A stretch of 46,987 nucleotides of DNA from Patescibacteria group bacterium (lineage in GTDB: Bacteria > Patescibacteriota > JAHJAL01), in assembly GCA_049322675.1 (NCBI GenBank), contig JBMORM010000022.1, positions 1 through 46,987 of the forward strand. The letters are read 5' to 3'. Made by a program: the position numbers and the translations under genes. This document shows, in pieces, positions 1-46,987 of this stretch. Below the pieces are notes generated by a model. The model did not search any database. It saw nothing but the letters and a program-made list of their open reading frames with translations, and was not told where the DNA came from. Within the stretch, counting starts at the first letter, position 1; each line of letters starts with the position of its first letter.

Positions 1-23
1 GTTTAAAGAAGGGGAGGGCAAAC

Positions 24-1526
24 ATGAAACTAAATGTTTTTACGGAGAGTTTGGAAGAATTGAAGGCGGATGTGGTGGTGTTTTTGGTGGAAAAAGGGAG
101 AGTGGCGGTGCGAGGAATGATGGCGGAAATAAATAAAGCGGTGGATGGTCAGATTGCGGCAATGTTGGAGAGTGGTGAATTTTCGGCTGGGCAGGATCAG
201 TTTTTATATTTTTTTACTTTTGGAAAATCCAAGGTGCCGCGGGTGGCGTTGGCGGGTTATGATTTGGAAGACAACAAGCATCTCAATCCGATTCGTTCAA
301 GTGCGGCGGTAGTGGTAAAAAGTTTGCGGGAAGCGGGTTTGAAGAGGGTGGCTTTGGTAGTGCCGACGGTGCGGGAATGGACAGTCGGTGATGCGGCTAG
401 GTCAATGGTGGAAGGGGCATTGATGGGTTTGTATCGGTTTGATAAATATTTGGAAAATAAAGCGACGAAAAATTTGGTGGAAGTGATTTTGGTCGGTGAA
501 GCCAAAGATCGACGGATGTTGGAAAAAGCGGTTTTGTTGGGCGAGATGGAAGCAAGTGGCGTGTTGTTGGCGCGAGATGTGGCCAATGAACCGAGTAATG
601 TTTTGACGCCGGCCAATTTTGCCAATATTGCTCGCAAGGTGACCAGCAAGGCCAAAATAAATTGTAAGATTTTGGACGAGGCAGATATTTTGCGGGAGGG
701 ATTGGGTCTGATTCATGCGGTGGCAAAGGGCAGTGAAGAGCCGCCGAAATTGGTTTTGCTAAGCTACAATGCCGGCCGGAAATATCCGACGATAGGTTTG
801 GTAGGAAAAGGGATGACTTATGATGCCGGAGGGATAAATCTGAAAGTTGGTGACGCGGGTGGAATGTGGTTGGTGGATATGAAACGGGATATGGCGGGGG
901 CGGCGGCAGTGCTGGGAGCAATGAATATAATCGGTCAATTGCAGCCAAAGATAAATGTGGTGGCGGCGATGCCGGTATTGGAAAATATGCCGAGTGGGCG
1001 AGCTTATAAACCAAGTGATATTTTGGTGTCTTATAGCGGCAAGACGGTGGAGATATTTAATACAGATGCGGAAGGGCGATTGGCGATGGCGGATGCGATG
1101 AGTTATTTGCAGGAAAATTATCGTATTGATTATTTGGTGGACATCGCTACTCTTACCGGTTCGATAGTGCGGGAGGCGGGTCCGGCTTTGATTGGTTTGT
1201 TTGGCAATGATGAAAGATTATTGGAAAGAATGCGTCAGGCGGGGTTGATTGCCGGGGAAGAAACGATGGATTGGCCCTTGTATCCAGCTTATAAAAAAAG
1301 GATTAAATCTCATTTTGCTGATTTGAAAAATATTAGTTTCAAGGGTCCAAGTGCGATTACCAGTGGTTTGTTTTTGCAGGAATTTATTCGGGAAGGGGTG
1401 AAGTGGGCGCATTTGGATATCGCGGCGGTGGCAACACAGTTTGGGGAAGGGACATACAAGACTCGCGGCGCAACCGGGGCAGGGGTACGACTTTTGACCC
1501 ATCTGATTTTGGGGATGGGGAAGTAG
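24..1526 (+). CDS. pepA: Cytosol leucyl aminopeptidase (M17 family)
   Basis: 500 aa. Carries the M17 signatures GKGMTYDAGG, MKRDMAGAA, NTDAEGRL, DIATLTG and WAHLDIA. A purine-rich RBS lies upstream. Confidence 0.95.
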   Translation: MKLNVFTESLEELKADVVVFLVEKGRVAVRGMMAEINKAVDGQIAAMLESGEFSAGQDQFLYFFTFGKSKVPRVALAGYDLEDNKHLNPIRSSAAVVVKSLREAGLKRVALVVPTVREWTVGDAARSMVEGALMGLYRFDKYLENKATKNLVEVILVGEAKDRRMLEKAVLLGEMEASGVLLARDVANEPSNVLTPANFANIARKVTSKAKINCKILDEADILREGLGLIHAVAKGSEEPPKLVLLSYNAGRKYPTIGLVGKGMTYDAGGINLKVGDAGGMWLVDMKRDMAGAAAVLGAMNIIGQLQPKINVVAAMPVLENMPSGRAYKPSDILVSYSGKTVEIFNTDAEGRLAMADAMSYLQENYRIDYLVDIATLTGSIVREAGPALIGLFGNDERLLERMRQAGLIAGEETMDWPLYPAYKKRIKSHFADLKNISFKGPSAITSGLFLQEFIREGVKWAHLDIAAVATQFGEGTYKTRGATGAGVRLLTHLILGMGK

Positions 1527-1628
1527 AATAAAATTAATTTGGAAAAATATGACCCGAAAAAAATTTCAACGGGTTTCAAAAATTGGGTTAGTTTGGTGAA
1601 CTATTTTTATTAAAGAGAGGGGTGAGGT

Positions 1629-4600
1629 ATGAGGGTTAAAGAAGTTTGTTTGGTTATGCTTGCATTGTTGATTGGTCTGATAGGTTTGGTTTTTGTTCCT
1701 GGGGCTAGTTTGGCGACAACTGATGATGTAGCGGTTGCTTCCGAACAGTTGTATGTTACCAATGTGATGGTGGGACAAAATGATGGTCGTGATTTGGTGG
1801 TTAATTTTGATTTAATTAATGAAACAGATTTTATTCAACCCGATTTGAGATATGCGGTGATTTTGGGCCAAGAATATCAAGATGGTTTGGTCAAGATAAT
1901 TGATTGGAAAAAAGCCGATGATGTGGTGACGGTTGGAGCGCAGGAAAAATTGAATAAGACAATTGAATATATAGCACCCGATCATCTGACGGGTGATTAT
2001 TTGGTGGGGATAGAAGTAGCCAATTCTTCCGGTCATATTTTTGGTTTGGTTTATGGTAAAAAGGTGAGTTTTTCTAAAGAGAGTGCTTTGATAAAGCTGG
2101 AAAATTGTTTGTGGCAAATAGGGGATGTATCTGGGGTAAATAATGAATATACCAGCGAACAAAGAGTATTAATTGATCAGGATGACATTTTGTATGTGTC
2201 GTGTGAAGTGGTCAATGATGGTGAACAGACTTTGACTATGAATCCGGTTTTTTCTTGGCATTGGCGGCAGATGCTTGGGGATGAGATGAAAATAGATTCT
2301 TTGGTTGGAGAGCAATTGAATATTGTACCGGGTAAAAATAATATTATTGTGAAAACGCCAAAACCGATTGATTGGAAACCGCAAGCTTATGATATGGTTC
2401 TATATTTGACCGGTGGCAATGGTTTGGTAAAAACTAATCAGCAGGCTCTGTTGGCAGTGGTTGGTGGTTTGTCGGCGACTATCGACAATGTTCGTTTGAA
2501 TAAAAATAATTATACTAAAGGGGAAATGGCACAGGTGGAGGTGAGTTGGCTACCTCCGGCTGACAATTTTTTTGGTCCAGAACAATCGGGAAGTGTTTTA
2601 GATCATTATAGTGTGGTGGTTGATTTGTGGAATAGAGAGAGAAATATGTGTGGTAACGAGGTTGTCAAAGAATATGAAAATTTTGAGAAAAATAAAGAAA
2701 TTTTTTCTATTTTGGTAGATAAAGAATGTCTTGCTCCGCGGGTAGTGGTATCTTTAAAAGATAAAGAAGGAAATGTTTTTGATAAAAAAGATTATCAAAT
2801 ATTTTCGGGTAAGCGGGAGGAAAAATTGACGGGTGAAAATGATAAAACTATTCCAATGGTTTCTAGTCAGGAAAAAAACTCGTCAATTGGTTGGTATTTG
2901 TTGGGTTTGGTGGTGGTTATGATTTTGGTTTTGTTGTTTTGTTTTTGGAAACATAGAGGTAATAAAATAGTTGGTTTATTGATTGTGTTCTTTGGGGGTT
3001 TGTCGGTGATGATGTCGATAGGGAGTGTTGAAGCAGCGAGTTGGTATTGGAATGGAACTTCTTTTGGTAATGTGGTTGGTTGTCCGATGGATGGGATAAA
3101 TCAGACTACTGTCAATGTGAGTACTGATTATAATAGTTATCGAGCGGGTGTGGGGAATATTGTAGTTACTGTAAATGTGTGGACTTATTCGAACAGTGGT
3201 TTTCATGTTGTTTTGACTAATGACAATGGACAAGAGGTGTGGACTGGTCCATTCAATAGATATAATGCTTATGGAGGAACTACTCGTGTGATTTATATGT
3301 CTGTGCCGGTGAATGCGGGTGGTCATGGTTTGACTGTTAGAGTTAGTCATACTTGTGCTCGAAATAATCAGGGTACGTTGTATTATACGGTGACACCGGC
3401 AGATTCTTTTTCACCTTATATATCAAATATTAGTCCGGCTAATGGAGGTTTTAGTTGTTCAAATCAGATTGATTTGAGTGGAAATATTTTTGATCAGGAT
3501 GGGGGGTGTGGTTTGTCGGCGAGATTTGGTAATGATCCTATGGTAAATGGTTTTTCGCGTGGAGGTCTATGTAATGGTTCTTGGTTTGATTCTGGTACTA
3601 GGGCTTATAGTGCAGGTTATCATGTGTGGACGATTCAAGGTTTTGATTCATATAACCATTCTAGTCCTGTTTATTGGCAGGGATTTACAGTTAATTCTGC
3701 CCCTAACGGCATTAGTCAAAATTCGCCATATAATGGACAGCGATTTGATTCTTATGGAGGTAGTTATTGGGTAAATTTTAATTTATCGGCTTCAGATCCA
3801 GATAATAATGTTAATCATATGGCGGTTTATGTTCGGAATACAAATACTGGACAACAGTATGTTCCGGCATGCGAGTTTTGGTCGGCAAGTGGTAGTTGTG
3901 GTATAAATTTACCGCCTGGCAATTATGGTTGGTCAGCTTGTGCTTGGGATACTCCATGTAATGCGGCATATTGTAATTGGAGTTGGCGGCCTTTCCGTGT
4001 CAACGATATTCCCACCATGACGATTACTAATCTATCTCAGCAAAGCACTACTGTTCCGGGATGCGGAAGATACAACTGGACGGTTTATGCAAATGATAGT
4101 GACAATATTTCTTGGGATTTGAATGATAATGGTAGTGCCCGCATGACTCCTATTCGCACTTCTTTGGCTAAAGGTTATACGAGTGGTTGGAGGGATATTG
4201 GTTATGGTAATAAATGGGTTAATTTGTCCGGTGTGATACGTGACCCGTATGTAAGTGTAGGCGCAACAAATGCTCCATCGATACAACTTAATTGCGAACC
4301 AAATCAGCCTACACAACCGACGGGATCGATTGGTGTATGCAATTCTTCGACTTTAACAAATCCAGTTACTGTTTCTTCAAATGTTAGTGATCCGGATGGT
4401 AATGTAAATGTTACTTTGAGTATTGCCGGTAACTATGGTAACGGAGCTCCGTTTACGATGTCGCAATCGTTAGGTTTAAGATCAGGACTTATTTCGAATA
4501 CATTTAATATTCCATTTGATTCAACCGTGACACAGATTATTGTCTCTGCAACTGATCCGGTTGGTGGTTGGACAAAATCAAGTTCGAGCAATGTCTGGCT

Positions 4601-5927
4601 TTCTGCAAATAAATCGCCAAATTCTAAAGTCTCTGATTGGATTACGTATCCTGCTGGTACGACGAATAAATATGTTGCGAATTCAAATCCAAGATTTGTA
4701 ATGGGCGATATGGCTACCAGATTGCAACCGATAACGGTTGATGATCGCAGCTTTGATCCTGATGGTGATAATCAAAACGTGCAAGCGACTTTCTGGTTGG
4801 AAATATATAATGCCGGAACAGGATCTTGGCAATCTCTCGGTTCTTCTGCCTTGAGACCACCAACTAATATTGTCGGGGGGATGTATTATCATGATGTTCC
4901 ATTCAACAACCTCTACGCCGGTCAACACCGTTATCGAGCGCAAGATCGGGATGCTTGTGGGGCAGTGTCACCGGTTAGTTCATATTACAATTTTACAATT
5001 GCGCCACCGGCGGTTAAAAATATTAAAGATACTACAGGAGATAGTGGTTGTCCGACTTGTGGGTTGCGTAGAACCAAAATAAATATTGATTGGGATGATG
5101 TGCCATATATCTTAAGTGCGCAATCAAGTAATATTAATGGTGGTTATTATGTTCAGTGGCGTAATGATGGTGGGACAGATGAAGTGGGATGGAAAAATGT
5201 AACAAAACCAAGTAGTCTTGATCCTGATTTAGGAAGTGGATATGTTAGAGGAAGTGCGATTATTTTGGAAACTGATGTTTTGGATCTGTATGATTTATCC
5301 ACTTCAACTCCACGTGATATTCGTTATCGAGTTCGTTCATATTCAAATGGAGTGAATTCAGATTGGTTAGTTTATCCGTCTCTTGGTCAACCAGCAATAA
5401 CTTACAACTGTCCGATTCCGGGAGGATTGTTGATATTTCCGCCAAATAGTAATAATCCAGAAGTGCCACTAGAAATTAGGGCGGATGAGGATTCTCAGTT
5501 ATTGACAGCAAAATTGAGATGCCAGTTGTTTGAAACTAAAGAATGGTCTGATGCTTATGGCGATGATTTAATTAGTGCGGCTCGTTCCAATCGAGTATAT
5601 ACACCTGAAACTAGCCCAATTACTTTTACTTGGGATGCGTTAGTGGAATTTGATGGTTGTAGTTCGGGCAGTGGTTTTAGAGGTACTCCTCCTAATCCAG
5701 GCAATATATTTCATGCTGGCACTAGTACGGTTATGGATGGTTGTGAAGGTAAGATTAGTGCTACTGTGAGAAATTTTGGTTGGTCGGATGTTAATATAAA
5801 TAGTTTGACTGGTTATCGCAAGGTTGTGATTGATCCGCGAGCGACGGAAGAATTCAATTATTCCGGTGAAGTGATCTCCAATCCACCACCGGGTTTTGAG
5901 AAATTGGATTTGCCCGGGGTGCAGTAG
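1629..5927 (+). CDS. Large membrane-anchored surface protein with Ig-like/FN3-like repeats
   Basis: 1432 aa with an N-terminal signal sequence and two hydrophobic segments at ~aa 420-470. The long S/N/G/T/W/C-rich region has recurring (S)DPD(G/N)N motifs and an FN3-like WDD..YYVQW..YRVRS segment. RBS GAGG upstream. Confidence 0.75.
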   Translation: MRVKEVCLVMLALLIGLIGLVFVPGASLATTDDVAVASEQLYVTNVMVGQNDGRDLVVNFDLINETDFIQPDLRYAVILGQEYQDGLVKIIDWKKADDVVTVGAQEKLNKTIEYIAPDHLTGDYLVGIEVANSSGHIFGLVYGKKVSFSKESALIKLENCLWQIGDVSGVNNEYTSEQRVLIDQDDILYVSCEVVNDGEQTLTMNPVFSWHWRQMLGDEMKIDSLVGEQLNIVPGKNNIIVKTPKPIDWKPQAYDMVLYLTGGNGLVKTNQQALLAVVGGLSATIDNVRLNKNNYTKGEMAQVEVSWLPPADNFFGPEQSGSVLDHYSVVVDLWNRERNMCGNEVVKEYENFEKNKEIFSILVDKECLAPRVVVSLKDKEGNVFDKKDYQIFSGKREEKLTGENDKTIPMVSSQEKNSSIGWYLLGLVVVMILVLLFCFWKHRGNKIVGLLIVFFGGLSVMMSIGSVEAASWYWNGTSFGNVVGCPMDGINQTTVNVSTDYNSYRAGVGNIVVTVNVWTYSNSGFHVVLTNDNGQEVWTGPFNRYNAYGGTTRVIYMSVPVNAGGHGLTVRVSHTCARNNQGTLYYTVTPADSFSPYISNISPANGGFSCSNQIDLSGNIFDQDGGCGLSARFGNDPMVNGFSRGGLCNGSWFDSGTRAYSAGYHVWTIQGFDSYNHSSPVYWQGFTVNSAPNGISQNSPYNGQRFDSYGGSYWVNFNLSASDPDNNVNHMAVYVRNTNTGQQYVPACEFWSASGSCGINLPPGNYGWSACAWDTPCNAAYCNWSWRPFRVNDIPTMTITNLSQQSTTVPGCGRYNWTVYANDSDNISWDLNDNGSARMTPIRTSLAKGYTSGWRDIGYGNKWVNLSGVIRDPYVSVGATNAPSIQLNCEPNQPTQPTGSIGVCNSSTLTNPVTVSSNVSDPDGNVNVTLSIAGNYGNGAPFTMSQSLGLRSGLISNTFNIPFDSTVTQIIVSATDPVGGWTKSSSSNVWLSANKSPNSKVSDWITYPAGTTNKYVANSNPRFVMGDMATRLQPITVDDRSFDPDGDNQNVQATFWLEIYNAGTGSWQSLGSSALRPPTNIVGGMYYHDVPFNNLYAGQHRYRAQDRDACGAVSPVSSYYNFTIAPPAVKNIKDTTGDSGCPTCGLRRTKINIDWDDVPYILSAQSSNINGGYYVQWRNDGGTDEVGWKNVTKPSSLDPDLGSGYVRGSAIILETDVLDLYDLSTSTPRDIRYRVRSYSNGVNSDWLVYPSLGQPAITYNCPIPGGLLIFPPNSNNPEVPLEIRADEDSQLLTAKLRCQLFETKEWSDAYGDDLISAARSNRVYTPETSPITFTWDALVEFDGCSSGSGFRGTPPNPGNIFHAGTSTVMDGCEGKISATVRNFGWSDVNINSLTGYRKVVIDPRATEEFNYSGEVISNPPPGFEKLDLPGVQ

Positions 5928-5953
5928 GGGAGGATAATATCTTTTGAAATGTG

Positions 5954-5989
5954 TATCGCTGGGGCGGTTCATGAACCGCCCCAGCGATA
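5954..5989. terminator. Perfect 36-bp palindrome with REP-like core, probable bidirectional terminator
   Basis: TATCGCTGGGGCGGTTCA|TGAACCGCCCCAGCGATA lies between the convergent genes ending at 5927 and 6011. Confidence 0.75.
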
Positions 5990-6010
5990 TTTTAATATGA
6001 AATTGAAAAA

Positions 6011-7348
6011 TTATATTTGGATAATTTCTTTAATCAATTCTTCAGTGATTCTTCGTTCGTTCCAGGGGATGGTGTGGTCGGGGTAGATCATTTTGGTTTC
6101 GGCGCCTTTGCCGGTGATGACGACAGAGTCATTTTTTTTGGCGAGGGTGAGAGCTTTGTGAATTGCTTCTTTTCGATTGATGATTATAAAGTAGTCTTTA
6201 TTTAATTTTTTGCCAGTTTTTTCTAAACCGGGAATTATTTCGTTGATGATGCTTTGGGGATCTTCGGTCCAGGAGTCTTCGTGGGTTAATACCACGATAT
6301 CGGCGTGATTGGAAATTATTTCTCCCATGATGGGACGTTTGCCGCGATCGCGATCGCCGGTAGCGCCGAAAACGGCGATAATCCGGCCGGGGGTAATCGG
6401 TTTTATAGTGTCTTTGTATAATTTTTCCAGAGAATCTGGAGTGAGAGCGTAGTCGATATAAACTTGAAAATTCTGACCAAGGTCGATTTTTTCCATTCGT
6501 CCCGGGATCAAATCAATCTTGGCTAAAGCGTTTCTGATGGTTGTCAATTTTATTTTTAGTGAACGGGCAACGCAAGTTGCCAAAAGAGCATTTTGTATAT
6601 TGAATTTTCCGGGAAGTTTGAGGGAAATTTTTTTGTGGTATTTGGGGGTGTGAATGATAAAAGTTGAACCTTCTGGTGTCAGACTAATATCGCTGGCTGA
6701 GATGAAAGTGGCTGATGGGTATTTGACCAATTTGATGGCCGATTGTCGGCTGAGAGAAAAAGCGTATTTGCGATCGGCTTTGTTTTTGATGAATTTTCGC
6801 CAACTTGAATCTTGGAGGTTAACGATGAGGGTTTTTCTGTTTTTGTTTTTTAGTTTACCTTTGGCCAGTTTTTTAAAAAGTAATTCTTTGGCGTCGCTGT
6901 ATTCTTCCATGGTGTGGTGAAAGTCCAGATGTTCGCGGGTAATATTGGTGATACCGACGATGTCGTAGTTTATTCCCCAGACACGATGTTGGACTAAAGC
7001 GTGAGAAGATGTTTCCAGGATGGCAAAACGACATTTGGCTTTGACCATGCGCGCGAGCAGGGATTGGGTTTCCCAGGAGCTTAAGGTAGTCATTTTGGTT
7101 TCATTGACCCACTTTTTGCGGCCGATTTGGAAATTGATAGTTGTCGCCAGTCCGACTTTGTATCCTTCTTCTTCCAGTATTTTGGCGATCAGATTGCAGG
7201 TGGTCGTCTTGCCATTGGTGCCGGTAATGCCGATGACTTTCAATTTGTTACCGGGAAAACCAAAATAATAAGCGGCAAAAACGGCTTTGATCCAGTGATA
7301 GAAGTTGATAAAATTTTTGGGAAATAGTTTTTTTATTGAGTTGAACAT
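6011..7348 (-). CDS. murE: UDP-N-acetylmuramyl-tripeptide synthetase (MurE-family Mur ligase)
   Basis: 445 aa with GITGTNGKTTT P-loop, ETSSHAL, TNITREHLDFH, PGRME, DYALTPD and FGATGDRDRGKRPIMG. Confidence 0.9.
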   Translation of the reverse strand: MFNSIKKLFPKNFINFYHWIKAVFAAYYFGFPGNKLKVIGITGTNGKTTTCNLIAKILEEEGYKVGLATTINFQIGRKKWVNETKMTTLSSWETQSLLARMVKAKCRFAILETSSHALVQHRVWGINYDIVGITNITREHLDFHHTMEEYSDAKELLFKKLAKGKLKNKNRKTLIVNLQDSSWRKFIKNKADRKYAFSLSRQSAIKLVKYPSATFISASDISLTPEGSTFIIHTPKYHKKISLKLPGKFNIQNALLATCVARSLKIKLTTIRNALAKIDLIPGRMEKIDLGQNFQVYIDYALTPDSLEKLYKDTIKPITPGRIIAVFGATGDRDRGKRPIMGEIISNHADIVVLTHEDSWTEDPQSIINEIIPGLEKTGKKLNKDYFIIINRKEAIHKALTLAKKNDSVVITGKGAETKMIYPDHTIPWNERRITEELIKEIIQI

Positions 7349-7355
7349 GGGGAAG

Positions 7356-7433
7356 AATTTTCAATTTTCAAACACAATATTCTGATATCTTTACAAAAAT
7401 TGTTTGAAAATTAAAAATTGAAAATTATAAATT
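7356..7433. repeat. Degenerate heptamer hairpin element (AATTTTC)n...(GAAAATT)n
   Basis: aattttcaattttcaaaca ... tgtttgaaaattaaaaattgaaaatt, just upstream of the murE start. Confidence 0.7.
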
Positions 7434-7449
7434 GATTGAGGCCACCCCT

Positions 7450-7479
7450 AGTATATGGGGAGGGGTGGAGGGTTGTAAA
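7450..7479 (-). promoter_or_regulatory. Putative sigma70 promoter for murE
   Basis: Minus strand TTTACA-18 nt-TATACT, ~100 nt upstream of the ATG. Confidence 0.45.
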
Positions 7480-7494
7480 TAAGATATTGGGGGG

Positions 7495-7875
7495 GATTCA
7501 GACAATACTGAGAAAATTATATTTTTTTAAACTCGATCAAAGGTTAGGATCAATTATGCTTGATCTTCGGGACAGGTAAAAAAATATAATTTTCTCAGTA
7601 TTGTCTGAATCAAAGTGGGGAGGAGAGAATGGTGTTTTTTAAACTCGATCAAAGGTTAGGACCAATTATGTTTGATCTTCGGGACAGGTAAAAAAATATA
7701 ATTTTCTCAGTATTGTCTGAATGGAAGATGAGGAAAAGAAAAAGGTGTTTTTTTAAACTCGGTCAAAGGTTAGGACTAATAATACTTGATCTTCGGGACA
7801 GGTAAAAAAATATAATTTTCTCAGTATTGTCTGAATGGAAGATGAGGAAAAGAAAAGGTGTTTTTTAAAATTTGA
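7495..7875. repeat. Three tandem ~113-bp repeats; the first is enclosed in a perfect 35-bp inverted repeat
   Basis: Units start with aaactcg(a/g)tcaaaggttagga at 7529, 7641 and 7755, with a degenerate start at 7867. 7495-7529 is the exact reverse complement of 7577-7611. Confidence 0.9.
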
Positions 7876-7925
7876 TCAATACTTTAAACTTGATAACTTG
7901 ACAACTTTCGACTATTTGAAATGGG

Positions 7926-8933
7926 TTATCTTTGGATAAATTTGGCGAAGCGGTAGGCGAGGTGCCAGAAAGGGCTGATGCATTTTTCCAGGTGACCGAC
8001 GGTGGAGACGTTGGTGCCGCCAAATCCTTCTTTGAATTTGGTAATTCCTTGCCAGGGGTGACTGGTTGGGGCGCTGGTTGGTGCTATACCGCCGAAGTCG
8101 TAGAAGCGACAGTTGTTTTTGATGGCGTCTCGGATAGCTCGCCATTGGAGAGCATAGGTAGGCATTAGATTTCGGTATTTGTTGCTGGAGGCACCGTGAA
8201 GGTAAGTGGCAACTTTGCCAAAGAAGGTTACGATAATACTGGCGATCACTTTTTTTTCGTGATAAGCGTTGTAGATAAATACATTTTCTGATGGGCCGAG
8301 GGTTTTGAGGATGTTTTCGTAGTGGGAAAAGGGATGAGGACGAAAATTATCTCGATCGCAAGTTTTTAGAAGTAGTTCGTAAAAAATTTTCATTTGGGCG
8401 AGGGAGTTGCTTTTTTCGACTCGTACGCATTTTTTATCTGCCAGACGAATATTGTATCTGGTTTTTTGTTTCATTTGTTTGAATATCGCCTCTTCCGATT
8501 GAAGGAGGTGTAGTATTTGAGTGTCTTTGGGTTGAGTAAATTGTTGAGTGGGTATAAACCCAAGTTGATTGAGGGCAAGGACAAAATTGTGACAATCTTG
8601 GTAAAATGGTTCAAAACGGATAAAAATCGTGTTGCTTAAGTCAACGAATTTTTTGATTTCGCCAAATAGTTCTGAAGCGACGGCGGAAATTTCGGTGGGG
8701 GCGAGATCTTTTTTGACAACCGGACCGTATGGACAATAAAGGTAGTTTTTGCCTGCAGCTAGGGGGTGTTTGATCAGGAGAGCGGAAGAAGTAATCTGAT
8801 TGTTTTTTATAGTATAAATAATATAAGAGTGTTTGCCGTCGGCCTTTTCGATGTCTAACCACCAACCGGTTTGAGTAATTGCGCGGGGATTGTTGTCGGC
8901 GATGAATTGGTTGATGGAGTCTTTGCTGATCAT
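7926..8933 (-). CDS. FemABX-family peptidoglycan bridge aminoacyltransferase (lipid II:amino acid ligase)
   Basis: 335 aa with YCPYGPV, FIRFEP, MKQKTRYNIRLA, YLHGASS, LQWRAI..A, YDFGG and FKEGFGG motifs. Confidence 0.9.
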   Translation of the reverse strand: MISKDSINQFIADNNPRAITQTGWWLDIEKADGKHSYIIYTIKNNQITSSALLIKHPLAAGKNYLYCPYGPVVKKDLAPTEISAVASELFGEIKKFVDLSNTIFIRFEPFYQDCHNFVLALNQLGFIPTQQFTQPKDTQILHLLQSEEAIFKQMKQKTRYNIRLADKKCVRVEKSNSLAQMKIFYELLLKTCDRDNFRPHPFSHYENILKTLGPSENVFIYNAYHEKKVIASIIVTFFGKVATYLHGASSNKYRNLMPTYALQWRAIRDAIKNNCRFYDFGGIAPTSAPTSHPWQGITKFKEGFGGTNVSTVGHLEKCISPFWHLAYRFAKFIQR

Positions 8934-9062
8934 ATGGTGGCTTGGGGTTTAATACTCTCTAATACTATTATATGATTAAAGTTGGAAAGTTGGAAAGTTT
9001 AAAGTAAAAAAAGTGGGAGACGATTCTTTTTAAGTATCTCGAATAATGCTGGTAGATAAATT

Positions 9063-10193
9063 ATGAAATTGGTAATAAAAAAGTTTTGGTGGGTGGGAGT
9101 GATAGTTAGTTTGTTATTTGTTGTTGCTTTTTTTATATATCAAAATCGATGGAACTATTATTTATTCGTTGGTACCGTAGTTGATGCTCAAACAAAAAAA
9201 CCGATTGAAAAAGCGCAAGTGGAAGTGGGAAGTTGGAAGGATGGTCAAAACGATATCGTTTACGATAATATTGGTGGAGTTCAAGCTATTGGTGGCGAGA
9301 GTGTGGATTATACTGATAAACAGGGTAATTTTCGAATGTATCCTGTATTTTGGAGTAGAGTAAAAGAAATAAAAGTATATTTATTTGATCAAGAAAAGTA
9401 TTATGATTTTAAGTTGGAACCAAAATTTGACTGGAGCAGATTGGCGATGCGACAGGATTTAGAGATAGATTTAAATAGCGATAGAGTATTGACTGATTGG
9501 AGTAAGTATCAGATGGATTTAGATGAATATGTAGAGGTTAAGAAAGATTTTCCTACGGAAATAATTGATAAAAATGATGACGCAGATGTTGATAATAATC
9601 GATTGGATGTTTCGAAGGAGATGAAGGATTTTATTGCGATGATTGTTCAGGCGGAGAAGGATAAAAATTATGGTATAATATGGGATTTTGCGTATATCGA
9701 TGATAAGAATATCTGGTTAAATAAAGATGATTTTATTTATTACTGGTCCAGAAAAAAAGAGATAGAAGAAGAAGTGATGTGGGATCTTTTTGGATCGAAA
9801 AGTTTGAGATATTGTCCTCAGATGAAGAAAATTAATTCTTGGCAGGATCCAAAAAATGGGATTGTCTATAATAATGTATATGAAGTAATGGTTGGTAATC
9901 ACATTGACGATCGTACTTATGGGAGATGGAATTATTATCAGGTTTTTCATGTTATTGACGTGGGTGGCGAGTATTTTTATTTTATGTCTTTGTCGAGGGA
10001 TAAGGTGGTTGAATTTGTTGATAATTTTGATCCAAATTGGGAAAAAAATTTTGAAGATAATTATTCAAAGTATCTCGAGTATGAATCTGAAGTGCAGCGT
10101 GTTAGCGGTTATTTTGCAAATGGGGCAGGATGGGCAAATATGCGTATGTCGTCAGGCAATAAATATGATGCTTATCCTTATTGTGAAGAGTAA
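9063..10193 (+). CDS. Membrane-anchored hypothetical protein with carboxypeptidase-regulatory-like N-terminal domain
   Basis: 376 aa. An N-terminal TM helix is followed by the pattern GTVVDAQTKKPIEKAQV...TDKQGNF. Confidence 0.65.
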   Translation: MKLVIKKFWWVGVIVSLLFVVAFFIYQNRWNYYLFVGTVVDAQTKKPIEKAQVEVGSWKDGQNDIVYDNIGGVQAIGGESVDYTDKQGNFRMYPVFWSRVKEIKVYLFDQEKYYDFKLEPKFDWSRLAMRQDLEIDLNSDRVLTDWSKYQMDLDEYVEVKKDFPTEIIDKNDDADVDNNRLDVSKEMKDFIAMIVQAEKDKNYGIIWDFAYIDDKNIWLNKDDFIYYWSRKKEIEEEVMWDLFGSKSLRYCPQMKKINSWQDPKNGIVYNNVYEVMVGNHIDDRTYGRWNYYQVFHVIDVGGEYFYFMSLSRDKVVEFVDNFDPNWEKNFEDNYSKYLEYESEVQRVSGYFANGAGWANMRMSSGNKYDAYPYCEE

Positions 10194-10218
10194 TTTATTT
10201 TAGATATGAGTTAGTTTT

Positions 10219-11742
10219 ATGGTAAATATTTTAGGGATCGAAACCAGTTGTGATGAGACGGGAGTGGCGGTGGTACATGGGGGAAATTTCCAATTTCCAG
10301 TTTATCCCTCACGGGACCGAACTGCTGCTGGCAATTTCCAAAAAAATAATGTAGGGGCGGGTTTCAAACCTGCCCGTACGAGATGTGGCGATTTTCGAAT
10401 TCTAGCGGAGGGGTTGGCTAGTTCGGTGGATTTGCAGAAGGAATATGGCGGGGTGGTGCCGGAGTTGGCGAGTCGGGTGCATGTGGAGAAAATAAATCTG
10501 TTGTTGGCCAAATGTTTAAAACAAGCAAAGTTGGATTGGAGTGATATTGATGCGATCGCGGTGGCCAATGGTCCGGGGTTGGTTGGTTCATTATTGGTGG
10601 GAACGATGGTGGCGAAGACCTTGGGGATGGTTTTGGGAAAACCGTTGATATCTGTTAATCATCTTGAGGGACACATTTGTTCGGCTTTTTTGGCGGAAAA
10701 TACAGGAATTTTCAATTTTCAATTTTTCCCTCGCGGGACCGAACTGCTGCTGGCAATTTTTAATAAATTTTCAATTTCCAATTTTCAAAAAAATAATGTA
10801 GGGGCGGGTTTTAAACCCGCCCAGATAGGGGAAAATAATAAAAATCAGGAAAATACTTTTCCAATGTTGGTGTTGATTGTGAGTGGGGGGCATACGGAAT
10901 TGTTAATAATGAAGGATTTCGGGGAGTATGAGATGTTGGGGAGTACGGTGGATGATGCGGCGGGAGAGGCGTTTGATAAAGCGGCGAAAATACTGGGCCT
11001 GGATTATCCGGGAGGGCCGAGCATTTCGCGGCGGGCCGCGGAATGCAATTTCCAGTTTCCAATTTCCAGTTTCCAAACAAATAATGTAGGGGCGGGTTTT
11101 CCCCGCCCTTCGACGGAATTTTCTGGGTCGGAATTTTCCTGTTCTAATGTCAATATTGCGAAGGGCGGGGGAACCCCGCCCGTACAAACGGGTGAAAATT
11201 TTGATTTTGTTTTGCCGCGCCCGATGATTGAGACGGATGATTTCAATTTTTCTTTTTCGGGGCTTAAAACGGCGCTGTTATATAAATGGAAAGAAATTTC
11301 CAATTTTTCCCCTCACGGGGATCAGCTGGTGCCGAAATTTCCAATTTCCAAAAAATTTCCAATGACCAATTTCCAAATTGAGAAGGGAAAAAACATTAGT
11401 AGGGGCGGGGTTACCCCGCCCCTACGAGATGAATTGGTGAATAGGATGGCATATGAATTTCAGGAGGCGGTGGTGGATGTTTTGGTGACGAAGACGGTGA
11501 AGGCGGCGGAGAAGTTTAAGATTAATAAAGTGGCGATTGTCGGTGGGGTGGCAGCCAATGGGAGATTTAGAGAGGAGATGAAAATTCGATTGGATAAAAT
11601 CGGGCGGCAATTGATAGTTCCGCCGATTAAATATTGTACGGACAATGGGGCGAAGATCGCGGTGGCGGGATTTTTTAAATATCTAAAAAAAGATTTTACT
11701 GATTGGAAAAAGTTGGAAGTTAATAGCAATTGGGAACTTTGA
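10219..11742 (+). CDS. tsaD: tRNA N6-adenosine threonylcarbamoyltransferase TsaD carrying four in-frame repeat-derived insertions
   Basis: ILGIETSCDET, GGVVPELASRVH, GPGLVGSL, NHLEGH, VSGGHT, DDAAGEAFDK, FSFSGLKT, GGVAAN and CTDNG are all intact and in one frame. 507 aa. Confidence 0.95.
   Translation: MVNILGIETSCDETGVAVVHGGNFQFPVYPSRDRTAAGNFQKNNVGAGFKPARTRCGDFRILAEGLASSVDLQKEYGGVVPELASRVHVEKINLLLAKCLKQAKLDWSDIDAIAVANGPGLVGSLLVGTMVAKTLGMVLGKPLISVNHLEGHICSAFLAENTGIFNFQFFPRGTELLLAIFNKFSISNFQKNNVGAGFKPAQIGENNKNQENTFPMLVLIVSGGHTELLIMKDFGEYEMLGSTVDDAAGEAFDKAAKILGLDYPGGPSISRRAAECNFQFPISSFQTNNVGAGFPRPSTEFSGSEFSCSNVNIAKGGGTPPVQTGENFDFVLPRPMIETDDFNFSFSGLKTALLYKWKEISNFSPHGDQLVPKFPISKKFPMTNFQIEKGKNISRGGVTPPLRDELVNRMAYEFQEAVVDVLVTKTVKAAEKFKINKVAIVGGVAANGRFREEMKIRLDKIGRQLIVPPIKYCTDNGAKIAVAGFFKYLKKDFTDWKKLEVNSNWEL
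10285..10380 (+). repeat. tsaD insertion 1: heptamer tract + 31-nt unit + GTAG REP
   Basis: AATTTCC repeats, then the 31-nt unit at 10306-10336, then GTAGGGGCGGGTTTCAAACCTGCCCGTAC at 10351-10379. Encodes NFQFPVYPSRDRTAAGNFQKNNVGAGFKPART. Confidence 0.9.
10707..10825 (+). repeat. tsaD insertion 2: heptamer tract + 31-nt unit + GTAG REP
   Basis: 31-nt unit at 10728-10758 and GTAGGGGCGGGTTTTAAACCCGCCC at 10798-10822. Confidence 0.9.
11047..11190 (+). repeat. tsaD insertion 3: heptamer tract + inverted REP pair (REPIN-like)
   Basis: GTAGGGGCGGGTTTTCCCCGCCCT from 11086 and its inverted partner AGGGCGGGGGAACCCCGCCCGTAC ending at 11185. Confidence 0.9.
11295..11425 (+). repeat. tsaD insertion 4: heptamer tract + degenerate 31-nt unit + perfect REP palindrome
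   Basis: ccctcacggggatcagctggtgccgaaatt at 11310-11339 and GTAGGGGCGGGG-TTA-CCCCGCCCCTAC at 11399-11425. Confidence 0.9.
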
Positions 11743-11862
11743 AACAATTTTTAATTTGTAATTTTTAATTTCTAAATATATTTTGAGGATATTATTTAGA
11801 TATATTAAACTCTTAAAAACTCTTTTAAACGTTTATAAACTCTTTGAAACTGGGGAAAATTT

Positions 11863-12010
11863 ATTGTGTCATCCTGGAACTGAAAGTGTCCTACTGGGCG
11901 TTTTAATATCCAGGATCCAGAACAAAATTTAAATTAATTTTTTCTTCAAATTATTTTTCTGGATCCTGGATAATGGAGCGGATTACCTTCCATTTCCAGG
12001 ATGACACAAT
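11863..12010. repeat. GTGTCATCCTGG...CCAGGATGACAC palindromic MITE-like element, copy 1
   Basis: Terminal IR attgtgtcatcctggaa/ttccaggatgacacaat and inner IR atccaggatccag/ctggatcctggat. A related copy lies at 31451-31565. Confidence 0.85.
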
Positions 12011-12137
12011 TCTTTTTGTTCCAAATATCTAATATTTTGAATTACCTATTGTTATCTGTTATTTGTTTAGAAATTAGAAATTAGAAATTAAAAATTGTAA
12101 AATAAGGTAGTTATAAATATTATCGAAGGATGATGTT

Positions 12138-14954
12138 ATGAGTGACGAGATGGACAAGATATTTGAGCCGGAGAAGTATGAGAGGGAGATATATAGGTCG
12201 TGGGAGGAAGGCGGTTTTTTTAAGGTTGAAATTGATGAAAATAGACAGCCATATACTATTATGATGCCGCCGCCCAACGCGACGGGGGTGTTGCATATCG
12301 GTCATGCGGTATTTTTATCGGTGTCAGATGCGATTATCAGATATAAACGCATGAAGGGATTTAATGCTTTGTGGCTTCCGGGGACGGATCATGCGGCAAT
12401 CGCGACGCAGACCAAGGTCGAAAAATTGATTGCCAAAGAAGGTCTCAATCGATTCGATTTGGGGAGGGAAAAATTTGTCCAAAGGGTGAAAGATTATGTG
12501 GAAAATTCTCGTTCGACGATGAAAAAGCAAATCAGAGCGACGGGGGCGAGTTGTGACTGGTCGCGCGAGGCTTATACTTTTTCTGATGAATTGTCGGTGG
12601 CGGTTAATACGGCTTTTTCCAAATTGTATGAAAAAGGTTTGATTTATCGGGGAGATCGGATTGTCAATTGGTGTCCGCGTTGCGGATCGACGTTGGCCGA
12701 TGATGAACTGGAATACAAGACGGAGAAAACTATTTTATATACATTTAAATATGATAAAGATTTTCCGATAACGATTGCGACGACGCGGCCGGAGACCAAG
12801 TTGGGCGATACGGCAGTGGCGGTCAATCCGGAGGATAAAAGATATCAGAAATTTATTGGTCAGACTTTGACGGCGGATTTTTGTGGACAAAAACTGGAGA
12901 TCAAAATTATTGCGGATGCCAATGTGGAAAGTGATTTTGGAACCGGGGCCTTGGGAGTGACGCCGGCGCATAGTATGGTGGATTTTGAGATGGCGCAAAA
13001 AAATGATTTGCCGGTTATCAAAATTATTGGTGAAGATGGCAAGATGAATGAGGCAGCGGGCGATTTTGTCGGTATGTCGGTAAAAGAAGCTCGGGAAAAA
13101 GTAATTGAAAACTTGAGAAAAAATAATCTGATCGAAAAAGAAGAAGAAATTGAACACAATTTGTCGGTTTGTTATCGTTGTTCGACTCCGATTGAACCGC
13201 TAACCAGCAAACAGTGGTTTGTAGATGTGCATAAAAAAGTGGATGGTTGGGATCGGGAAAAAATTAAAGGGTTGAATGTCGGAGAAAAGTATTCGATAAA
13301 AGATGTGGCGCGGTTGGTGGTGACCAATGGTCAGATTGAATTGATGCCGGAATCTTTCAATAAAGTGTATTTTAGTTGGATGGACAATTTGCGGGATTGG
13401 TGTATATCTAGGCAGATTTGGTGGGGACACCGGATTCCTGTTTGGTACAGGAATAATTTTCAATTTCCAATTTCCAATTTCCAATCAATTTCCAATTTTC
13501 AAACAAATAATGTAGGGGCACAGAATTCTGTGCCCATTGATGGAAAAAATACCAATCAGGAAATATATGTGGGAGTGAATCCGCCGGAGGGGGAGGGGTG
13601 GGTGCAGGATCAGGATACTTTGGATACTTGGTTTTCTTCGGCGTTGTGGACTTTCTCGACTTTGGGTTGGCCGGAAAAAACGGTGGATTTGTCGTACTTT
13701 CATCCTACGGATTTGATGGTAACAGGACGAGAAATTATTTTTCAGTGGGTGGCGAGGATGATTATTATGTCAACTTATCTGATGGGTGAGATTCCGTTTA
13801 AAAAAGTTTATTTTACCGGCTTGTTGTTTGATAAAGAAGGGCGCAAGATGAGCAAGTCGCTGGAAAACATTATCGATCCGATGGAGATGATTGAAAAATA
13901 CGGAGCGGATGCATTGCGCTTGTCTATTATAGTTGGTAATACGCCGGGAGTTGATTTTAAATATTATGATGAAAAAATAATCGGTCAGAGAAATTTCATA
14001 AATAAATTGTGGAATGTATCACGATTTATTATGGGCAAATTGGAACCGGGGATTGGTGGGGAGCAGATTGATATTCGGGATATTAGAGAAATAAATTTGA
14101 CCAAGGTGGACAAGTGGATTTTGAGCAAAATGGATGATTTGATTCAAAGAACTGGTAAACATTTGGATAATTATCGATTGGGGTTGGCGATTGAAGAAAT
14201 AAATAATTTTGTCTGGCATGATTTGGCGGATTGGTACCTTGAAATCATAAAATTTCCAATTTTCAATTTTCAATTTTCAAACAATAATGTAGGGGCAGGT
14301 CGCGACCTGCCTGATAATGAGATACAGCAAAGAAATCGGGACATACAGAAAATTTTGATTTTTATTTTGCAGAATATATTGGTTTTATTACATCCGTTTG
14401 TGCCGTTTGTGACGGAAGTGATATGGGAGAAATTGGGGAAGGGAGATTGGGGAAGATTGATTGCTCAGCCTTGGCCTGAGGTTTATGGGTTTGATTATCG
14501 TGATGAGCAAAAGGAAGTGAATAGTATTATCTTTGTTATTTCTCAAGTAAGGCAGGCGTTGACTGACGCTGGTTTGCAGACCCAAAATAATTTGGAATTG
14601 AAGTTGGTTTTTGAGGAAAAAAATCATGATGGGGCTTTATTGATGGAAACAATGGGAAAGATGCTACGAGCGGTAAAAAAGATTGATAAAGTAAATAGTG
14701 TGGCAGGTGATTCGTTGGTGGTAAATGTTGATGATGTTAAAGTTGGGATAAATGTAGATGAAAGTGTTTTGAAAGAAAGAAAAGAACAAGAAAAAAAAGA
14801 GTTGGTTGATTTGGAAAAATATATTGCAGATTTATCCAAGAGATTGGAAAATAAGCAGTTTGTAGAAAATGCACCAAAGGAAGTAGTTGAAAAAGAGCGG
14901 GAAAAATTGGCTAAGGCGAGGGAGAGACGCAGTCAACTTGCAATTAATAATTAG
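12138..14954 (+). CDS. valS: Valyl-tRNA synthetase with two in-frame repeat-derived insertions
   Basis: 938 aa with PPPNATGVLHIGH, PGTDHAAIATQ, ATTRPET, DWCISRQIWWGHRIP, DTLDTWFSS, KMSKS and a C-terminal coiled coil. Confidence 0.97.
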   Translation: MSDEMDKIFEPEKYEREIYRSWEEGGFFKVEIDENRQPYTIMMPPPNATGVLHIGHAVFLSVSDAIIRYKRMKGFNALWLPGTDHAAIATQTKVEKLIAKEGLNRFDLGREKFVQRVKDYVENSRSTMKKQIRATGASCDWSREAYTFSDELSVAVNTAFSKLYEKGLIYRGDRIVNWCPRCGSTLADDELEYKTEKTILYTFKYDKDFPITIATTRPETKLGDTAVAVNPEDKRYQKFIGQTLTADFCGQKLEIKIIADANVESDFGTGALGVTPAHSMVDFEMAQKNDLPVIKIIGEDGKMNEAAGDFVGMSVKEAREKVIENLRKNNLIEKEEEIEHNLSVCYRCSTPIEPLTSKQWFVDVHKKVDGWDREKIKGLNVGEKYSIKDVARLVVTNGQIELMPESFNKVYFSWMDNLRDWCISRQIWWGHRIPVWYRNNFQFPISNFQSISNFQTNNVGAQNSVPIDGKNTNQEIYVGVNPPEGEGWVQDQDTLDTWFSSALWTFSTLGWPEKTVDLSYFHPTDLMVTGREIIFQWVARMIIMSTYLMGEIPFKKVYFTGLLFDKEGRKMSKSLENIIDPMEMIEKYGADALRLSIIVGNTPGVDFKYYDEKIIGQRNFINKLWNVSRFIMGKLEPGIGGEQIDIRDIREINLTKVDKWILSKMDDLIQRTGKHLDNYRLGLAIEEINNFVWHDLADWYLEIIKFPIFNFQFSNNNVGAGRDLPDNEIQQRNRDIQKILIFILQNILVLLHPFVPFVTEVIWEKLGKGDWGRLIAQPWPEVYGFDYRDEQKEVNSIIFVISQVRQALTDAGLQTQNNLELKLVFEEKNHDGALLMETMGKMLRAVKKIDKVNSVAGDSLVVNVDDVKVGINVDESVLKERKEQEKKELVDLEKYIADLSKRLENKQFVENAPKEVVEKEREKLAKARERRSQLAINN
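13455..13540 (+). repeat. valS insertion 1: heptamer tract + GTAG REP
   Basis: (AATTTCC)n followed by GTAGGGGCACAGAATTCTGTGCCC at 13512-13535. Encodes NFQFPISNFQSISNFQTNNVGAQNSVP. Confidence 0.9.
14251..14312 (+). repeat. valS insertion 2: heptamer tract + GTAG REP
   Basis: (AATTTTC)n followed by GTAGGGGCAGGTCGCGACCTGCC at 14289-14311. Encodes FPIFNFQFSNNNVGAGRDLP. Confidence 0.9.
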
Positions 14955-14966
14955 CAATGAACAATT

Positions 14967-15163
14967 GTTGGAAAGTTATAAAGTTGTAAAGTGGGAGAAA
15001 ATGATATGAATTTAACTTGATAATTTTATGATTTTTTAACTTTTTAACTGCGATTTATTTATTGGGTTTTGTTGGAAAGTTATAAAGTTTATAAAGTTGT
15101 AAAGTGGGAGAAAAAGATATGAATTTAACTTTCAACTTGATAACTTTTAACTTTTTTTAACTG
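14967..15163. repeat. Tandem pair (~104-bp period) of AAAGTTN/NAACTTT hairpin elements
   Basis: gttggaaagttataaagtt...gtgggagaaa..gatatgaatttaact occurs at 14967 and again at 15071. Confidence 0.75.
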
Positions 15164-15171
15164 TAATTTTA

Positions 15172-16095
15172 ATGCAAAATTGGAAAAAAATATTATATTC
15201 CGTGGGGATGGGGGTGGTGGCTTGTTTGATTGTGGTGGCAACTGGTGTGTTGCTTTGGCAATTGACGGCCGGACAACGACGGACGATGGCGGAGGAATAT
15301 TTACAGAAGGCTGATGATTATTTGGCCGAAGATGACGGACAGGCTTTGTGGGAGTTGACAAAAGCCTATACTTTGGATTTGAGTTATCGGGATTATCGAG
15401 TAAAGAGGGCTTTGGCTTTGCGGACTTTGGGCGACAAAGATGCGGAAAAAGAGTTGAAGGAAGTAATTGATCTTAATTGGGCTGATGACATGGTGAATTT
15501 TCGTTATGCCGAGATTTTGTTGGAACAAGGTAAGGAAAATGAGGCGGTTGATTTTTTTAAAAAGGTGACGAATCGAGCTGATAGTGAGGTAAAAAATGAG
15601 GTTTTGTTGAATTTGCTGCAGTTGGCTGGAAATCAGGGAAAGTGGGAAGAGGCGGTGGGTTTTCGAGGGCAATTGATTGATCTGGAAAAAAATAATCCGG
15701 AAAAATTGCGTTATGAAGCGGCTCTTTCTTTGGTGACGGTAGATTTGAATGATGAACTGAAAAAAAAGTTGAAGTTGGTATTGGGTGAAAAATTTTCGGA
15801 AGAAAAATATACCATTTTGAATCAAGTGAATGGGGATAGTTATGTGGTGCAAGCGGCTGATTGGTTGTTGGATTTGGGTTTGACAAAGTGGGGTCGTAAT
15901 TATCTGCAACAGTTGGATCAAACTGATTTGGAAATGATAGATGTTTATTTGTTGCAAGCCAAGAGTTATTGGTTGGAAGGAAAATGTGCTTTGGCTGCGG
16001 ATTATATTGAACGGACGTATCAAATTGATTCGACAAATGAGCAGGTGAGGGAGTGGGAAGAGTTGATAGGTGGGGGATGTAGAGAATTAAAATAA
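15172..16095 (+). CDS. Membrane-anchored TPR-repeat protein
   Basis: 307 aa. An N-terminal TM helix is followed by helical repeats such as YAEILLEQGKENEAVDFFKKV and AKSYWLEGKCALAADY. Confidence 0.7.
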   Translation: MQNWKKILYSVGMGVVACLIVVATGVLLWQLTAGQRRTMAEEYLQKADDYLAEDDGQALWELTKAYTLDLSYRDYRVKRALALRTLGDKDAEKELKEVIDLNWADDMVNFRYAEILLEQGKENEAVDFFKKVTNRADSEVKNEVLLNLLQLAGNQGKWEEAVGFRGQLIDLEKNNPEKLRYEAALSLVTVDLNDELKKKLKLVLGEKFSEEKYTILNQVNGDSYVVQAADWLLDLGLTKWGRNYLQQLDQTDLEMIDVYLLQAKSYWLEGKCALAADYIERTYQIDSTNEQVREWEELIGGGCRELK

Positions 16096-16247
16096 ATTTC
16101 CAATTTCCAATTTTCGATTTCCAATAAAGGCTCAATTTTTCCCTCACGGGACCGAACCGCTGCTGGCAATTTTCAAACAAGTAGGTATTTCATTGGAAAT
16201 TGTGAATTGGAAATTTTTTGGAAATTGGAAATTGTGAATTGGAAATT
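16095..16247. repeat. Heptamer hairpin element with 31-nt unit
   Basis: The (AATTTCC)n arm abuts the upstream stop codon, the 31-nt unit lies at 16141-16171, and the (GGAAATT)n arm ends 8 nt before the next ATG. Confidence 0.9.
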
Positions 16248-16255
16248 GCTAATTT

Positions 16256-17698
16256 ATGGAAATAAATATATTAAAGAGAAAGGCTTGGAAGTGGTTGGGG
16301 GAGAACAGGGAATATTTGATTATATCTCTGGTTTTTTTGTTGGTTTATTGTTTGTTGTCGGTGGTCAAGCATTTTAATTTTCAGACGGCGGCGTTTGATA
16401 TGGGGATTTTTAATCAATCGCTTTATTTGTATTCCCATGGTTGGTTGGGTCCAAATACGATTAGACAAGTGGCGACGTTGTTTGGAGATCATTTTGAGCC
16501 GATAATGCTTTTGATCAGCCCTTTGTATTATATTTTTCGGTCATATACTTTGCTTTTGGTACAGATAGCGGCGGTGATTTTTGGTGGGACCGGGGTGTAT
16601 TTGTTGGTGAAAAAGGAGACGAATGATAAAAAATTGGCGGTAGGTTCTTTGTTAATATTTTATTTGTTTTATGGGGTATATGATGCGATAGTTTTTGATT
16701 ATCACAATGGAGTATTGGGGATCATGTTGATACCTTGGTTGTTTTATTGTTGGTCGGTTCGTAAATGGGGTTGGTACTATGCGTTGTTGATTTTGATGTT
16801 GTTGTGTAAGGAAAATTTGGCTTTGATGTTGTTTTGTTTGGGATTTTCAATTTGGTGGTGGGCTGACAAGAAGGATAAAAAACATAGTTTGATAACTGGT
16901 GGTTTGAGCGCGGTCTATTTTTTGGTAGTAATATATTTGCTTATTCCCCATTTCAATGAGGGAAAATATGATCATTGGTTGTCTTATGCCAAATATGGGG
17001 CGACGCCGGTGGCGGGTTTGATATTTTTTCTGACCCATCCGTGGGAGTTGGTAAAGTTATTTTTTGATGATATTCAAAAAATTAAGACTTGGGGAATGAT
17101 TTTGCTGACCGGGGGAATTTTGGCTTTTTGGAAACCGAAATATTCTTTGATATTGTTGCCGGTGTTGGCACAAAAATTTTTGTCGGCTAATCCGGTTTAT
17201 TGGGGGCATATTTTTCATTATTCAATCGAGTTTTCTTTGGTGATTGCTATCGGGGTGGGAGTATTTTTGGGTCAAATAAAAAAACCAATCTGGAAATATG
17301 GTTTGATGGTGTTTTTTGTAATAATGAATGTAGCGGTTTTAAATAGTGTTCATTTTTATGATGGTCGGACGATTAGAGATATTTTCTTACCAAAAAATTA
17401 TCAAATTGGTTTTGATCGAAATGATGTGTGGGAGGCGATGAAATTGATTCCGGCGGGGGCGGCGGTGAGTGCGCAAAATACCCTGGTGTCTCATCTGGCC
17501 GATCGGAGGAAAATATTTTTGTATCCGGCGGTGGAGGATAGTGAATATATTATTTTCAACTTGAAAGATTTTAGTTTTTGGCCGACGACAAAGGAGGATG
17601 TTGAACGGGATGTGTTGAAGTATGAACAAAGTGGTTCTGGGTGGGACAAGGTTTATGAAAAAAATGGGGTGGTTCTTTTTAGGAAAATCAACGATTAA
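16256..17698 (+). CDS. DUF2079-like polytopic membrane protein (probable GT-C glycosyltransferase)
   Basis: 480 aa with many TM helices and the motifs FDMGIFNQ, FGDHFEPI, FDYH, CKEN and FHYS. Confidence 0.75.
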   Translation: MEINILKRKAWKWLGENREYLIISLVFLLVYCLLSVVKHFNFQTAAFDMGIFNQSLYLYSHGWLGPNTIRQVATLFGDHFEPIMLLISPLYYIFRSYTLLLVQIAAVIFGGTGVYLLVKKETNDKKLAVGSLLIFYLFYGVYDAIVFDYHNGVLGIMLIPWLFYCWSVRKWGWYYALLILMLLCKENLALMLFCLGFSIWWWADKKDKKHSLITGGLSAVYFLVVIYLLIPHFNEGKYDHWLSYAKYGATPVAGLIFFLTHPWELVKLFFDDIQKIKTWGMILLTGGILAFWKPKYSLILLPVLAQKFLSANPVYWGHIFHYSIEFSLVIAIGVGVFLGQIKKPIWKYGLMVFFVIMNVAVLNSVHFYDGRTIRDIFLPKNYQIGFDRNDVWEAMKLIPAGAAVSAQNTLVSHLADRRKIFLYPAVEDSEYIIFNLKDFSFWPTTKEDVERDVLKYEQSGSGWDKVYEKNGVVLFRKIND

Positions 17699-17762
17699 CA
17701 TTAATAATGAATAATTAATAGTGAATAATAATTGGATGGTTAAAAGTTGGAAAGTTGGGGGG

Positions 17763-17796
17763 ATAAAAAAACGAACTTGTTGGTTCGTTTTTTTAT
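17763..17796. terminator. Bidirectional intrinsic terminator
   Basis: ATAAAAAAACGAAC-6 nt-GTTCGTTTTTTTAT forms a perfect 14-bp stem between convergent genes. Confidence 0.75.
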
Positions 17797-17815
17797 TATT
17801 TGCTGGGAGAAAATT

Positions 17816-18604
17816 TTAATGGTTGGTTAGATTTATTTTCCACTGTTTTTCAAAGTATTTAATTATGTTGTCTGTTTCTTCTTGGGAGAAGTGGAGGTCG
17901 AGGAGTTTTTTTTCGATGGTGATGGGGGTTTCGGTGATGATCATGTCGCCATTGTGGTTGATTGGTTGAGATTTGGGTGCAAAAATTTTTGATTGAATCG
18001 GATAATCTTGCGGTAGGGATGGTAGTTGGTGACTGTGGAGATAATCGGGGTCAACGTAGCATTCGATTTGCGGATAGGTGCCTGAATAGTTGTAAAACAG
18101 ATGACGATGGAGATGAAAAAGAGCGTAACAGCGCTTGAGGTTTTTGGGGATCGATTCGCAATGCATAAATTGGCAGAATTTTCCCCAGTTTTCGCGGGCG
18201 ATCCAGCGAAAATTTTCTTTGTGATGCCAAAAATCAATCACTTGTTGGAAGGTAGGAGAGTACTGGTTGCCAGATTTGGCGTAGTTGGTCAGACGGAAGT
18301 CGGGTGGTTCGGTAAAGCCACTTTCGTATTCCAGGAGGGCGAGATCGATTGGTTTGTCTTGAGCGCTTTGGGTTAAATTGTCTTTGGCCAATCGGATTTT
18401 TTTGTCGAGGTTGTCGGGGTTGTAGTAGCGGGGTTGGTAGCCGAGTTGGTCGGCCAAGTATTTTATTTTTTCCGGCCAGTTGATTGATTCGGTGAGATCG
18501 TCGCTGGATTGATATATTTGTTTGACGGCGGCGAGTTCCAACTGGTCAACCGGACCGAAGTAGTCGGGAGAGGTGGAAATATGTTTTTCCAGATGATTTT
18601 TCAT
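17816..18604 (-). CDS. Hypothetical protein
   Basis: 262-aa ATG ORF, co-oriented with and 29 nt from the upstream gene. No motif recognised. Confidence 0.6.
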   Translation of the reverse strand: MKNHLEKHISTSPDYFGPVDQLELAAVKQIYQSSDDLTESINWPEKIKYLADQLGYQPRYYNPDNLDKKIRLAKDNLTQSAQDKPIDLALLEYESGFTEPPDFRLTNYAKSGNQYSPTFQQVIDFWHHKENFRWIARENWGKFCQFMHCESIPKNLKRCYALFHLHRHLFYNYSGTYPQIECYVDPDYLHSHQLPSLPQDYPIQSKIFAPKSQPINHNGDMIITETPITIEKKLLDLHFSQEETDNIIKYFEKQWKINLTNH

Positions 18605-18633
18605 TTTTTGTTTGGGTTTTCAGGTGAAATTGA

Positions 18634-19767
18634 TTAATAGGTGTATTTTTGATTAAGCTCAAAATTGGCTTTGTTTTTAAGAAATATTAGATTTTGTTGT
18701 TCGGAGTGAAAGAGATTATAATTGGAGATTAATTCCGCTTGGACACGATTGATATCGACAGTTGAGAGATTGTTTTTTAGATAGTTTATTCCGGAAAGAA
18801 GTTCTTTTTTGTCTATATTGAAGTTAGGGGAAAGAATAGCGATAAATTTGTCGAGATTGTTTTTTTTGTTTCCCGATTGATTCAATAATAAATCCAGTTT
18901 AAAAAACGAGAGAATGTCGTTGATGGATGGTCCGTTGATATTGGCTTGTTTAAAAATATTTCGAAAATCGAAATCTGAGGTAAGTGTTTCGATAAATTCT
19001 TTGGAAAAATTATTTTCTTTCAAGAGTTGATTGCACTGTTCGAGCCGGTTTTTGCGATTTTCTGGTTCGTAAAAAGCTAGGGCTTGATTGATGATATTGT
19101 AGTCTTTGCGATTGCCTTTGAGTTGTGGGGTGGTATAGTCAGATATTTCTTTGATGTCGCCAATGAATTTGGTGAGATAGATATAACGGTTATTTTTTTT
19201 ATTCCAGTTGGAATATCCGGTGTCATTGAGCAAGATTTTGGCAAAACGGCTTTCAATAGCGGATAATTGTGCCAATTCATCAGGGGCGATGTTTTTGTTG
19301 AATCGGAGATACAGTTTTGGTAGATGTCTTTTGAGAATAGGTCGGATAAATCTTGTGCGCATTTGTTCAAGATATTCGGGTTGGTTTTGATAATATTTTT
19401 GGATATCATCCCAACCTTCGACTGCACTGGTAATGGTTTGTCGATCTTCTTCGGTTAAATTGGTAAAAATGTTTTTTTGTTCTTCGATAAATTTCCCGCC
19501 GCTGTTGTTTTTGATGGTGTTGTGGATGGAACCGACTTTTACTTCAGTTTCTTGGATAGTGGAATTGCCGCTGCGGACGGCATCGGTCCAGGTTTCATTA
19601 CCGACTTTAGCGACCAGGTTGTTGAGCCTGAGTCGCTGTTCCTCAGTGGTTTTTTGGTAAGTGTCATAATTTTTTTGCCAGTCGGTTGAATTGTTTTGAT
19701 CTGTTTTGGAATTATTTTTTTCAACTGAGTTTTGCTGTTGGTTTTCGTTTGGTTGTTGGTTTAGCAT
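18634..19767 (-). CDS. Hypothetical protein (N/K/Q-rich)
   Basis: 377-aa ATG ORF. No motif recognised. Confidence 0.65.
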   Translation of the reverse strand: MLNQQPNENQQQNSVEKNNSKTDQNNSTDWQKNYDTYQKTTEEQRLRLNNLVAKVGNETWTDAVRSGNSTIQETEVKVGSIHNTIKNNSGGKFIEEQKNIFTNLTEEDRQTITSAVEGWDDIQKYYQNQPEYLEQMRTRFIRPILKRHLPKLYLRFNKNIAPDELAQLSAIESRFAKILLNDTGYSNWNKKNNRYIYLTKFIGDIKEISDYTTPQLKGNRKDYNIINQALAFYEPENRKNRLEQCNQLLKENNFSKEFIETLTSDFDFRNIFKQANINGPSINDILSFFKLDLLLNQSGNKKNNLDKFIAILSPNFNIDKKELLSGINYLKNNLSTVDINRVQAELISNYNLFHSEQQNLIFLKNKANFELNQKYTY

Positions 19768-19845
19768 ATTTTTTTGTTTAAATTATTTATTTGTTTACTA
19801 CTAGTTGTTTTTATAATTTTGATTTTGTTGGTTTTTTTTATTTTT

Positions 19846-21627
19846 CTACTCCTTGGTGGCGGTCCAGACTTCTTCGATGGTGGTAATGCCGTCGAGGACT
19901 TTTAATAAGCCATCTTGCTCCATGGTGGTCATACCTTCTTCGGCGGCGGCTTTTTGGAGGGCGGAGAGGGAGAGATTGTTTAAAACAACTTGTTCAATCT
20001 TGGGAGTAATACCAAATGTTTCGATGACAGCGATACGTCCTTTGAATCCGGTGTGGTTACAAGCGGCACAACCAACGCCGTGACTGAGAGTGGTCTGAAT
20101 GCCTGTTTTGCCGCGGCGTTTGTTTTGGGGGATTGAATCAAAAATTCGTTGCATTTCCTGGATGACGAGAGGGTCCGGTTGGTAATCTTGGCGACAGTTG
20201 TTACAAATTTTTCTGACCAATCGTTGGGCGATAATCAAATTGATGGAACTGATAATCAGGTAGGGTTTTATGCCCATTTCGATCAAGCGGGGGAGGGCGC
20301 CGGCGGCGTTGTTGGTATGCAGGGTGGAGAGAACGAGGTGACCGGTCAAAGAGGCTTGGGTGGCGATTTCGGCGGTTTCGGCGTCGCGGATTTCACCCAC
20401 CAGGACTTTGTCCGGATCTTGACGGAGGATAGCGCGGAGGCCTTTGGCAAAGGTGTGGCCGCGTTCGGCGTCGATTTGACTTTGGGTGATGCCGGCGATA
20501 CGATACTCGACCGGATCTTCCAGGGTGATAATTTTGGATTCGGGGTCGTTGAGTTCTTGTAAAATCGCGTAGAGAGTGGTGGTTTTACCGGAGCCGGTAG
20601 GACCGGTGTTGAGAATCATGCCGTTGGGTTTGTGAATGGCGTTGTTGATGGCGATGTTGATATCATCCGGGAAACCAAGTTCGGCTAGAGTTACAAATTT
20701 GTCACTTTGTTCGAGCAGACGCATAACGGTTGATTCGCCATAAATGGTTGGCAAAACGGAAACACGAATATCAAATCGGGAATCGGCGGCGGTGATAGAA
20801 AAACGTCCGTCTTGGGCCAGACTGCCGATATCCAATTTCATTTTGGCTAAAAATTTGATACGAGACATCAGAGATTTGAAGGCGACTTTGTCGAGCATGG
20901 CCACGTCTTGCAGGGCGCCGTCGAGACGATAGCGAAGGCGGATTTGATTTTCGGTTGGTTCGATGTGAATGTCGGAAGCGCCGATTTTGACAGCGCCGGT
21001 CATGATGATATCGATCAAGTCGGTAGTCGAGACGGTTTTTATTTTTTGTTGTAGTTGTTGGAGGTTGGAGATTTCGTTTTCAAACCGGGCTTCCTTGTCT
21101 TTGTTGATTTCTATTTTTTCGGTGTCGGTGACTTCGGGGACAAGAATGTCATAGATTTTGAGAACATAATCAATGCTACTGTCGGTGCAAAGACTGACTA
21201 AAAATTCATAGCCGGTGGCGTCCTGAAATTTTTTCAATACTTCCAAGACTACTTGGTTGTAGTCGATGGCGGCGATACGGATTTTTTTGCTGGCCTTGAG
21301 GTAAGGAACGACGCGATATTTGGTGGCGATGTCTTTGGGGATGATAGACAGGACTTCCGGACTGATGGGGTAGTTGATTAGATTGACGTAGGGGAGATTG
21401 AATTTTTTGGCTTTGCTCTGGGCGATTGCTTCCTCTTCTTCTTGTTGAAAAACGCGAACGGTTTGGGCAACTTTTTGGGCTTTGCCGTGGCCGATTTCTT
21501 TGGATTTTTGTTGAACGGCCATGACTTGTTTAGCGGCCTCGACTTCTTCCCGCATTTTTTGCATCAGTCGTTGAGGGGTGTCGCCGGTATTGAAAGTGAC
21601 TTGATTTTGATTGTTTTCGTCGGTCAT
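19846..21627 (-). CDS. pilB: PilB/GspE-family secretion/pilus assembly ATPase
   Basis: 593 aa with ASDIHIEP, GPTGSGKTTT, TLEDPVEY, LRQDPD, TGHLVLSTLHTN and a tetracysteine motif CNNC...CAAC. Confidence 0.9.
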   Translation of the reverse strand: MTDENNQNQVTFNTGDTPQRLMQKMREEVEAAKQVMAVQQKSKEIGHGKAQKVAQTVRVFQQEEEEAIAQSKAKKFNLPYVNLINYPISPEVLSIIPKDIATKYRVVPYLKASKKIRIAAIDYNQVVLEVLKKFQDATGYEFLVSLCTDSSIDYVLKIYDILVPEVTDTEKIEINKDKEARFENEISNLQQLQQKIKTVSTTDLIDIIMTGAVKIGASDIHIEPTENQIRLRYRLDGALQDVAMLDKVAFKSLMSRIKFLAKMKLDIGSLAQDGRFSITAADSRFDIRVSVLPTIYGESTVMRLLEQSDKFVTLAELGFPDDINIAINNAIHKPNGMILNTGPTGSGKTTTLYAILQELNDPESKIITLEDPVEYRIAGITQSQIDAERGHTFAKGLRAILRQDPDKVLVGEIRDAETAEIATQASLTGHLVLSTLHTNNAAGALPRLIEMGIKPYLIISSINLIIAQRLVRKICNNCRQDYQPDPLVIQEMQRIFDSIPQNKRRGKTGIQTTLSHGVGCAACNHTGFKGRIAVIETFGITPKIEQVVLNNLSLSALQKAAAEEGMTTMEQDGLLKVLDGITTIEEVWTATKE

Positions 21628-21640
21628 AGGGGTAAAATTA

Positions 21641-21727
21641 AATTTTCAATTTTCAATTTTCAATTTCCAAATATGTATTGTCGCAAGATTGGGAAAAAGA
21701 GAATTGAATAATTAATAATTGGAAATT
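21641..21727. repeat. Short heptamer hairpin element
   Basis: (aattttc)3 aatttcc ... aattggaaatt fills the gap between the 1904-aa gene and pilB. Confidence 0.7.
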
Positions 21728-24700
21728 AAAAGTTGATGTGGATGTAGTCTTGGCATTTGGTCATAAATTGGTTGTCGCGATCGGTGCAATCGTTTTTCCA
21801 GACGTCATTTTTGACATTGATGTCGGATAGTTGCCGGTCGTCGCGGGGCCAGATTTTTAGCAATTTTTCGGTGGCTTTTTTGGTTATTTTGTCAAAAACT
21901 TTTTTGGGATATTCGGAGAACATTTGGTGCCAGTAGAATTTGGGAAGGATGAGGTGAGAATTTTTTTGGTCTTCGGTTGATAATTGACCGTCGGATTCAC
22001 TGGCAATGTCATAGAAAAATTGGGTGCGGCGGTTGCGGTCGTAGCTTAAAATAATGTCAGTAAGATGAATCATGTTGTCTTCGGCGATTTTTCCTTTGCA
22101 TTTTTCAAATATTTGTGAGGTCAGGCCGCCGATTACTCCGGAAATGGCGCCTTGGGTGAGGCCGCCGGTGAGGTTTAACCCATTGGAAAGGTCACCGAGG
22201 GGATTGTTGAGATTGAGATTGATGTCGGGGAGCAAGCTAGTGAGTTGAGGAATGGCCATTTGAGTTAGAGAAGAAAGGGAGAGATTGCCGTTGAGTAGAT
22301 TTTGTAGATTGCCAAAGAGAGGTCCTTGGAGATTGGCCGGAAGATTGTTTAATAAATTGTTTTGCAAATAATTCATGGCGGTATTGGTTACAAATTGGTC
22401 AATGTCGCCGGAGAATAGTTGTCCGAGGCCGTTGGGGAAAATACTGGTGAGATTGTTGTTGGCCAGGAAGTTGTTGATTTGCGGGGAAAATTGATCAAAG
22501 GCCAGGTTGGCGATGTTTTGGGGGCTCATGTTTTGGAGGGCGTTTATGATCGTGCCGCCGTATTGTCCGACGAGATCGGAATAGGCGTTGGGGCCGGCTA
22601 GTCGGTCGATCAGGCCGCCGGTGGAGATCATGCTTAGACCAGTGTTGACGTCCAAGTTTCCGGAAAGAATGTTGCCGTAGATACTAGATATGTCATTGAG
22701 CAAGGTCGGGCTGACGTTTTTGAAGACGGAGTTTTGCAAGGTCGGATTGGCAAACAATTTGGGGAAATTTTTGGGGTCGCCGCCGAGAGTGTTGCTGATT
22801 TCTTGCAGGGCAGTGATTTTGTCCAAACCGGAGTTGGCGGAGATGTAGTTGGCCATGATGTCTTGAGTGCCGGTAAGAATATTTTGCGGAGAAGGATTGG
22901 CGATAAAATTGTTGTAAAATTGATCGATCGGTAAATTGCCAAATTGGGAGGAGACGGATTGGTAGTTTTCCTGGAAGAGAGGAATGTTGTTCAAGGTTTG
23001 ATAAACATTGCCGGAAGAAATCGAATTGAAGACGTTGTTGAAATCTATGTCGCTGTTTTGGAATGAAAGATTATTGAAAATATTATTTTGTTTGGCAAAA
23101 TTTAGCATTTGGTTTTGGCCGGTATCAAAACTGCCGGTGGTCCAGGAATTGACGATACCCATGGTGTTTACCAAATCTTTGATTTGATTTTCATTGAGGT
23201 TTAGGTCAGCGGGATTGGAAATATCGATTCCAGTTAGGTTGTAGGCGGTGGTGACGCTGCCAATGTTGGCCAGGTTTTGGGCGGAAGTGTTTTGATCTTG
23301 TCCGAGTTGGGAAAGAGTTTGGTAGATATAATTTGTTCCTCCCAGATGGGCGAGGTAATCAACAGTTTGGGTGGTGCCGTCAGCGTTTTTGATGGAGAGA
23401 AGATATTTGTTTTTGAAAGCGGTTTCGTAAGGATCGGCAGTGGTGGAATTGGGTTGTCCGCCGGGGCGGAAAATACTGATTTGAGCTGGTTTTTCTTTTG
23501 ATTTTTGCAAGACATAGGTGGTGGTTTCCAACAATTTGAAAGCTCCCAGGTTGTTGTGGTAGGTACTGTTTGGGTTGATTCCGGGGACAATTATTTCGGC
23601 CAGATTTATCTGCGGATAAGCATAGTAGGTGGTGTTGGAGGTGAGGTTGGCAAGATCGGTGCGGTTGGTATCCGAAATATTTTGATTTTCATAATCGGTT
23701 TGGGAAACATAGACCAAGGAACGCAAATCGATTTTTTGTTGGTGCAATAGATTGGTAAGGGCAAAATCTTGATTGGTGCCAAAATCGAGAAGATAAGTGG
23801 TGTCTTGGTAGTCAAAATTGCCGGAACTGCCGGTTAAAAGGTAAAAAGTATCGGAAGGAGTAAATGATAATTTGATCGGTTGGATGGTGGTTTGGTAGTA
23901 ATTTATATAGGTTTGGGCTTTGGCGGCATTGTTGATGGTGTTGATAATACGATTGCGGTAGGCACTGATTGTTTCTGAAGATTGAGTAAAATTTTGTTGA
24001 AATTTTTGTTCGATTTGATTGAGGAGGTTGGAATTGTTTTGATTTTCGGCGGCGATATAGTTGAGCAGATATGGTAGCTTGGCGGCGTCTTCTTCGGAAT
24101 AGGTAGCGCCAATCCGACTAAGGACGGTTTCGGCAGTTAGGGCCGATAAAGCGTATTCGTCGCCGAGAGCGGGGCTGGTGCCTTTTTCGATAATATTTTT
24201 TAGAGAATATTCATTGAGATTAAGATTGCCTTGAGTAAGTTTAGCGTAGTCAAGGTCTGTTTTGATGTCGTTGACGAAAGCGGAATGTCCGCCAGGGTAG
24301 GCATCGGGATTTTGGAGATAATCGTAGATTTTGGTAATTTTTTCTTCGGGTATGGGTAATAAGTTTTGTAGATCTTCTTTGGAAAGACTTTTTAGGGTTG
24401 AGTGAAGAGTTGGAGTTTGGTTTGAGCTGATTTGATTGTTTATATTGTTGGCAATTGACTGATTGTTGGCTTGCTGTGAGATAATGCTGGCGGAATTGGA
24501 GAGAAAATTGGATTGCGGGTTGGACGGATCAAATAGATTGGCGGTAGGCAGGGAGGCGATTTTGTTGAAAATATTTTGTCCCAAGCGATTGGAAATTCCG
24601 GTAAAGCCGGTGCCGGAGAGATTGGATAGATCCAGAACGTCGCTGGGCCAGGCAAAAGTTTGATTATTGAGTTGTTGCAGGCCGGTGTTGGCTAGTGAAT

Positions 24701-27440
24701 ATAGGGCAGCTTGGGTGGGGTTGCCACTATTGATTGAGTTGGAAATCAGGTTGGAAATAGTGGGTGGTAGATCGACTTCGCCGATTGAGCGGTTGAACAT
24801 ATCCAAGGCGATACTTTGATAATCGCCGGACATCAAAGATGACATGATTGGAGTAAAAGAGCCGCCGGGGAAATCAAAAGCTTGATTTAGATAATTGGAA
24901 CCGATGTTGGAAACCAAGGATTCGAAGTTGGGATTGAGAGGATCAAAATTGAAAGGAAGGCCCAATTGGCCAAATAGGTCGCTGGTTAGACTTTGACCGA
25001 TATTGGACATCATTGAAGTAAAATCTCCGTTCATCAGTTGGTAAAAATCCAGATTTCCCAATCCGATGTTGCCAAATAAATTATTGAGAGGATCAGTGAC
25101 GAGATCGCCGATGGTGCCGGTAATGCCAAATTGGTTGAGGTCGCCGACAGGTAGGATATTGGTGGCGGCGCCGAGGATATTGTTGGCAAAATTGTTGTGA
25201 GCCCATTGGACTTGGACTGGTTGATAGACGTCTTGAGCGCTGTCGAGTAAAATTGGGCAGCAGGGAATAGGAACTTCGGGGCAAGGAGTGGGACAGGTTT
25301 GCAAGCCGCGACAACCGGCACAATCCAAACGTTCGTTGTAGAGTCCGATTTCGCTAATGTCCATGGCGCGGAGGTCATAGTGGGTGTTGACAATATTTAA
25401 GGAATCTTTGTCTTGTTTTTCTTTTTGATTTTTTTCGTCGCTGTAAAAAGGGGCGTCCAGGCCGATCCAGATTTTGAGGTGGCCGCGGTCTTTGTAGGGG
25501 ACGCCGATATTGTCAACTCCTCCTGAGAGCCATTTGCCGGCATATATCATTTGACTGATACCGCAAGTAGGCATGAGAGAACAATTTTTGGGATCGTTTT
25601 CCAGTTTGTCGCCACACATTGAGATTATATCTCCGGGAGTGGTGGCTTGTTGAATGACGTTGTCTTTTTTGTAATTTTCGTAGTCTTCACCAGTTTGTTC
25701 CCAGACGTGAAAAATATAGCTGAGTAGATAATATATTTTGGCATCCGGTTTGATATTTTTTCCGTTGTAGTTGGAATATTCTGATTTGTTTTGAGGAAGT
25801 AAGACGGCTAGTTCTTGGGGATTGGCAAATTCCAGAGCAGGTGGCATTTTTTCGTCGCGCGGTTTGGTTTCTTCTTCCAGGGTACTGTTGATGGTGGCGA
25901 CGTGAGTGTCGAGAAGTTTAATTTTTTCTTGTTTGGTTGCGTCGTCTAAAAGACTGGATTGGATAAATTCTTTTTGTCGTTCGGCGACCATTTCGATCAT
26001 TTTTCCGGCGTTGGTTTGGCGAGAGGCACGAAGGGCTTTGTCGTCAACTTTTTGATTTTTTATTTCGGCTCCTTGACCGGTTTGGATTAAAAGATATTCA
26101 AATATTTCATTGAAGTTGGCCAAGCTTAACCATTTTGATTCCAGAGTCAGGTAATGTGTTTTGAGATGGTTGTAAAATTGTTGGTCGTCATTTTTTTGTT
26201 CGGTGGTTTCGGCGGCGAGGACGTTGTCGAATAAACTATTAGGTTTATCGGTTACGGCGGTAGATTGGGGGGTATAGGCGTTTATTTCATTGTTGAGACC
26301 TTTAATTTTTTCCAAGAGAGGGATCATTTCTTCGGAAGTGTCGGCTTTGGCAATTTCTTGATTGGCCAGTTGATCCAATTCGTCTTCCAGACCGGAAACT
26401 ACCTTGGCAAAATTTTTAAAACCGGAAGATACATTGCTGGAACTGGCGATGATTTCGGTGGTGGGAGCGTTGGGGTCGTCGAGGCTGATAGCTTCTCGGG
26501 AGACTTGAGCGGGGGCGCCGGAGGCTTTGGTAAATGGTTCGACTTGGGCATCCACCAGTGCGGTTTCTTTATTTTGTGAACCGCCGGGACCGAAGCCCAT
26601 GAACCAGGAGAAAATACCCATGGCCAAGATCAAAGCGATCATGGCAGGGATAGAAACGGCAATACCGATTGGCCATCTTAGTCTCCAGACTATGTCCAAT
26701 GCTAAACTGAGTATATCCAAGGCGGCTTTACCGTAACGAACGATTTTGACTCCGATACCAACAGGGGCACCGACACCGGAAGCGATGGCGGCGTCTTCGG
26801 CCACTTCTGCTCCAGGTTCGGCGGCTAGGTCGCCCGCGACAGCACCAGCTTTGGCGGCTGTGCCGGCTGTTTCTGCCGCGGTTTCCGCGGCCTCAATTCC
26901 TTTTTGGGCGGCTTCAGCTCCTTTTTCCGCGCCTTCGGCTCCTTTTTCTAATCCGTCTTTGGCGTCAGGGGCATTGAGATTGGTGTTATCTGTCTCTTCG
27001 CTTTTTGGTTGATCGGGATTTTTGTCATCAGTTTTTTTGTCGTCTTTATCTTCTTTATTTTTATCTTTTTCTTGGTCATTTTCTTTGTCTTTATCTTTTT
27101 TGTCATCCGAGTCTTTTTTGTCTCCGGATTTTTCTTTGGGCTCATTGGTTTGGCTTGGTTTTTTGCCGCCCGGCAGGTTTGAACTTCCGTCGGAATCGCC
27201 ATTGGAGTCTGATCCTTGGGGTGAGCCGCCGGAGGGGGTGGATGATCCGCCTTGATTGTCGGGGGTTGAGGTTGGGCTGTCTGATTTGGGTTGAGCGGGG
27301 GAGGAAGATGGTTCCTGGATGGGGGAAGGACTATAGCTGATGCCACTACCTGATCCGGGAGTTGTTTTGGTAGTATCGGAGGTAGATGAACTCTTTTTGG
27401 TTGTTTCTTCAGTGGTTGTTCTTTTTATTTGTTGAAACAT
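21726..27440 (-). CDS. Giant membrane-anchored protein with low-complexity N-terminus and long N/L/Q/G/S-rich region
   Basis: 1904-aa ORF. An S/P/D/K-rich N-terminus precedes a hydrophobic segment at ~aa 240-283, a Cys-rich motif CAGCRGLQTCPTPCPEVPIPCCP and a C-terminal DYIHINF. Confidence 0.8.
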   Translation of the reverse strand: MFQQIKRTTTEETTKKSSSTSDTTKTTPGSGSGISYSPSPIQEPSSSPAQPKSDSPTSTPDNQGGSSTPSGGSPQGSDSNGDSDGSSNLPGGKKPSQTNEPKEKSGDKKDSDDKKDKDKENDQEKDKNKEDKDDKKTDDKNPDQPKSEETDNTNLNAPDAKDGLEKGAEGAEKGAEAAQKGIEAAETAAETAGTAAKAGAVAGDLAAEPGAEVAEDAAIASGVGAPVGIGVKIVRYGKAALDILSLALDIVWRLRWPIGIAVSIPAMIALILAMGIFSWFMGFGPGGSQNKETALVDAQVEPFTKASGAPAQVSREAISLDDPNAPTTEIIASSSNVSSGFKNFAKVVSGLEDELDQLANQEIAKADTSEEMIPLLEKIKGLNNEINAYTPQSTAVTDKPNSLFDNVLAAETTEQKNDDQQFYNHLKTHYLTLESKWLSLANFNEIFEYLLIQTGQGAEIKNQKVDDKALRASRQTNAGKMIEMVAERQKEFIQSSLLDDATKQEKIKLLDTHVATINSTLEEETKPRDEKMPPALEFANPQELAVLLPQNKSEYSNYNGKNIKPDAKIYYLLSYIFHVWEQTGEDYENYKKDNVIQQATTPGDIISMCGDKLENDPKNCSLMPTCGISQMIYAGKWLSGGVDNIGVPYKDRGHLKIWIGLDAPFYSDEKNQKEKQDKDSLNIVNTHYDLRAMDISEIGLYNERLDCAGCRGLQTCPTPCPEVPIPCCPILLDSAQDVYQPVQVQWAHNNFANNILGAATNILPVGDLNQFGITGTIGDLVTDPLNNLFGNIGLGNLDFYQLMNGDFTSMMSNIGQSLTSDLFGQLGLPFNFDPLNPNFESLVSNIGSNYLNQAFDFPGGSFTPIMSSLMSGDYQSIALDMFNRSIGEVDLPPTISNLISNSINSGNPTQAALYSLANTGLQQLNNQTFAWPSDVLDLSNLSGTGFTGISNRLGQNIFNKIASLPTANLFDPSNPQSNFLSNSASIISQQANNQSIANNINNQISSNQTPTLHSTLKSLSKEDLQNLLPIPEEKITKIYDYLQNPDAYPGGHSAFVNDIKTDLDYAKLTQGNLNLNEYSLKNIIEKGTSPALGDEYALSALTAETVLSRIGATYSEEDAAKLPYLLNYIAAENQNNSNLLNQIEQKFQQNFTQSSETISAYRNRIINTINNAAKAQTYINYYQTTIQPIKLSFTPSDTFYLLTGSSGNFDYQDTTYLLDFGTNQDFALTNLLHQQKIDLRSLVYVSQTDYENQNISDTNRTDLANLTSNTTYYAYPQINLAEIIVPGINPNSTYHNNLGAFKLLETTTYVLQKSKEKPAQISIFRPGGQPNSTTADPYETAFKNKYLLSIKNADGTTQTVDYLAHLGGTNYIYQTLSQLGQDQNTSAQNLANIGSVTTAYNLTGIDISNPADLNLNENQIKDLVNTMGIVNSWTTGSFDTGQNQMLNFAKQNNIFNNLSFQNSDIDFNNVFNSISSGNVYQTLNNIPLFQENYQSVSSQFGNLPIDQFYNNFIANPSPQNILTGTQDIMANYISANSGLDKITALQEISNTLGGDPKNFPKLFANPTLQNSVFKNVSPTLLNDISSIYGNILSGNLDVNTGLSMISTGGLIDRLAGPNAYSDLVGQYGGTIINALQNMSPQNIANLAFDQFSPQINNFLANNNLTSIFPNGLGQLFSGDIDQFVTNTAMNYLQNNLLNNLPANLQGPLFGNLQNLLNGNLSLSSLTQMAIPQLTSLLPDINLNLNNPLGDLSNGLNLTGGLTQGAISGVIGGLTSQIFEKCKGKIAEDNMIHLTDIILSYDRNRRTQFFYDIASESDGQLSTEDQKNSHLILPKFYWHQMFSEYPKKVFDKITKKATEKLLKIWPRDDRQLSDINVKNDVWKNDCTDRDNQFMTKCQDYIHINF

Positions 27441-27474
27441 GGTTTTGGGGAGAGTTAATAATTAACGATAGTTT

Positions 27475-27595
27475 AGTTGAAAGTTTGAAAGTTATAAAGT
27501 TTTTTCGTTTCAACTTTCAACTTTGTAACTTTATAACTGATTTTTCTGTTTTTAAGAGTTTTAAAGGGTTTGTAAGTGTTTCTAAGAGTTTTTTA
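27475..27595. repeat. AAAGTTN/NAACTTT hairpin followed by a 10-mer GTTTNNAAGA tract
   Basis: agttgaaagtttgaaagttataaagtt...aactttcaactttgtaactttataact (27475-27538), then 10-nt periodic repeats at 27548-27595. Confidence 0.7.
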
Positions 27596-29083
27596 ATGAA
27601 GTGGCAGAGAATAAAGTTTGTTTGCTTTGTCGGTGAAATAGACGTTTGTTCCGTCGGAGAAGATATTTTTGACATTGTTTAAGTATTGAAAATTACCGGC
27701 AAAGAGGTTGGTTTTGGTACCGGTTTCGACATTGATAAGGTAGAGAGCATCGGAGGTGGATGGATCTTTGAGAGAGGTTAGGTTGTCCGGTGTATTGTTT
27801 GGGCTGAGGATGTTCGGTTGTTGAGGTGAAACGGGAATGGCGGAGATTATTTCTTGGTCATTGAGCCAGTAACTTTTTTCGACGGTGGTATAGATTTCCA
27901 AGTTTTTATGCTCAGTGCCATTGGTATCCGTTAGCCAAAGTGATGGTTTGTTTTTTTGTGAACTTTCGATTTTGGTATAGAGGATTTTTTGGTTGTCGGG
28001 GGACCAAAGGGCGGAAAGGATATTTTTTTCGGCGATTTTGGATACTTGTTGATTTTCAAGGTTAAAAATATTGAGTGAACCGGTAATTTCGTAACCTGAT
28101 TCCAATGGGGTGGGGATGAGAATTACTTTTTGGTTATCAGGTGAGGGGATTATTTTGGGGAAGAAAATGGCATTTTGATTTAGATCCAATATATTTTGCC
28201 ATTGCTCGCCGTTTTGATTGGCGGTATTTAAAGAGTTGGTAAAATCCAAGGTTTTACCTTCAATGTATTCGTTGATTTTGAAATAGTCGTAGATGATTCG
28301 ATCGTTGCTTATCCAGTTTATTTCTCGAATATCGCGGTTGATGAAAATAGTTTCTTGATTGTCAAAGTTGATAAACCAGGTAGTGATAGTATTGTCGGCA
28401 ATTTCCGGTTTGTAAAATGGGCTGGGAGTTGGGGTGTAGATGGTGTTGTTTTCGTCACCGAGTGATTTGGCGTAACCGCCGCTTAGGGCAATATTGTCAT
28501 TGCTAATTTGTATAATCGCTTTATTTTTGTCGGGAGAATATAGTATTTTTTTCAGACCGATGAGGGGATGGGGGAACATTTCAGTTTGATTTTTGGAGGT
28601 GAGATTGTAGGATGTCAATTTGTTGTTGGCTTGGTTGACGTATAATATTTCTTCGTTGTTTTTTAGAGTAGCAAAAGAGACATCGTTGACGATGAGGGGT
28701 TTGTCGAGGAAGATATTGAGAGTAATTGTTTCGTGAAATTTTGGATTAATTTCGATGAATTTTGAGGTGTATTGGTCTTTGCTGGCTTTGAGGTAGTAGT
28801 AATAATTGGGTTCGAGTTTGAGGCTTAGGTTATTGATATTTTCTTTGGTGAGATATATTTCCCGTTGCACGGTTTCACCATTGTTCATTAATACCGATTT
28901 TTCTACTACCAAATTTACTTCTTCGAGGTTGGGTTGGATAATCACGGTGGCCAATTTGTATTGATTCCAAAACATAATGGCAAAGAAAATAATTATCACT
29001 AAAATCAAAGAAATGATAATATTTCGTTTGGTAAAATATTTACTCAGATTGGAATAAAAATTTTCAGTTTGATTTTCTTCCAT
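27593..29083 (-). CDS. Membrane-anchored TolB/WD40-like beta-propeller protein
   Basis: 496 aa with an N-terminal TM and repeated YSPDKNK, PSPDNQK and WSPDNQKILY blades. Confidence 0.7.
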   Translation of the reverse strand: MEENQTENFYSNLSKYFTKRNIIISLILVIIIFFAIMFWNQYKLATVIIQPNLEEVNLVVEKSVLMNNGETVQREIYLTKENINNLSLKLEPNYYYYLKASKDQYTSKFIEINPKFHETITLNIFLDKPLIVNDVSFATLKNNEEILYVNQANNKLTSYNLTSKNQTEMFPHPLIGLKKILYSPDKNKAIIQISNDNIALSGGYAKSLGDENNTIYTPTPSPFYKPEIADNTITTWFINFDNQETIFINRDIREINWISNDRIIYDYFKINEYIEGKTLDFTNSLNTANQNGEQWQNILDLNQNAIFFPKIIPSPDNQKVILIPTPLESGYEITGSLNIFNLENQQVSKIAEKNILSALWSPDNQKILYTKIESSQKNKPSLWLTDTNGTEHKNLEIYTTVEKSYWLNDQEIISAIPVSPQQPNILSPNNTPDNLTSLKDPSTSDALYLINVETGTKTNLFAGNFQYLNNVKNIFSDGTNVYFTDKANKLYSLPLH

Positions 29084-29084
29084 A

Positions 29085-31412
29085 TTAATAATTTATTGGA
29101 ACGTAATGAAGAATATCGGCTCCGGGATCGCATTTATTGTAAGTGGTCGAGTTGTTGACATTGTTGGAGACTTCACAATCAAATTTGATTTGGCGGTTGT
29201 ATCCCCAGCCGGGGTAAGCCGATTCGTTGCCGTTCATTTTGTTTATTAGCGATTTTGGATGCAATACGGCGATGTCGTCGCCTTCGTTGGCATATGGATA
29301 GTATCCGACGTGGACGTGATCAACTCCGTTGGCGGTACCGCTGGTTCCGATGATATCTCCGGCATTGACTGTTTGGCCGACTTGCACTTTTCTCGTGGCA
29401 AGATGAGTGTAGTAGGTGGCGGTGCCGTCGCTGTGTTGGATGCGGATTCTGCCTTTGCTGGCTCCATTCCAGGGGGCGTAGGCGTTGTCGTCACTCAACA
29501 TAATTGTACCGCATTTGGTGGCCATGACCGGTGTGCCAACGGGACAATGTATATCAGTGCCGCTGTCACCTTCGTATATATTGTGTGAACAAGTGCCTGA
29601 CTGATATTTTTCTTTGGCAATCGGGTCGATAAATTTGTTGGGATCGGTGCAGGTTGTGGTAGTTGCTTCGTCTTGGCAGATACGTCGGCCTTCGGCGAAG
29701 ATTTCCGGGCTGGTATAGTAACTATTTAATTGATTAACTCGACTTTTAGTTCCGCTGCAATCGTAGAAAGTACCGTTTTCCCCCATTATGCCTACATGGG
29801 TGTATGTTACGCCACTACTGTGAACATAGGTTCTGTGAAATAAGATCAAGTCTCCTGGTAAGATATCGTTTAAGTTTTCAATGCGTGTTCCCATGTTTTT
29901 ACCATCAGGGTCGCAAGTTTCTGAACCAACAGTTGAACATTTGTCGGCAAAGTTTGGGGCCCATGTAGTGTACGAATAATTTGGGCTGATGTTGGCGCCT
30001 TTTTGTTTGGCTGTATCAAGTACTAGACTGGTGAAGCCAGCACAGCATGATTCTCCTACATTTAAGTACATTCCCGCTTTTTCTTTGGCGGTATTTAATA
30101 CTATTTCTCGACAGGCGCTATTGGAAGAAAGACAGTTGTCGGTCAGGAGGGTTTCGGGGTCTTTGGCGACATCATTGATACGGATTTCAAAGTGCAGGTG
30201 GTCACCGGTACTGAAACCGGAATTGTTGATGCGGGCGATTTTTTGTCCTTTTTGTACTTTTTGTCCCACGATCAGGCCGGACATGGAGTCTTTTTTGAGG
30301 TGAGCGTATCTGGTTACTTCCCCATTGCCATGATCAATGTAAATATGATTTCCGTAACCGCCACCACAGCCGGACATGGCGCCGGCGGCGTTGCTTTCAC
30401 ACTCGTTGACCAGGACGGTGATGATTCCGGCTTTGCTAGCCAAGACGTCGTAATCTTGCCATTGGCCGGAAACAGGCGAAATATCTACACCATAGTGCGG
30501 CATGGTGTTGCCATCGGCGTCTTTTAAATATCCGGGATCCATAAAGTGACCGCCGTTGGGGATAGTTTTAATTGTTGTTGGCCAGCAGAATTGATTTTCC
30601 GGATTTGGTGGGGCGAAATAGCCGCATTTGGCACCGACTTGGTCAAAAAATTTGGTGACGTTGGGGATCCAATATTGGTTTACTTTGTTTGGGTCGTGGG
30701 ATGAATCATCGGATGTGCCGTAACCGGTTCCGTCAGCCGTGCGTCCACAAGGACAATAGGCATAACTTCCGACTGTGGCGGCGTCACAGTTGTTGGGGGA
30801 ATAAGGAGTATAATCTTTTGGCATATAATTTCCGCCGGCGCCGTTACCGATTTTGATAATTGTATTTTGTCCACCCTGAATAAATTTTGCCAATAAGCTG
30901 GAATGTTCGTTTATGGCATCTTCCCAACTGGCCAGGTCATGAGCGGGCAAAATATTGCCGTAATTGTAGGCGCCTTTTGTGATTCTTGTCCCGAGGCTGC
31001 TTTCTTGTTGAGCGATGGCGACGATAAAGCCCGGGTTAACATTTTTTATTTTGCCGGCATTGGCGATATCCTCGCCGTGTCCGTACAAAGCGTTTTCGCC
31101 GATTTGCGATTTGATGTATTCATCGATACAATTTCCCATTTCTTCGGTGGAAATATTGATATCGGGAAAACCGAGATCAAAGTCGTTGGAGTTGTGTCCC
31201 CCGCTGGGGGTGTTGTTGGTAACGCTATTTTCCTTTCCACCCCAAATGTTGGTCAAAAATGAACCAACAGCGGGCAAGAATAATATTAATAAAAATAATA
31301 TTAAACAGCCGGCGAAAAATGGTAGCAGGCAAGTCAAACAGAAAGCGGTTTTGTTACCGTTTTCTTCAGGTGAATCACCTGATAATTCCATGTTGTTATT
31401 TTCATCGGCCAT
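29085..31412 (-). CDS. Multidomain peptidoglycan hydrolase (lysozyme/glucosaminidase-like + M23 + NlpC/P60 + M23)
   Basis: 775 aa: TM helix; AIAQQESSLG..YNYGN; HYGVDI..YAHL..STGDHLHFEIR; CCAGFTS..PGDLILF..THVGI; GTDI..YTHL..DHVHVG. Confidence 0.85.
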   Translation of the reverse strand: MADENNNMELSGDSPEENGNKTAFCLTCLLPFFAGCLILFLLILFLPAVGSFLTNIWGGKENSVTNNTPSGGHNSNDFDLGFPDINISTEEMGNCIDEYIKSQIGENALYGHGEDIANAGKIKNVNPGFIVAIAQQESSLGTRITKGAYNYGNILPAHDLASWEDAINEHSSLLAKFIQGGQNTIIKIGNGAGGNYMPKDYTPYSPNNCDAATVGSYAYCPCGRTADGTGYGTSDDSSHDPNKVNQYWIPNVTKFFDQVGAKCGYFAPPNPENQFCWPTTIKTIPNGGHFMDPGYLKDADGNTMPHYGVDISPVSGQWQDYDVLASKAGIITVLVNECESNAAGAMSGCGGGYGNHIYIDHGNGEVTRYAHLKKDSMSGLIVGQKVQKGQKIARINNSGFSTGDHLHFEIRINDVAKDPETLLTDNCLSSNSACREIVLNTAKEKAGMYLNVGESCCAGFTSLVLDTAKQKGANISPNYSYTTWAPNFADKCSTVGSETCDPDGKNMGTRIENLNDILPGDLILFHRTYVHSSGVTYTHVGIMGENGTFYDCSGTKSRVNQLNSYYTSPEIFAEGRRICQDEATTTTCTDPNKFIDPIAKEKYQSGTCSHNIYEGDSGTDIHCPVGTPVMATKCGTIMLSDDNAYAPWNGASKGRIRIQHSDGTATYYTHLATRKVQVGQTVNAGDIIGTSGTANGVDHVHVGYYPYANEGDDIAVLHPKSLINKMNGNESAYPGWGYNRQIKFDCEVSNNVNNSTTYNKCDPGADILHYVPINY

Positions 31413-31450
31413 AGATCAATACATTTTTCATTAAATTTCCAATCGCTTTC

Positions 31451-31565
31451 GTGTCATCCTGGAACTGGAAGGTAACCCGTTCCAATATCCAGGATCCATC
31501 TCTATATTTTTTCTGGATCCTGGATATTGAAGTGCCTAGTAAGGCTTTCAGTTCCAGGATGACAC
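31451..31565. repeat. GTGTCATCCTGG palindromic MITE-like element, copy 2
   Basis: gtgtcatcctggaactg...cagttccaggatgacac with inner IR aatatccaggatcca/tggatcctggatatt. Confidence 0.85.
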
Positions 31566-31640
31566 AATTCTTTTTCAACGTTAAAATTTAAAACTAGTTA
31601 TTGAAAATAAAAAATTATAAATTGAAAATTGCGTACTCGC

Positions 31641-33473
31641 CTACATTCCTCCGCGCATGGAGAGGATTTCTTCGGGGTTGGAGGTGATGAGGCGGTGTTC
31701 GGTGTAGGAAGCGACGATTTTGATCAAGACGTGATTGAGACCGGCAAAGAAAATACCTTCGCCGACGTTGGATTCGAGTAGGGCCATTTTTTCGCCATCG
31801 GTTAGATTGAAAGTGCGACCAATGAGGTCGATGGAAGCCGGAGATTGTTTCAACAAAATTTGCATGGCGGAGTTGGAGATCATGGCTTTGCCCCATTTTG
31901 ATCCTAAAAAGTCTTCGACATCTTGAGAAATGGTAGTAACGCCGAGGTAATATTTACGAGAACGTTTGGTGAGGTTGTGCAAGAAACGGGCGGAGTCTTC
32001 GTATTGCATGAGATTCCAGGCTTCGTCGATAACCATGATGCGGCGTTTGAGGTTGGTACGGATTTTGGTCCAGATGAAGTTGGTGATGACGTACATAGCG
32101 ATCGGACGGAGGGCTTCTTCGAGGTCGCGGACGGAAAAGACGATAAAGTTTGATTTGAGATCGATATTGGTGGGGTTGTTTAGCAGACCGGAATAACTGC
32201 CTTCGGTGTATTTTTGCAGGCGTTGGGCCATGGATTCGCCGCCGTGCATGTTGATCAAAATGCTGTATAGGTCAGAAAGAAGAGGGGCGGGGTTTTTGTG
32301 GCTGGATGGTTCTTCGGTGATATCTTTCAAAGCGTAAGTTTCTTTGATGGCTTTGTCCATGATGGCGCTTTCTTCGGGAGTAAGTTGGCCCAACATGATA
32401 TTCATGATGCCGGAGATGGTGATGATAGCGGTGCGAAGGGCGTTTTCTTCATCGCCTTCGCTGGTGGCCGGCAAGTCCAGGGGATTGATTTTGCGGTCGG
32501 AGTTGATAGAGATTGGAATATAGGTACCGCCGACGGCTTCACAAAGGTTTTGGTATTCGTTTTCGGGATCGATGATGATAATGTCGGTACCAAGCATGAG
32601 ATAGCGCAGACACTCCAGCTTGACGGTATAACTTTTACCGGCACCGGAGGTGGCGAAAATGGTGCAGTTGGGATTGGCTAAATCAAAACGGTCAAAAATA
32701 ACCAATGATTGGTTATGACCGTTGAAGCCATAGAAGATTCCATTGTCGGAAGTCAGATCGACGGAAGTGAAAGGGAATGATGTGGAAATCGCGTCGGTGT
32801 CGAGATTTCTGGTAATATTGAGTTCGTCATTGTTGAGCGGCAAGGTGCTATTGAAACCTTGTTCTTGCTGAAGAATAGCATTTTTGGTGTAGATCAAAGA
32901 TCCACCCAAGACAGTTTCCAGATGGTCGATATTGGTTTTCAATTCTTTCTCACTGTCGGCATATACGGTGAAGTAGAGTCCATAGAGAAATAATTTTTCG
33001 CTACCTTGTTGGATGCGATAGCGCAATTCTTCGGCGTCTTGGATAGCGGTTTCCAGTTTGGGGTCGGAGACTTCGCCTTTTTCGCGGCCGATGGCATATG
33101 TCGCTTGCATACGACCAACTCGGTTTCTCAAGTCTTCCAGTACGGCCTTGGATTCCTGGGGATAGATGAACATACTGATATCCATGGTGGCATCGTAGGA
33201 AATAATTGGTGAAAGCCAGTTGGTGTTTAAAAAGCGGGGATAGGTGAAGACAAACAAAGTCTGAACATAGCTTTCATTGATGATCAGATAGTTGGGAGTG
33301 ATGCGAAAGGCGGAGGGGGCGACGATGTCTTTGAGGGAGATCATACCCTCTTCAAAAACACGACGAGCTTCAGTCAGCCGTTTGCGTTCCTCTTCCAATC
33401 GTTTCTTTTCATCCAAAGCTTTTTGCTTGGCAGGGTCGAGAGATTTGGGTTTGAAGATATCGAAGATAGACAT
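31641..33473 (-). CDS. virB4: VirB4/TraC-like type IV secretion ATPase
   Basis: 610 aa with Walker A ATSGAGKS, IIIDPENEY, INPLD, Walker B IMVIDEAW, RKY and ISQDVEDF. Confidence 0.9.
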   Translation of the reverse strand: MSIFDIFKPKSLDPAKQKALDEKKRLEEERKRLTEARRVFEEGMISLKDIVAPSAFRITPNYLIINESYVQTLFVFTYPRFLNTNWLSPIISYDATMDISMFIYPQESKAVLEDLRNRVGRMQATYAIGREKGEVSDPKLETAIQDAEELRYRIQQGSEKLFLYGLYFTVYADSEKELKTNIDHLETVLGGSLIYTKNAILQQEQGFNSTLPLNNDELNITRNLDTDAISTSFPFTSVDLTSDNGIFYGFNGHNQSLVIFDRFDLANPNCTIFATSGAGKSYTVKLECLRYLMLGTDIIIIDPENEYQNLCEAVGGTYIPISINSDRKINPLDLPATSEGDEENALRTAIITISGIMNIMLGQLTPEESAIMDKAIKETYALKDITEEPSSHKNPAPLLSDLYSILINMHGGESMAQRLQKYTEGSYSGLLNNPTNIDLKSNFIVFSVRDLEEALRPIAMYVITNFIWTKIRTNLKRRIMVIDEAWNLMQYEDSARFLHNLTKRSRKYYLGVTTISQDVEDFLGSKWGKAMISNSAMQILLKQSPASIDLIGRTFNLTDGEKMALLESNVGEGIFFAGLNHVLIKIVASYTEHRLITSNPEEILSMRGGM

Positions 33474-33522
33474 ATTTTAGTTATTATTTTTGTAAAATTA
33501 ATTTATTTGAAGGTGGCTATTC

Positions 33523-33663
33523 AATTTCCAATTTCCAATTTCCAAAGAAGGCTCAATTTCCAATTTCCAAACAAATTCTGGTGTGTTTATTTTGAGAATT
33601 GTATTTGTTTGAAAATTGATAATTGGAAATTTTTTGGAAATTGGAAATTGAGAATTGGAAATT
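33523..33663. repeat. Heptamer hairpin element
   Basis: (aatttcc)3 aaagaaggctc aatttcc aatttcc aaac ... gtttgaaaattgataattggaaatt...ggaaatt, ending at the stop codon of the upstream gene. Confidence 0.9.
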
Positions 33664-33664
33664 T

Positions 33665-34360
33665 TTATTCCGTCTTCACGCTTCCCACAACATCTGAAGT
33701 CAGTGAATCGACTTTGAAAAGTTTTTGGTGGCGGGAGGTGATGGGGTTGAAGTGGACGTACATGAGTTCGGCGATTTCTTGGGTGGTGAGGGCGATAGTG
33801 CGCAGTCCCATGGAGGCTAAACCGGAGGCGACGATATTGATTCTTTCGGTCATTTTTTCCCGGGCTAATTGGAAATCTTTTTCTTTGACAACCAGTTCGT
33901 TTTTGTCGGGGAATATTTTTTGCCAAAAGCCTTTGGTGGCCGTATCCGGCGGGTAGAAAGAGACGATAATATAAAACTTTTTTTCCATGATGTTGGTAAC
34001 CTGCATTAGGCGCTGGATAAAGGAGATGTATTCGGTCATTTGAACGCGGAGCAGGTCGTTTGGCTGTTTGTTTTCCAAATCTTTGAGCTTGGCGATGTAT
34101 TCCGATAAGTCCAGTTTTTTGGATTGAACGACGATTTGAATCGGAAAAGATAGAGAATTCAAAAAGTTTTGGTATTGGTAAATAATCGCATTTTGTTCTT
34201 GATCGGATTTGAGGTCAAAGTTGATGGCGGAAGTGAGTAAGACACTTCGCAGACTGCCGTCTTTCAAAATGACATAACCATCGCGAATTTCTTTAAATGG
34301 CAAATACATCTGGGTAGATGTTTTGGGATTTGATTTCTTTTTTTTGAAAGTTGGTTTCAT
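33665..34360 (-). CDS. TraC/VirB4 N-terminal-like T4SS accessory protein
   Basis: 231 aa with the pattern STQ.YL...EIRDG.VILKDG, INFDLKS..EQ and FLNSL.FPIQI. Lies between prgI and virB4. Confidence 0.7.
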   Translation of the reverse strand: MKPTFKKKKSNPKTSTQMYLPFKEIRDGYVILKDGSLRSVLLTSAINFDLKSDQEQNAIIYQYQNFLNSLSFPIQIVVQSKKLDLSEYIAKLKDLENKQPNDLLRVQMTEYISFIQRLMQVTNIMEKKFYIIVSFYPPDTATKGFWQKIFPDKNELVVKEKDFQLAREKMTERINIVASGLASMGLRTIALTTQEIAELMYVHFNPITSRHQKLFKVDSLTSDVVGSVKTE

Positions 34361-34413
34361 ATGGTAGGTTACAATATTCTTTTAATTTTTGACTAATTTT
34401 TTGGTTATCTTTC

Positions 34414-34543
34414 AATTTCCAGTTTCCAGTTTCCAATTTCCAAAAAAGGCTCAATTTCCAAACGAATGCAATCTGTTCCTGTATTTGTTTGGAAATTGAT
34501 CATTGGAAATTTATTGAAAATTGGAAATTGAGAATTGAAAATT
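34414..34543. repeat. Heptamer hairpin element
   Basis: Same architecture including the aaggctcaatttccaaac and gtttggaaattgatcattggaaatt core. Abuts the prgI stop codon. Confidence 0.9.
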
Positions 34544-35254
34544 TTATTTTTGTTGTCTCAAAATCTCCGCAATGGCATCTTTTTTGGTTTGGTTTTCTTT
34601 GGCTGTTATTTCGGCCGGTGCCATTGGTTCGGTTGGTTTTTTGGCAAAGATGTTTTTAAAAAAGCTGCCGACATTGCTGGTGGCGGGTTGAATGTTGTTG
34701 TTGATGGCGGAAGGGATTGGATTTGAATTGGAGCTGGTAGGAGTAGCGGTGGTTGATTTTTGTTTTTCCAAGATTGTTTGTTTGGCTGTGTCTTCTTGAG
34801 CGATTTCGGATATGGTTGAACGAATATCTTTTTGCGGTTCGATTTGAGTGTCCAAAATCAAAGACAATTGTTGGAGTTGGGATTTGATTTCCTCCGGATG
34901 TTTGATGGCTTGTTTTTCTTTGGCAGTGTCGGATTTGGCAGTTTGACTGGTACTTTCAAAAACCGGGGGTGGCAGGGGTTGCCAGGTTAGTATTTTTGGA
35001 CCGGCGAGAAAAAGCAGCAGATTGAGGACAAACTTGGAAAATGGTTGTTCGTTGACGGGGACAAAAGCAAAGGCAAGAGCCAGTAGAACCAAGGGGATAG
35101 AGATAGCGTAAAACAAGTTACCGGCGCCAAATTGCAGATAAACCATGTAAACTCCGGCGGCGGAAAAAAGTAAATACAAAAACTGCTCGAGGGTCAGAGG
35201 ACCGATGATTTGGTCTGGCATTTTGATGTTTTGGGGAACTTTGTATTGGAGCAT
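34544..35254 (-). CDS. prgI: PrgI-family (VirB3-like) membrane protein
   Basis: QYKVPQNI...DQIIGPLTLEQFLYL, two TM helices and NEQPF. ATG at 35254 preferred over the TTG at 35272. Confidence 0.8.
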   Translation of the reverse strand: MLQYKVPQNIKMPDQIIGPLTLEQFLYLLFSAAGVYMVYLQFGAGNLFYAISIPLVLLALAFAFVPVNEQPFSKFVLNLLLFLAGPKILTWQPLPPPVFESTSQTAKSDTAKEKQAIKHPEEIKSQLQQLSLILDTQIEPQKDIRSTISEIAQEDTAKQTILEKQKSTTATPTSSNSNPIPSAINNNIQPATSNVGSFFKNIFAKKPTEPMAPAEITAKENQTKKDAIAEILRQQK

Positions 35255-35275
35255 TTTTTGGGGAATTAACAATAT

Positions 35276-37024
35276 TTATTTGTTATAGATAAGGAATTTT
35301 TTATTAATTTGGTCATAATTTTCATCAATTTTTTGTATTTTTGCCATGATATTTTGAATGTCATTTTGATTAATGTCATATTCGTCGGGTTCACCTGTGG
35401 TTAACGAATTATATTTGATTTGACTGTTTTTTCTGGCATCCATTATTCTTGCTACTATTTCATTGTTGTTGAAAAGTTCTTTAGCGTATCCTTCGGACAA
35501 ATTAACATTTTTCATTACTGCTTCGATTTTATCTTGGATGGTTGCATTTTGGAGATTGTCTATAGATGTTTGGACGGAATTATGAACGGGAGATAGAGTT
35601 GGGTCGGTACTAAGGTAATTTTGAGTTTTTTTATATCTTTCGATTATTTTGAGAGCAGCAGGATCGTTCATTGTGCCAGATGTTCCAAAATCTGTTGTAA
35701 GAGTATCTATTGTGACATTTGGTCTAACTTTTATTTCGTTGTCAATTTTGCTGCGTCCCTCGTTATAGTTTTGAAAAGAGTGTTTGAAGAGATAGCTATC
35801 TAAGCTGGGGAGATAGTTTCCCATATAATCTTTGGGCAATGTTTTGATTTTTTCTTGAACCAATCTGACATTGTGTAGATTGGCTAATTCAAGTGCCTCT
35901 TTGATTTTGTCTTGTTTTAGGGCGTTGTTGATATTTGTTAGTACGTCAGATGGGGTGTTTTGTAGCATACTAGTGTATTTGTCGTAGTCTTTGTTTAGTT
36001 CTGTTTTTATATTGTTGTTGTAATGTAAAGCAAGGTCTTGAAGGGTGTTGATTTGTTGGGTGGGGTTATCTTTATTGTGCTGGGTAAATATTTGATTAAT
36101 CTGTGAATCTAAACCGGCCGGTTTGTCTTTAATCCCAGCTATAAGATTGATAATATCTTGGTCGTTGGTTGCTGTGCGGATTTTTTCTAGATGGTTGTTA
36201 TCCAATCCGCCATCTTTCAATAAACTATTAAGAAGATGAGGGTCGTTTGGGTCGCCTTTTCCTTTGTCGGTTCCTTTACCGTTTTCCATTTTTCTAAAAT
36301 TGCCATAACTATCAAAATCAAAACCCATGGCTTTCCATTTGTCCAATACACCTTGGGCTTCTTTGTATTTGTCAGGGAAACTGCCGGGATTTCTGGACCA
36401 TTCTCTTAAGGTTAAAAATAAATTGGTGGCATCTTCTTGCATTTTTCCACTATATGCTTTGTCATTGGAATTGAAGTTGTCCCATTCGCCTGATCCAGTG
36501 ACATCGTTTCTAATTTTTTTCTCAATACTGGAAACATCTTCTTGATATTTGTATCTTCCTTGGGCGTCTTTATCAGTGTTTCTGGAAACGTCCAACCAGA
36601 GCTTGTCATCTTTCCTGGAGGCGGCGATACCGGCGCCAATCATTGATTGTCGGTTCATTTTTTTGGCATCATCCGTCCATTTTTTCTTTTGAAATTCTGT
36701 TCCGGCAATAATGGGGGAAATGTATTTTGCCTTTGCTTGGTCGAGAAATTCTTTTCCTCCCATATGATGATATGCAAATTTCCCGGCTTTATCAGTGACT
36801 GACTTTCCTGCATCTACGCCGGTTTTATAGATTTTTCCGAAACCGTTTATAATGCTTTGACCGATACCGCCGATTTGGAAGGGAAGATAGATGGCGGCGA
36901 TAAGGATAGTTATTCCGGCGATCCAATTTACTAGTCCAAAAAATGATTGTGTAATCTTGTCTGCATCTGGTTCGGCAGCGTGAGCTATGTCCAATATTGG
37001 GAGAAGGTGATTTAGAATTTCCAT
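35276..37024 (-). CDS. C-terminal part of a split VirB6-like protein (one TM + long soluble tail)
   Basis: 582 aa. The N-terminal TM (FFGLVNWIAGITILIAAIYLPF) resembles the last TM of the 787-aa paralogue. In frame with the upstream ORF. Confidence 0.7.
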   Translation of the reverse strand: MEILNHLLPILDIAHAAEPDADKITQSFFGLVNWIAGITILIAAIYLPFQIGGIGQSIINGFGKIYKTGVDAGKSVTDKAGKFAYHHMGGKEFLDQAKAKYISPIIAGTEFQKKKWTDDAKKMNRQSMIGAGIAASRKDDKLWLDVSRNTDKDAQGRYKYQEDVSSIEKKIRNDVTGSGEWDNFNSNDKAYSGKMQEDATNLFLTLREWSRNPGSFPDKYKEAQGVLDKWKAMGFDFDSYGNFRKMENGKGTDKGKGDPNDPHLLNSLLKDGGLDNNHLEKIRTATNDQDIINLIAGIKDKPAGLDSQINQIFTQHNKDNPTQQINTLQDLALHYNNNIKTELNKDYDKYTSMLQNTPSDVLTNINNALKQDKIKEALELANLHNVRLVQEKIKTLPKDYMGNYLPSLDSYLFKHSFQNYNEGRSKIDNEIKVRPNVTIDTLTTDFGTSGTMNDPAALKIIERYKKTQNYLSTDPTLSPVHNSVQTSIDNLQNATIQDKIEAVMKNVNLSEGYAKELFNNNEIVARIMDARKNSQIKYNSLTTGEPDEYDINQNDIQNIMAKIQKIDENYDQINKKFLIYNK

Positions 37025-37030
37025 AAATTT

Positions 37031-38020
37031 TTATTTAAAATCGACTAGATTTTGACTTCCAAATAATGTGGCGAGACCTAAGATAAAGTAAATCGCTGGA
37101 CCCAAAAAGAGCCATTGGAAGAATTCACTAATTAGTTTTTGCCCGTGTTGTTTGGTGGGTGGAAAGAAATAGAGGACGATTATAATTGGCATGATGGCAA
37201 TTAGAATGAAAAGAACAATATTTCGGGCGAGACAAATCAAGGTGAGAATTAGGATAAGAAAAGCAGGAATCATGAGAATCATGATGAGTAAAAATTCAAA
37301 TGTTAATGTTAAGAGAACGCCGATGCCTGGGAGAGTAATTAGAGGTATTAGGCCGGCAAGGAATGATGCGGCAAGTAGGCTTTTAATAATGTTAGCGTCT
37401 TGTTGAATTTTAGGGATTACCATTTGAAGCCCATTGATCGTTATGGGGTTTCCGGCGGAGTTTTTCAGGACTTCAAATTGGATACCGGTTGTAATATTCA
37501 TTAATTGAGCGGCAAGTCCGACATCGCTTTTGAAAATCCCTTGGATTCCCATAACCAGGACATCTGAAAAGTCGAGTAATACTTTTACTATTAAAAAGCT
37601 AAGATTGGCCAATACGATACTAATGACGAAACTTGGGAGAGTTTTTTTGATTTCATAGGTTTCGATGTTGATTCTGAGAGCATTGGCAAAGGCGATGAAT
37701 ATCAAAAAGAAAACAACCAATATGTTTACTATATACATCGATACTTGCCAGGCGTTAAAAAGTATTTCACTGTTAATATTTGTGTGAACGCTAAGTTCAA
37801 GTCCCCAGACGGAAAATACAATTAGAATATAAGCGATTAGGACAGGGATCATTAGAACAAAACCCAATGCATATTCGAGTCCATCCCAAGCGTAACTTTG
37901 AACCGTGGTCGAGATTGCGCCGGAAACGCCTCCGGTTAGAAATCCCGATAGGATATCCAGATATTCAACCGATAAAATGCCAACCGGGGCGGTGAGGGAA
38001 TGTAGTATTGAATGATCCAT
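37031..38020 (-). CDS. VirB6/TrbL-like polytopic membrane protein (N-terminal part)
   Basis: 329 aa and hydrophobic. Shares ANxLRxNxETYxIKKTLPS...LANLSFL and FPPTK..GQK with the 787-aa ORF. Confidence 0.7.
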   Translation of the reverse strand: MDHSILHSLTAPVGILSVEYLDILSGFLTGGVSGAISTTVQSYAWDGLEYALGFVLMIPVLIAYILIVFSVWGLELSVHTNINSEILFNAWQVSMYIVNILVVFFLIFIAFANALRINIETYEIKKTLPSFVISIVLANLSFLIVKVLLDFSDVLVMGIQGIFKSDVGLAAQLMNITTGIQFEVLKNSAGNPITINGLQMVIPKIQQDANIIKSLLAASFLAGLIPLITLPGIGVLLTLTFEFLLIMILMIPAFLILILTLICLARNIVLFILIAIMPIIIVLYFFPPTKQHGQKLISEFFQWLFLGPAIYFILGLATLFGSQNLVDFK

Positions 38021-38056
38021 TTTATATTAAAATTATTAATCGATGATGATAAATAT

Positions 38057-40420
38057 TTAACCTAGGTTTTTGACTTCGAATTTTCTAGTATTATTGTTAT
38101 TGTTTAGATTGTTTAGGCTTATTCCAGCGTTTTGGAGAATGCTCACTCGTTCGGGATTGGTGTTGGCGGCAAAGTTGTTGGTGGCGGTGGAATTGAGAGT
38201 AGTTTGATTGAGGACGTTGTTGATTTGGTTGATATTGTTGTTGGCAGCAGTTTGGACCGGAGTTGCAGTATTGACTGTTTTTTCGGTTTCTTTAACTTGA
38301 ATTAATTTGTCGAGAGTGTTGTTGACGTAAGTGATATTTTCGTTGTTTTTTCCGGCATTGTTGATGAGATTGGTGACTCGTTGGTCGCCATCCGCGGCTT
38401 TTAGAGCGGCTTGAATATTATTTTGACTCATGTAGTTGTTAACTTGTTTGATTTGAGCAGTGCTTAGTTTAGTTTCTTTGGCAATACTGGTGGCTTGGTT
38501 TTTGGCGGCGTCGTTAAATTTTTCGTTGTAGGATTTGGCTAGTTGACCGAGAGTCACGGTATTGTTGGCAGAAACTTGTTTTTTATCAAGGTATTGGCCC
38601 AGGTTGTTTTGTGAAAGATCGATTGTGTTGTTGAGATTGGCGTTGAAAGCACGCGAATTTATTAGTTGTTCGACTTTTTCGGGCGAGGTGCTTTGTAACA
38701 TTTTGATTTGTTCAGGAGTAAAAGTATTGGATTTGAGTAGTGCTTGACCGTAGGCTCCGACGGCTGGCTCGGTGGCAATCAGAGATGAAAGCGAACCGGC
38801 GGCGGCACTGATGGTGGCGCTAGAGTAGGCAGGAGAGGAAGAGTTTTGGGTGCCGGAGGATGAGTTTGGATTAAAAAATGTATCTGTGTCGGCTTTCATT
38901 CGTTGTTGGAATCCCAAGACTTTTTGAGAAAAATCTTTGGCTTCTTTGAAGATTCTGTCGTTTGGATCCACTTTTCCTTGGTATTGGTCGATGGCGGAGG
39001 CGACGGCGAGAGTGGTTTGATAGGCTTTGTCCAGATTTGACGTTGGTTTGTTTGAAGTTTGTCCCGGTTGAGAGGCGTTGGCGTAATCTTGGCCGGAGAT
39101 TGGAGATGTTCTGCCAGTGTTGCCGATTCGCATTTGTCTTCTTGTGTTTGCGCCACTGCTTCCACTTCCGCTTCCTGTTGTTGCTCCGCCAATGCCTTGG
39201 CCGCCGATGTTGGTGTTGATGTTGCTGGTGTTACCACCTTTATTTTTGCCAAATAATCCGCCGATAAGATTGCCTCCTTGCGACATGGCTCCGTACATCA
39301 TCATATTGGAAATCATTCCTCCGCTGCTGCCCGATAAGGATAAGGGAATAGTGAGGGCGGTTACGAGGACAAATATTCCGGAGATGTAGCCGATAATAGC
39401 GGAAACAAAATTTCCTTCAGGAGAAGTGTCAATGTTGTCAGTATTGGTCAATATTTCTTTGATTGCTTGCGGACTGTCCGGTAAAAATATGGTGGCAATA
39501 CCAAGAATAAATAAAATTAATGGGATAATAAAAATCCAACTGAGATATTGTCCAAGCCATTTTTGACCGATGCTTTTGGTGGGCGGAAATGATAATAATA
39601 TTATTCCCAGAGGTGCCAAAATGATAAGAATATACAAAATGATTTGACGGGCAATGGCTACAAAGGCAAGGGCGACAATAACTAGTGTTGGTAAGATTAA
39701 AAATAGAGCGACGATTAAAAGTTCGATGATCAAAATTATTTGTTGCATTTCGACGCCGCCGCCCAGTTTGTTGAGAGTATCAAGGATAAATCCCAGATTG
39801 GCTGTATTTTCTTGGTTTATACCTTGGCCTGCATTTTGGTTGGAAAAAATGGCGAAAATTGCGTCGAGAACATTTGTTTTGTCAGGAGAGATGTCGATTC
39901 CAGTAGTGCGATCGACTATTGTTTGAATAATTGAAGTATTTCCAGTGACAAAAAGTGAATCAACCTCATGATTAATTAGGTCGGAAAGGTCAAGCAAGGC
40001 GCGAGAAACGAGGAAGCTGAGATTGGCGAGAACGAAACCGATAATGAGTGAAGGCAGTGTTTTTTTAATTGCGTAGGTTTCGAGATTGAGGCGAAGGGTG
40101 TTGGCTAAGGCGATAGCCAGTAAAATAAAAATAGCAATAATATTTACAAAAAAGATTGAATAGGACCAACCGTCGCCGATTCTTTGGTGGGATAGACTTA
40201 TTTCTGTTGAGTGTTCGATTATTGTGATTGCCAAACCATTGATTGCTTTTGTGACTCCTATAACAATGACAATTACTTTTACCAATGTATCAGTGAGTCC
40301 ATCGAGTTGTATGTTGGGGGCAAAATATTTTAAGGCGGTTTGAACTATGCTGTCGCCGCTGCTTTCGGCGGCCAGGGTGGTGACCGGTTGTAAAATTAGT
40401 CTGTAGAATAAAAGGAACAT
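38057..40420 (-). CDS. VirB6/TrbL-like membrane protein with G/S/N/Q-rich C-terminal tail
   Basis: 787 aa. A multi-TM N-terminal half precedes a low-complexity tail. First gene of the prgI-virB4 run. Confidence 0.72.
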   Translation of the reverse strand: MFLLFYRLILQPVTTLAAESSGDSIVQTALKYFAPNIQLDGLTDTLVKVIVIVIGVTKAINGLAITIIEHSTEISLSHQRIGDGWSYSIFFVNIIAIFILLAIALANTLRLNLETYAIKKTLPSLIIGFVLANLSFLVSRALLDLSDLINHEVDSLFVTGNTSIIQTIVDRTTGIDISPDKTNVLDAIFAIFSNQNAGQGINQENTANLGFILDTLNKLGGGVEMQQIILIIELLIVALFLILPTLVIVALAFVAIARQIILYILIILAPLGIILLSFPPTKSIGQKWLGQYLSWIFIIPLILFILGIATIFLPDSPQAIKEILTNTDNIDTSPEGNFVSAIIGYISGIFVLVTALTIPLSLSGSSGGMISNMMMYGAMSQGGNLIGGLFGKNKGGNTSNINTNIGGQGIGGATTGSGSGSSGANTRRQMRIGNTGRTSPISGQDYANASQPGQTSNKPTSNLDKAYQTTLAVASAIDQYQGKVDPNDRIFKEAKDFSQKVLGFQQRMKADTDTFFNPNSSSGTQNSSSPAYSSATISAAAGSLSSLIATEPAVGAYGQALLKSNTFTPEQIKMLQSTSPEKVEQLINSRAFNANLNNTIDLSQNNLGQYLDKKQVSANNTVTLGQLAKSYNEKFNDAAKNQATSIAKETKLSTAQIKQVNNYMSQNNIQAALKAADGDQRVTNLINNAGKNNENITYVNNTLDKLIQVKETEKTVNTATPVQTAANNNINQINNVLNQTTLNSTATNNFAANTNPERVSILQNAGISLNNLNNNNNTRKFEVKNLG

Positions 40421-40461
40421 ATGTGTTTTTGTTTTGTTTTTGGCTGTATAAAAATCATATT

Positions 40462-40491
40462 ATTGTACCAAATTTGGTTTGTATTTGTCAA
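40462..40491 (-). promoter_or_regulatory. Sigma70 promoter for the virB6-prgI-virB4 operon
   Basis: Minus strand TTGACA-18 nt-TACAAT with extended -10 (TGgTACAAT), ~40 nt upstream of the ATG at 40420. Confidence 0.7.
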
Positions 40492-40653
40492 GATTGATAC
40501 TGATTTTGTTTTGTGTGCCTGTTTTTGGAGAAGATTATATTTTAGCAGTGAGGGGGTAAAATTGTAAAGGGTTGGGTGGTGAAATTTTTCTGACTTTATA
40601 TTTTTTGGAATTTTTAAGACTCGAACATTGCCTTTGATGAAGAGAGTCGGGTA

Positions 40654-40821
40654 AATTTCCAATTCTCAATTTCCAATTTCCAAAAAATGACTCAATTTCC
40701 AAACAAATTCAAGATGCTTTCTTATTAAGTTGAATCTGTTAGGAAATTGGTCATTGAAAATTTATTGGAAATTGAGAATTGCCAGCAGCAGTTCGGTCCC
40801 GTGAGGGGAAAATTGGAAATT
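40654..40821. repeat. Heptamer hairpin element with 31-nt unit in reverse orientation
   Basis: AATTGCCAGCAGCAGTTCGGTCCCGTGAGGG at 40777-40807 lies within the GGAAATT arm. Confidence 0.9.
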
Positions 40822-40841
40822 TTAATCAGGGTAGTGCAAGA

Positions 40842-40870
40842 AAAACACCTTCAAAGCTTGAAGGTGTTTT
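40842..40870 (-). terminator. Intrinsic terminator after the pilin array
   Basis: AAAACACCTTCAA-3 nt-TTGAAGGTGTTTT forms a 13-bp stem 22 nt past the last pilin stop. Confidence 0.7.
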
Positions 40871-40892
40871 AAGATAGCAAGAATTTGAGGAG

Positions 40893-41204
40893 TTATTTGA
40901 TTTTCTGGATTACAAAACGGATGATCAGGTTGGCGGAAAGGATGATGACTAGACCAATAACAGACCAAGTGATGGTGCCGATGGCTTTTTTTCCTTGTTC
41001 GGGATTGCCGGCGGCGGTGATGTATTGGTATCCGCCCAGGACGGCATAAGCGATAGATATCAATCCGGCGAGGGTAGTGGCGGTGTTTATAACCAATGTG
41101 AGAAGGTCGTAGATATTGGTATCAACATCTTTGAAGGGATTCAGTTTTTTTAACTCTTCAAAAAAGTTGAAGCCGGCGGCGAGATAAAAAAGCCAGTTGT
41201 TCAT
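40893..41204 (-). CDS. VirB2/TrbC-like T4SS pilin (8 of 8)
   Basis: 103 aa; TM-GGYQYITAAGNPEQGKKA-TM (VIGLVII). Confidence 0.85.
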   Translation of the reverse strand: MNNWLFYLAAGFNFFEELKKLNPFKDVDTNIYDLLTLVINTATTLAGLISIAYAVLGGYQYITAAGNPEQGKKAIGTITWSVIGLVIILSANLIIRFVIQKIK

Positions 41205-41222
41205 GGTAATTATTTGTTAGGA

Positions 41223-41603
41223 TCAGCTACCGGTGATAATGGCATTTGGGATACCTGTTCCACCAAAGACGACTCTTTGAACAGTGACAACGATGGCATA
41301 AGCGGCAAAGATTACTACTAGACCGATAACAGCGTTGAGTAAGGTGCGGACGGCTTTTTTGGTAGTTTCTTCATTCCCACCGGAGGTAATGTAGTTGAAA
41401 CCACCAATGATCAAATAGACCACAGCGACCAAACCGGCGGCGCCCAAAATATAGTTGATGATTGTAAAGGCAAGACTTTCAACGTTGGTTTTTACAGCTT
41501 GAGGTAGAGATTCTGCGCCAGCAGCAAAAGCGGTGGCGTAATAAAACGCAGTGGCGGTGAGAGTTGTCAAGCCGGATGTGACTTGAGCAATTTTTTTGTT
41601 CAT
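41223..41603 (-). CDS. VirB2/TrbC-like T4SS pilin (7 of 8)
   Basis: 126 aa; GGFNYITSGGNEETTKKA..LLNAVIGLVVIFAAYAIV. Confidence 0.85.
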   Translation of the reverse strand: MNKKIAQVTSGLTTLTATAFYYATAFAAGAESLPQAVKTNVESLAFTIINYILGAAGLVAVVYLIIGGFNYITSGGNEETTKKAVRTLLNAVIGLVVIFAAYAIVVTVQRVVFGGTGIPNAIITGS

Positions 41604-41639
41604 AGAACTCCTAAATGAATTTATATTAAAAATAATAAT

Positions 41640-42017
41640 TTAATTGATAATACCGGGTATGCCGGGAGCGACTACATCTTGGATGGAAATAACTATAGCA
41701 TAGGCAGCGAAGATTACTACTAGACCGATAACGGCATTGAGTAAGGCTTTTGTAGCTTTTTTGCTGGTTTCTTCGTTTCCTCCAGAGGTGACATACATGA
41801 AACCGCTGATGATAATATAGATAACCGCGACTAGGCCCGCGGCGACCAGGGCGTAATTGATGATGCCAAAAGCAAAATCAGTAATATTTTGTTTTGGACC
41901 GCCCCAGGGATCGAGAAAGCTATCAAAACTTACTGCCAGAGCAGTACTTTTTAGATACAGAAAAGAAAATATTGCGACGAATGGTTGCCAAATCTTTTTG
42001 GCGTCTTGCGTTGACAT
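41640..42017 (-). CDS. VirB2/TrbC-like T4SS pilin (6 of 8)
   Basis: 125 aa; SGFMYVTSGGNEETSKKA..LLNAVIGLVVIFAAYAIV. Confidence 0.85.
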   Translation of the reverse strand: MSTQDAKKIWQPFVAIFSFLYLKSTALAVSFDSFLDPWGGPKQNITDFAFGIINYALVAAGLVAVIYIIISGFMYVTSGGNEETSKKATKALLNAVIGLVVIFAAYAIVISIQDVVAPGIPGIIN

Positions 42018-42132
42018 TTTTCTCCTTTTTTCTCTAGTGCTAGATAATAATATATCTTAAATATTTTTAAAAAACAATGTGGTTGAAGTGGAAAATTATC
42101 ATAGAGTCAAAATGATTTATTGTCAAAGGTTT

Positions 42133-42429
42133 TTATTTGATTATATCTACGACAGTGGTTTTGATGGCGTAGGCGGCGAGGACGATTACTAGACCGATGA
42201 CAGCGAAGGTGAGAGTTTTTTGGGCTTTTTTGGAGGTTTCTTCGTTGCCTTGGGACATGATGTATTGGAAACCGCCTATTATGATAAACACTACAGCGAC
42301 CAGGCCGGCGACGGTGAGAAAATAGTTGACAAAGGTCCAACCCAAATCTTCGATGTTGTTGAATTTAATCGGTGATTCTGGTTCAGGGACTGATTCGGCG
42401 GCGAGGACGGGGGAGATAAAATTTAGCAT
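42133..42429 (-). CDS. VirB2/TrbC-like T4SS pilin (5 of 8)
   Basis: GGFQYIMSQGNEETSKKA..AVIGLVIV. ATG at 42429 preferred over the TTG at 42453. Confidence 0.85.
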   Translation of the reverse strand: MLNFISPVLAAESVPEPESPIKFNNIEDLGWTFVNYFLTVAGLVAVVFIIIGGFQYIMSQGNEETSKKAQKTLTFAVIGLVIVLAAYAIKTTVVDIIK

Positions 42430-42595
42430 GGAACGTATATTAATAATTAACAATTAATAATGAAAAATGAATAATAGGTATAAAGTTGATAGGCTCAAGT
42501 TTTCTGCTGGGTGCGAACTTGTTTCGGGATTACAAAATTTTTAAAGATAATTTAATGCTTGAAGCCGAGTGCGTTTTTATAAGTTAATTTTTTTG

Positions 42596-42928
42596 TTATT
42601 CTATTTTTAAAACTGCTTTTATAGAACTCACGATGACGGCGGCGGCGAGGACGATGACTAGGCCGATGACAGCGTTGGTGAGCGTTTTTTGTCCGGCTTT
42701 GGTTTTTTCGTCATTGCCGCCGGAAGTGAGATATTGATAACCGCCATAGACCAAAAAAGCGACACAAACAATGCCGGCGAAGCCATAGGCCCAGGAGAAA
42801 ATGGTAAAAATCAGGTCGTAGATATTATCAAATTTGAGAGGATTTTCCGGAAGAAAACTTTCCAGTTTGCCTAAAATATCATCTTCGGCGAGAAGGGTTA
42901 GTTGGTGAAAAATTATTTGAGGGAACAT
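42596..42928 (-). CDS. VirB2/TrbC-like T4SS pilin (4 of 8)
   Basis: 110 aa; GGYQYLTSGGNDEKTKAG..LTNAVIGLVIV. Confidence 0.85.
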   Translation of the reverse strand: MFPQIIFHQLTLLAEDDILGKLESFLPENPLKFDNIYDLIFTIFSWAYGFAGIVCVAFLVYGGYQYLTSGGNDEKTKAGQKTLTNAVIGLVIVLAAAVIVSSIKAVLKIE

Positions 42929-42997
42929 TTTTTTTAATTAACAATTAATAATTAACAATTGGTAATAGCTGTTTGGTGTTTTTTTGAAATTTAATGG

Positions 42998-43345
42998 TCA
43001 GTTGTGGAGATCTTCGATGTTGATTCCGGTGAATTTGTCCAGAAAAGTAGCGACGATGATATATCCGGTAAGAGTGACTACAAAACCGATTATGGCCCAC
43101 AATAGACTACTTTTGGCTTTTTTGCTGGTTTCTTCGTTGCCGCCGGAATAGATGAGTTGAAGACCGCTGATGATGATAAATAAGACGGCGACGAGAGCAC
43201 CCAAACCGATTAGATTGCCGGCTAAGTACAAAACAAAACCAAGCACATCTTCAAAAGTTGCTTCTTTGGCACAATGGGCAAATTTGTAGCCAAAGAGAAC
43301 TAAAGGTTCGCAGGCGGTAGCCAAATAGGTGAGTGAATTAAACAT
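42998..43345 (-). CDS. VirB2/TrbC-like T4SS pilin (3 of 8)
   Basis: 115 aa; SGLQLIYSGGNEETSKKA..LLWAIIGFVV. Confidence 0.85.
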   Translation of the reverse strand: MFNSLTYLATACEPLVLFGYKFAHCAKEATFEDVLGFVLYLAGNLIGLGALVAVLFIIISGLQLIYSGGNEETSKKAKSSLLWAIIGFVVTLTGYIIVATFLDKFTGINIEDLHN

Positions 43346-43368
43346 TGTTTAATATTTTTTATTTTGAG

Positions 43369-43731
43369 TTATTGTTGGTCAACTTTGAGCCAGACTTTGA
43401 TAGTTTGGACAATCACTACTCCGGCGAGAGCGATAATAAAACCGATGATGGCGTTGGTGAGGGCTTTTTTGCCGGTTTGAACTTGTTGTTCGTTACCAGC
43501 TGAGCTGACCAAGATGTAGCCACCGTAAATAATGTAGCCGACGGCTAAAAATCCGGCAATAGACAGTAAAAAGGTGATGGCGTTGAGTAGAAATGGGGCA
43601 ATCATGCCAAATAATGTCTCGTCGCCATCAAGCGGTTTGGTGTCAGTAAGGTTCGGGACGTATTCTTCGGCGCGGGCGAAGTTGGGGAATAGAAAGATGG
43701 TGGATAGAATTAAATATTTTAGTTTAGACAT
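43369..43731 (-). CDS. VirB2/TrbC-like T4SS pilin (2 of 8)
   Basis: 120 aa; signal sequence ending ARA, then GGYILVSSAGNEQQVQTGKKALTNAIIG. Confidence 0.85.
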   Translation of the reverse strand: MSKLKYLILSTIFLFPNFARAEEYVPNLTDTKPLDGDETLFGMIAPFLLNAITFLLSIAGFLAVGYIIYGGYILVSSAGNEQQVQTGKKALTNAIIGFIIALAGVVIVQTIKVWLKVDQQ

Positions 43732-43760
43732 GATTTAAGTAAAAGATAATAAGACGTAAA

Positions 43761-44312
43761 TTAGGTGAATGCTCCTGGATTTCCACCGGGGACAACAGTG
43801 CCGTCTTCAAGTGGGTTACCGGTGCCTTCGTTAGTTCCTGAGTAATTATTTGGTTGAGTGGTTTGGCTGCTGGTACTAGGTTCCGGTTTGGGATTGTTGA
43901 TGATTTGAGGGGAAATGATGCGAAGGACGGTGTAGGCAAGGACCAATAGGGCGAGACTGACGAGGGCGGAGATGATGGTATTTTTTCCTTTGTTGATCAT
44001 CTCCGGATTTCCGGAGGAAATAATCATGGTGTAGCCGCCATATACTATCATGATAATAGAGATACCGGTAATAAGCCAGATGGCAAAAATGTAAAAATCT
44101 TTAACGTATTCACTGAGGCTGGAATATTTATTATCGCTGGAGGTAGGCAGTTGGGCACGCACTTCGACCGGTTTGTCGGCGGCGATTATTGTGAAAGAAG
44201 AAAACAGATTATTGTTGGTTTGGGCGCGAGAAGGTTGAGGACATATCACTATGATCCCTATCAGAAGTAGGAATGAAAAAAATATTTTTTTGAATGTATT
44301 TGCTTTGATCAT
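43761..44312 (-). CDS. VirB2/TrbC-like T4SS pilin with C-terminal extension (1 of 8)
   Basis: 183 aa; GGYTMIISSGNPEMINKGKNTIISALV plus a P/T/S/N/G-rich tail. Confidence 0.8.
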   Translation of the reverse strand: MIKANTFKKIFFSFLLLIGIIVICPQPSRAQTNNNLFSSFTIIAADKPVEVRAQLPTSSDNKYSSLSEYVKDFYIFAIWLITGISIIMIVYGGYTMIISSGNPEMINKGKNTIISALVSLALLVLAYTVLRIISPQIINNPKPEPSTSSQTTQPNNYSGTNEGTGNPLEDGTVVPGGNPGAFT

Positions 44313-45667
44313 TATTGAGTTTTTGCTTTGATCATAAGGTCGGTGATATCATTTTGGGCTTTATTGAGAGCTTGTTCGGAATTGACATTATTGGTTGAAA
44401 CATCGGTGATCATTTGGTTGAAAATATTGTCAACTTTGTTGCCGTCAATTTTGTAGAATGATTTGGCGTAAAAAGATTGTTGATCGAAAATGCTACTTGA
44501 TTGCTTGGCGTTGTCGCGCAGAGAGGTTGGTTTGTTGGTTCTTTGATTATAATAGCCATTTTCGGCTACAAACTTGATAAAGTCCCAGGCCCAGGCAGCG
44601 TTTTTGCTTTGACGACTGACACTTTCTCCCCAATAATTGGCATAGGAAACCGGATCGTCGGTGTCGTAGATTTGAGGAAGACGAGCAACTTTGAATTCGA
44701 CGGAGGGGTCTTTGAATTTTTCGATGACTGGTTCTTGGTAGGAATAATTGATAGTCATGGCGGAATATCCTTTTTCGAAAGCTTCCAGTGATCCCATCAT
44801 GGATTGATTCCAACAGAAGTTTTCGCTAATGGGATCGGCGAAGCTGGTATAAAAGTTGAGCGATTTGAGTCCTGGGTAAAATGTATCTCCGGTCGGAGTA
44901 CGGGTGGGGAGGGCAAAACTGGCGGAAGAATTGTCGGGGGAAGTCATGTTGGTACTGTTTTGAATCATCATGGCGTAGAGGATGTCGGAGGCGCGATTGA
45001 TATTGTTGGCTGTTCCCAGAGTGACGCCGGAAGATAGGATATTGCCGGACGAGATTTTGCTTAATTTGCGACTGTATTCGGTGAGTTGGGTCCAGGTGCT
45101 GGGAGGAGAATAATATTCATTTTTTTCCAGAATTTTTTTGTTGTAATAAAGTGCCAAAGTGTCCACTGAGAAGGGAATAGCGTAAATATTGTCGTTGGCG
45201 ATAAAGTCGGAAACGGCAACGTCCACAAACATATCTTTGTATTGATCGAGAGTCATTATTTCATCAGGAATTGGCTCGATTAGGGCATTGTGTTTGGGGA
45301 CCCAGTCGTTGTGAATTTGAAAAATATCCGGACCTTGATTGGCGGCCAGGGCCTGAACAAGGGTATTTTCGTAGTTATCATAATTCATTTTTTTGTATTC
45401 AAAAGTGACTTTGGTTTTGGAGATCTGATAGTATTTTTGTTTATAGGATTCAAACAATGGCTCCATGGTGTCGCTGTCGTCGAAGAGACGCCAGACGGTG
45501 AGAGTGATATCGGAAGGGCAGGGTTGGCCTTTTTCTACACCGGGACAGAGAGGATCAACTATTACTTGTTGTTTGCCACAACCACCACTTTGTTGACCGG
45601 TGGAAGTTAGAAAAATAATGAAAGAGAATAATAAAATTTTGGCGAGGTGGGAGAATTTGGTGGACAT
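44312..45667 (-). CDS. Extracellular solute-binding protein (sugar-type ABC SBP fold)
   Basis: ALAANQGPDIF, IYAIPFSVDTLALYYNK, PPSTW and AWAWDFIKF, with a hydrophobic N-terminus containing GGCG. ATG at 45667 preferred over the TTG at 45691. Confidence 0.85.
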   Translation of the reverse strand: MSTKFSHLAKILLFSFIIFLTSTGQQSGGCGKQQVIVDPLCPGVEKGQPCPSDITLTVWRLFDDSDTMEPLFESYKQKYYQISKTKVTFEYKKMNYDNYENTLVQALAANQGPDIFQIHNDWVPKHNALIEPIPDEIMTLDQYKDMFVDVAVSDFIANDNIYAIPFSVDTLALYYNKKILEKNEYYSPPSTWTQLTEYSRKLSKISSGNILSSGVTLGTANNINRASDILYAMMIQNSTNMTSPDNSSASFALPTRTPTGDTFYPGLKSLNFYTSFADPISENFCWNQSMMGSLEAFEKGYSAMTINYSYQEPVIEKFKDPSVEFKVARLPQIYDTDDPVSYANYWGESVSRQSKNAAWAWDFIKFVAENGYYNQRTNKPTSLRDNAKQSSSIFDQQSFYAKSFYKIDGNKVDNIFNQMITDVSTNNVNSEQALNKAQNDITDLMIKAKTQ

Positions 45668-45715
45668 TTTTTTTAAATTAACAATGAACAATTAAAATTA
45701 ACAGAGGGAGCTTTT

Positions 45716-45872
45716 AATTTTTCCCTCACGGGACCGAACTGCTGCTGGCAATTTCCAGTTTCCAGTTTCCAATGAAGGCTCAATTTCCAATTTTCAAAAA
45801 ATGTTTTGTTGGGATATTTGGAAATTGGTCATTGGAAATTTTTTGGAAATTGAGAATTGAAAATTGGAAATT
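45716..45872. repeat. Heptamer hairpin element with 31-nt unit
   Basis: 31-nt unit at 45723-45753, aaggctcaatttcc core and a GGAAATT arm running to 45872. Confidence 0.9.
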
Positions 45873-45915
45873 TGCTAGTCTGGAATTTTTTTAAAAGATA
45901 AAAATAAACGAAGCG

Positions 45916-46818
45916 CTAGATTTTCAGGGTTTTCAGATATTTTTTAAATTCCGGGCCGATTTCGGGATGGGTGAGGGCAAATTCGGTGACGGTTTTTAGA
46001 TATTCCAATTTGTTGCCGCAGTCATAATATATGGCTTTGGTAAGTTCCAGGGCGTAGCAGGTTTTTTTTCTTTCCAGTAAAACATTGATAGCGTCGATAT
46101 AGTTTAATTCGCGGGGGGTGTTTTCCTGTTCGAGGCGATACATAGCTTCTTCGATAGCGTTGAAATAATCTGGTTCAAATAGGTAACCGCTGATTACCGC
46201 ATAATCGGATTTGATGCGGTTGGGTCCGGGTTTTTCGATGATTTGATTTATTTTTAATAAGTGGGAGTTGATTTTTTTACCGATAGCGTAGCCGTAACGG
46301 GAATAATCTTCCGGTTTATTTTTTCGCAGTGAGCCGAGGATGCAGGAAGCGGGATTTGATTGGTAAGTGGAGATGAGTTGTTGACAACGTCCAGGTTTGG
46401 CGACCATGATATCGTCGGCCCAGAGGACCAAAAACGGTTCGTTGCCGATCACTTTGCGAGCGTTCCAGATCGGGGTGGCATTGCCGAGAGGTCCTTTTTG
46501 ACGGATATAGTAAAAGTTGGCTAGGTTGGCGATGTGTCTGATTTCTTCCAGTTCATTTAGTTTGTTGGCTTCTTCCAGACGTTTTTCCAGTTCAAAGGGA
46601 TAATCAAAATGATCTTCAATGGTGCGTTTTTGCCAGCCGGTGACGATAACGATGTCGGTTATACCGGCGGCGACCGCTTCTTCCACGACGTATTGAATGA
46701 TCGGTTTGTCAACGATTGGCATCATTTCTTTGGGACTGGCTTTGGTGGCGGGGAGAAAGCGGGTACCGTAGCCGGCGGCGGGGATAATGGCTTTCGTGAT
46801 TTTTGGTTTTTTGATCAT
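45916..46818 (-). CDS. galU: UTP--glucose-1-phosphate uridylyltransferase
   Basis: 300 aa with KAIIPAAGYGTRFLPATKASPKEMMPIVDKP, IEDHFD, IEKP and YDCGNK. Confidence 0.9.
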   Translation of the reverse strand: MIKKPKITKAIIPAAGYGTRFLPATKASPKEMMPIVDKPIIQYVVEEAVAAGITDIVIVTGWQKRTIEDHFDYPFELEKRLEEANKLNELEEIRHIANLANFYYIRQKGPLGNATPIWNARKVIGNEPFLVLWADDIMVAKPGRCQQLISTYQSNPASCILGSLRKNKPEDYSRYGYAIGKKINSHLLKINQIIEKPGPNRIKSDYAVISGYLFEPDYFNAIEEAMYRLEQENTPRELNYIDAINVLLERKKTCYALELTKAIYYDCGNKLEYLKTVTEFALTHPEIGPEFKKYLKTLKI

Positions 46819-46858
46819 AGGTTAAAGTATTGTTTGAATTGGTGGACAGGTAATATCA

Positions 46859-46987
46859 AATTTCCAATTTTCAATTCTCAATTTTCAAACGATATTTTGT
46901 TGGGATATTTGAGAGGGATATTTAATAGTGAAGAATAAAAAATAATGTATTTGGAAATTGATCATCGGAAATTTTTTGAAAATTGGA
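46859..46987. repeat. Heptamer hairpin element (truncated by window end)
   Basis: aatttccaattttcaattctcaattttcaaac ... ttggaaattgatcatcggaaatt... Confidence 0.8.

Follow-up and report, generated by a model that had tools for sequence, protein, structure and literature searches.

A candidate 27-nt passenger repeat nested in the heptamer tracts of a Patescibacteria genome

Bacterial genomes hold several kinds of very small repeat, of which the small dispersed repeats SDR1-8 of Nostoc punctiforme and its relatives offer the closest parallel to the unit described here. SDRs, as reported by Elhai and colleagues in 2008, are said to be about 21-27 nt long, to lack coding capacity and to lie nested within tandem heptamers and mini-transposons, and the secondary structure of SDR4-6 is reportedly backed by compensatory changes. 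To our knowledge, no enzyme that mobilises SDRs has been described since 2008, and how these repeats spread in cyanobacteria has never been worked out. REP/REPIN sequences are imperfect palindromes of ~20-40 nt that begin with 5' GTAG, usually form inverted doublets and are mobilised by the RAYT tyrosine transposase, and palindrome-associated elements derived from IS200/IS605 have structured left and right ends and require TnpA. Escherichia coli BIMEs and pneumococcal BOX elements are mosaic composites in which a small set of short modules varies in number and order; we know of no report of such modules inside heptamer microsatellites or in common between distant genomes at 96-100% identity.

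Nostoc SDRs are treated in PMC5861425, PMC3116915 and PMC4390886, the last of which places the SDR5 insertion point between nucleotides 3 and 4 of HIP1. A 2024 MITE review (PMC10969869) names BOX elements and describes Rickettsia palindromic elements (RPEs) of ~150 bp that lie in frame within unrelated housekeeping genes and are translated as extra loops; in that review, the terms "Patescibacteria," "nested" and "heptam" each occur 0 times. Heptamer direct repeats of cyanobacteria, Beggiatoaceae and Bacteroidetes, as described in PMC4679880, form tracts of 2-6 units that are mostly intergenic and phylogenetically patchy.

Our analysis concerns a 46,987-nt stretch of a Patescibacteria genome, hereafter the window. 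Consistent with the original prediction, five near-identical copies of a 31-mer are present, at 10306-10336, 10728-10758, 16141-16171 and 45723-45753 on the forward strand and at 40777-40807 on the reverse strand, with 0, 1, 1, 0 and 0 mismatches, respectively, and none was found in 100 dinucleotide shuffles. Although the predicted 31-nt unit does recur near-identically, its last four bases (AATT) are the start of the following heptamer, and the conserved core, which we call U1, is a GC-rich 27-mer (CCCTCAC...CTGGC) whose dispersed copies span about 35 kb. The stretch at 11310-11339, previously taken for a diverged copy, differs from U1 by 10 mismatches and belongs instead to a separate 27-nt family with the same 5' hairpin, U2. 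The units in the window are:

10306..10332, forward strand: U1 copy A, in the in-frame heptamer element of tsaD loop 1, read PSRDRTAAG
10728..10754, forward strand: U1 copy B, in the in-frame element of tsaD loop 2, with A6G in the hairpin loop, read PRGTELLLA
11309..11335, forward strand: U2 (CCCCTCACGGGGATCAGCTGGTGCCGA), in the in-frame element of tsaD loop 4, read PHGDQLVP
16141..16167, forward strand: U1 copy G, with T18C, in the left-arm inner tract of an intergenic palindromic heptamer element
40781..40807, reverse strand: U1 copy K, in the right-arm outer tract of an intergenic palindromic element, whose predicted hairpin leaves it as an unpaired bulge
45723..45749, forward strand: U1 copy L, at the left-arm outer edge in an intergenic palindromic element

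Beyond the five U1 copies, an ungapped scan of the window at up to 10 mismatches yielded a single addition, at 11310. A covariance-model scan run without filters gave 63 matches at E ≤ 10, among which the 7 training copies scored 47.6-69.3 bits and the next best 13.3 bits, with no further copies in the window. Outside it, the full 31/31 unit was found at one of 54 loci from a scan of 185,579 species genomes, again within a heptamer tract: a heptamer palindrome in another Patescibacteria MAG (L001), with a GH1 glycosidase gene on one side and a hypothetical gene on the other, at a locus unrelated to those of the window. The DNA copies thus total seven, five of U1 and one of U2 in the window and one of U1 in L001.

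Both families begin with a hairpin that has a common TCAC loop, a 3-bp stem in U1 and a 4-bp stem in U2 (CCC(C)-TCAC-GGG(G)), and few variants. The CCC-TCAC-GGG mini-hairpin first noted for U1 does appear in its minimum-energy fold, but the fold energy is no better than that of shuffled sequences (z -0.5 to -1.4); the sole U1 variant within this region alters the loop and leaves the stem intact. A known RNA family or tRNA fragment was rejected as an identity for the unit, with 0 Rfam matches at gathering score across the window, nothing credible in Rfam at E ≤ 10 over 10200-11500, and 0 tRNAs found by ARAGORN in the window. A CRISPR repeat was likewise rejected, the copies being dispersed over 35 kb rather than set in a regularly spaced array; the only CRISPR match, CRISPR-DR37 at U2, was sub-threshold (23.6 bits vs a gathering score of 40, E 0.16).

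The units reside in larger heptamer elements, some of which are filled and others empty:

10285..10385, forward strand: host element A, in tsaD; heptamers, U1, a heptamer and an A-run, then a hairpin starting GTAGGGGC
10707..10832, forward strand: host element B, in tsaD; holds U1 copy B
11047..11195, forward strand: host element C, in tsaD; no unit, two GC-rich hairpins
11295..11432, forward strand: host element D, in tsaD; holds U2
13455..13546, forward strand: host element E, in the valine-tRNA ligase gene; no unit
14251..14322, forward strand: host element F, in the valine-tRNA ligase gene; no unit
16095..16250, no strand assigned: element G, intergenic palindromic heptamer element; holds U1
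21641..21725, no strand assigned: element H, heptamer element; no unit
33523..33663, no strand assigned: element I, intergenic palindromic; all four tracts empty
34414..34543, no strand assigned: element J, intergenic palindromic; all four tracts empty
40654..40821, no strand assigned: element K, intergenic palindromic; U1 in the right arm
45716..45872, no strand assigned: element L, intergenic palindromic; U1 at the left-arm edge, right arm the empty counterpart of that of K
46859..46987, no strand assigned: element M, heptamer element; no unit, continues past the window end

The association with heptamers is strict. All seven DNA copies sit exactly between two whole AATTTCC-type heptamers, in a single orientation and a single register, as had been claimed for the AATTTCC orientation, even though the 28 heptamer tracts of the window total just 588 nt (1.25% of its length). 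The unit is always preceded by ...TTT(T/A)(T/C) and always lies 1-3 heptamers from the tract 3' end. The 5' neighbour is the rare heptamer AATTTTT in 5/7 copies against a background of ~5% (P ~6e-6), a statistic that is fragile because it rests on only seven, mutually non-independent copies. Where host elements are predicted to fold into hairpins, the unit bulges out unpaired, the opposite arm having nothing that corresponds to it.

Comparison among paralogous elements and protein alignments, from which we judge the presence or absence of the unit, bears out the variable placement within the host element that was first proposed. U1 occupies three different tracts in three intergenic palindromic elements (outer-left in L, inner-left in G and outer-right in K), tracts that are non-equivalent in this architecture and set apart by the distinctive linkers ...aaggctc and ...aatgacc, and the host copies at 33523 and 34414 (I and J) do lack it. 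The tracts, of 2-5 heptamers, may nevertheless be equivalent sub-modules, in which case "different positions" would be the same relative position in a repeated sub-module. The left arm of G is filled, with matching empty counterparts in the left arms of I and L. The clearest pair is formed by the right arms of K (AATTTCC AATTTTC U1 AATTCTC AATTTCC) and L (AATTTCC AATTTTC AATTCTC AATTTCC), which differ cleanly by exactly 27 nt, with unchanged flanks and no target duplication; this difference fits precise deletion as well as precise insertion. Mean identity of the U1 core is 97.5% (15 pairs) and drops to 26-45% beyond the adjacent heptamer, and host arms with the unit removed average 83% (right) and 75% (left), both below the core. 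The earlier notion of a secondary mobile unit therefore survives in part, as a discrete nested module with filled and empty hosts; movement of the 31-mer itself would be a further step and is conjectural.

Within tsaD, U1 is read in two frames as originally described, ...YPSRDRTAAGNFQ... in one copy vs ...FPRGTELLLAIFN... in the other, and it can be tolerated in these in-frame elements because it spans 9 codons and none of its three forward frames is closed by a stop. The window TsaD is ~170 residues longer than solved homologues, and the nested repeats here insert lineage-specific peptide segments into essential proteins. Protein-level comparison indicates that orthologous TsaD loops vary in which unit they carry. 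A partial TsaD, P0024, only ~59% identical to that of the window over aligned blocks, carries NFQFLVFPSRDRTAADNFQKN at loop 2, a different loop, and 18/21 of its residues match the loop-1 composite of the window; in P0004 (75% identical over aligned columns), the translation of U2 occurs three times, with loops 1-3 carrying U2 rather than U1; and P0003 has neither U1 nor U2.

We lean, with some reserve, towards reading U1 and its sister U2 as 27-nt, GC-rich, non-coding, SDR-like passengers that are bound to heptamer tracts, gained and lost independently of their hosts, and spread by homology-guided copying. Heptamers on either side of the unit would supply the homology arms. A strand from one tract, while being replicated or repaired, would pair with a unit-bearing tract elsewhere, copy across the unit and then return, by template switching or short-patch gene conversion, with no dedicated transposase required. 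Such copying would explain why orientation and register are fixed, why the unit is confined to tracts and why neighbouring heptamer variants are often copied along with it, and loss of the unit by slippage between flanking heptamers would be equally easy. The 5' hairpin and GC-rich body are perhaps just what survives in AT-rich tracts or, speculatively, might promote pausing. Whole composites of heptamers plus unit are common to A and P0024, to B and L001, and to all four U2 copies, and copying therefore often took in more than the unit, a pattern as compatible with homology-guided copying or the spread of a composite sub-family as with transposition. Because copies often have neighbouring heptamers in common, we rate true transposition no higher than homology-guided copying. 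Flanking homology in G and L001 amounts to one heptamer on one side or on both, a short stretch for recombination of the RecA type.

A less probable reading, and the foremost of the alternatives, is that U1 is a true ultra-small transposable element whose enzyme acts in trans from a gene outside the window, a Y1/HUH enzyme of the IS200/IS605 or RAYT type being one candidate. The 5' hairpin would be the recognition site of this enzyme, which would place the 27-mer 3' of the T-rich end of the heptamer. Insertion that is specific in orientation and register and leaves no target duplication speaks for it, as do the clean K/L pair, for which a site-specific enzyme accounts equally well, the presence of the hairpin in both U1 and U2 with its stem spared by variation, the near-identical copies in different genomes, and the GTAG with which the hairpins of the host elements (not of U1) begin, as REP sequences do. 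Against it, the unit offers one weak hairpin instead of two structured ends, and the co-occurrence of particular heptamer variants with the unit is not what precise transposition predicts. The 31 window ORFs, which fill 91% of the window, include no transposase, reverse transcriptase or nuclease families and no RAYT gene or TnpA, so the suggested link to an IS, nuclease or RT gene found no candidate here; given also the frequent co-copying of neighbouring heptamers, the view that the unit is targeted to the heptamer by an enzyme is not borne out.

It is also conceivable, though we judge it unlikely, that the unit has no mobility of its own and is a fixed part of one or a few composite heptamer sub-families, its variable position reflecting tract expansion and contraction, exchange of palindromic arms and repeated loss. 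The composites are the best argument for this: A (tsaD loop 1) and P0024 (loop 2) match over 21 residues that include both flanks, B and L001 both read AATTTTC AATTTTT U1 AATTTTT, and all four U2 copies have the same layout of AATTTCC AATTTTT U2, two heptamers and an A-run. The invariable distance to the tract 3' end points the same way, and in orthologues of ValRS and TsaD heptamer and hairpin modules come and go among relatives. Three non-equivalent tracts of one palindromic architecture hold U1, however, the right arms of K and L belong to one sub-family and differ solely by the unit, and U1 identity exceeds that of the arms that host it.

A bolder proposal, which we regard as doubtful, is that U1 and U2 propagate themselves as 27-nt elements through an unrecognised, heptamer-tract-specific machinery of the same kind as that of the SDRs of Nostocaceae, passing horizontally among Patescibacteria and remodelling surface loops in TsaD and other essential enzymes. 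If this were true, the very small size of Patescibacteria genomes could allow the SDR mobiliser to be found by contrasting the genes of those that carry U-type units with the genes of those that do not.

Selection on a functional cis-element (a binding site for protein or RNA, or a signal for recombination or uptake) is very improbable. Its attractions are the very high identity of the unit between genomes whose TsaD proteins have diverged so far, nucleotide-level conservation across two reading frames, and an orientation fixed relative to the tract. Yet the unit occurs only within another repeat, in coding and non-coding DNA and on either strand relative to neighbouring genes, most host elements and close relatives are without it, a different unit (U2) takes its place in an orthologue, and it has a single occurrence among the species genomes scanned and no Rfam match. 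An adapter, vector fragment or assembly chimera, for which we found no supporting evidence beyond a unit that is short and GC-rich in an AT-rich setting, is scarcely credible, as tsaD stays in frame at two sites, point variants are present, an independent public assembly and an independent protein record carry the unit, no full-length match exists among 50,697 phage or 72,556 plasmid records (0 cover at least 80% of the query), and the 27-mer has no match in the published literature text searched.

Set beside the described systems, U1 resembles each in part. With REP/REPIN-RAYT sequences, as described in PMC3116915, it has in common that it is short, GC-rich, dispersed, non-coding and hairpin-bearing, with very similar copies within a genome, and the GTAG start of the host hairpins is a further likeness; membership was rejected, as the hairpin of U1 is just 3-4 bp and U1 lacks both the GTAG and the doublet arrangement, and it also differs in not being confined to extragenic DNA. 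It behaves as an optional module in the manner of BIMEs and BOX elements. Like IS200/IS605-type elements it is orientation-specific, adjoins a short target motif without target duplication and has a hairpin near one end, but it has just the one weak 5' hairpin in 27 nt. A MITE was rejected, the 27-mer having no terminal inverted repeats and the K/L comparison no target duplication. The likeness to RPEs lies in the host elements rather than the 27-nt unit, these being palindromic repeats inserted in frame in housekeeping genes, but RPEs are not heptamer-based. The heptamers of PMC4679880 form similar short, scattered tracts, with a different heptamer and, in the excerpted text, no description of a nested unit.

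The parallel with SDRs goes furthest. U1 is likewise very small (27 nt vs the 21-27 nt reported for SDRs), non-coding, dispersed and present in near-identical copies, and it is nested in other repeats, inserted precisely at one set point within a short motif of its host. It differs in its host phylum, Patescibacteria rather than Nostocaceae (the likeness is one of anatomy, not of compared sequences), in lying also in frame within essential genes, in the frequent co-copying of flanking heptamers, and in the weak support for a conserved secondary structure. Our literature searches returned no description of a repeat of this kind from Patescibacteria, and independent nested passengers this small have, as far as we found, been described only in heterocyst-forming cyanobacteria. 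Patescibacteria offer a much smaller gene set in which to seek a mobiliser, or in which such an enzyme could be shown to be dispensable. The same anatomy, a 27-nt unit between whole heptamers, in fixed orientation, with no target duplication and with filled and empty hosts, recurs in an ultra-small Patescibacteria genome, and this therefore suggests that nested mini-repeats are a property of heptamer tracts generally rather than of one lineage.

The repeat originally noted in the heptamer tracts of this contig (short AATTTCC-type tandem repeats) was confirmed and could be sharpened to a 27-nt core and two families. As noted, a near-identical 31-mer is present in five copies in the window, each with 0-1 mismatches, and none of 100 shuffles contained any match. 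Alignment of these copies with a sixth, at a locus (L001) in another Patescibacteria MAG (6 sequences, 15 pairs), shows that the repeat is real but that its conserved part is a 27-nt core, CCCTCACGGGACCGAACTGCTGCTGGC (U1), with each position kept in at least five of the six copies; the last four bases of the 31-mer (AATT) are the beginning of the following heptamer. Mean identity is 97.5% across the U1 core, 80-86% in the adjoining heptamers and 26-45% farther out. The sequence at 11310, previously considered a diverged copy, is indeed present and carries a related 5' hairpin, but it represents a separate 27-nt family (U2, CCCCTCACGGGGATCAGCTGGTGCCGA) that has little besides this hairpin in common with U1; the U2-U1 alignment score of 24 compares with a shuffle mean of 7.5 (n = 2000), and no shuffle reached 24. 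An ungapped scan of the window with a tolerance of 10 mismatches turned up no copy beyond these five except that at 11310, and a covariance-model scan (filters off, E <= 10) returned 63 matches, with the 7 training copies at 47.6-69.3 bits and the next best at 13.3 bits; neither scan yielded additional diverged copies in the window. The units and their host elements are as follows.

10306-10336 and 10728-10758: 31-mers with U1 copies A and B, within tsaD
11309-11335: U2, within tsaD
16141-16171, 40777-40807 (reversed) and 45723-45753: 31-mers with U1 copies G, K and L, intergenic
10219-11742: tsaD, with four in-frame host elements (A-D)
12138-14954: valine-tRNA ligase gene, with two in-frame host elements (E and F)
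10351, 10798, 11086, 11160, 11399, 13512 and 14289: GC-rich hairpins of the in-gene elements, six of which begin GTAGGGGC
G, I (33523), J (34414), K and L: intergenic palindromic host elements; H, M and N are partial

All six units of the window lie in heptamer tracts, as had been proposed, even though the 28 tracts amount to 588 nt, or 1.25% of the window, and placement by chance is excluded. Parsing the heptamers places each copy exactly between two whole heptamers, in the register AATTTYY, unit, AATTYYY, and always oriented the same way with respect to the heptamer. The predicted CCC-TCAC-GGG mini-hairpin does appear in the minimum-energy fold, but its energy is no better than expected (z -0.5 to -1.4), and significant secondary structure of the unit is unsupported by comparison of its fold energy with shuffles. 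A sub-threshold Rfam match to CRISPR-DR37 (11297-11323, minus strand; 23.6 bits where the gathering score is 40; E 0.16 for the 1.3 kb searched) spans the U2 hairpin and adjoining heptamers, and the U1 copies have no such match. Chi sequences vary among bacteria; the 3' halves of U1 (GCTGCTGG, 10324-10331) and U2 (GCTGGTGC, 11324-11331) are apparently each a single base away from the octamer of E. coli Chi, which may be coincidence.

Host elements are of two kinds, intergenic palindromes and in-frame elements within genes. Each palindromic arm consists of an outer and an inner heptamer tract with a linker ending aaggctc in one arm or aatgacc in the other, and the whole is predicted to form a long hairpin (-27 to -40 kcal/mol as DNA) from which the unit, having no partner in the opposite arm, protrudes as an unpaired bulge. 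The in-frame elements run from a heptamer tract through CAAA(C/A)AAATAAT to a GC-rich hairpin beginning GTAGGGGC, are all translated ...NFQ...NNVGAG..., and are shared out, six in total, over two essential genes. Aligned in five blocks with the solved T. maritima TsaD (6n9a_D), the window TsaD carries insertions of 42, 53, 51 and 50 residues in place of linkers of 6, 4, 2 and 8 residues, and is 507 aa long compared with 327-354 aa in solved bacterial homologues. In tsaD, U1 is read in two frames (PSRDRTAAG and PRGTELLLA), as noted originally, and U2 in a third context as PHGDQLVP; each of the two units spans 9 codons and contains no stop codon in any forward frame. The GC-rich hairpins, which are confined to the in-gene elements and always translated ...NNVGAG..., differ in stem sequence while keeping their pairing (RNA folds of -13 to -28 kcal/mol) and resemble REP sequences. 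P0005, a more distant TsaD, has a similar segment, NVGAGFKPARP, in the corresponding loop.

Comparison of host elements reveals both filled and empty tracts. In the ...aaggctc arm the unit lies before the outer tract of element L and within the inner tract of element G, whereas in element K it lies within the outer tract of the ...aatgacc arm; all four tracts are empty in each of elements I and J, both of which had been recognized as lacking the unit. The right arm of K reads AATTTCC AATTTTC [U1] AATTCTC AATTTCC aata AATTTTC aatgacc AATTTCC, and that of L, two substitutions aside, is the same arm minus the unit, a difference of exactly 27 nt with no target duplication at this filled and empty pair. 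With the unit removed, host arms share a mean identity of 83% (right) and 75% (left), well under the 97.5% of the unit itself. The claim that the unit takes different positions in its host thus holds for three tract positions (L, G and K), but tracts are only 2-5 heptamers long and the unit invariably lies 1-3 heptamers short of the tract 3' end; if tracts are interchangeable sub-modules, its positions are less different than they appear.

The unit also occurs in other assemblies. Scanning 185,579 species, each represented by one genome, with a 20-nt core gave 54 loci, of which L001 (39% G+C) alone has the full 31/31 unit. There too a heptamer palindrome surrounds the unit, with a GH1 glycosidase gene on one side, a hypothetical gene on the other and a tRNA-Arg nearby. 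Its flanks, AATTTTC AATTTTT [U1] AATTTTT, are those of window copy B. The other 53 loci, from genomes of 57-78% G+C, match by chance or through coding sequence (...GTELLLA... type), and their flanks agree at no more than 4/7 and 2/4 positions. Among 244 collected proteins searched with the peptides that U1 and U2 encode in all six frames (at most 2 mismatches), three matched: the window TsaD (P0001); P0004, a TsaD orthologue (75% identity in aligned columns) that carries U2 in each of loops 1, 2 and 3; and P0024, an incomplete TsaD (164 identities in 279 residues), whose loop 2 (NFQFLVFPSRDRTAADNFQKN) is identical at 18 of 21 residues to the window loop-1 composite. A third TsaD orthologue, P0003, bears insertions in these loops too and no unit, and ValRS orthologues of 80-87% identity differ in whether the two sites hold heptamer and hairpin modules, with no unit in any; across orthologues 75-87% identical, a given loop holds different modules or none. 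A 40-aa query across copy A returned only the window protein, a weak result, as the word index had also failed to retrieve P0005, which shares NVGAGFKPAR. Searched against 1.84 billion representatives, a 33-aa query spanning copy B gave 5 matches, itself and 4 unrelated repeat proteins without the unit. Heptamer peptides are forward-coded in 23 of 240 TsaD and ValRS homologues and reverse-coded in 6 of 240, indicating that the tract family is widespread in this radiation and the unit rare, which is consistent with a passenger more recent than its host. In the TsaD homologues P0042 and P0036, from other lineages, short non-heptamer segments lie between heptamer-coded peptides (P0042: KFPIS-PCFAKRGGAG-NFQFPI) and may represent additional nested-unit families.

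In 5 of 7 DNA copies the heptamer 5' of the unit is AATTTTT, a minority variant with a background frequency of ~5% among tract heptamers (binomial P ~6e-6), and composites recur between copy A and P0024, between copy B and L001, and among all four U2 copies, which have in common AATTTCC AATTTTT [U2], two heptamers and an A-run. Together these suggest that the copied segment often includes neighbouring heptamers. The original inference of a small mobile unit targeting heptamers is partly supported, and we lean, with some reserve, toward a non-coding passenger module that spreads from tract to tract by homology-guided copying and is lost by slippage. Flanking heptamers would act as homology arms, template switching or short-patch conversion would copy the unit into another tract, and slippage between flanking heptamers could remove it. 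Copying of this kind would explain why the unit is restricted to tracts, keeps one orientation and one register, leaves no duplication and often shares its neighbouring heptamers between copies, and why no enzyme gene turned up in the window; we infer it, and that the differences are gains rather than losses, from seven DNA copies.

The main rival is movement by an enzyme that acts on single-stranded DNA and recognizes the 5' hairpin. The clean K/L difference suits such an enzyme as well as it does homology-guided copying, but the hairpin energy is unexceptional, transposase, reverse transcriptase and nuclease families are absent from all 31 window ORFs, and the largest gap is 577 nt; we regard this explanation as less likely, although such an enzyme may be encoded elsewhere in the genome. 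The proposed match to an IS end or a nuclease or RT gene flank likewise failed, in the window ORFs and among the L001 neighbours (GH1 glycosidase, hypothetical, tRNA-Arg). Simple transposition of the 31-mer is at odds with the frequent copying of neighbouring heptamers. Less likely still is that the unit is a fixed component of composite sub-families, which accounts for the shared composites but leaves the three tract positions and the K/L pair unexplained. It is unlikely that the unit is a functional cis-element or an artefact.

The surrounding window (41% G+C, 91% coding) has a gene content typical of Patescibacteria/CPR, encoding PrgI, TrbL/VirB6, VirB4-type ATPases, a T2SS/T4P ATPase, FemAB, a Mur ligase, TsaD and valine-tRNA ligase, and the closest named relatives of its TsaD and ValRS are 'Patescibacteria group bacterium' proteins. 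Eight T4SS-pilin (PF18895) paralogues lie in tandem at 40893-44312 (minus strand). VirB4-like function is split between two ORFs, one TrsD-like and N-terminal (33665-34360) and the other a P-loop ATPase (31641-33473), which are 191 nt apart and flank element I; as the TrsD profile is matched end to end, the pair looks like a natural two-gene arrangement rather than a disruption. The largest intergenic gap holds a tandem repeat of 114-nt period (7522-7879; 3.2 copies, 91% matches). Further A/T-rich 7-8 nt tandem families (AAAGTTAT/TTTAACTT, ATTAATA, AATTAAC, TTAGAAA, AATTTTT), some arranged as inverted pairs, occupy many intergenic regions (14972-15155, 27477-27592, 17703-17729, 42439-42475, 42936-42960, 45676-45703, 12067-12096, 11746-11775), and none of these families in the window contains a U-type unit.

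An adapter or vector origin was rejected on blastn of the unit and flanks against 50,697 phage and 72,556 plasmid records, which gave only partial chance matches in GC-rich genes. The query matched 36 phage records (best E 2) and 133 plasmid records (best E 0.04), none covering at least 80% of it in either set. Searches for known RNA, tRNA or CRISPR returned nothing above threshold, and an IS end or nuclease/RT flank was discarded, no such gene being in the window or beside the L001 copy. Defining features of a REP, a MITE and a CRISPR repeat were each examined and are lacking in the unit, which is assigned to none of them. The 27-mer does not occur in the searched literature.

The closest described phenomenon is the small dispersed repeats (SDRs) of Nostoc punctiforme, which Elhai and colleagues reportedly described in 2008 as about 21-27 nt long and nested in tandem heptamers, among other repeats. 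U1 shares the anatomy of these repeats, and on that likeness it is best called an SDR-like element and not a member of the SDR family. In later papers, SDRs are very small repeat modules (PMC5861425, PMC3116915, PMC4390886), SDR5 insertion is precise, between HIP1 nucleotides 3 and 4 (PMC4390886), the origin of SDRs is described as a still open question (PMC3116915), and PMC5861425 reports no SDR-like repeat in HIP1-rich cyanobacteria other than Nostocaceae. The host elements are in turn like Rickettsia palindromic elements, which, according to PMC10969869, insert in frame in housekeeping genes. Our literature search for such elements in Patescibacteria found no description. On seven DNA copies, and with a mechanism that we infer, the class of curious, unexplained ultra-small repeats represented by the SDRs now reaches a second, very distant phylum with tiny genomes.

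What the first reader, a model, noticed from the sequence alone, without database searches (positions are those of the whole stretch)
10219..14954. Composite heptamer+REP elements inserted in frame six times into two essential translation genes (tsaD x4, valS x2)
Seen: six inserts (~10285-10380, 10707-10825, 11047-11190, 11295-11425, 13455-13540, 14251-14312) share one layout, an (AATTTCC)n tract followed by GTAGGGGC and a palindrome. Five of the six have AATAAT directly before GTAG. They encode NFQFPIS...NNVGAG-type peptides, all keep the frame, and all fall between intact catalytic motifs. TsaD is 507 aa here against the usual ~340. Established: GTAG-plus-hairpin REPs are normally extragenic, and Rickettsia palindromic elements are the classic precedent for repeats entering proteins. 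Inference: a repeat-mobilising system keeps adding peptide loops to housekeeping proteins, or the structured inserts are removed or bypassed at the RNA level. Four inserts in one small gene suggests targeting or gene conversion rather than chance.
Basis: partly seen in the sequence, partly recalled or inferred. Interest (0 to 1): 0.92.

Follow-up and report, generated by a model that had tools for sequence, protein, structure and literature searches.

The report
Genome repeats translated inside essential genes
In this small Patescibacteria genome, the short repeats that litter the spaces between genes also sit, in frame, inside the loops of essential enzymes such as TsaD and ValS, much as Rickettsia palindromic elements do.

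Summary
tsaD (507 aa; 28 relatives are 318-430 aa) carries four repeat-built inserts and valS carries two. All are in frame and stop-free. Independent metagenome contigs bridge several of them.

They are not special to these two genes. The genome holds 151 (AATTTYC)n loci, a 27-nt module (23 copies), GTAG-tagged REP hairpins and one RAYT-like Y1 transposase flanked by REPs. Twenty-two heptamer loci lie inside 14 long genes, including polA, holA, atpG, fmt, tilS, rlmN and rsmE.

The same DNA modules are read in different frames and on both strands. What is shared is therefore DNA, not peptide. An AlphaFold2 model keeps the TsaD core confident (300 residues at pLDDT 90 or more), and its four low-confidence segments coincide with the inserts. 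Relatives carry other repeats in the same loops.

Best reading: interspersed repeats reside in permissive loops and are translated. Removal at the RNA level is unlikely. Intragenic GTAG REPs and Rickettsia palindromic elements (RPEs) are known precedents, so this is a new variant.

Three things remain unexplained: five identical heptamer-REP junctions, a composite shared between different genes in two species, and DNA-level persistence of tracts across deep divergence.

The parts
10219..11742 (+). tsaD coding sequence, 507 aa, single copy in the genome
   Evidence: ORF. NCBIfam TIGR03723 scores 352 bits against 296. It is the only full TsaD match in G000.
10285..10380 (+). tsaD insert 1: (AATTTCC)2, 27-nt module (10306-10332), heptamer, AATAAT, and GTAG REP hairpin (10351-10379)
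   Evidence: It lies within unaligned residues 24-65. pLDDT is under 50 at residues 28-54.
10707..10825 (+). tsaD insert 2: heptamers, the module read in another frame, heptamers, AATAAT, and REP hairpin (10798-10822)
   Evidence: It lies within unaligned residues 161-213. pLDDT is under 50 at residues 161-210.
11047..11190 (+). tsaD insert 3: four heptamers, CAAACAAATAAT, then two REPs in inverted orientation (11086-11108 and 11163-11185), a REPIN-like doublet
   Evidence: The fold is -61.2 kcal/mol, with the two REPs pairing. It lies within unaligned residues 274-324. G002 has the REP at the same codon position without the heptamers.
11295..11428 (+). tsaD insert 4: variant module, heptamers, and a perfect palindromic REP (11399-11425) read in the RGG frame
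   Evidence: The REP is shared with same-genus G001. It lies within unaligned residues 357-406.
12138..14954 (+). valS coding sequence, 938 aa, with the HIGH and KMSKS motifs present
   Evidence: ORF. NCBIfam valine--tRNA ligase scores 968 bits against 704. Aligned to 1gax_A.
13455..13535 (+). valS insert 1: heptamer tract (+39 nt relative to G001), the shared AATTTTCAAACAAAT, then a 27-nt REP (13509-13535) that G001 lacks
   Evidence: It lies between the WWGHRIPVWY and DTWFSS blocks.
14251..14312 (+). valS insert 2: heptamers, CAAACAATAAT, and a REP hairpin; net +48 nt relative to G001
   Evidence: It lies after DWYLE in the anticodon-binding region. X2 and X3 contigs are 15 nt shorter somewhere in 14117-14344.
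16095..16233 (.). Intergenic copy of the same family: (AATTTCC)n, module, spacer and (GGAAATT)n as an inverted pair
   Evidence: It lies between the ORFs ending at 16095 and starting at 16256.
34414..34529 (.). Copy outside any long ORF, inverted-pair form
40668..40821 (.). Copy outside any long ORF, inverted pair with the module on the minus strand
45720..45872 (.). Copy outside any long ORF: module plus inverted heptamer arms

Best explanation
The six inserts are intragenic copies of this genome's own interspersed repeats.

Three DNA modules are combined as a mosaic:
1. (AATTTYC)n heptamer arrays that end in CAAA(C/A)AAAT.
2. A 27-nt module, CCCTCACGGGACCGAACTGCTGCTGGC.
3. GTAG-tagged G+C-rich REP hairpins, of the kind associated with the genome's single RAYT-like Y1 transposase.

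They entered, or overwrote, DNA that encodes surface loops. They stay in the mRNA and are translated as disordered loops hanging off an intact catalytic core.

Selection removes every copy that breaks a frame or a fold. Only in-frame, stop-free copies in the few length-tolerant loops survive. Those same loops therefore collect several modules and are occupied again and again in related lineages.

Shown: the repeats' identity, distribution, frames, loop positions, and presence/absence differences between relatives.

Inferred: translation, neutrality, and the way the copies arrive (RAYT-type mobilisation for REPs; slippage, insertion or gene conversion for heptamer arrays).
For: Genome-wide family:
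- There are 262 heptamer tracts in 151 loci. Of these, 129 lie outside the 14 insert-bearing genes, 65 of them as inverted pairs. The other 22 lie inside the 14 genes, and 0 of 22 have both arms.
- With a crude coding fraction of 0.89, 22 genic loci out of 151 is a strong deficit.
- Family matches confirm 12 of the 14 genes: tilS, an FtsJ-type methyltransferase, holA, polA, atpG, fmt, rlmN, a U5-methyltransferase, rsmE, a glycosyltransferase, tsaD and valS.
- The 27-nt module has 23 copies, 9 of them in those genes.

DNA identity, not peptide identity:
- The module is read in three frames and orientations. REPs are read as VGAG.. or RGG...

Frame constraint:
- All six inserts are in frame.
- The AATAATGTAG junction is open in 1 of 3 sense frames, and 5 of 5 copies use it.

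Loops:
- TsaD aligns to 6n9a_D in five collinear blocks with the inserts between them.
- The AlphaFold2 model has 300 residues at pLDDT 90 or more. Its only long segments under 50 are 28-54, 161-210, 281-327 and 369-397.
- The four sites are the variable-length columns across 29 TsaD sequences.

Turnover in multiples of three:
- valS site 1 differs from G001 by +39 nt and +27 nt. Site 2 differs by +48 nt.
- A related strain is 15 nt shorter near site 2.
- The G000 and G001 tsaD cores are 88.9% identical in DNA. The insert regions are 56% identical over the aligned part, with 233 gapped columns.

RAYT:
- Pfam Y1_Tnp scores 30.7 bits against a cut-off of 23. The HUH motif MPNHVHMII is present and REPs flank the gene.

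Real DNA:
- Contigs from three other runs cover the inserts.
Against: No RNA or protein data exist for this organism in the runs offered. Translation is therefore inferred from frame and stop constraints only.

Neutral residence does not explain several results:
- Five junctions are the same, CAAA(C/A)AA(A)TAAT|GTAGGGGC, although the REP stems differ. They occur nowhere else in the genome.
- Among 29 perfect-stem REPs, 5 of 10 genic ones lie within 60 nt of a heptamer tract, against 0 of 19 non-genic ones (Fisher p = 0.002). The loci are not independent, since four sit in two neighbouring genes.
- The fmt tract is almost the same DNA in G000 and G003 although the proteins are only 57% identical.
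- A distant genome (G021, another family) has (AATTTCC)4 followed by a GTAG-tagged hairpin at tsaD site 3.

In fmt and atpG the tract causes no net length change, so 'insertion' is not the whole story.

The RAYT is below NCBIfam's own cut-off (53 bits against 80) and itself carries REP-derived sequence in frame. Its activity is unknown.
Confidence: 0.72

Rival explanations
1. The copies are placed by an active, site-directed process rather than by random arrival plus filtering. One version is a composite unit (heptamer end + REP) copied between loops by RAYT-type strand transfer. Another is ectopic gene conversion between the neighbouring tsaD and valS. In either case REP cassettes would be swapped at a fixed junction.
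For: - Five identical junctions carry different REP stems and are unique to this 4.7-kb locus.
- The same composite, with both flanks (..CAAACAAATAAT / ATTGAT..), sits in valS site 1 here and in tsaD site 3 of the species behind L053.
- That species' tsaD sites 1-3 carry the REP stem types that G000 has in valS.
- G001 has the heptamer end and ATTGAT without the 27-nt REP, so the two differ by a precise gain or loss.
- At tsaD site 3, G002 has the REP without heptamers, and G000 has 36 nt of heptamers placed exactly 5' of AATGTAG.
- REP-heptamer adjacency occurs only in genes.
Against: - None of the 129 non-genic heptamer loci carries a REP, although they offer the same CAAACAAAT end. A sequence-directed integrase should hit them.
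- No target duplication could be defined.
- RAYT activity is untested.
- Only three genomes show the junction, and they are close kin.
Confidence: 0.25
2. The tracts are kept because they do something. They could act as peptide loops (new contacts) or as DNA/RNA signals inside genes, such as protein-binding arrays, or RNA hairpins that pause ribosomes or block RNases.
For: - Heptamer DNA persists at the same site across deep divergence: fmt in G000 and G003, and tsaD site 3 in G000, G021 and several database homologues with FSI(S/F)NFQF.
- REP parts fold strongly. They reach -0.34 to -0.43 kcal/mol per nt in three tsaD inserts, against -0.185 (sd 0.054) for 200 core windows.
Against: - The same DNA is read in different frames and on both strands in different proteins of unrelated function.
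- Same-genus G001 has unalignable sequences in the same loops.
- The loops are predicted to be disordered.
- The valS inserts fold no better than core sequence.
Confidence: 0.12
3. The inserts are removed or skipped before the mature protein is made, by an intron-like RNA, translational bypass or an intein.
For: The inserts carry stable hairpins. No RNA data are available to exclude removal directly.
Against: - All six inserts keep the frame and lack stops, and 5 of 5 junctions sit in the only open frame. Removal would lift that constraint.
- No Rfam family reaches its threshold in 9800-15300. Only weak hairpin-like microRNA matches appear.
- No stop codon lies in the gene's frame inside any insert.
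Confidence: 0.03
4. Assembly artefact: repeats were wrongly joined into the genes.
For: Short-read contigs break inside the heptamer tracts, and the graph shows many repeat-mediated joints.
Against: - Contigs with 0 mismatches bridge the unique parts of the inserts in X1.
- Contigs of three other runs do so too.
- Relatives assembled separately carry repeats in the same loops, in frame.
Confidence: 0.01

Closest known systems
Rickettsia palindromic elements (RPEs)
   Same: Both are short palindromic repeats found in intergenic DNA and also inserted in frame into many unrelated housekeeping genes of a small genome. In both, protein function is apparently retained. My source is passages of the MITE review PMC10969869 and of PMC3733652. 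The original reports are recalled, not read.
   Different: The phylum and the sequences differ. Here the inserts are mosaics of three modules, one of which is a heptamer tandem array. The review passage says each RPE encodes a conserved peptide, whereas here the frame varies. No sequence comparison with RPEs was made.
Intragenic GTAG-tagged REPs (Di Nocera et al. 2013, PMC3733652)
   Same: Both are GTAG-tagged G+C-rich palindromes, single or as dimers, lying inside known genes. That paper notes many in replication and repair genes, dimers encoding 20-30 aa, clusters encoding 43-82 aa, and a likely loop location (passages read). The REP parts here fit that description, including polA and holA among the genes hit by the heptamer family.
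   Different: The passages I read do not describe Patescibacteria, REPs fused to heptamer arrays, or repeated occupancy of the same loops across genera. Its supplementary list of intragenic REPs could not be read.
REPIN-RAYT systems
   Same: The genome has one Y1 HUH transposase gene flanked by REPs. REPs occur as singlets and as inverted doublets; tsaD site 3 is a doublet. The comparison rests on search listings and abstract openings only.
   Different: Copy number is low: 29 perfect-stem hairpins and 51 GTAGGGGC words. The RAYT is below NCBIfam's cut-off and has REP-derived sequence inside its own reading frame. A large share of REPs is intragenic.
Mosaic repeats such as E. coli BIMEs and pneumococcal BOX elements (recalled, not read)
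   Same: Modular interspersed elements built from a few short motifs in varying order and number.
   Different: Those are extragenic, or only occasionally intragenic. This comparison is a recalled lead only.

Membership tests
REP / REPIN (GTAG-tagged repetitive palindromes) | A GTAG tetranucleotide at one end of a short G+C-rich palindrome | tested here: met
   Six of the six inserts have GTAGGGGC followed by a 7-13 bp stem.
REP / REPIN (GTAG-tagged repetitive palindromes) | Many dispersed copies in the same genome | tested here: met
   There are 51 GTAGGGGC words and 29 perfect-stem hairpins on 7 contigs. This is low compared with classic REP-rich genomes.
REP / REPIN (GTAG-tagged repetitive palindromes) | Inverted doublets (REPINs) | tested here: met
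   tsaD site 3 has two REPs in inverted orientation that pair in the fold. The other five inserts have singlets.
REP / REPIN (GTAG-tagged repetitive palindromes) | Extragenic location | tested here: not met
   These copies are intragenic. Ten of the 29 perfect-stem hairpins lie in long ORFs. Intragenic REPs are, however, documented.
RAYT (REP-associated tyrosine transposase) | Y1 HUH transposase fold and motifs | tested here: inconclusive
   Pfam Y1_Tnp scores 30.7 bits against 23, and the HUH motif MPNHVHMII is present. NCBIfam REP_Tyr_transpos scores 53.2 bits, below its cut-off of 80. The catalytic Tyr was not assigned.
RAYT (REP-associated tyrosine transposase) | A single-copy gene flanked by REPs | tested here: met
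   There is one match in the genome, at G000:C10:75802-76404. REPs lie at 75568, 75718, 76410 and 76485, and two more lie inside the gene.
MITE | Terminal inverted repeats and target-site duplications | tested here: inconclusive
   Of the 129 non-genic heptamer loci, 65 are inverted pairs. The intragenic copies are single arms. No target duplication could be defined because the unit begins with AAT, like its flanks.
Rickettsia palindromic elements | Membership of one of the described RPE sequence families | not tested
   No RPE sequence was compared. The resemblance is in behaviour only.
Intron, intein or translational bypass | A recognisable ribozyme or intron RNA; no need for the insert to stay in frame and free of stop codons | tested here: not met
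   No Rfam match reaches its threshold. There are no in-frame stops, and every insert keeps the frame.

The most novel reading that the evidence does not exclude
Patescibacteria may possess a copying process that writes heptamer arrays and REP cassettes into specific loop-coding sites of essential genes and keeps them homogeneous at the DNA level over long times. It could be RAYT-driven strand transfer at the AAT|GTAG junction, or directed gene conversion from the genome-wide pool. On this reading the composite heptamer-REP unit is its product, the arrays may serve as the landing pad, and coding DNA can be overwritten without any change in length, as in fmt and atpG.
Probability: 0.2. Interest if true: 0.8.

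Novelty: new variant of a known kind. Interest (0 to 1): 0.6.

Why it matters
Patescibacteria have tiny genomes that are thought to be streamlined. Yet about a third of TsaD here is repeat-derived, and at least 12 conserved genes carry the same repeats.

This bears on three points:
- Annotation: TsaD sequences range from 318 to 507 aa across the relatives examined here, and the low-complexity inserts lower identity to homologues and break their alignments into pieces.
- Protein evolution: it shows which loops tolerate 30-50 extra residues.
- Mobile-DNA biology: REP/RAYT systems and heptamer arrays are seen here in a phylum for which my searches found no such report.

The presence/absence differences between sister species give natural 'filled' and 'empty' sites that make the mechanism testable.

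Tried and rejected
- RNA evidence: no RNA holder was listed for the stretch, so expression could not be examined.
- Junction TTYCAAAMAAATAATGTAGGGGC in 185,579 species genomes: one hit, in a Bacteroidales response-regulator gene with no hairpin and no heptamers. I read it as chance. The window's own genome may be left out of that scan.
- The same junction (with R at one position) in JGI metagenomes: one contig, the sister species L053. Its record could not be searched further, so its valS insert sites are unknown.
- Rfam over 9800-15300: only sub-threshold hairpin-like microRNA matches.
- Literature:
  - Patescibacteria + heptanucleotide gave 0 papers.
  - REPIN/RAYT/Patescibacteria gave 62 papers with two terms. 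I saw only the 12 listed, and none of those mentions Patescibacteria.
  - Candidate Phyla Radiation + palindromic/in-frame/insertion/repeat gave nothing relevant to CPR among the 15 listed.
  - These searches do not prove that the phenomenon is unpublished.
- Target-site duplications: not definable.
- Rejected idea, a single composite element copied six times: the five REP stems after the identical junction differ.
- Rejected idea, species-specific repeats: AATTTYC doublets number 321 in G000, 72 in G021, 45 in G001, 28 in G013 and 14 in G003. The counts in G040, G005, G002, G036 and G010 are 10, 6, 4, 2 and 2, and G004 has none.
Full report
**What is there**

The window is contig C22 of a 1.23-Mb, 25-contig, 37.7% G+C genome. 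Its closest TsaD homologues are labelled Patescibacteria by their sources.

tsaD (10219..11742, 507 aa) and valS (12138..14954, 938 aa) are intact ORFs and pass NCBIfam's equivalog cut-offs. Each is the only copy found in the genome.

AATAATGTAGGGGC occurs 5 times in the window, against 0.03 expected. It occurs nowhere else in the genome. The sixth insert has ATTAGTAGGGGC.

**Insert boundaries**

TsaD aligns to T. maritima TsaD (6n9a_D) in five collinear blocks. Residues 24-65, 161-213, 274-324 and 357-406 have no counterpart. Twenty-eight relatives' TsaD sequences are 318-430 aa.

An AlphaFold2 model built on a 28-sequence alignment has 300 residues at pLDDT 90 or more. Its four long low-confidence segments (28-54, 161-210, 281-327, 369-397) coincide with the inserts.

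In ValS, insert 1 lies between the WWGHRIPVWY and DTWFSS blocks. Insert 2 lies just after DWYLE.

**The inserts are real DNA**

Contigs of run X1 (possibly the source sample) cover the unique parts of all inserts with no mismatch. Contigs of three other runs from other samples cover insert-bearing stretches:
- X2 covers 10308-10798 and 13455-14511.
- X4 covers 10312-11017 without gaps.
- X3 covers 14117-14344.

The X2 and X3 contigs are 15 nt shorter somewhere in 14117-14344, which is an in-frame difference. No RNA run was listed.

**The inserts belong to a genome-wide mosaic family**

Tracts of at least two A[AG]TTT[TC]C units number 262, in 151 loci. Of these, 129 loci lie outside the insert-bearing genes. 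Sixty-five of them are inverted pairs of the form (AATTTCC)n..spacer..(GGAAATT)n, with a conserved inner end CAAACAAAT.

Twenty-two loci lie inside 14 long genes, always as a single arm (0 of 22 with both arms). Family searches confirm 12 of the 14: tilS, an FtsJ-type methyltransferase, holA, polA (three sites), atpG, fmt, rlmN, a U5-methyltransferase (two sites), rsmE, a glycosyltransferase, tsaD and valS. The other two have no family match.

A 27-nt module has 23 copies, 9 of them in these genes. GTAGGGGC occurs 51 times. Twenty-nine are perfect-stem hairpins, clustered around a 200-aa Y1 HUH gene at C10:75802-76404. That gene has REPs beside it and inside it. Pfam places it in Y1_Tnp (30.7 bits against 23). 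NCBIfam's RAYT model scores 53 bits, below its cut-off of 80.

**DNA is shared, not peptide**

The module is read as YPSRDRTAAGN (tsaD site 1, rsmE, the glycosyltransferase). In tsaD site 2 it is read as FFPRGTELLLAI. From the other strand in tilS and holA it is read as AAVRSREGK. REPs are read as VGAG.. or RGG...

(AATTTCC)n has no stop in any of six frames. The module is open in 5 of 6 frames. The AATAATGTAG junction is open in only 1 of 3 sense frames, and all 5 copies use that frame (arithmetic).

With a crude coding fraction of 0.89, only 22 of 151 loci are genic. Together with the perfect frame record, this is what purifying selection on translated sequence would leave. It argues against removal at the RNA level. 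Rfam finds nothing at threshold.

**What relatives show**

- The four TsaD sites are the variable-length columns across the phylum sample.
- Same-genus G001 (tsaD core 88.9% identical in DNA) fills all four loops with different or decayed repeats. It shares only the site 4 REP.
- G002, another genus, has REPs at sites 1-3 but no heptamers. At site 3 its REP sits at the same codon position, and G000 has 36 nt of heptamers exactly 5' of AATGTAG.
- At valS site 1, G001 has AATTTCCAAACAAAT|ATTGAT. G000 has 39 more nt of heptamers and a 27-nt REP between CAAACAAAT and ATTGAT.
- A sister species (L053 / P0003, TsaD 468 aa) has heptamer-module-REP composites at tsaD sites 1-3. Its site 3 composite matches G000's valS site 1 composite, flanks included. 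Its REP stem types are the ones G000 has in valS.
- Distant homologues carry 7-residue-periodic peptides in the same loops. Several have FSI(S/F)NFQF at site 3.
- G021, from another family, has (AATTTCC)4 plus a GTAG-tagged hairpin there.
- In fmt and atpG the tract replaces a segment of equal length rather than adding one. The fmt tract is nearly the same DNA in G000 and G003 at 57% protein identity. G001's atpG tract has a different unit throughout.

**Interpretation**

The best-supported reading is that interspersed repeats reside in permissive loops of essential proteins and are translated. This is the behaviour known from Rickettsia palindromic elements. It is also known from the intragenic GTAG REPs of Di Nocera et al. 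2013, who already noted such REPs in replication and repair genes and suggested loop locations (passages read).

Filtering by selection explains the clustering in a few loops and the piling up of modules there. It does not explain four results:
- the five identical junctions with different stems;
- the restriction of heptamer-REP adjacency to genes (5 of 10 genic against 0 of 19 non-genic perfect REPs; Fisher p = 0.002, loci not independent);
- the composite shared between different genes in two species;
- the DNA-level persistence of tracts across deep divergence.

These results keep open a directed copying or conversion process, to which I give about one chance in four or five.

**Novelty**

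In the searches I ran I found no report of this for Patescibacteria or of heptamer-REP mosaics in genes. Only part of the hits was inspected, and supplementary tables could not be read. I file it as a new variant of a known kind.

Noticed in passing
G000:C10:75802-76404 (L001 1105-1707): The RAYT-like transposase gene itself carries REP-derived sequence in frame (IVGAGSPRPSTV.., VRGEETSPLRK) between its HUH motif and the C-terminal part that matches Y1_Tnp. That may be why it scores below NCBIfam's cut-off.
   Followed up: partly
G000:C10:78942-80177 (L048): rlmN carries an insert of about 80 aa just after its radical-SAM cysteine motif. The insert is built of a heptamer tract and several REP hairpins, with a GATACC|GTAGGGGC junction. 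A similar junction (GATACT|GTAGGGGC) occurs at tsaD site 2 of the species behind L053.
   Followed up: partly
window 11860-12000 (tsaD-valS spacer): A different long inverted repeat (GTCATCCTGGAA...TTCCAGGATGAC). It shows very high summed contig depth in all four runs and weak hairpin-type Rfam matches, so it is probably another multi-copy palindromic family.
   Followed up: no
window 14965-15160: Two tandem copies of a unit of about 110 nt (TTGTTGGAAAGTTATAAAGTT..GGGAGAAAA.GATATGAATTTAACTT..) lie just downstream of valS.
   Followed up: no
L061 (G001 atpG) versus L060 (G000 atpG): The heptamer tract at the same atpG site has the unit AAATTGA in G000 and AACTTGA in G001 in nearly every repeat. 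This looks like concerted change within an array.
   Followed up: partly
G000:C9:244790-244810: A perfect REP hairpin lies inside an open frame of 3639 aa (a giant protein), far from any heptamer tract.
   Followed up: no
L035 (G002 valS, site 1): G002's ValS has a longer insert in the same loop as valS site 1, with repeated GVDPCVDPH and GGHRKGGHMGPPV peptides. These look REP-derived.
   Followed up: no

Follow-up and report, generated by a model that had tools for sequence, protein, structure and literature searches.

The 46,987-nt piece of chromosome of Patescibacteria type analysed here (the window) carries inverted arrays of the form (AATTTCC)n...(GGAAATT)n at gene junctions. This raises the question of whether these hairpins arose independently by slippage or belong to one defined element, and, if the latter, whether that element is mobile, acts in RNA or bounds gene cassettes. 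All eight copies reported in the original prediction were present at the same positions. We call them the A family and name each copy by its first position (listed without strand; MFE in kcal/mol):

7356-7433: degenerate hairpin; MFE -11.7, z -1.4 (not significant), 23.9 bits; a Mur-ligase gene starts 7 nt downstream.
16095-16247: complete hairpin with module P1 in the loop; MFE -51.6, z -5.1; between a TPR gene and a DUF2079 gene, overlapping the TAA stop by 1 nt.
21641-21727: short hairpin; MFE -22.2, z -4.2, 34 bits; overlaps the stop of a 1904-aa ORF by 2 nt, with the start of a T2SSE ATPase gene 13 nt away.
33523-33663: complete hairpin; MFE -51.6, z -7.5; between a TrsD-like VirB4 N-terminal gene and a VirB4 ATPase gene, upstream stop 1 nt away.
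34414-34543: complete hairpin; MFE -52.3, z -7.6; between a PrgI-family gene and the TrsD-like gene, upstream stop 0 nt away.
40654-40821: complete hairpin with inverted P1 inside the right arm; MFE -63.4, z -7.6; flanked by a terminator-like stem-loop (~40838-40872, by eye) and by promoter-like sites upstream of a TrbL/VirB6 gene.
45716-45872: complete hairpin with P1 at the left edge; MFE -46.1, z -2.9.
46859-46987: hairpin ending at the window edge; MFE -25.0, z -1.1, 38.8 bits; left out when the family model was built.

A three-unit heptamer pattern (up to three mismatches) had 35 matches in the window, where 100 shuffles gave an expectation of 0.01. The window held 16 forward clusters (AATTTCC type) and nine reverse clusters (GGAAATT type). 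Every reverse cluster sat ~20-130 nt downstream of a forward one, which gives the eight hairpins; copy 40654 has two reverse clusters, separated by an inserted module. The order reverse-then-forward occurred nowhere in the window. The arms consist of AATTTCC and its complement, with variant units in a fixed order, and carry the landmarks AAGGCTC on the left and G(A/G)TCATT followed by GAGAATT on the right; the loop between them is variable and edged by AAAC(A/G)AAT. AAGGCTCAATTTCC had three exact matches, all on the + strand, with two-mismatch variants at 16127 and 40687. GGAAATTG(A/G)TCATTGGAAATT was found with 0-1 mismatch on the + strand at 34491, 40742, 45820 and 46953, its single - strand match lying at 11354, within tsaD. 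The internal landmarks that the original prediction described as shared are thus present, non-periodic, in fixed order and in one orientation. Orientation on the + strand was identical in all six informative copies, regardless of gene strand. The neighbour pairs 33523/34414 and 45716/46859 could each have arisen by local duplication, so that shared orientation counts for less as an argument; copies 45716 and 46859 have loop sequence in common, the latter with ~45 nt extra.

Folded as the + strand, the five complete copies (16095, 33523, 34414, 40654 and 45716) reached an MFE of -46.1 to -63.4 kcal/mol (z -2.9 to -7.6). Aligned with one another, they had 95.4% of 175 arm cells paired, and sliding the partner by 1-3 columns lowered pairing to 19-67%. 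Covariation was not above shuffles (two pairs changed on both sides, a number reached by 160 of 500 shuffles). The + strand gave the more stable fold in seven of eight copies, indicating that the mismatches track the base skew of the chromosome rather than the transcript.

The family was not confined to 16095-46987, as the original prediction had it. Related one-armed arrays occur at 10285-14278; together with GTAG-tagged stem-loops they form in-frame inserts, four in tsaD and two in valS:

10282-10383, + strand: tsaD insert 1; heptamers, P1, one heptamer, GTAG stem-loop (10351-10379); pLDDT <50 at residues 25-55.
10702-10848, + strand: tsaD insert 2; heptamers, P1, heptamers, GTAG stem-loop (10798-10822); low pLDDT at residues 162-210.
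11045-11193, + strand: tsaD insert 3; heptamers, then two GC-rich stem-loops (11085-11112 and 11159-11186), mutually inverted and 89% complementary; low pLDDT at residues 281-325.
11293-11425, + strand: tsaD insert 4; one heptamer, P2, inverted right arm, GTAG stem-loop (11399-11425); low pLDDT at residues 369-398.
13452-13538, + strand: valS insert 1; ~6.6 heptamers, AAACAAAT, GTAG stem-loop (13512-13538, z -4.1).
14248-14312, + strand: valS insert 2; four heptamers, GTAG stem-loop (14289-14312).

Positions 11354-11374 of tsaD insert 4 are the reverse complement of the hairpin right-arm landmark and so link the arrays inside genes with the hairpin family. All six reading frames of the heptamer AATTTCC are free of stop codons. 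TsaD has 507 aa here versus 344 aa in the locus L003, and it retains every invariant residue of the 10-sequence alignment A1. In the predicted structure, the four inserts were the only long segments with pLDDT <50, and 301 residues had values of at least 90; the inserts are therefore predicted to form disordered loops. The one-armed arrays sit in two essential genes without breaking them.

Two smaller kinds of module nest in or beside the arrays. P1, of 28 nt, occurs five times in the window with 0-1 mismatch (0.00 expected) and has no significant fold (z -0.7 to -1.0). Its sites, and that of its variant P2, are:

10306-10333, + strand: P1, within tsaD insert 1.
10728-10755, + strand: P1, within tsaD insert 2.
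11305-11335, + strand: P2, within tsaD insert 4.
16141-16168, + strand: P1, loop of copy 16095.
40780-40807, - strand: P1, inverted, right arm of copy 40654.
45723-45750, + strand: P1, left edge of copy 45716.

The P2 DNA in another frame encodes the peptide FFPSRGSAGAEIS, which is present in three TsaD loops of the relative P0004 within the 10-sequence alignment. The second kind, GC-rich stem-loops with a GTAG tag, includes six copies of GTAGGGGC and folds significantly.

We compared the window with a sister genome, L001 (~88% identity, syntenic over window positions 2393-21493). Gene order is the same while the repeats differ. At the TPR/DUF2079 junction L001 has a long hairpin of 9-mer and 10-mer units starting at its TAA; elsewhere it carries an AATTTTC hairpin in place of half of another palindromic element. 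Its orthologue of copy 7356 keeps a degenerate 28-nt P1, and the window copy has none. The stem-loop is the sole part of tsaD insert 4 common to both genomes. At the site of valS insert 1, L001 carries a single heptamer and lacks the stem-loop, with clean indels of 39 and 27 nt, and its sequence at valS insert 2 is 48 nt shorter and unrelated. The same junctions therefore carry different repeats in the two genomes, and turnover is fast. As a separate observation, the heptamer and P1 part of tsaD insert 2, including the CCCTCGCGGG variant, is common to L029 (67% ValRS identity to the window), which means that some insertions are not recent.

Farther afield, the family model (E <=0.01) matched 9 of 77 other loci, none of them titled Actinomycetota, Elusimicrobia, Chloroflexi or Firmicutes-type genera; its E-values are rough, and the A/T-rich arrays of distant genomes may be convergent. 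The heptamer unit was found again in the distant Patescibacteria L021, L028, L039 and P0025. Inverted arrays of 6-11-nt units numbered nine pairs in the window, five in L001, two in L028 and one each in L014 and L039, and were absent from the other 73 loci.

These data bear directly on independent microsatellites, in which an A/T-rich seed would slip and be inverted and duplicated locally, with no copying between loci. Such an origin would account for valS insert 1 differing mainly in heptamer number between the window and L001 (6.6 versus 1), for the several further array families with 7-, 8-, 9- and 10-nt units in the window and its relatives, and for the different heptamers that four genomes carry at the tsaD insert 3 site. 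It does not account for non-periodic landmarks that follow one order in 5-6 copies, the loop common to copies 45716 and 46859, the near-identical P1 at five sites or the inverted right arm inside tsaD. These features go beyond slippage alone, and this explanation is disfavoured and appears improbable. The A hairpins are a defined element rather than products of independent slippage, as the original prediction held and as the fixed order of variant heptamers also argues.

Placement next raises the RNA. The original prediction placed several copies between co-oriented genes; this position proved to be that of all seven assessable ones, and none occupies the three convergent or divergent gaps of the window. 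The claim that several copies end near a stop codon applied to four of these seven (16095 and 21641 overlap a TAA; 34414 and 33523 lie 0 and 1 nt away), but the other three are 43, 71 and 492 nt distant. Position and stem length make the hairpins plausible candidates for mRNA processing or stability signals. Under host selection, they would act just after stop codons to fix the 3' ends of mRNAs, guide RNase III or damp read-through, and so adjust how strongly adjacent cistrons are expressed relative to each other; their sequence might vary provided that some hairpin stays. Stems of 45-55 bp, 95% paired, are consistent with this, and so is the documented cutting of Correia repeat transcripts by RNase III (PMC10969869). 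The TAA-abutting hairpin of other units in L001 also fits selection for a hairpin at that place, TPR/DUF2079 being the sole junction open to such a comparison between the sister genomes. However, repeats of some kind fill nearly every gap >100 nt in both genomes, so chance would be expected to produce a shared slot. Against selection on RNA, too, the mRNA-sense strand gave the less stable fold in six of seven copies among minus-strand genes, covariation did not exceed shuffles, element orientation is constant relative to the chromosome and not to transcription, and the same arrays also occur within essential genes. On the transcribed strand, no T run follows the four T4SS-side copies; a terminator scan of the two regions around 33523/34414 and 40654 returned 0 sites; and copy 40654 comes after a terminator-like stem-loop distinct from it and before promoter-like sites. 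We consider host-selected RNA signals possible, at perhaps one chance in a handful.

The heptamers might instead be bound, as DNA or as RNA, by a protein with for example a nucleoid, partition or regulatory function, and the hairpin form would be secondary. The over-representation of the unit and its recurrence in distant Patescibacteria would suit such a role, but the window ORFs scanned included no candidate binding protein, and sister genomes have other units at the same places. A spacing of 7 nt is also out of step with the helical repeat of DNA. We regard this as quite unlikely, slightly more so than slippage.

Least likely of all, and already disfavoured, is the reading of the hairpins as recombination sites that, like integron attC sites, bound gene cassettes. 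The copies do resemble such sites: they lie at gene boundaries and are imperfect inverted repeats, 130-170 nt long, and a 231-aa gene has one on each side (33523 and 34414). That gene, however, is the TrsD-like N-terminal part of VirB4, and the relatives of the VirB4 ATPase part have 590-745 aa in all 120 listed, which indicates that the split arrangement is ancestral. Since the split is the normal state in the phylum, hairpin 33523 did not cause it. With core type IV secretion genes as neighbours, no integrase among the window ORFs, no GTTRRRY-type core visible at the ends of copies 33523, 34414, 40654 and 45716, and gene order conserved in L001 although the repeats differ, the proposed cassette-boundary role found no support.

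We believe that the A hairpins are probably a mosaic family of non-autonomous repeats, similar to BIME, BOX and RPE, that turns over fast and is one member of a larger set of modular non-coding repeats in this genome; the A hairpins account for 1,043 of the 4,108 intergenic bases of the window. Mobility, as originally proposed, gains indirect support from the other repeats, nested hairpin or extra module at orthologous L001 junctions. It was not borne out by a clean target-site duplication or by a transposase, RAYT or integrase domain among the 31 window ORFs and three large L001-unique ORFs scanned. Near some ends there are short direct repeats (TATTC at copy 33523, GGGTA at 40654, TACC in L001), but their offsets vary and chance could explain them. 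We infer that the elements are copied as whole units at the DNA level, perhaps by a transposase recognising single-stranded hairpins or by template switching, after which slippage would lengthen and shorten the arrays. They would persist only at sites of little harm: complete hairpins in short co-oriented gaps, mostly from the upstream TAA onward, and one-armed versions in frame within surface loops of TsaD and ValRS. If transcribed, a complete copy would place an A/U-rich RNA duplex of 45-55 bp between two cistrons, where it would probably be cut by RNase III or stop 3' exonucleases.

REP/BIME/REPIN elements, including GTAG-tagged REPs, form mosaics of short palindromic units and other motifs; most follow genes, in gaps of co-oriented or convergent ORFs, and some lie within genes (Di Nocera et al. 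2013, PMC3733652). The A family resembles them in mosaic structure and placement, the GC-rich stem-loops of the window share the GTAG tag and significant folds, and the inverted pair in tsaD insert 3 recalls a REP doublet. A REP is a GC-rich palindrome of 20-40 bp, whereas the heptamer hairpins lack GTAG and have arms of 45-55 nt made of A/T-rich tandem arrays; nor did the scanned ORFs include a RAYT gene. The RPE of Rickettsia are palindromic repeats of ~100-150 nt lying in frame in unrelated housekeeping genes, where the protein fold is predicted to tolerate them (PMC10969869). Here, in an unrelated host and compared with RPE by description, the intragenic copies are one-armed arrays plus a REP-type stem-loop, the inserts are predicted to be disordered, and complete hairpins are intergenic only.

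The repeated unit of BOX is a 45-nt middle module flanked by two different end modules; in the A family the arms themselves are tandem arrays. BOX, RUP and SPRITE of Streptococcus pneumoniae are likewise modular intergenic repeats with variable internal unit number, clustering, mutual insertion and potential for stable RNA structures (PMC10969869), but they belong to another phylum and have no sequence relation to the A family. Correia elements have 26-bp terminal repeats and a TA target duplication. These Neisseria elements (Correia/NEMIS) also have an IHF site, span 100-200 nt between inverted repeats and are co-transcribed with genes, RNase III cutting in the paired arms (PMC10969869). The size and transcribed setting are similar, but the 26-bp terminal repeats, TA duplication and IHF site were not seen in the A family. 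Cyanobacterial STRR differ in phylum and repeat units, and we know of no report of STRR as paired inverted arrays forming 50-bp hairpins or as in-frame copies in essential genes. These tandem heptamers are nevertheless said, in work of Mazel in 1990 and Elhai in 2008, to occur genome-wide with small dispersed repeats of 21-27 nt embedded in them, and such embedded modules closely resemble P1 inside AATTTCC arrays.

All eight heptamer-armed hairpins named in the original prediction were present in the window. These hairpins (the A family) have arms of (AATTTCC)n and (GGAAATT)n, and copies are named by their start coordinates:

7356, weak copy
16095, complete copy, among + strand genes
21641, weak copy
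33523, complete copy
34414, complete copy
40654, complete copy
45716, complete copy
46859, copy cut by the window end

Allowing up to 3 mismatches, a pattern of three heptamer units matched 35 times in the window versus 0.01 expected, and the heptamers fell into 16 forward and 9 reverse clusters. In the 8 hairpins each reverse cluster lies ~20–130 nt downstream of a forward one; the reverse-then-forward order occurred 0 times in the window. The hairpins are small (130–170 nt), non-coding and multi-copy (8 copies in 47 kb), with terminal inverted repeats and arm complementarity of 79–93%. Minimum free energies of the five complete copies ranged from –46 to –63 kcal/mol (z –2.9 to –7.6), while the folds of copy 7356 and of copy 46859, which is truncated, were individually not significant (z –1.4 and –1.1, respectively). 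When the five complete copies were aligned, pairing held in 95.4% of 175 cells versus 19–67% with slid partners. A scan of the whole window with Rfam gave 0 matches at or above a family's gathering threshold.

The left arm consists of (AATTTCC)3–4, a spacer with AAGGCTC, 1–2 further units and AAAC(A/G)AAT, and the right arm of TTTGG-AAATTG(A/G)TCATTGG-AAATTT(T/A)TTGG-AAATTG..GAGAATTG-(G/A)AAATT, with (T)AATTTCC and GGAAATT(T) as termini. Loops are variable, apart from one common to copies 45716 and 46859. The order of the arm elements is repeated in 5–6 copies, so that the arms are not plain microsatellites, and the A family is a defined unit, as had been predicted, and not the product of simple slippage. 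An origin of the hairpins by slippage alone is accordingly the less likely explanation. Since the two arms are unlike each other, the element has a direction. This direction on the + strand was identical in 6 of the 6 informative copies, both for copy 16095 and for the others, which lie among – strand genes.

The window is 91% coding, and this one hairpin family occupies a quarter of its intergenic DNA (1,043 of 4,108 bases). Every assessable copy (7 of 7) lies between co-oriented genes, with 0 in the three convergent or divergent gaps. The earlier remark that several copies end at a stop codon held for four of the seven: copies 16095 and 21641 overlap TAA, 34414 is 0 nt and 33523 is 1 nt from the upstream stop, and the remaining three lie at distances of 43, 71 and 492 nt. 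The next gene downstream starts 7–53 nt from six of the copies and 233 nt from copy 40654. Such abutment on stop codons favors the main alternative, namely that the hairpins are RNA signals selected by the host, as does a hairpin of another family at the same TPR/DUF2079 junction in the sister genome L001. A transcribed duplex of 45–55 bp would be an RNase III substrate; transcribed Correia repeats are described as cleaved by RNase III in PMC10969869. An action on RNA would make the hairpins the first operon punctuation signals described for T4SS genes, on which epibionts are thought to depend. However, mRNA-sense folds are weaker, covariation in the stems of the five complete copies did not exceed the level in shuffles, orientation follows the chromosome, and almost all gaps >100 nt contain some repeat in both genomes.

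The A-family hairpins did not resemble intrinsic terminators in the regions scanned, judged by a GC-rich stem with a run of T residues after it on the transcribed strand. Scans of 33300–34700 (copies 33523 and 34414) and 40300–41000 (copy 40654) yielded 0 terminator-like sites, and on the mRNA-sense minus strand the bases after the four T4SS-side copies read GAATAG, GAAAGA, TACCCG and AAAAGC, with no T run. Copy 40654 lies 3' of a separate terminator-like stem-loop, read by eye, and ahead of two promoter-like sites scoring 10–11 of 12. Elsewhere, at 5954–5989, a perfect 36-nt GC-rich palindrome between two convergent genes is probably a bidirectional terminator.

The genes point to a chromosome of the Patescibacteria type: eight tandem T4SS-pilin genes, PrgI, TrbL/VirB6 and a VirB4-like ATPase, with T2SSE ATPase, FemAB, Mur ligase, TsaD, ValRS and leucyl aminopeptidase. 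The nearest ValRS and TsaD relatives carry the titles Patescibacteria or Parcubacteria. The eight pilin genes are paralogous (TrbC/VirB2-like, 40893–44312) and are situated upstream of TrbL/VirB6. Two genes share the coding of VirB4: one (33665–34360) specifies a TrsD-like N-terminal portion of 231 aa, with matches to both VirB4 N-terminal models and the TrsD family, and the other (31641–33473) specifies a 610-aa ATPase portion, which resumes at the next model position. Hairpin 33523 was rejected as the cause of this split, which is ancestral: among the matches listed, 120 of 120 relatives of the ATPase part are 590–745 aa long. From these relatives, a two-gene VirB4 looks general in the phylum.

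One-armed arrays of the same heptamer were found in frame within two essential enzymes, TsaD and ValRS, which the repeats make 10–50% longer. TsaD is 507 aa long versus 344 aa in locus L003 and 336–355 aa in many others. The six inserts, each with its GC-rich stem-loop beginning GTAGGGGC and tagged with GTAG, are:

10282–10383, tsaD insert 1, stem-loop at 10351
10702–10848, tsaD insert 2, stem-loop at 10798
11045–11193, tsaD insert 3, stem-loop at 11086
11293–11425, tsaD insert 4, stem-loop at 11399
13452–13538, valS insert 1, stem-loop at 13512
14248–14312, valS insert 2, stem-loop at 14289

The arrays are always AATTTCC in the same coding-strand orientation, and none of the heptamer's six frames contains a stop codon. 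Downstream of the array come (A)AATAAT, with ACATTA instead in tsaD insert 4, and then the stem-loop; in tsaD the arrays come with P1, a 28-nt module nested in or beside arrays, or with its variant P2. Insert 4 of tsaD, which holds P2, also contains the exact reverse complement of the hairpin right-arm landmark. This indicates that the intragenic arrays belong to the same family as the hairpins. In the AlphaFold model of TsaD, 301 residues have pLDDT of at least 90, and the only long segments below 50 (residues 25–55, 162–210, 281–318 and 369–398) are the four inserts; the arrays thus survive in frame in predicted disordered loops. A peptide search with tsaD insert 2 (residues 160–212), limited to shared 5-residue words and a restricted length range, returned the query alone (5 candidates). 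In the TsaD of a Patescibacteria relative (P0028), the same loops hold peptides characteristic of another, GC-rich repeat (…SFASLRMTG…, …VIARSEATKQSR…); in-frame colonization of these loops is therefore not confined to heptamer arrays.

P1 reads CCCTCACGGGACCGAAC(T/C)GCTGCTGGCA and occurs five times with 0–1 mismatch versus 0.00 expected. Its sites, which establish that modules are nested, are:

copy 16095, in the loop
copy 45716, at the left edge
copy 40654, in the right arm, inverted
tsaD, in two inserts

Folding of P1 gave no significant structure; fold z-scores of the GTAG stem-loops were –4.1. A Hamming scan of the fetched loci placed P1 in L001 (5 mismatches) and in L029 (3 mismatches). 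BLAST of copy 45716 and P1 against phage and plasmid collections gave no match, a search that effectively concerned P1 only, as the low-complexity filter masks the arrays.

Other repeats also occupy the window. A family of 8-mer hairpins (AAAGTTGN ... NCAACTTT) is found at 14972–15155 (two copies) and 27477–27540, with half arrays at 8978–8999 and 17743–17758; its polarity is reversed relative to the A family, with the G-containing arm 5' and the C-containing arm 3'. Arrays of a 10-mer (AAACTCTTAA) lie at 11805–11851 and, inverted, at 27548–27592, and in L001 at 13868–14030. A complex, MITE-like palindrome of ~115–150 nt (11866–12017 and 31451–31565; partial in L001 at 9780–9830 and 12770–12830) has an inner palindrome ATATCCAGGATCCAG flanked by outer arms GTGTCATCCTGGAACTG..., and receives nested repeats. 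The gap separating the FemAB and Mur-ligase genes contains 3.2 tandem repeats of a 114-nt unit (7495–7879), each unit with a perfect 34–35-nt inverted repeat; this array matches nothing in Rfam and has a counterpart in L001 (5100–5370). Another 7-mer family (AATTAAC / AATAATG), unpaired, adjoins gene ends at 17700–17729, 42439–42475, 42936–42960 and 45676–45703.

The sister comparison, made with one genome (L001) over the 19 kb syntenic with window 2393–21493 (~88% DNA identity, ValRS 84% identical), revealed gain, loss and replacement of repeats. Where the window has copy 16095 at the TPR/DUF2079 junction, the L001 hairpin is made of 9-mer (AAACTTAGC) and 10-mer arrays and also starts at TAA; the 9-mer type occurs in frame in L001 tsaD as well, where inserts occupy the same four loops and consist partly of these units of its own. 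In the tsaD-valS gap, the complex palindrome is intact in the window and has its right half swapped for an AATTTTC hairpin in L001. In its valS-TPR gap the window has two 8-mer-array hairpins, and L001 has half of the complex palindrome together with a GTAG stem-loop. Insert 1 of valS has one heptamer and no stem-loop in L001; the window has an additional 39 nt of heptamers and a 27-nt stem-loop, both multiples of three. The orthologue of copy 7356 in L001 retains a degenerate P1 (5 mismatches) that is absent from copy 7356 itself. Reading the copy flanks by eye, we saw short direct repeats by some ends at variable offsets, no clean target-site duplication, and no clean empty site for a complete hairpin. 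A larger difference is a 3-kb segment of L001 (17545–20574) with a 906-aa ORF that matches nothing in Pfam; the corresponding gap in the window is 78 nt (19768–19845).

L029 (ValRS 67% identical) has the heptamer-plus-P1 part of tsaD insert 2 in common with the window, including a CCCTCGCGGG variant, and in the relative P0004 three TsaD loops carry the P2 peptide FFPSRGSAGAEIS, two of them at sites where P1 lies in the window. By this sharing of sequence, some of the repeats are evidently older, and not all are recent.

A covariance model built on the five complete copies and run over 1.29 Mb recovered the three other window copies (38.8, 34 and 24 bits). Matches with E ≤0.01, to be read as rough values since the sequences are of low complexity, occurred in 9 of 77 other loci (L001, L010, L014, L021, L024, L028, L039, L050 and L070), three of which bear the record title 'uncultured Gammaproteobacteria'. 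By eye these are A/T-rich hairpins with C confined to the 5' arm and G to the 3' arm, some with an AATTTCC or AATTTTC unit directly after stop codons (L028, L039). The L021 match is inside valS, in the same loop as valS insert 1, and of the 52 ValRS loops obtained from 78 sources, ~7 showed array-type peptides at this spot. At least one of the four TsaD sites has an enlarged loop in 21 of 43 aligned relatives, several with NFQ/ISN-type peptides and one with a perfect 7-residue period, (EYRIQNT)n. Inverted arrays of 6–11-nt units were present in 5 of the 78 sources.

The same loops bear arrays in many lineages (the ValRS loop directly after WGHRIPVWY and the four TsaD loops), the repeat units are frequently genome-specific, and orthologous sites differ between sister genomes. 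A broader reading, which we consider unlikely, is that array-armed hairpins, together with arrays placed in frame in these protein loops, are a widespread Patescibacteria trait produced by an active, strand-specific copying system. If so, some mechanism would repeatedly write or homogenize short tandem arrays at preferred DNA sites, a hairpin-recognizing HUH enzyme or a templated polymerase being candidate writers, and, as a side effect, essential enzymes encoded by very small genomes would have their disordered loops continually remodeled.

Most likely, the hairpins are a non-autonomous mosaic repeat family whose units were presumably copied at the DNA level, the arrays being remodeled later through slippage. 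Three features may recall HUH-type transposition of single-stranded hairpin DNA, a process coupled to replication: the common chromosome-strand orientation, the REP-type stem-loops, and the greater stability of the + strand fold in 7 of 8 copies, irrespective of gene strand. The last feature tracks the strong + strand excess of G and T. GC skew is strongly positive (0.11–0.49 per 2 kb) throughout the 47 kb, before and after the gene-strand switch at ~17.7 kb, and the coding strands of minus-strand genes are consequently C-rich. A Pfam scan of the 31 window ORFs and 3 L001-unique ORFs detected no parent insertion sequence, transposase, RAYT or integrase. Cassette-boundary recombination sites, which had also been proposed and are taken here as attC-like, are less likely, with no GTTRRRY core visible at the ends and no integrase domain in the window ORFs; arrays serving as protein-binding sites are likewise less likely. 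TIGR-Tas arrays were judged unrelated by unit length, their unit being tens of bases and the units here contiguous and 7 nt.

If the family is mobile, it would provide a new, easily spotted marker of genome dynamics in a phylum whose mobile DNA is poorly described, and would be a likely source of contig breaks; the window itself stops within a copy. An end inside hairpin 46859–46987 is what one would expect were this multi-copy repeat a point at which assemblies break.

Patescibacteria genomes are very small and gene-dense. In the open-access literature we found no published description of heptamer-armed hairpins or in-frame repeats from them. Repeats of a like kind are known elsewhere, among them cyanobacterial heptamers with small dispersed repeats. 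Rickettsia palindromic elements share the in-frame placement in protein-coding genes with the six tsaD and valS inserts, which are one-armed here and in a different host phylum. The in-frame copies offer a second system, after Rickettsia, for studying how proteins tolerate selfish DNA. The GC-rich stem-loops, with a 20–40 bp palindrome and an unpaired GTAG at one end, match the GTAG-tagged REP class as outlined in PMC3733652, where such REPs are described as sometimes intragenic too (Di Nocera et al. 2013). The heptamer hairpin itself is unlike these REPs, being without a GTAG or CGTC end tag. The kind of element is already known from REP/BIME, BOX, RPE and Correia repeats; the architecture and the host phylum are new.
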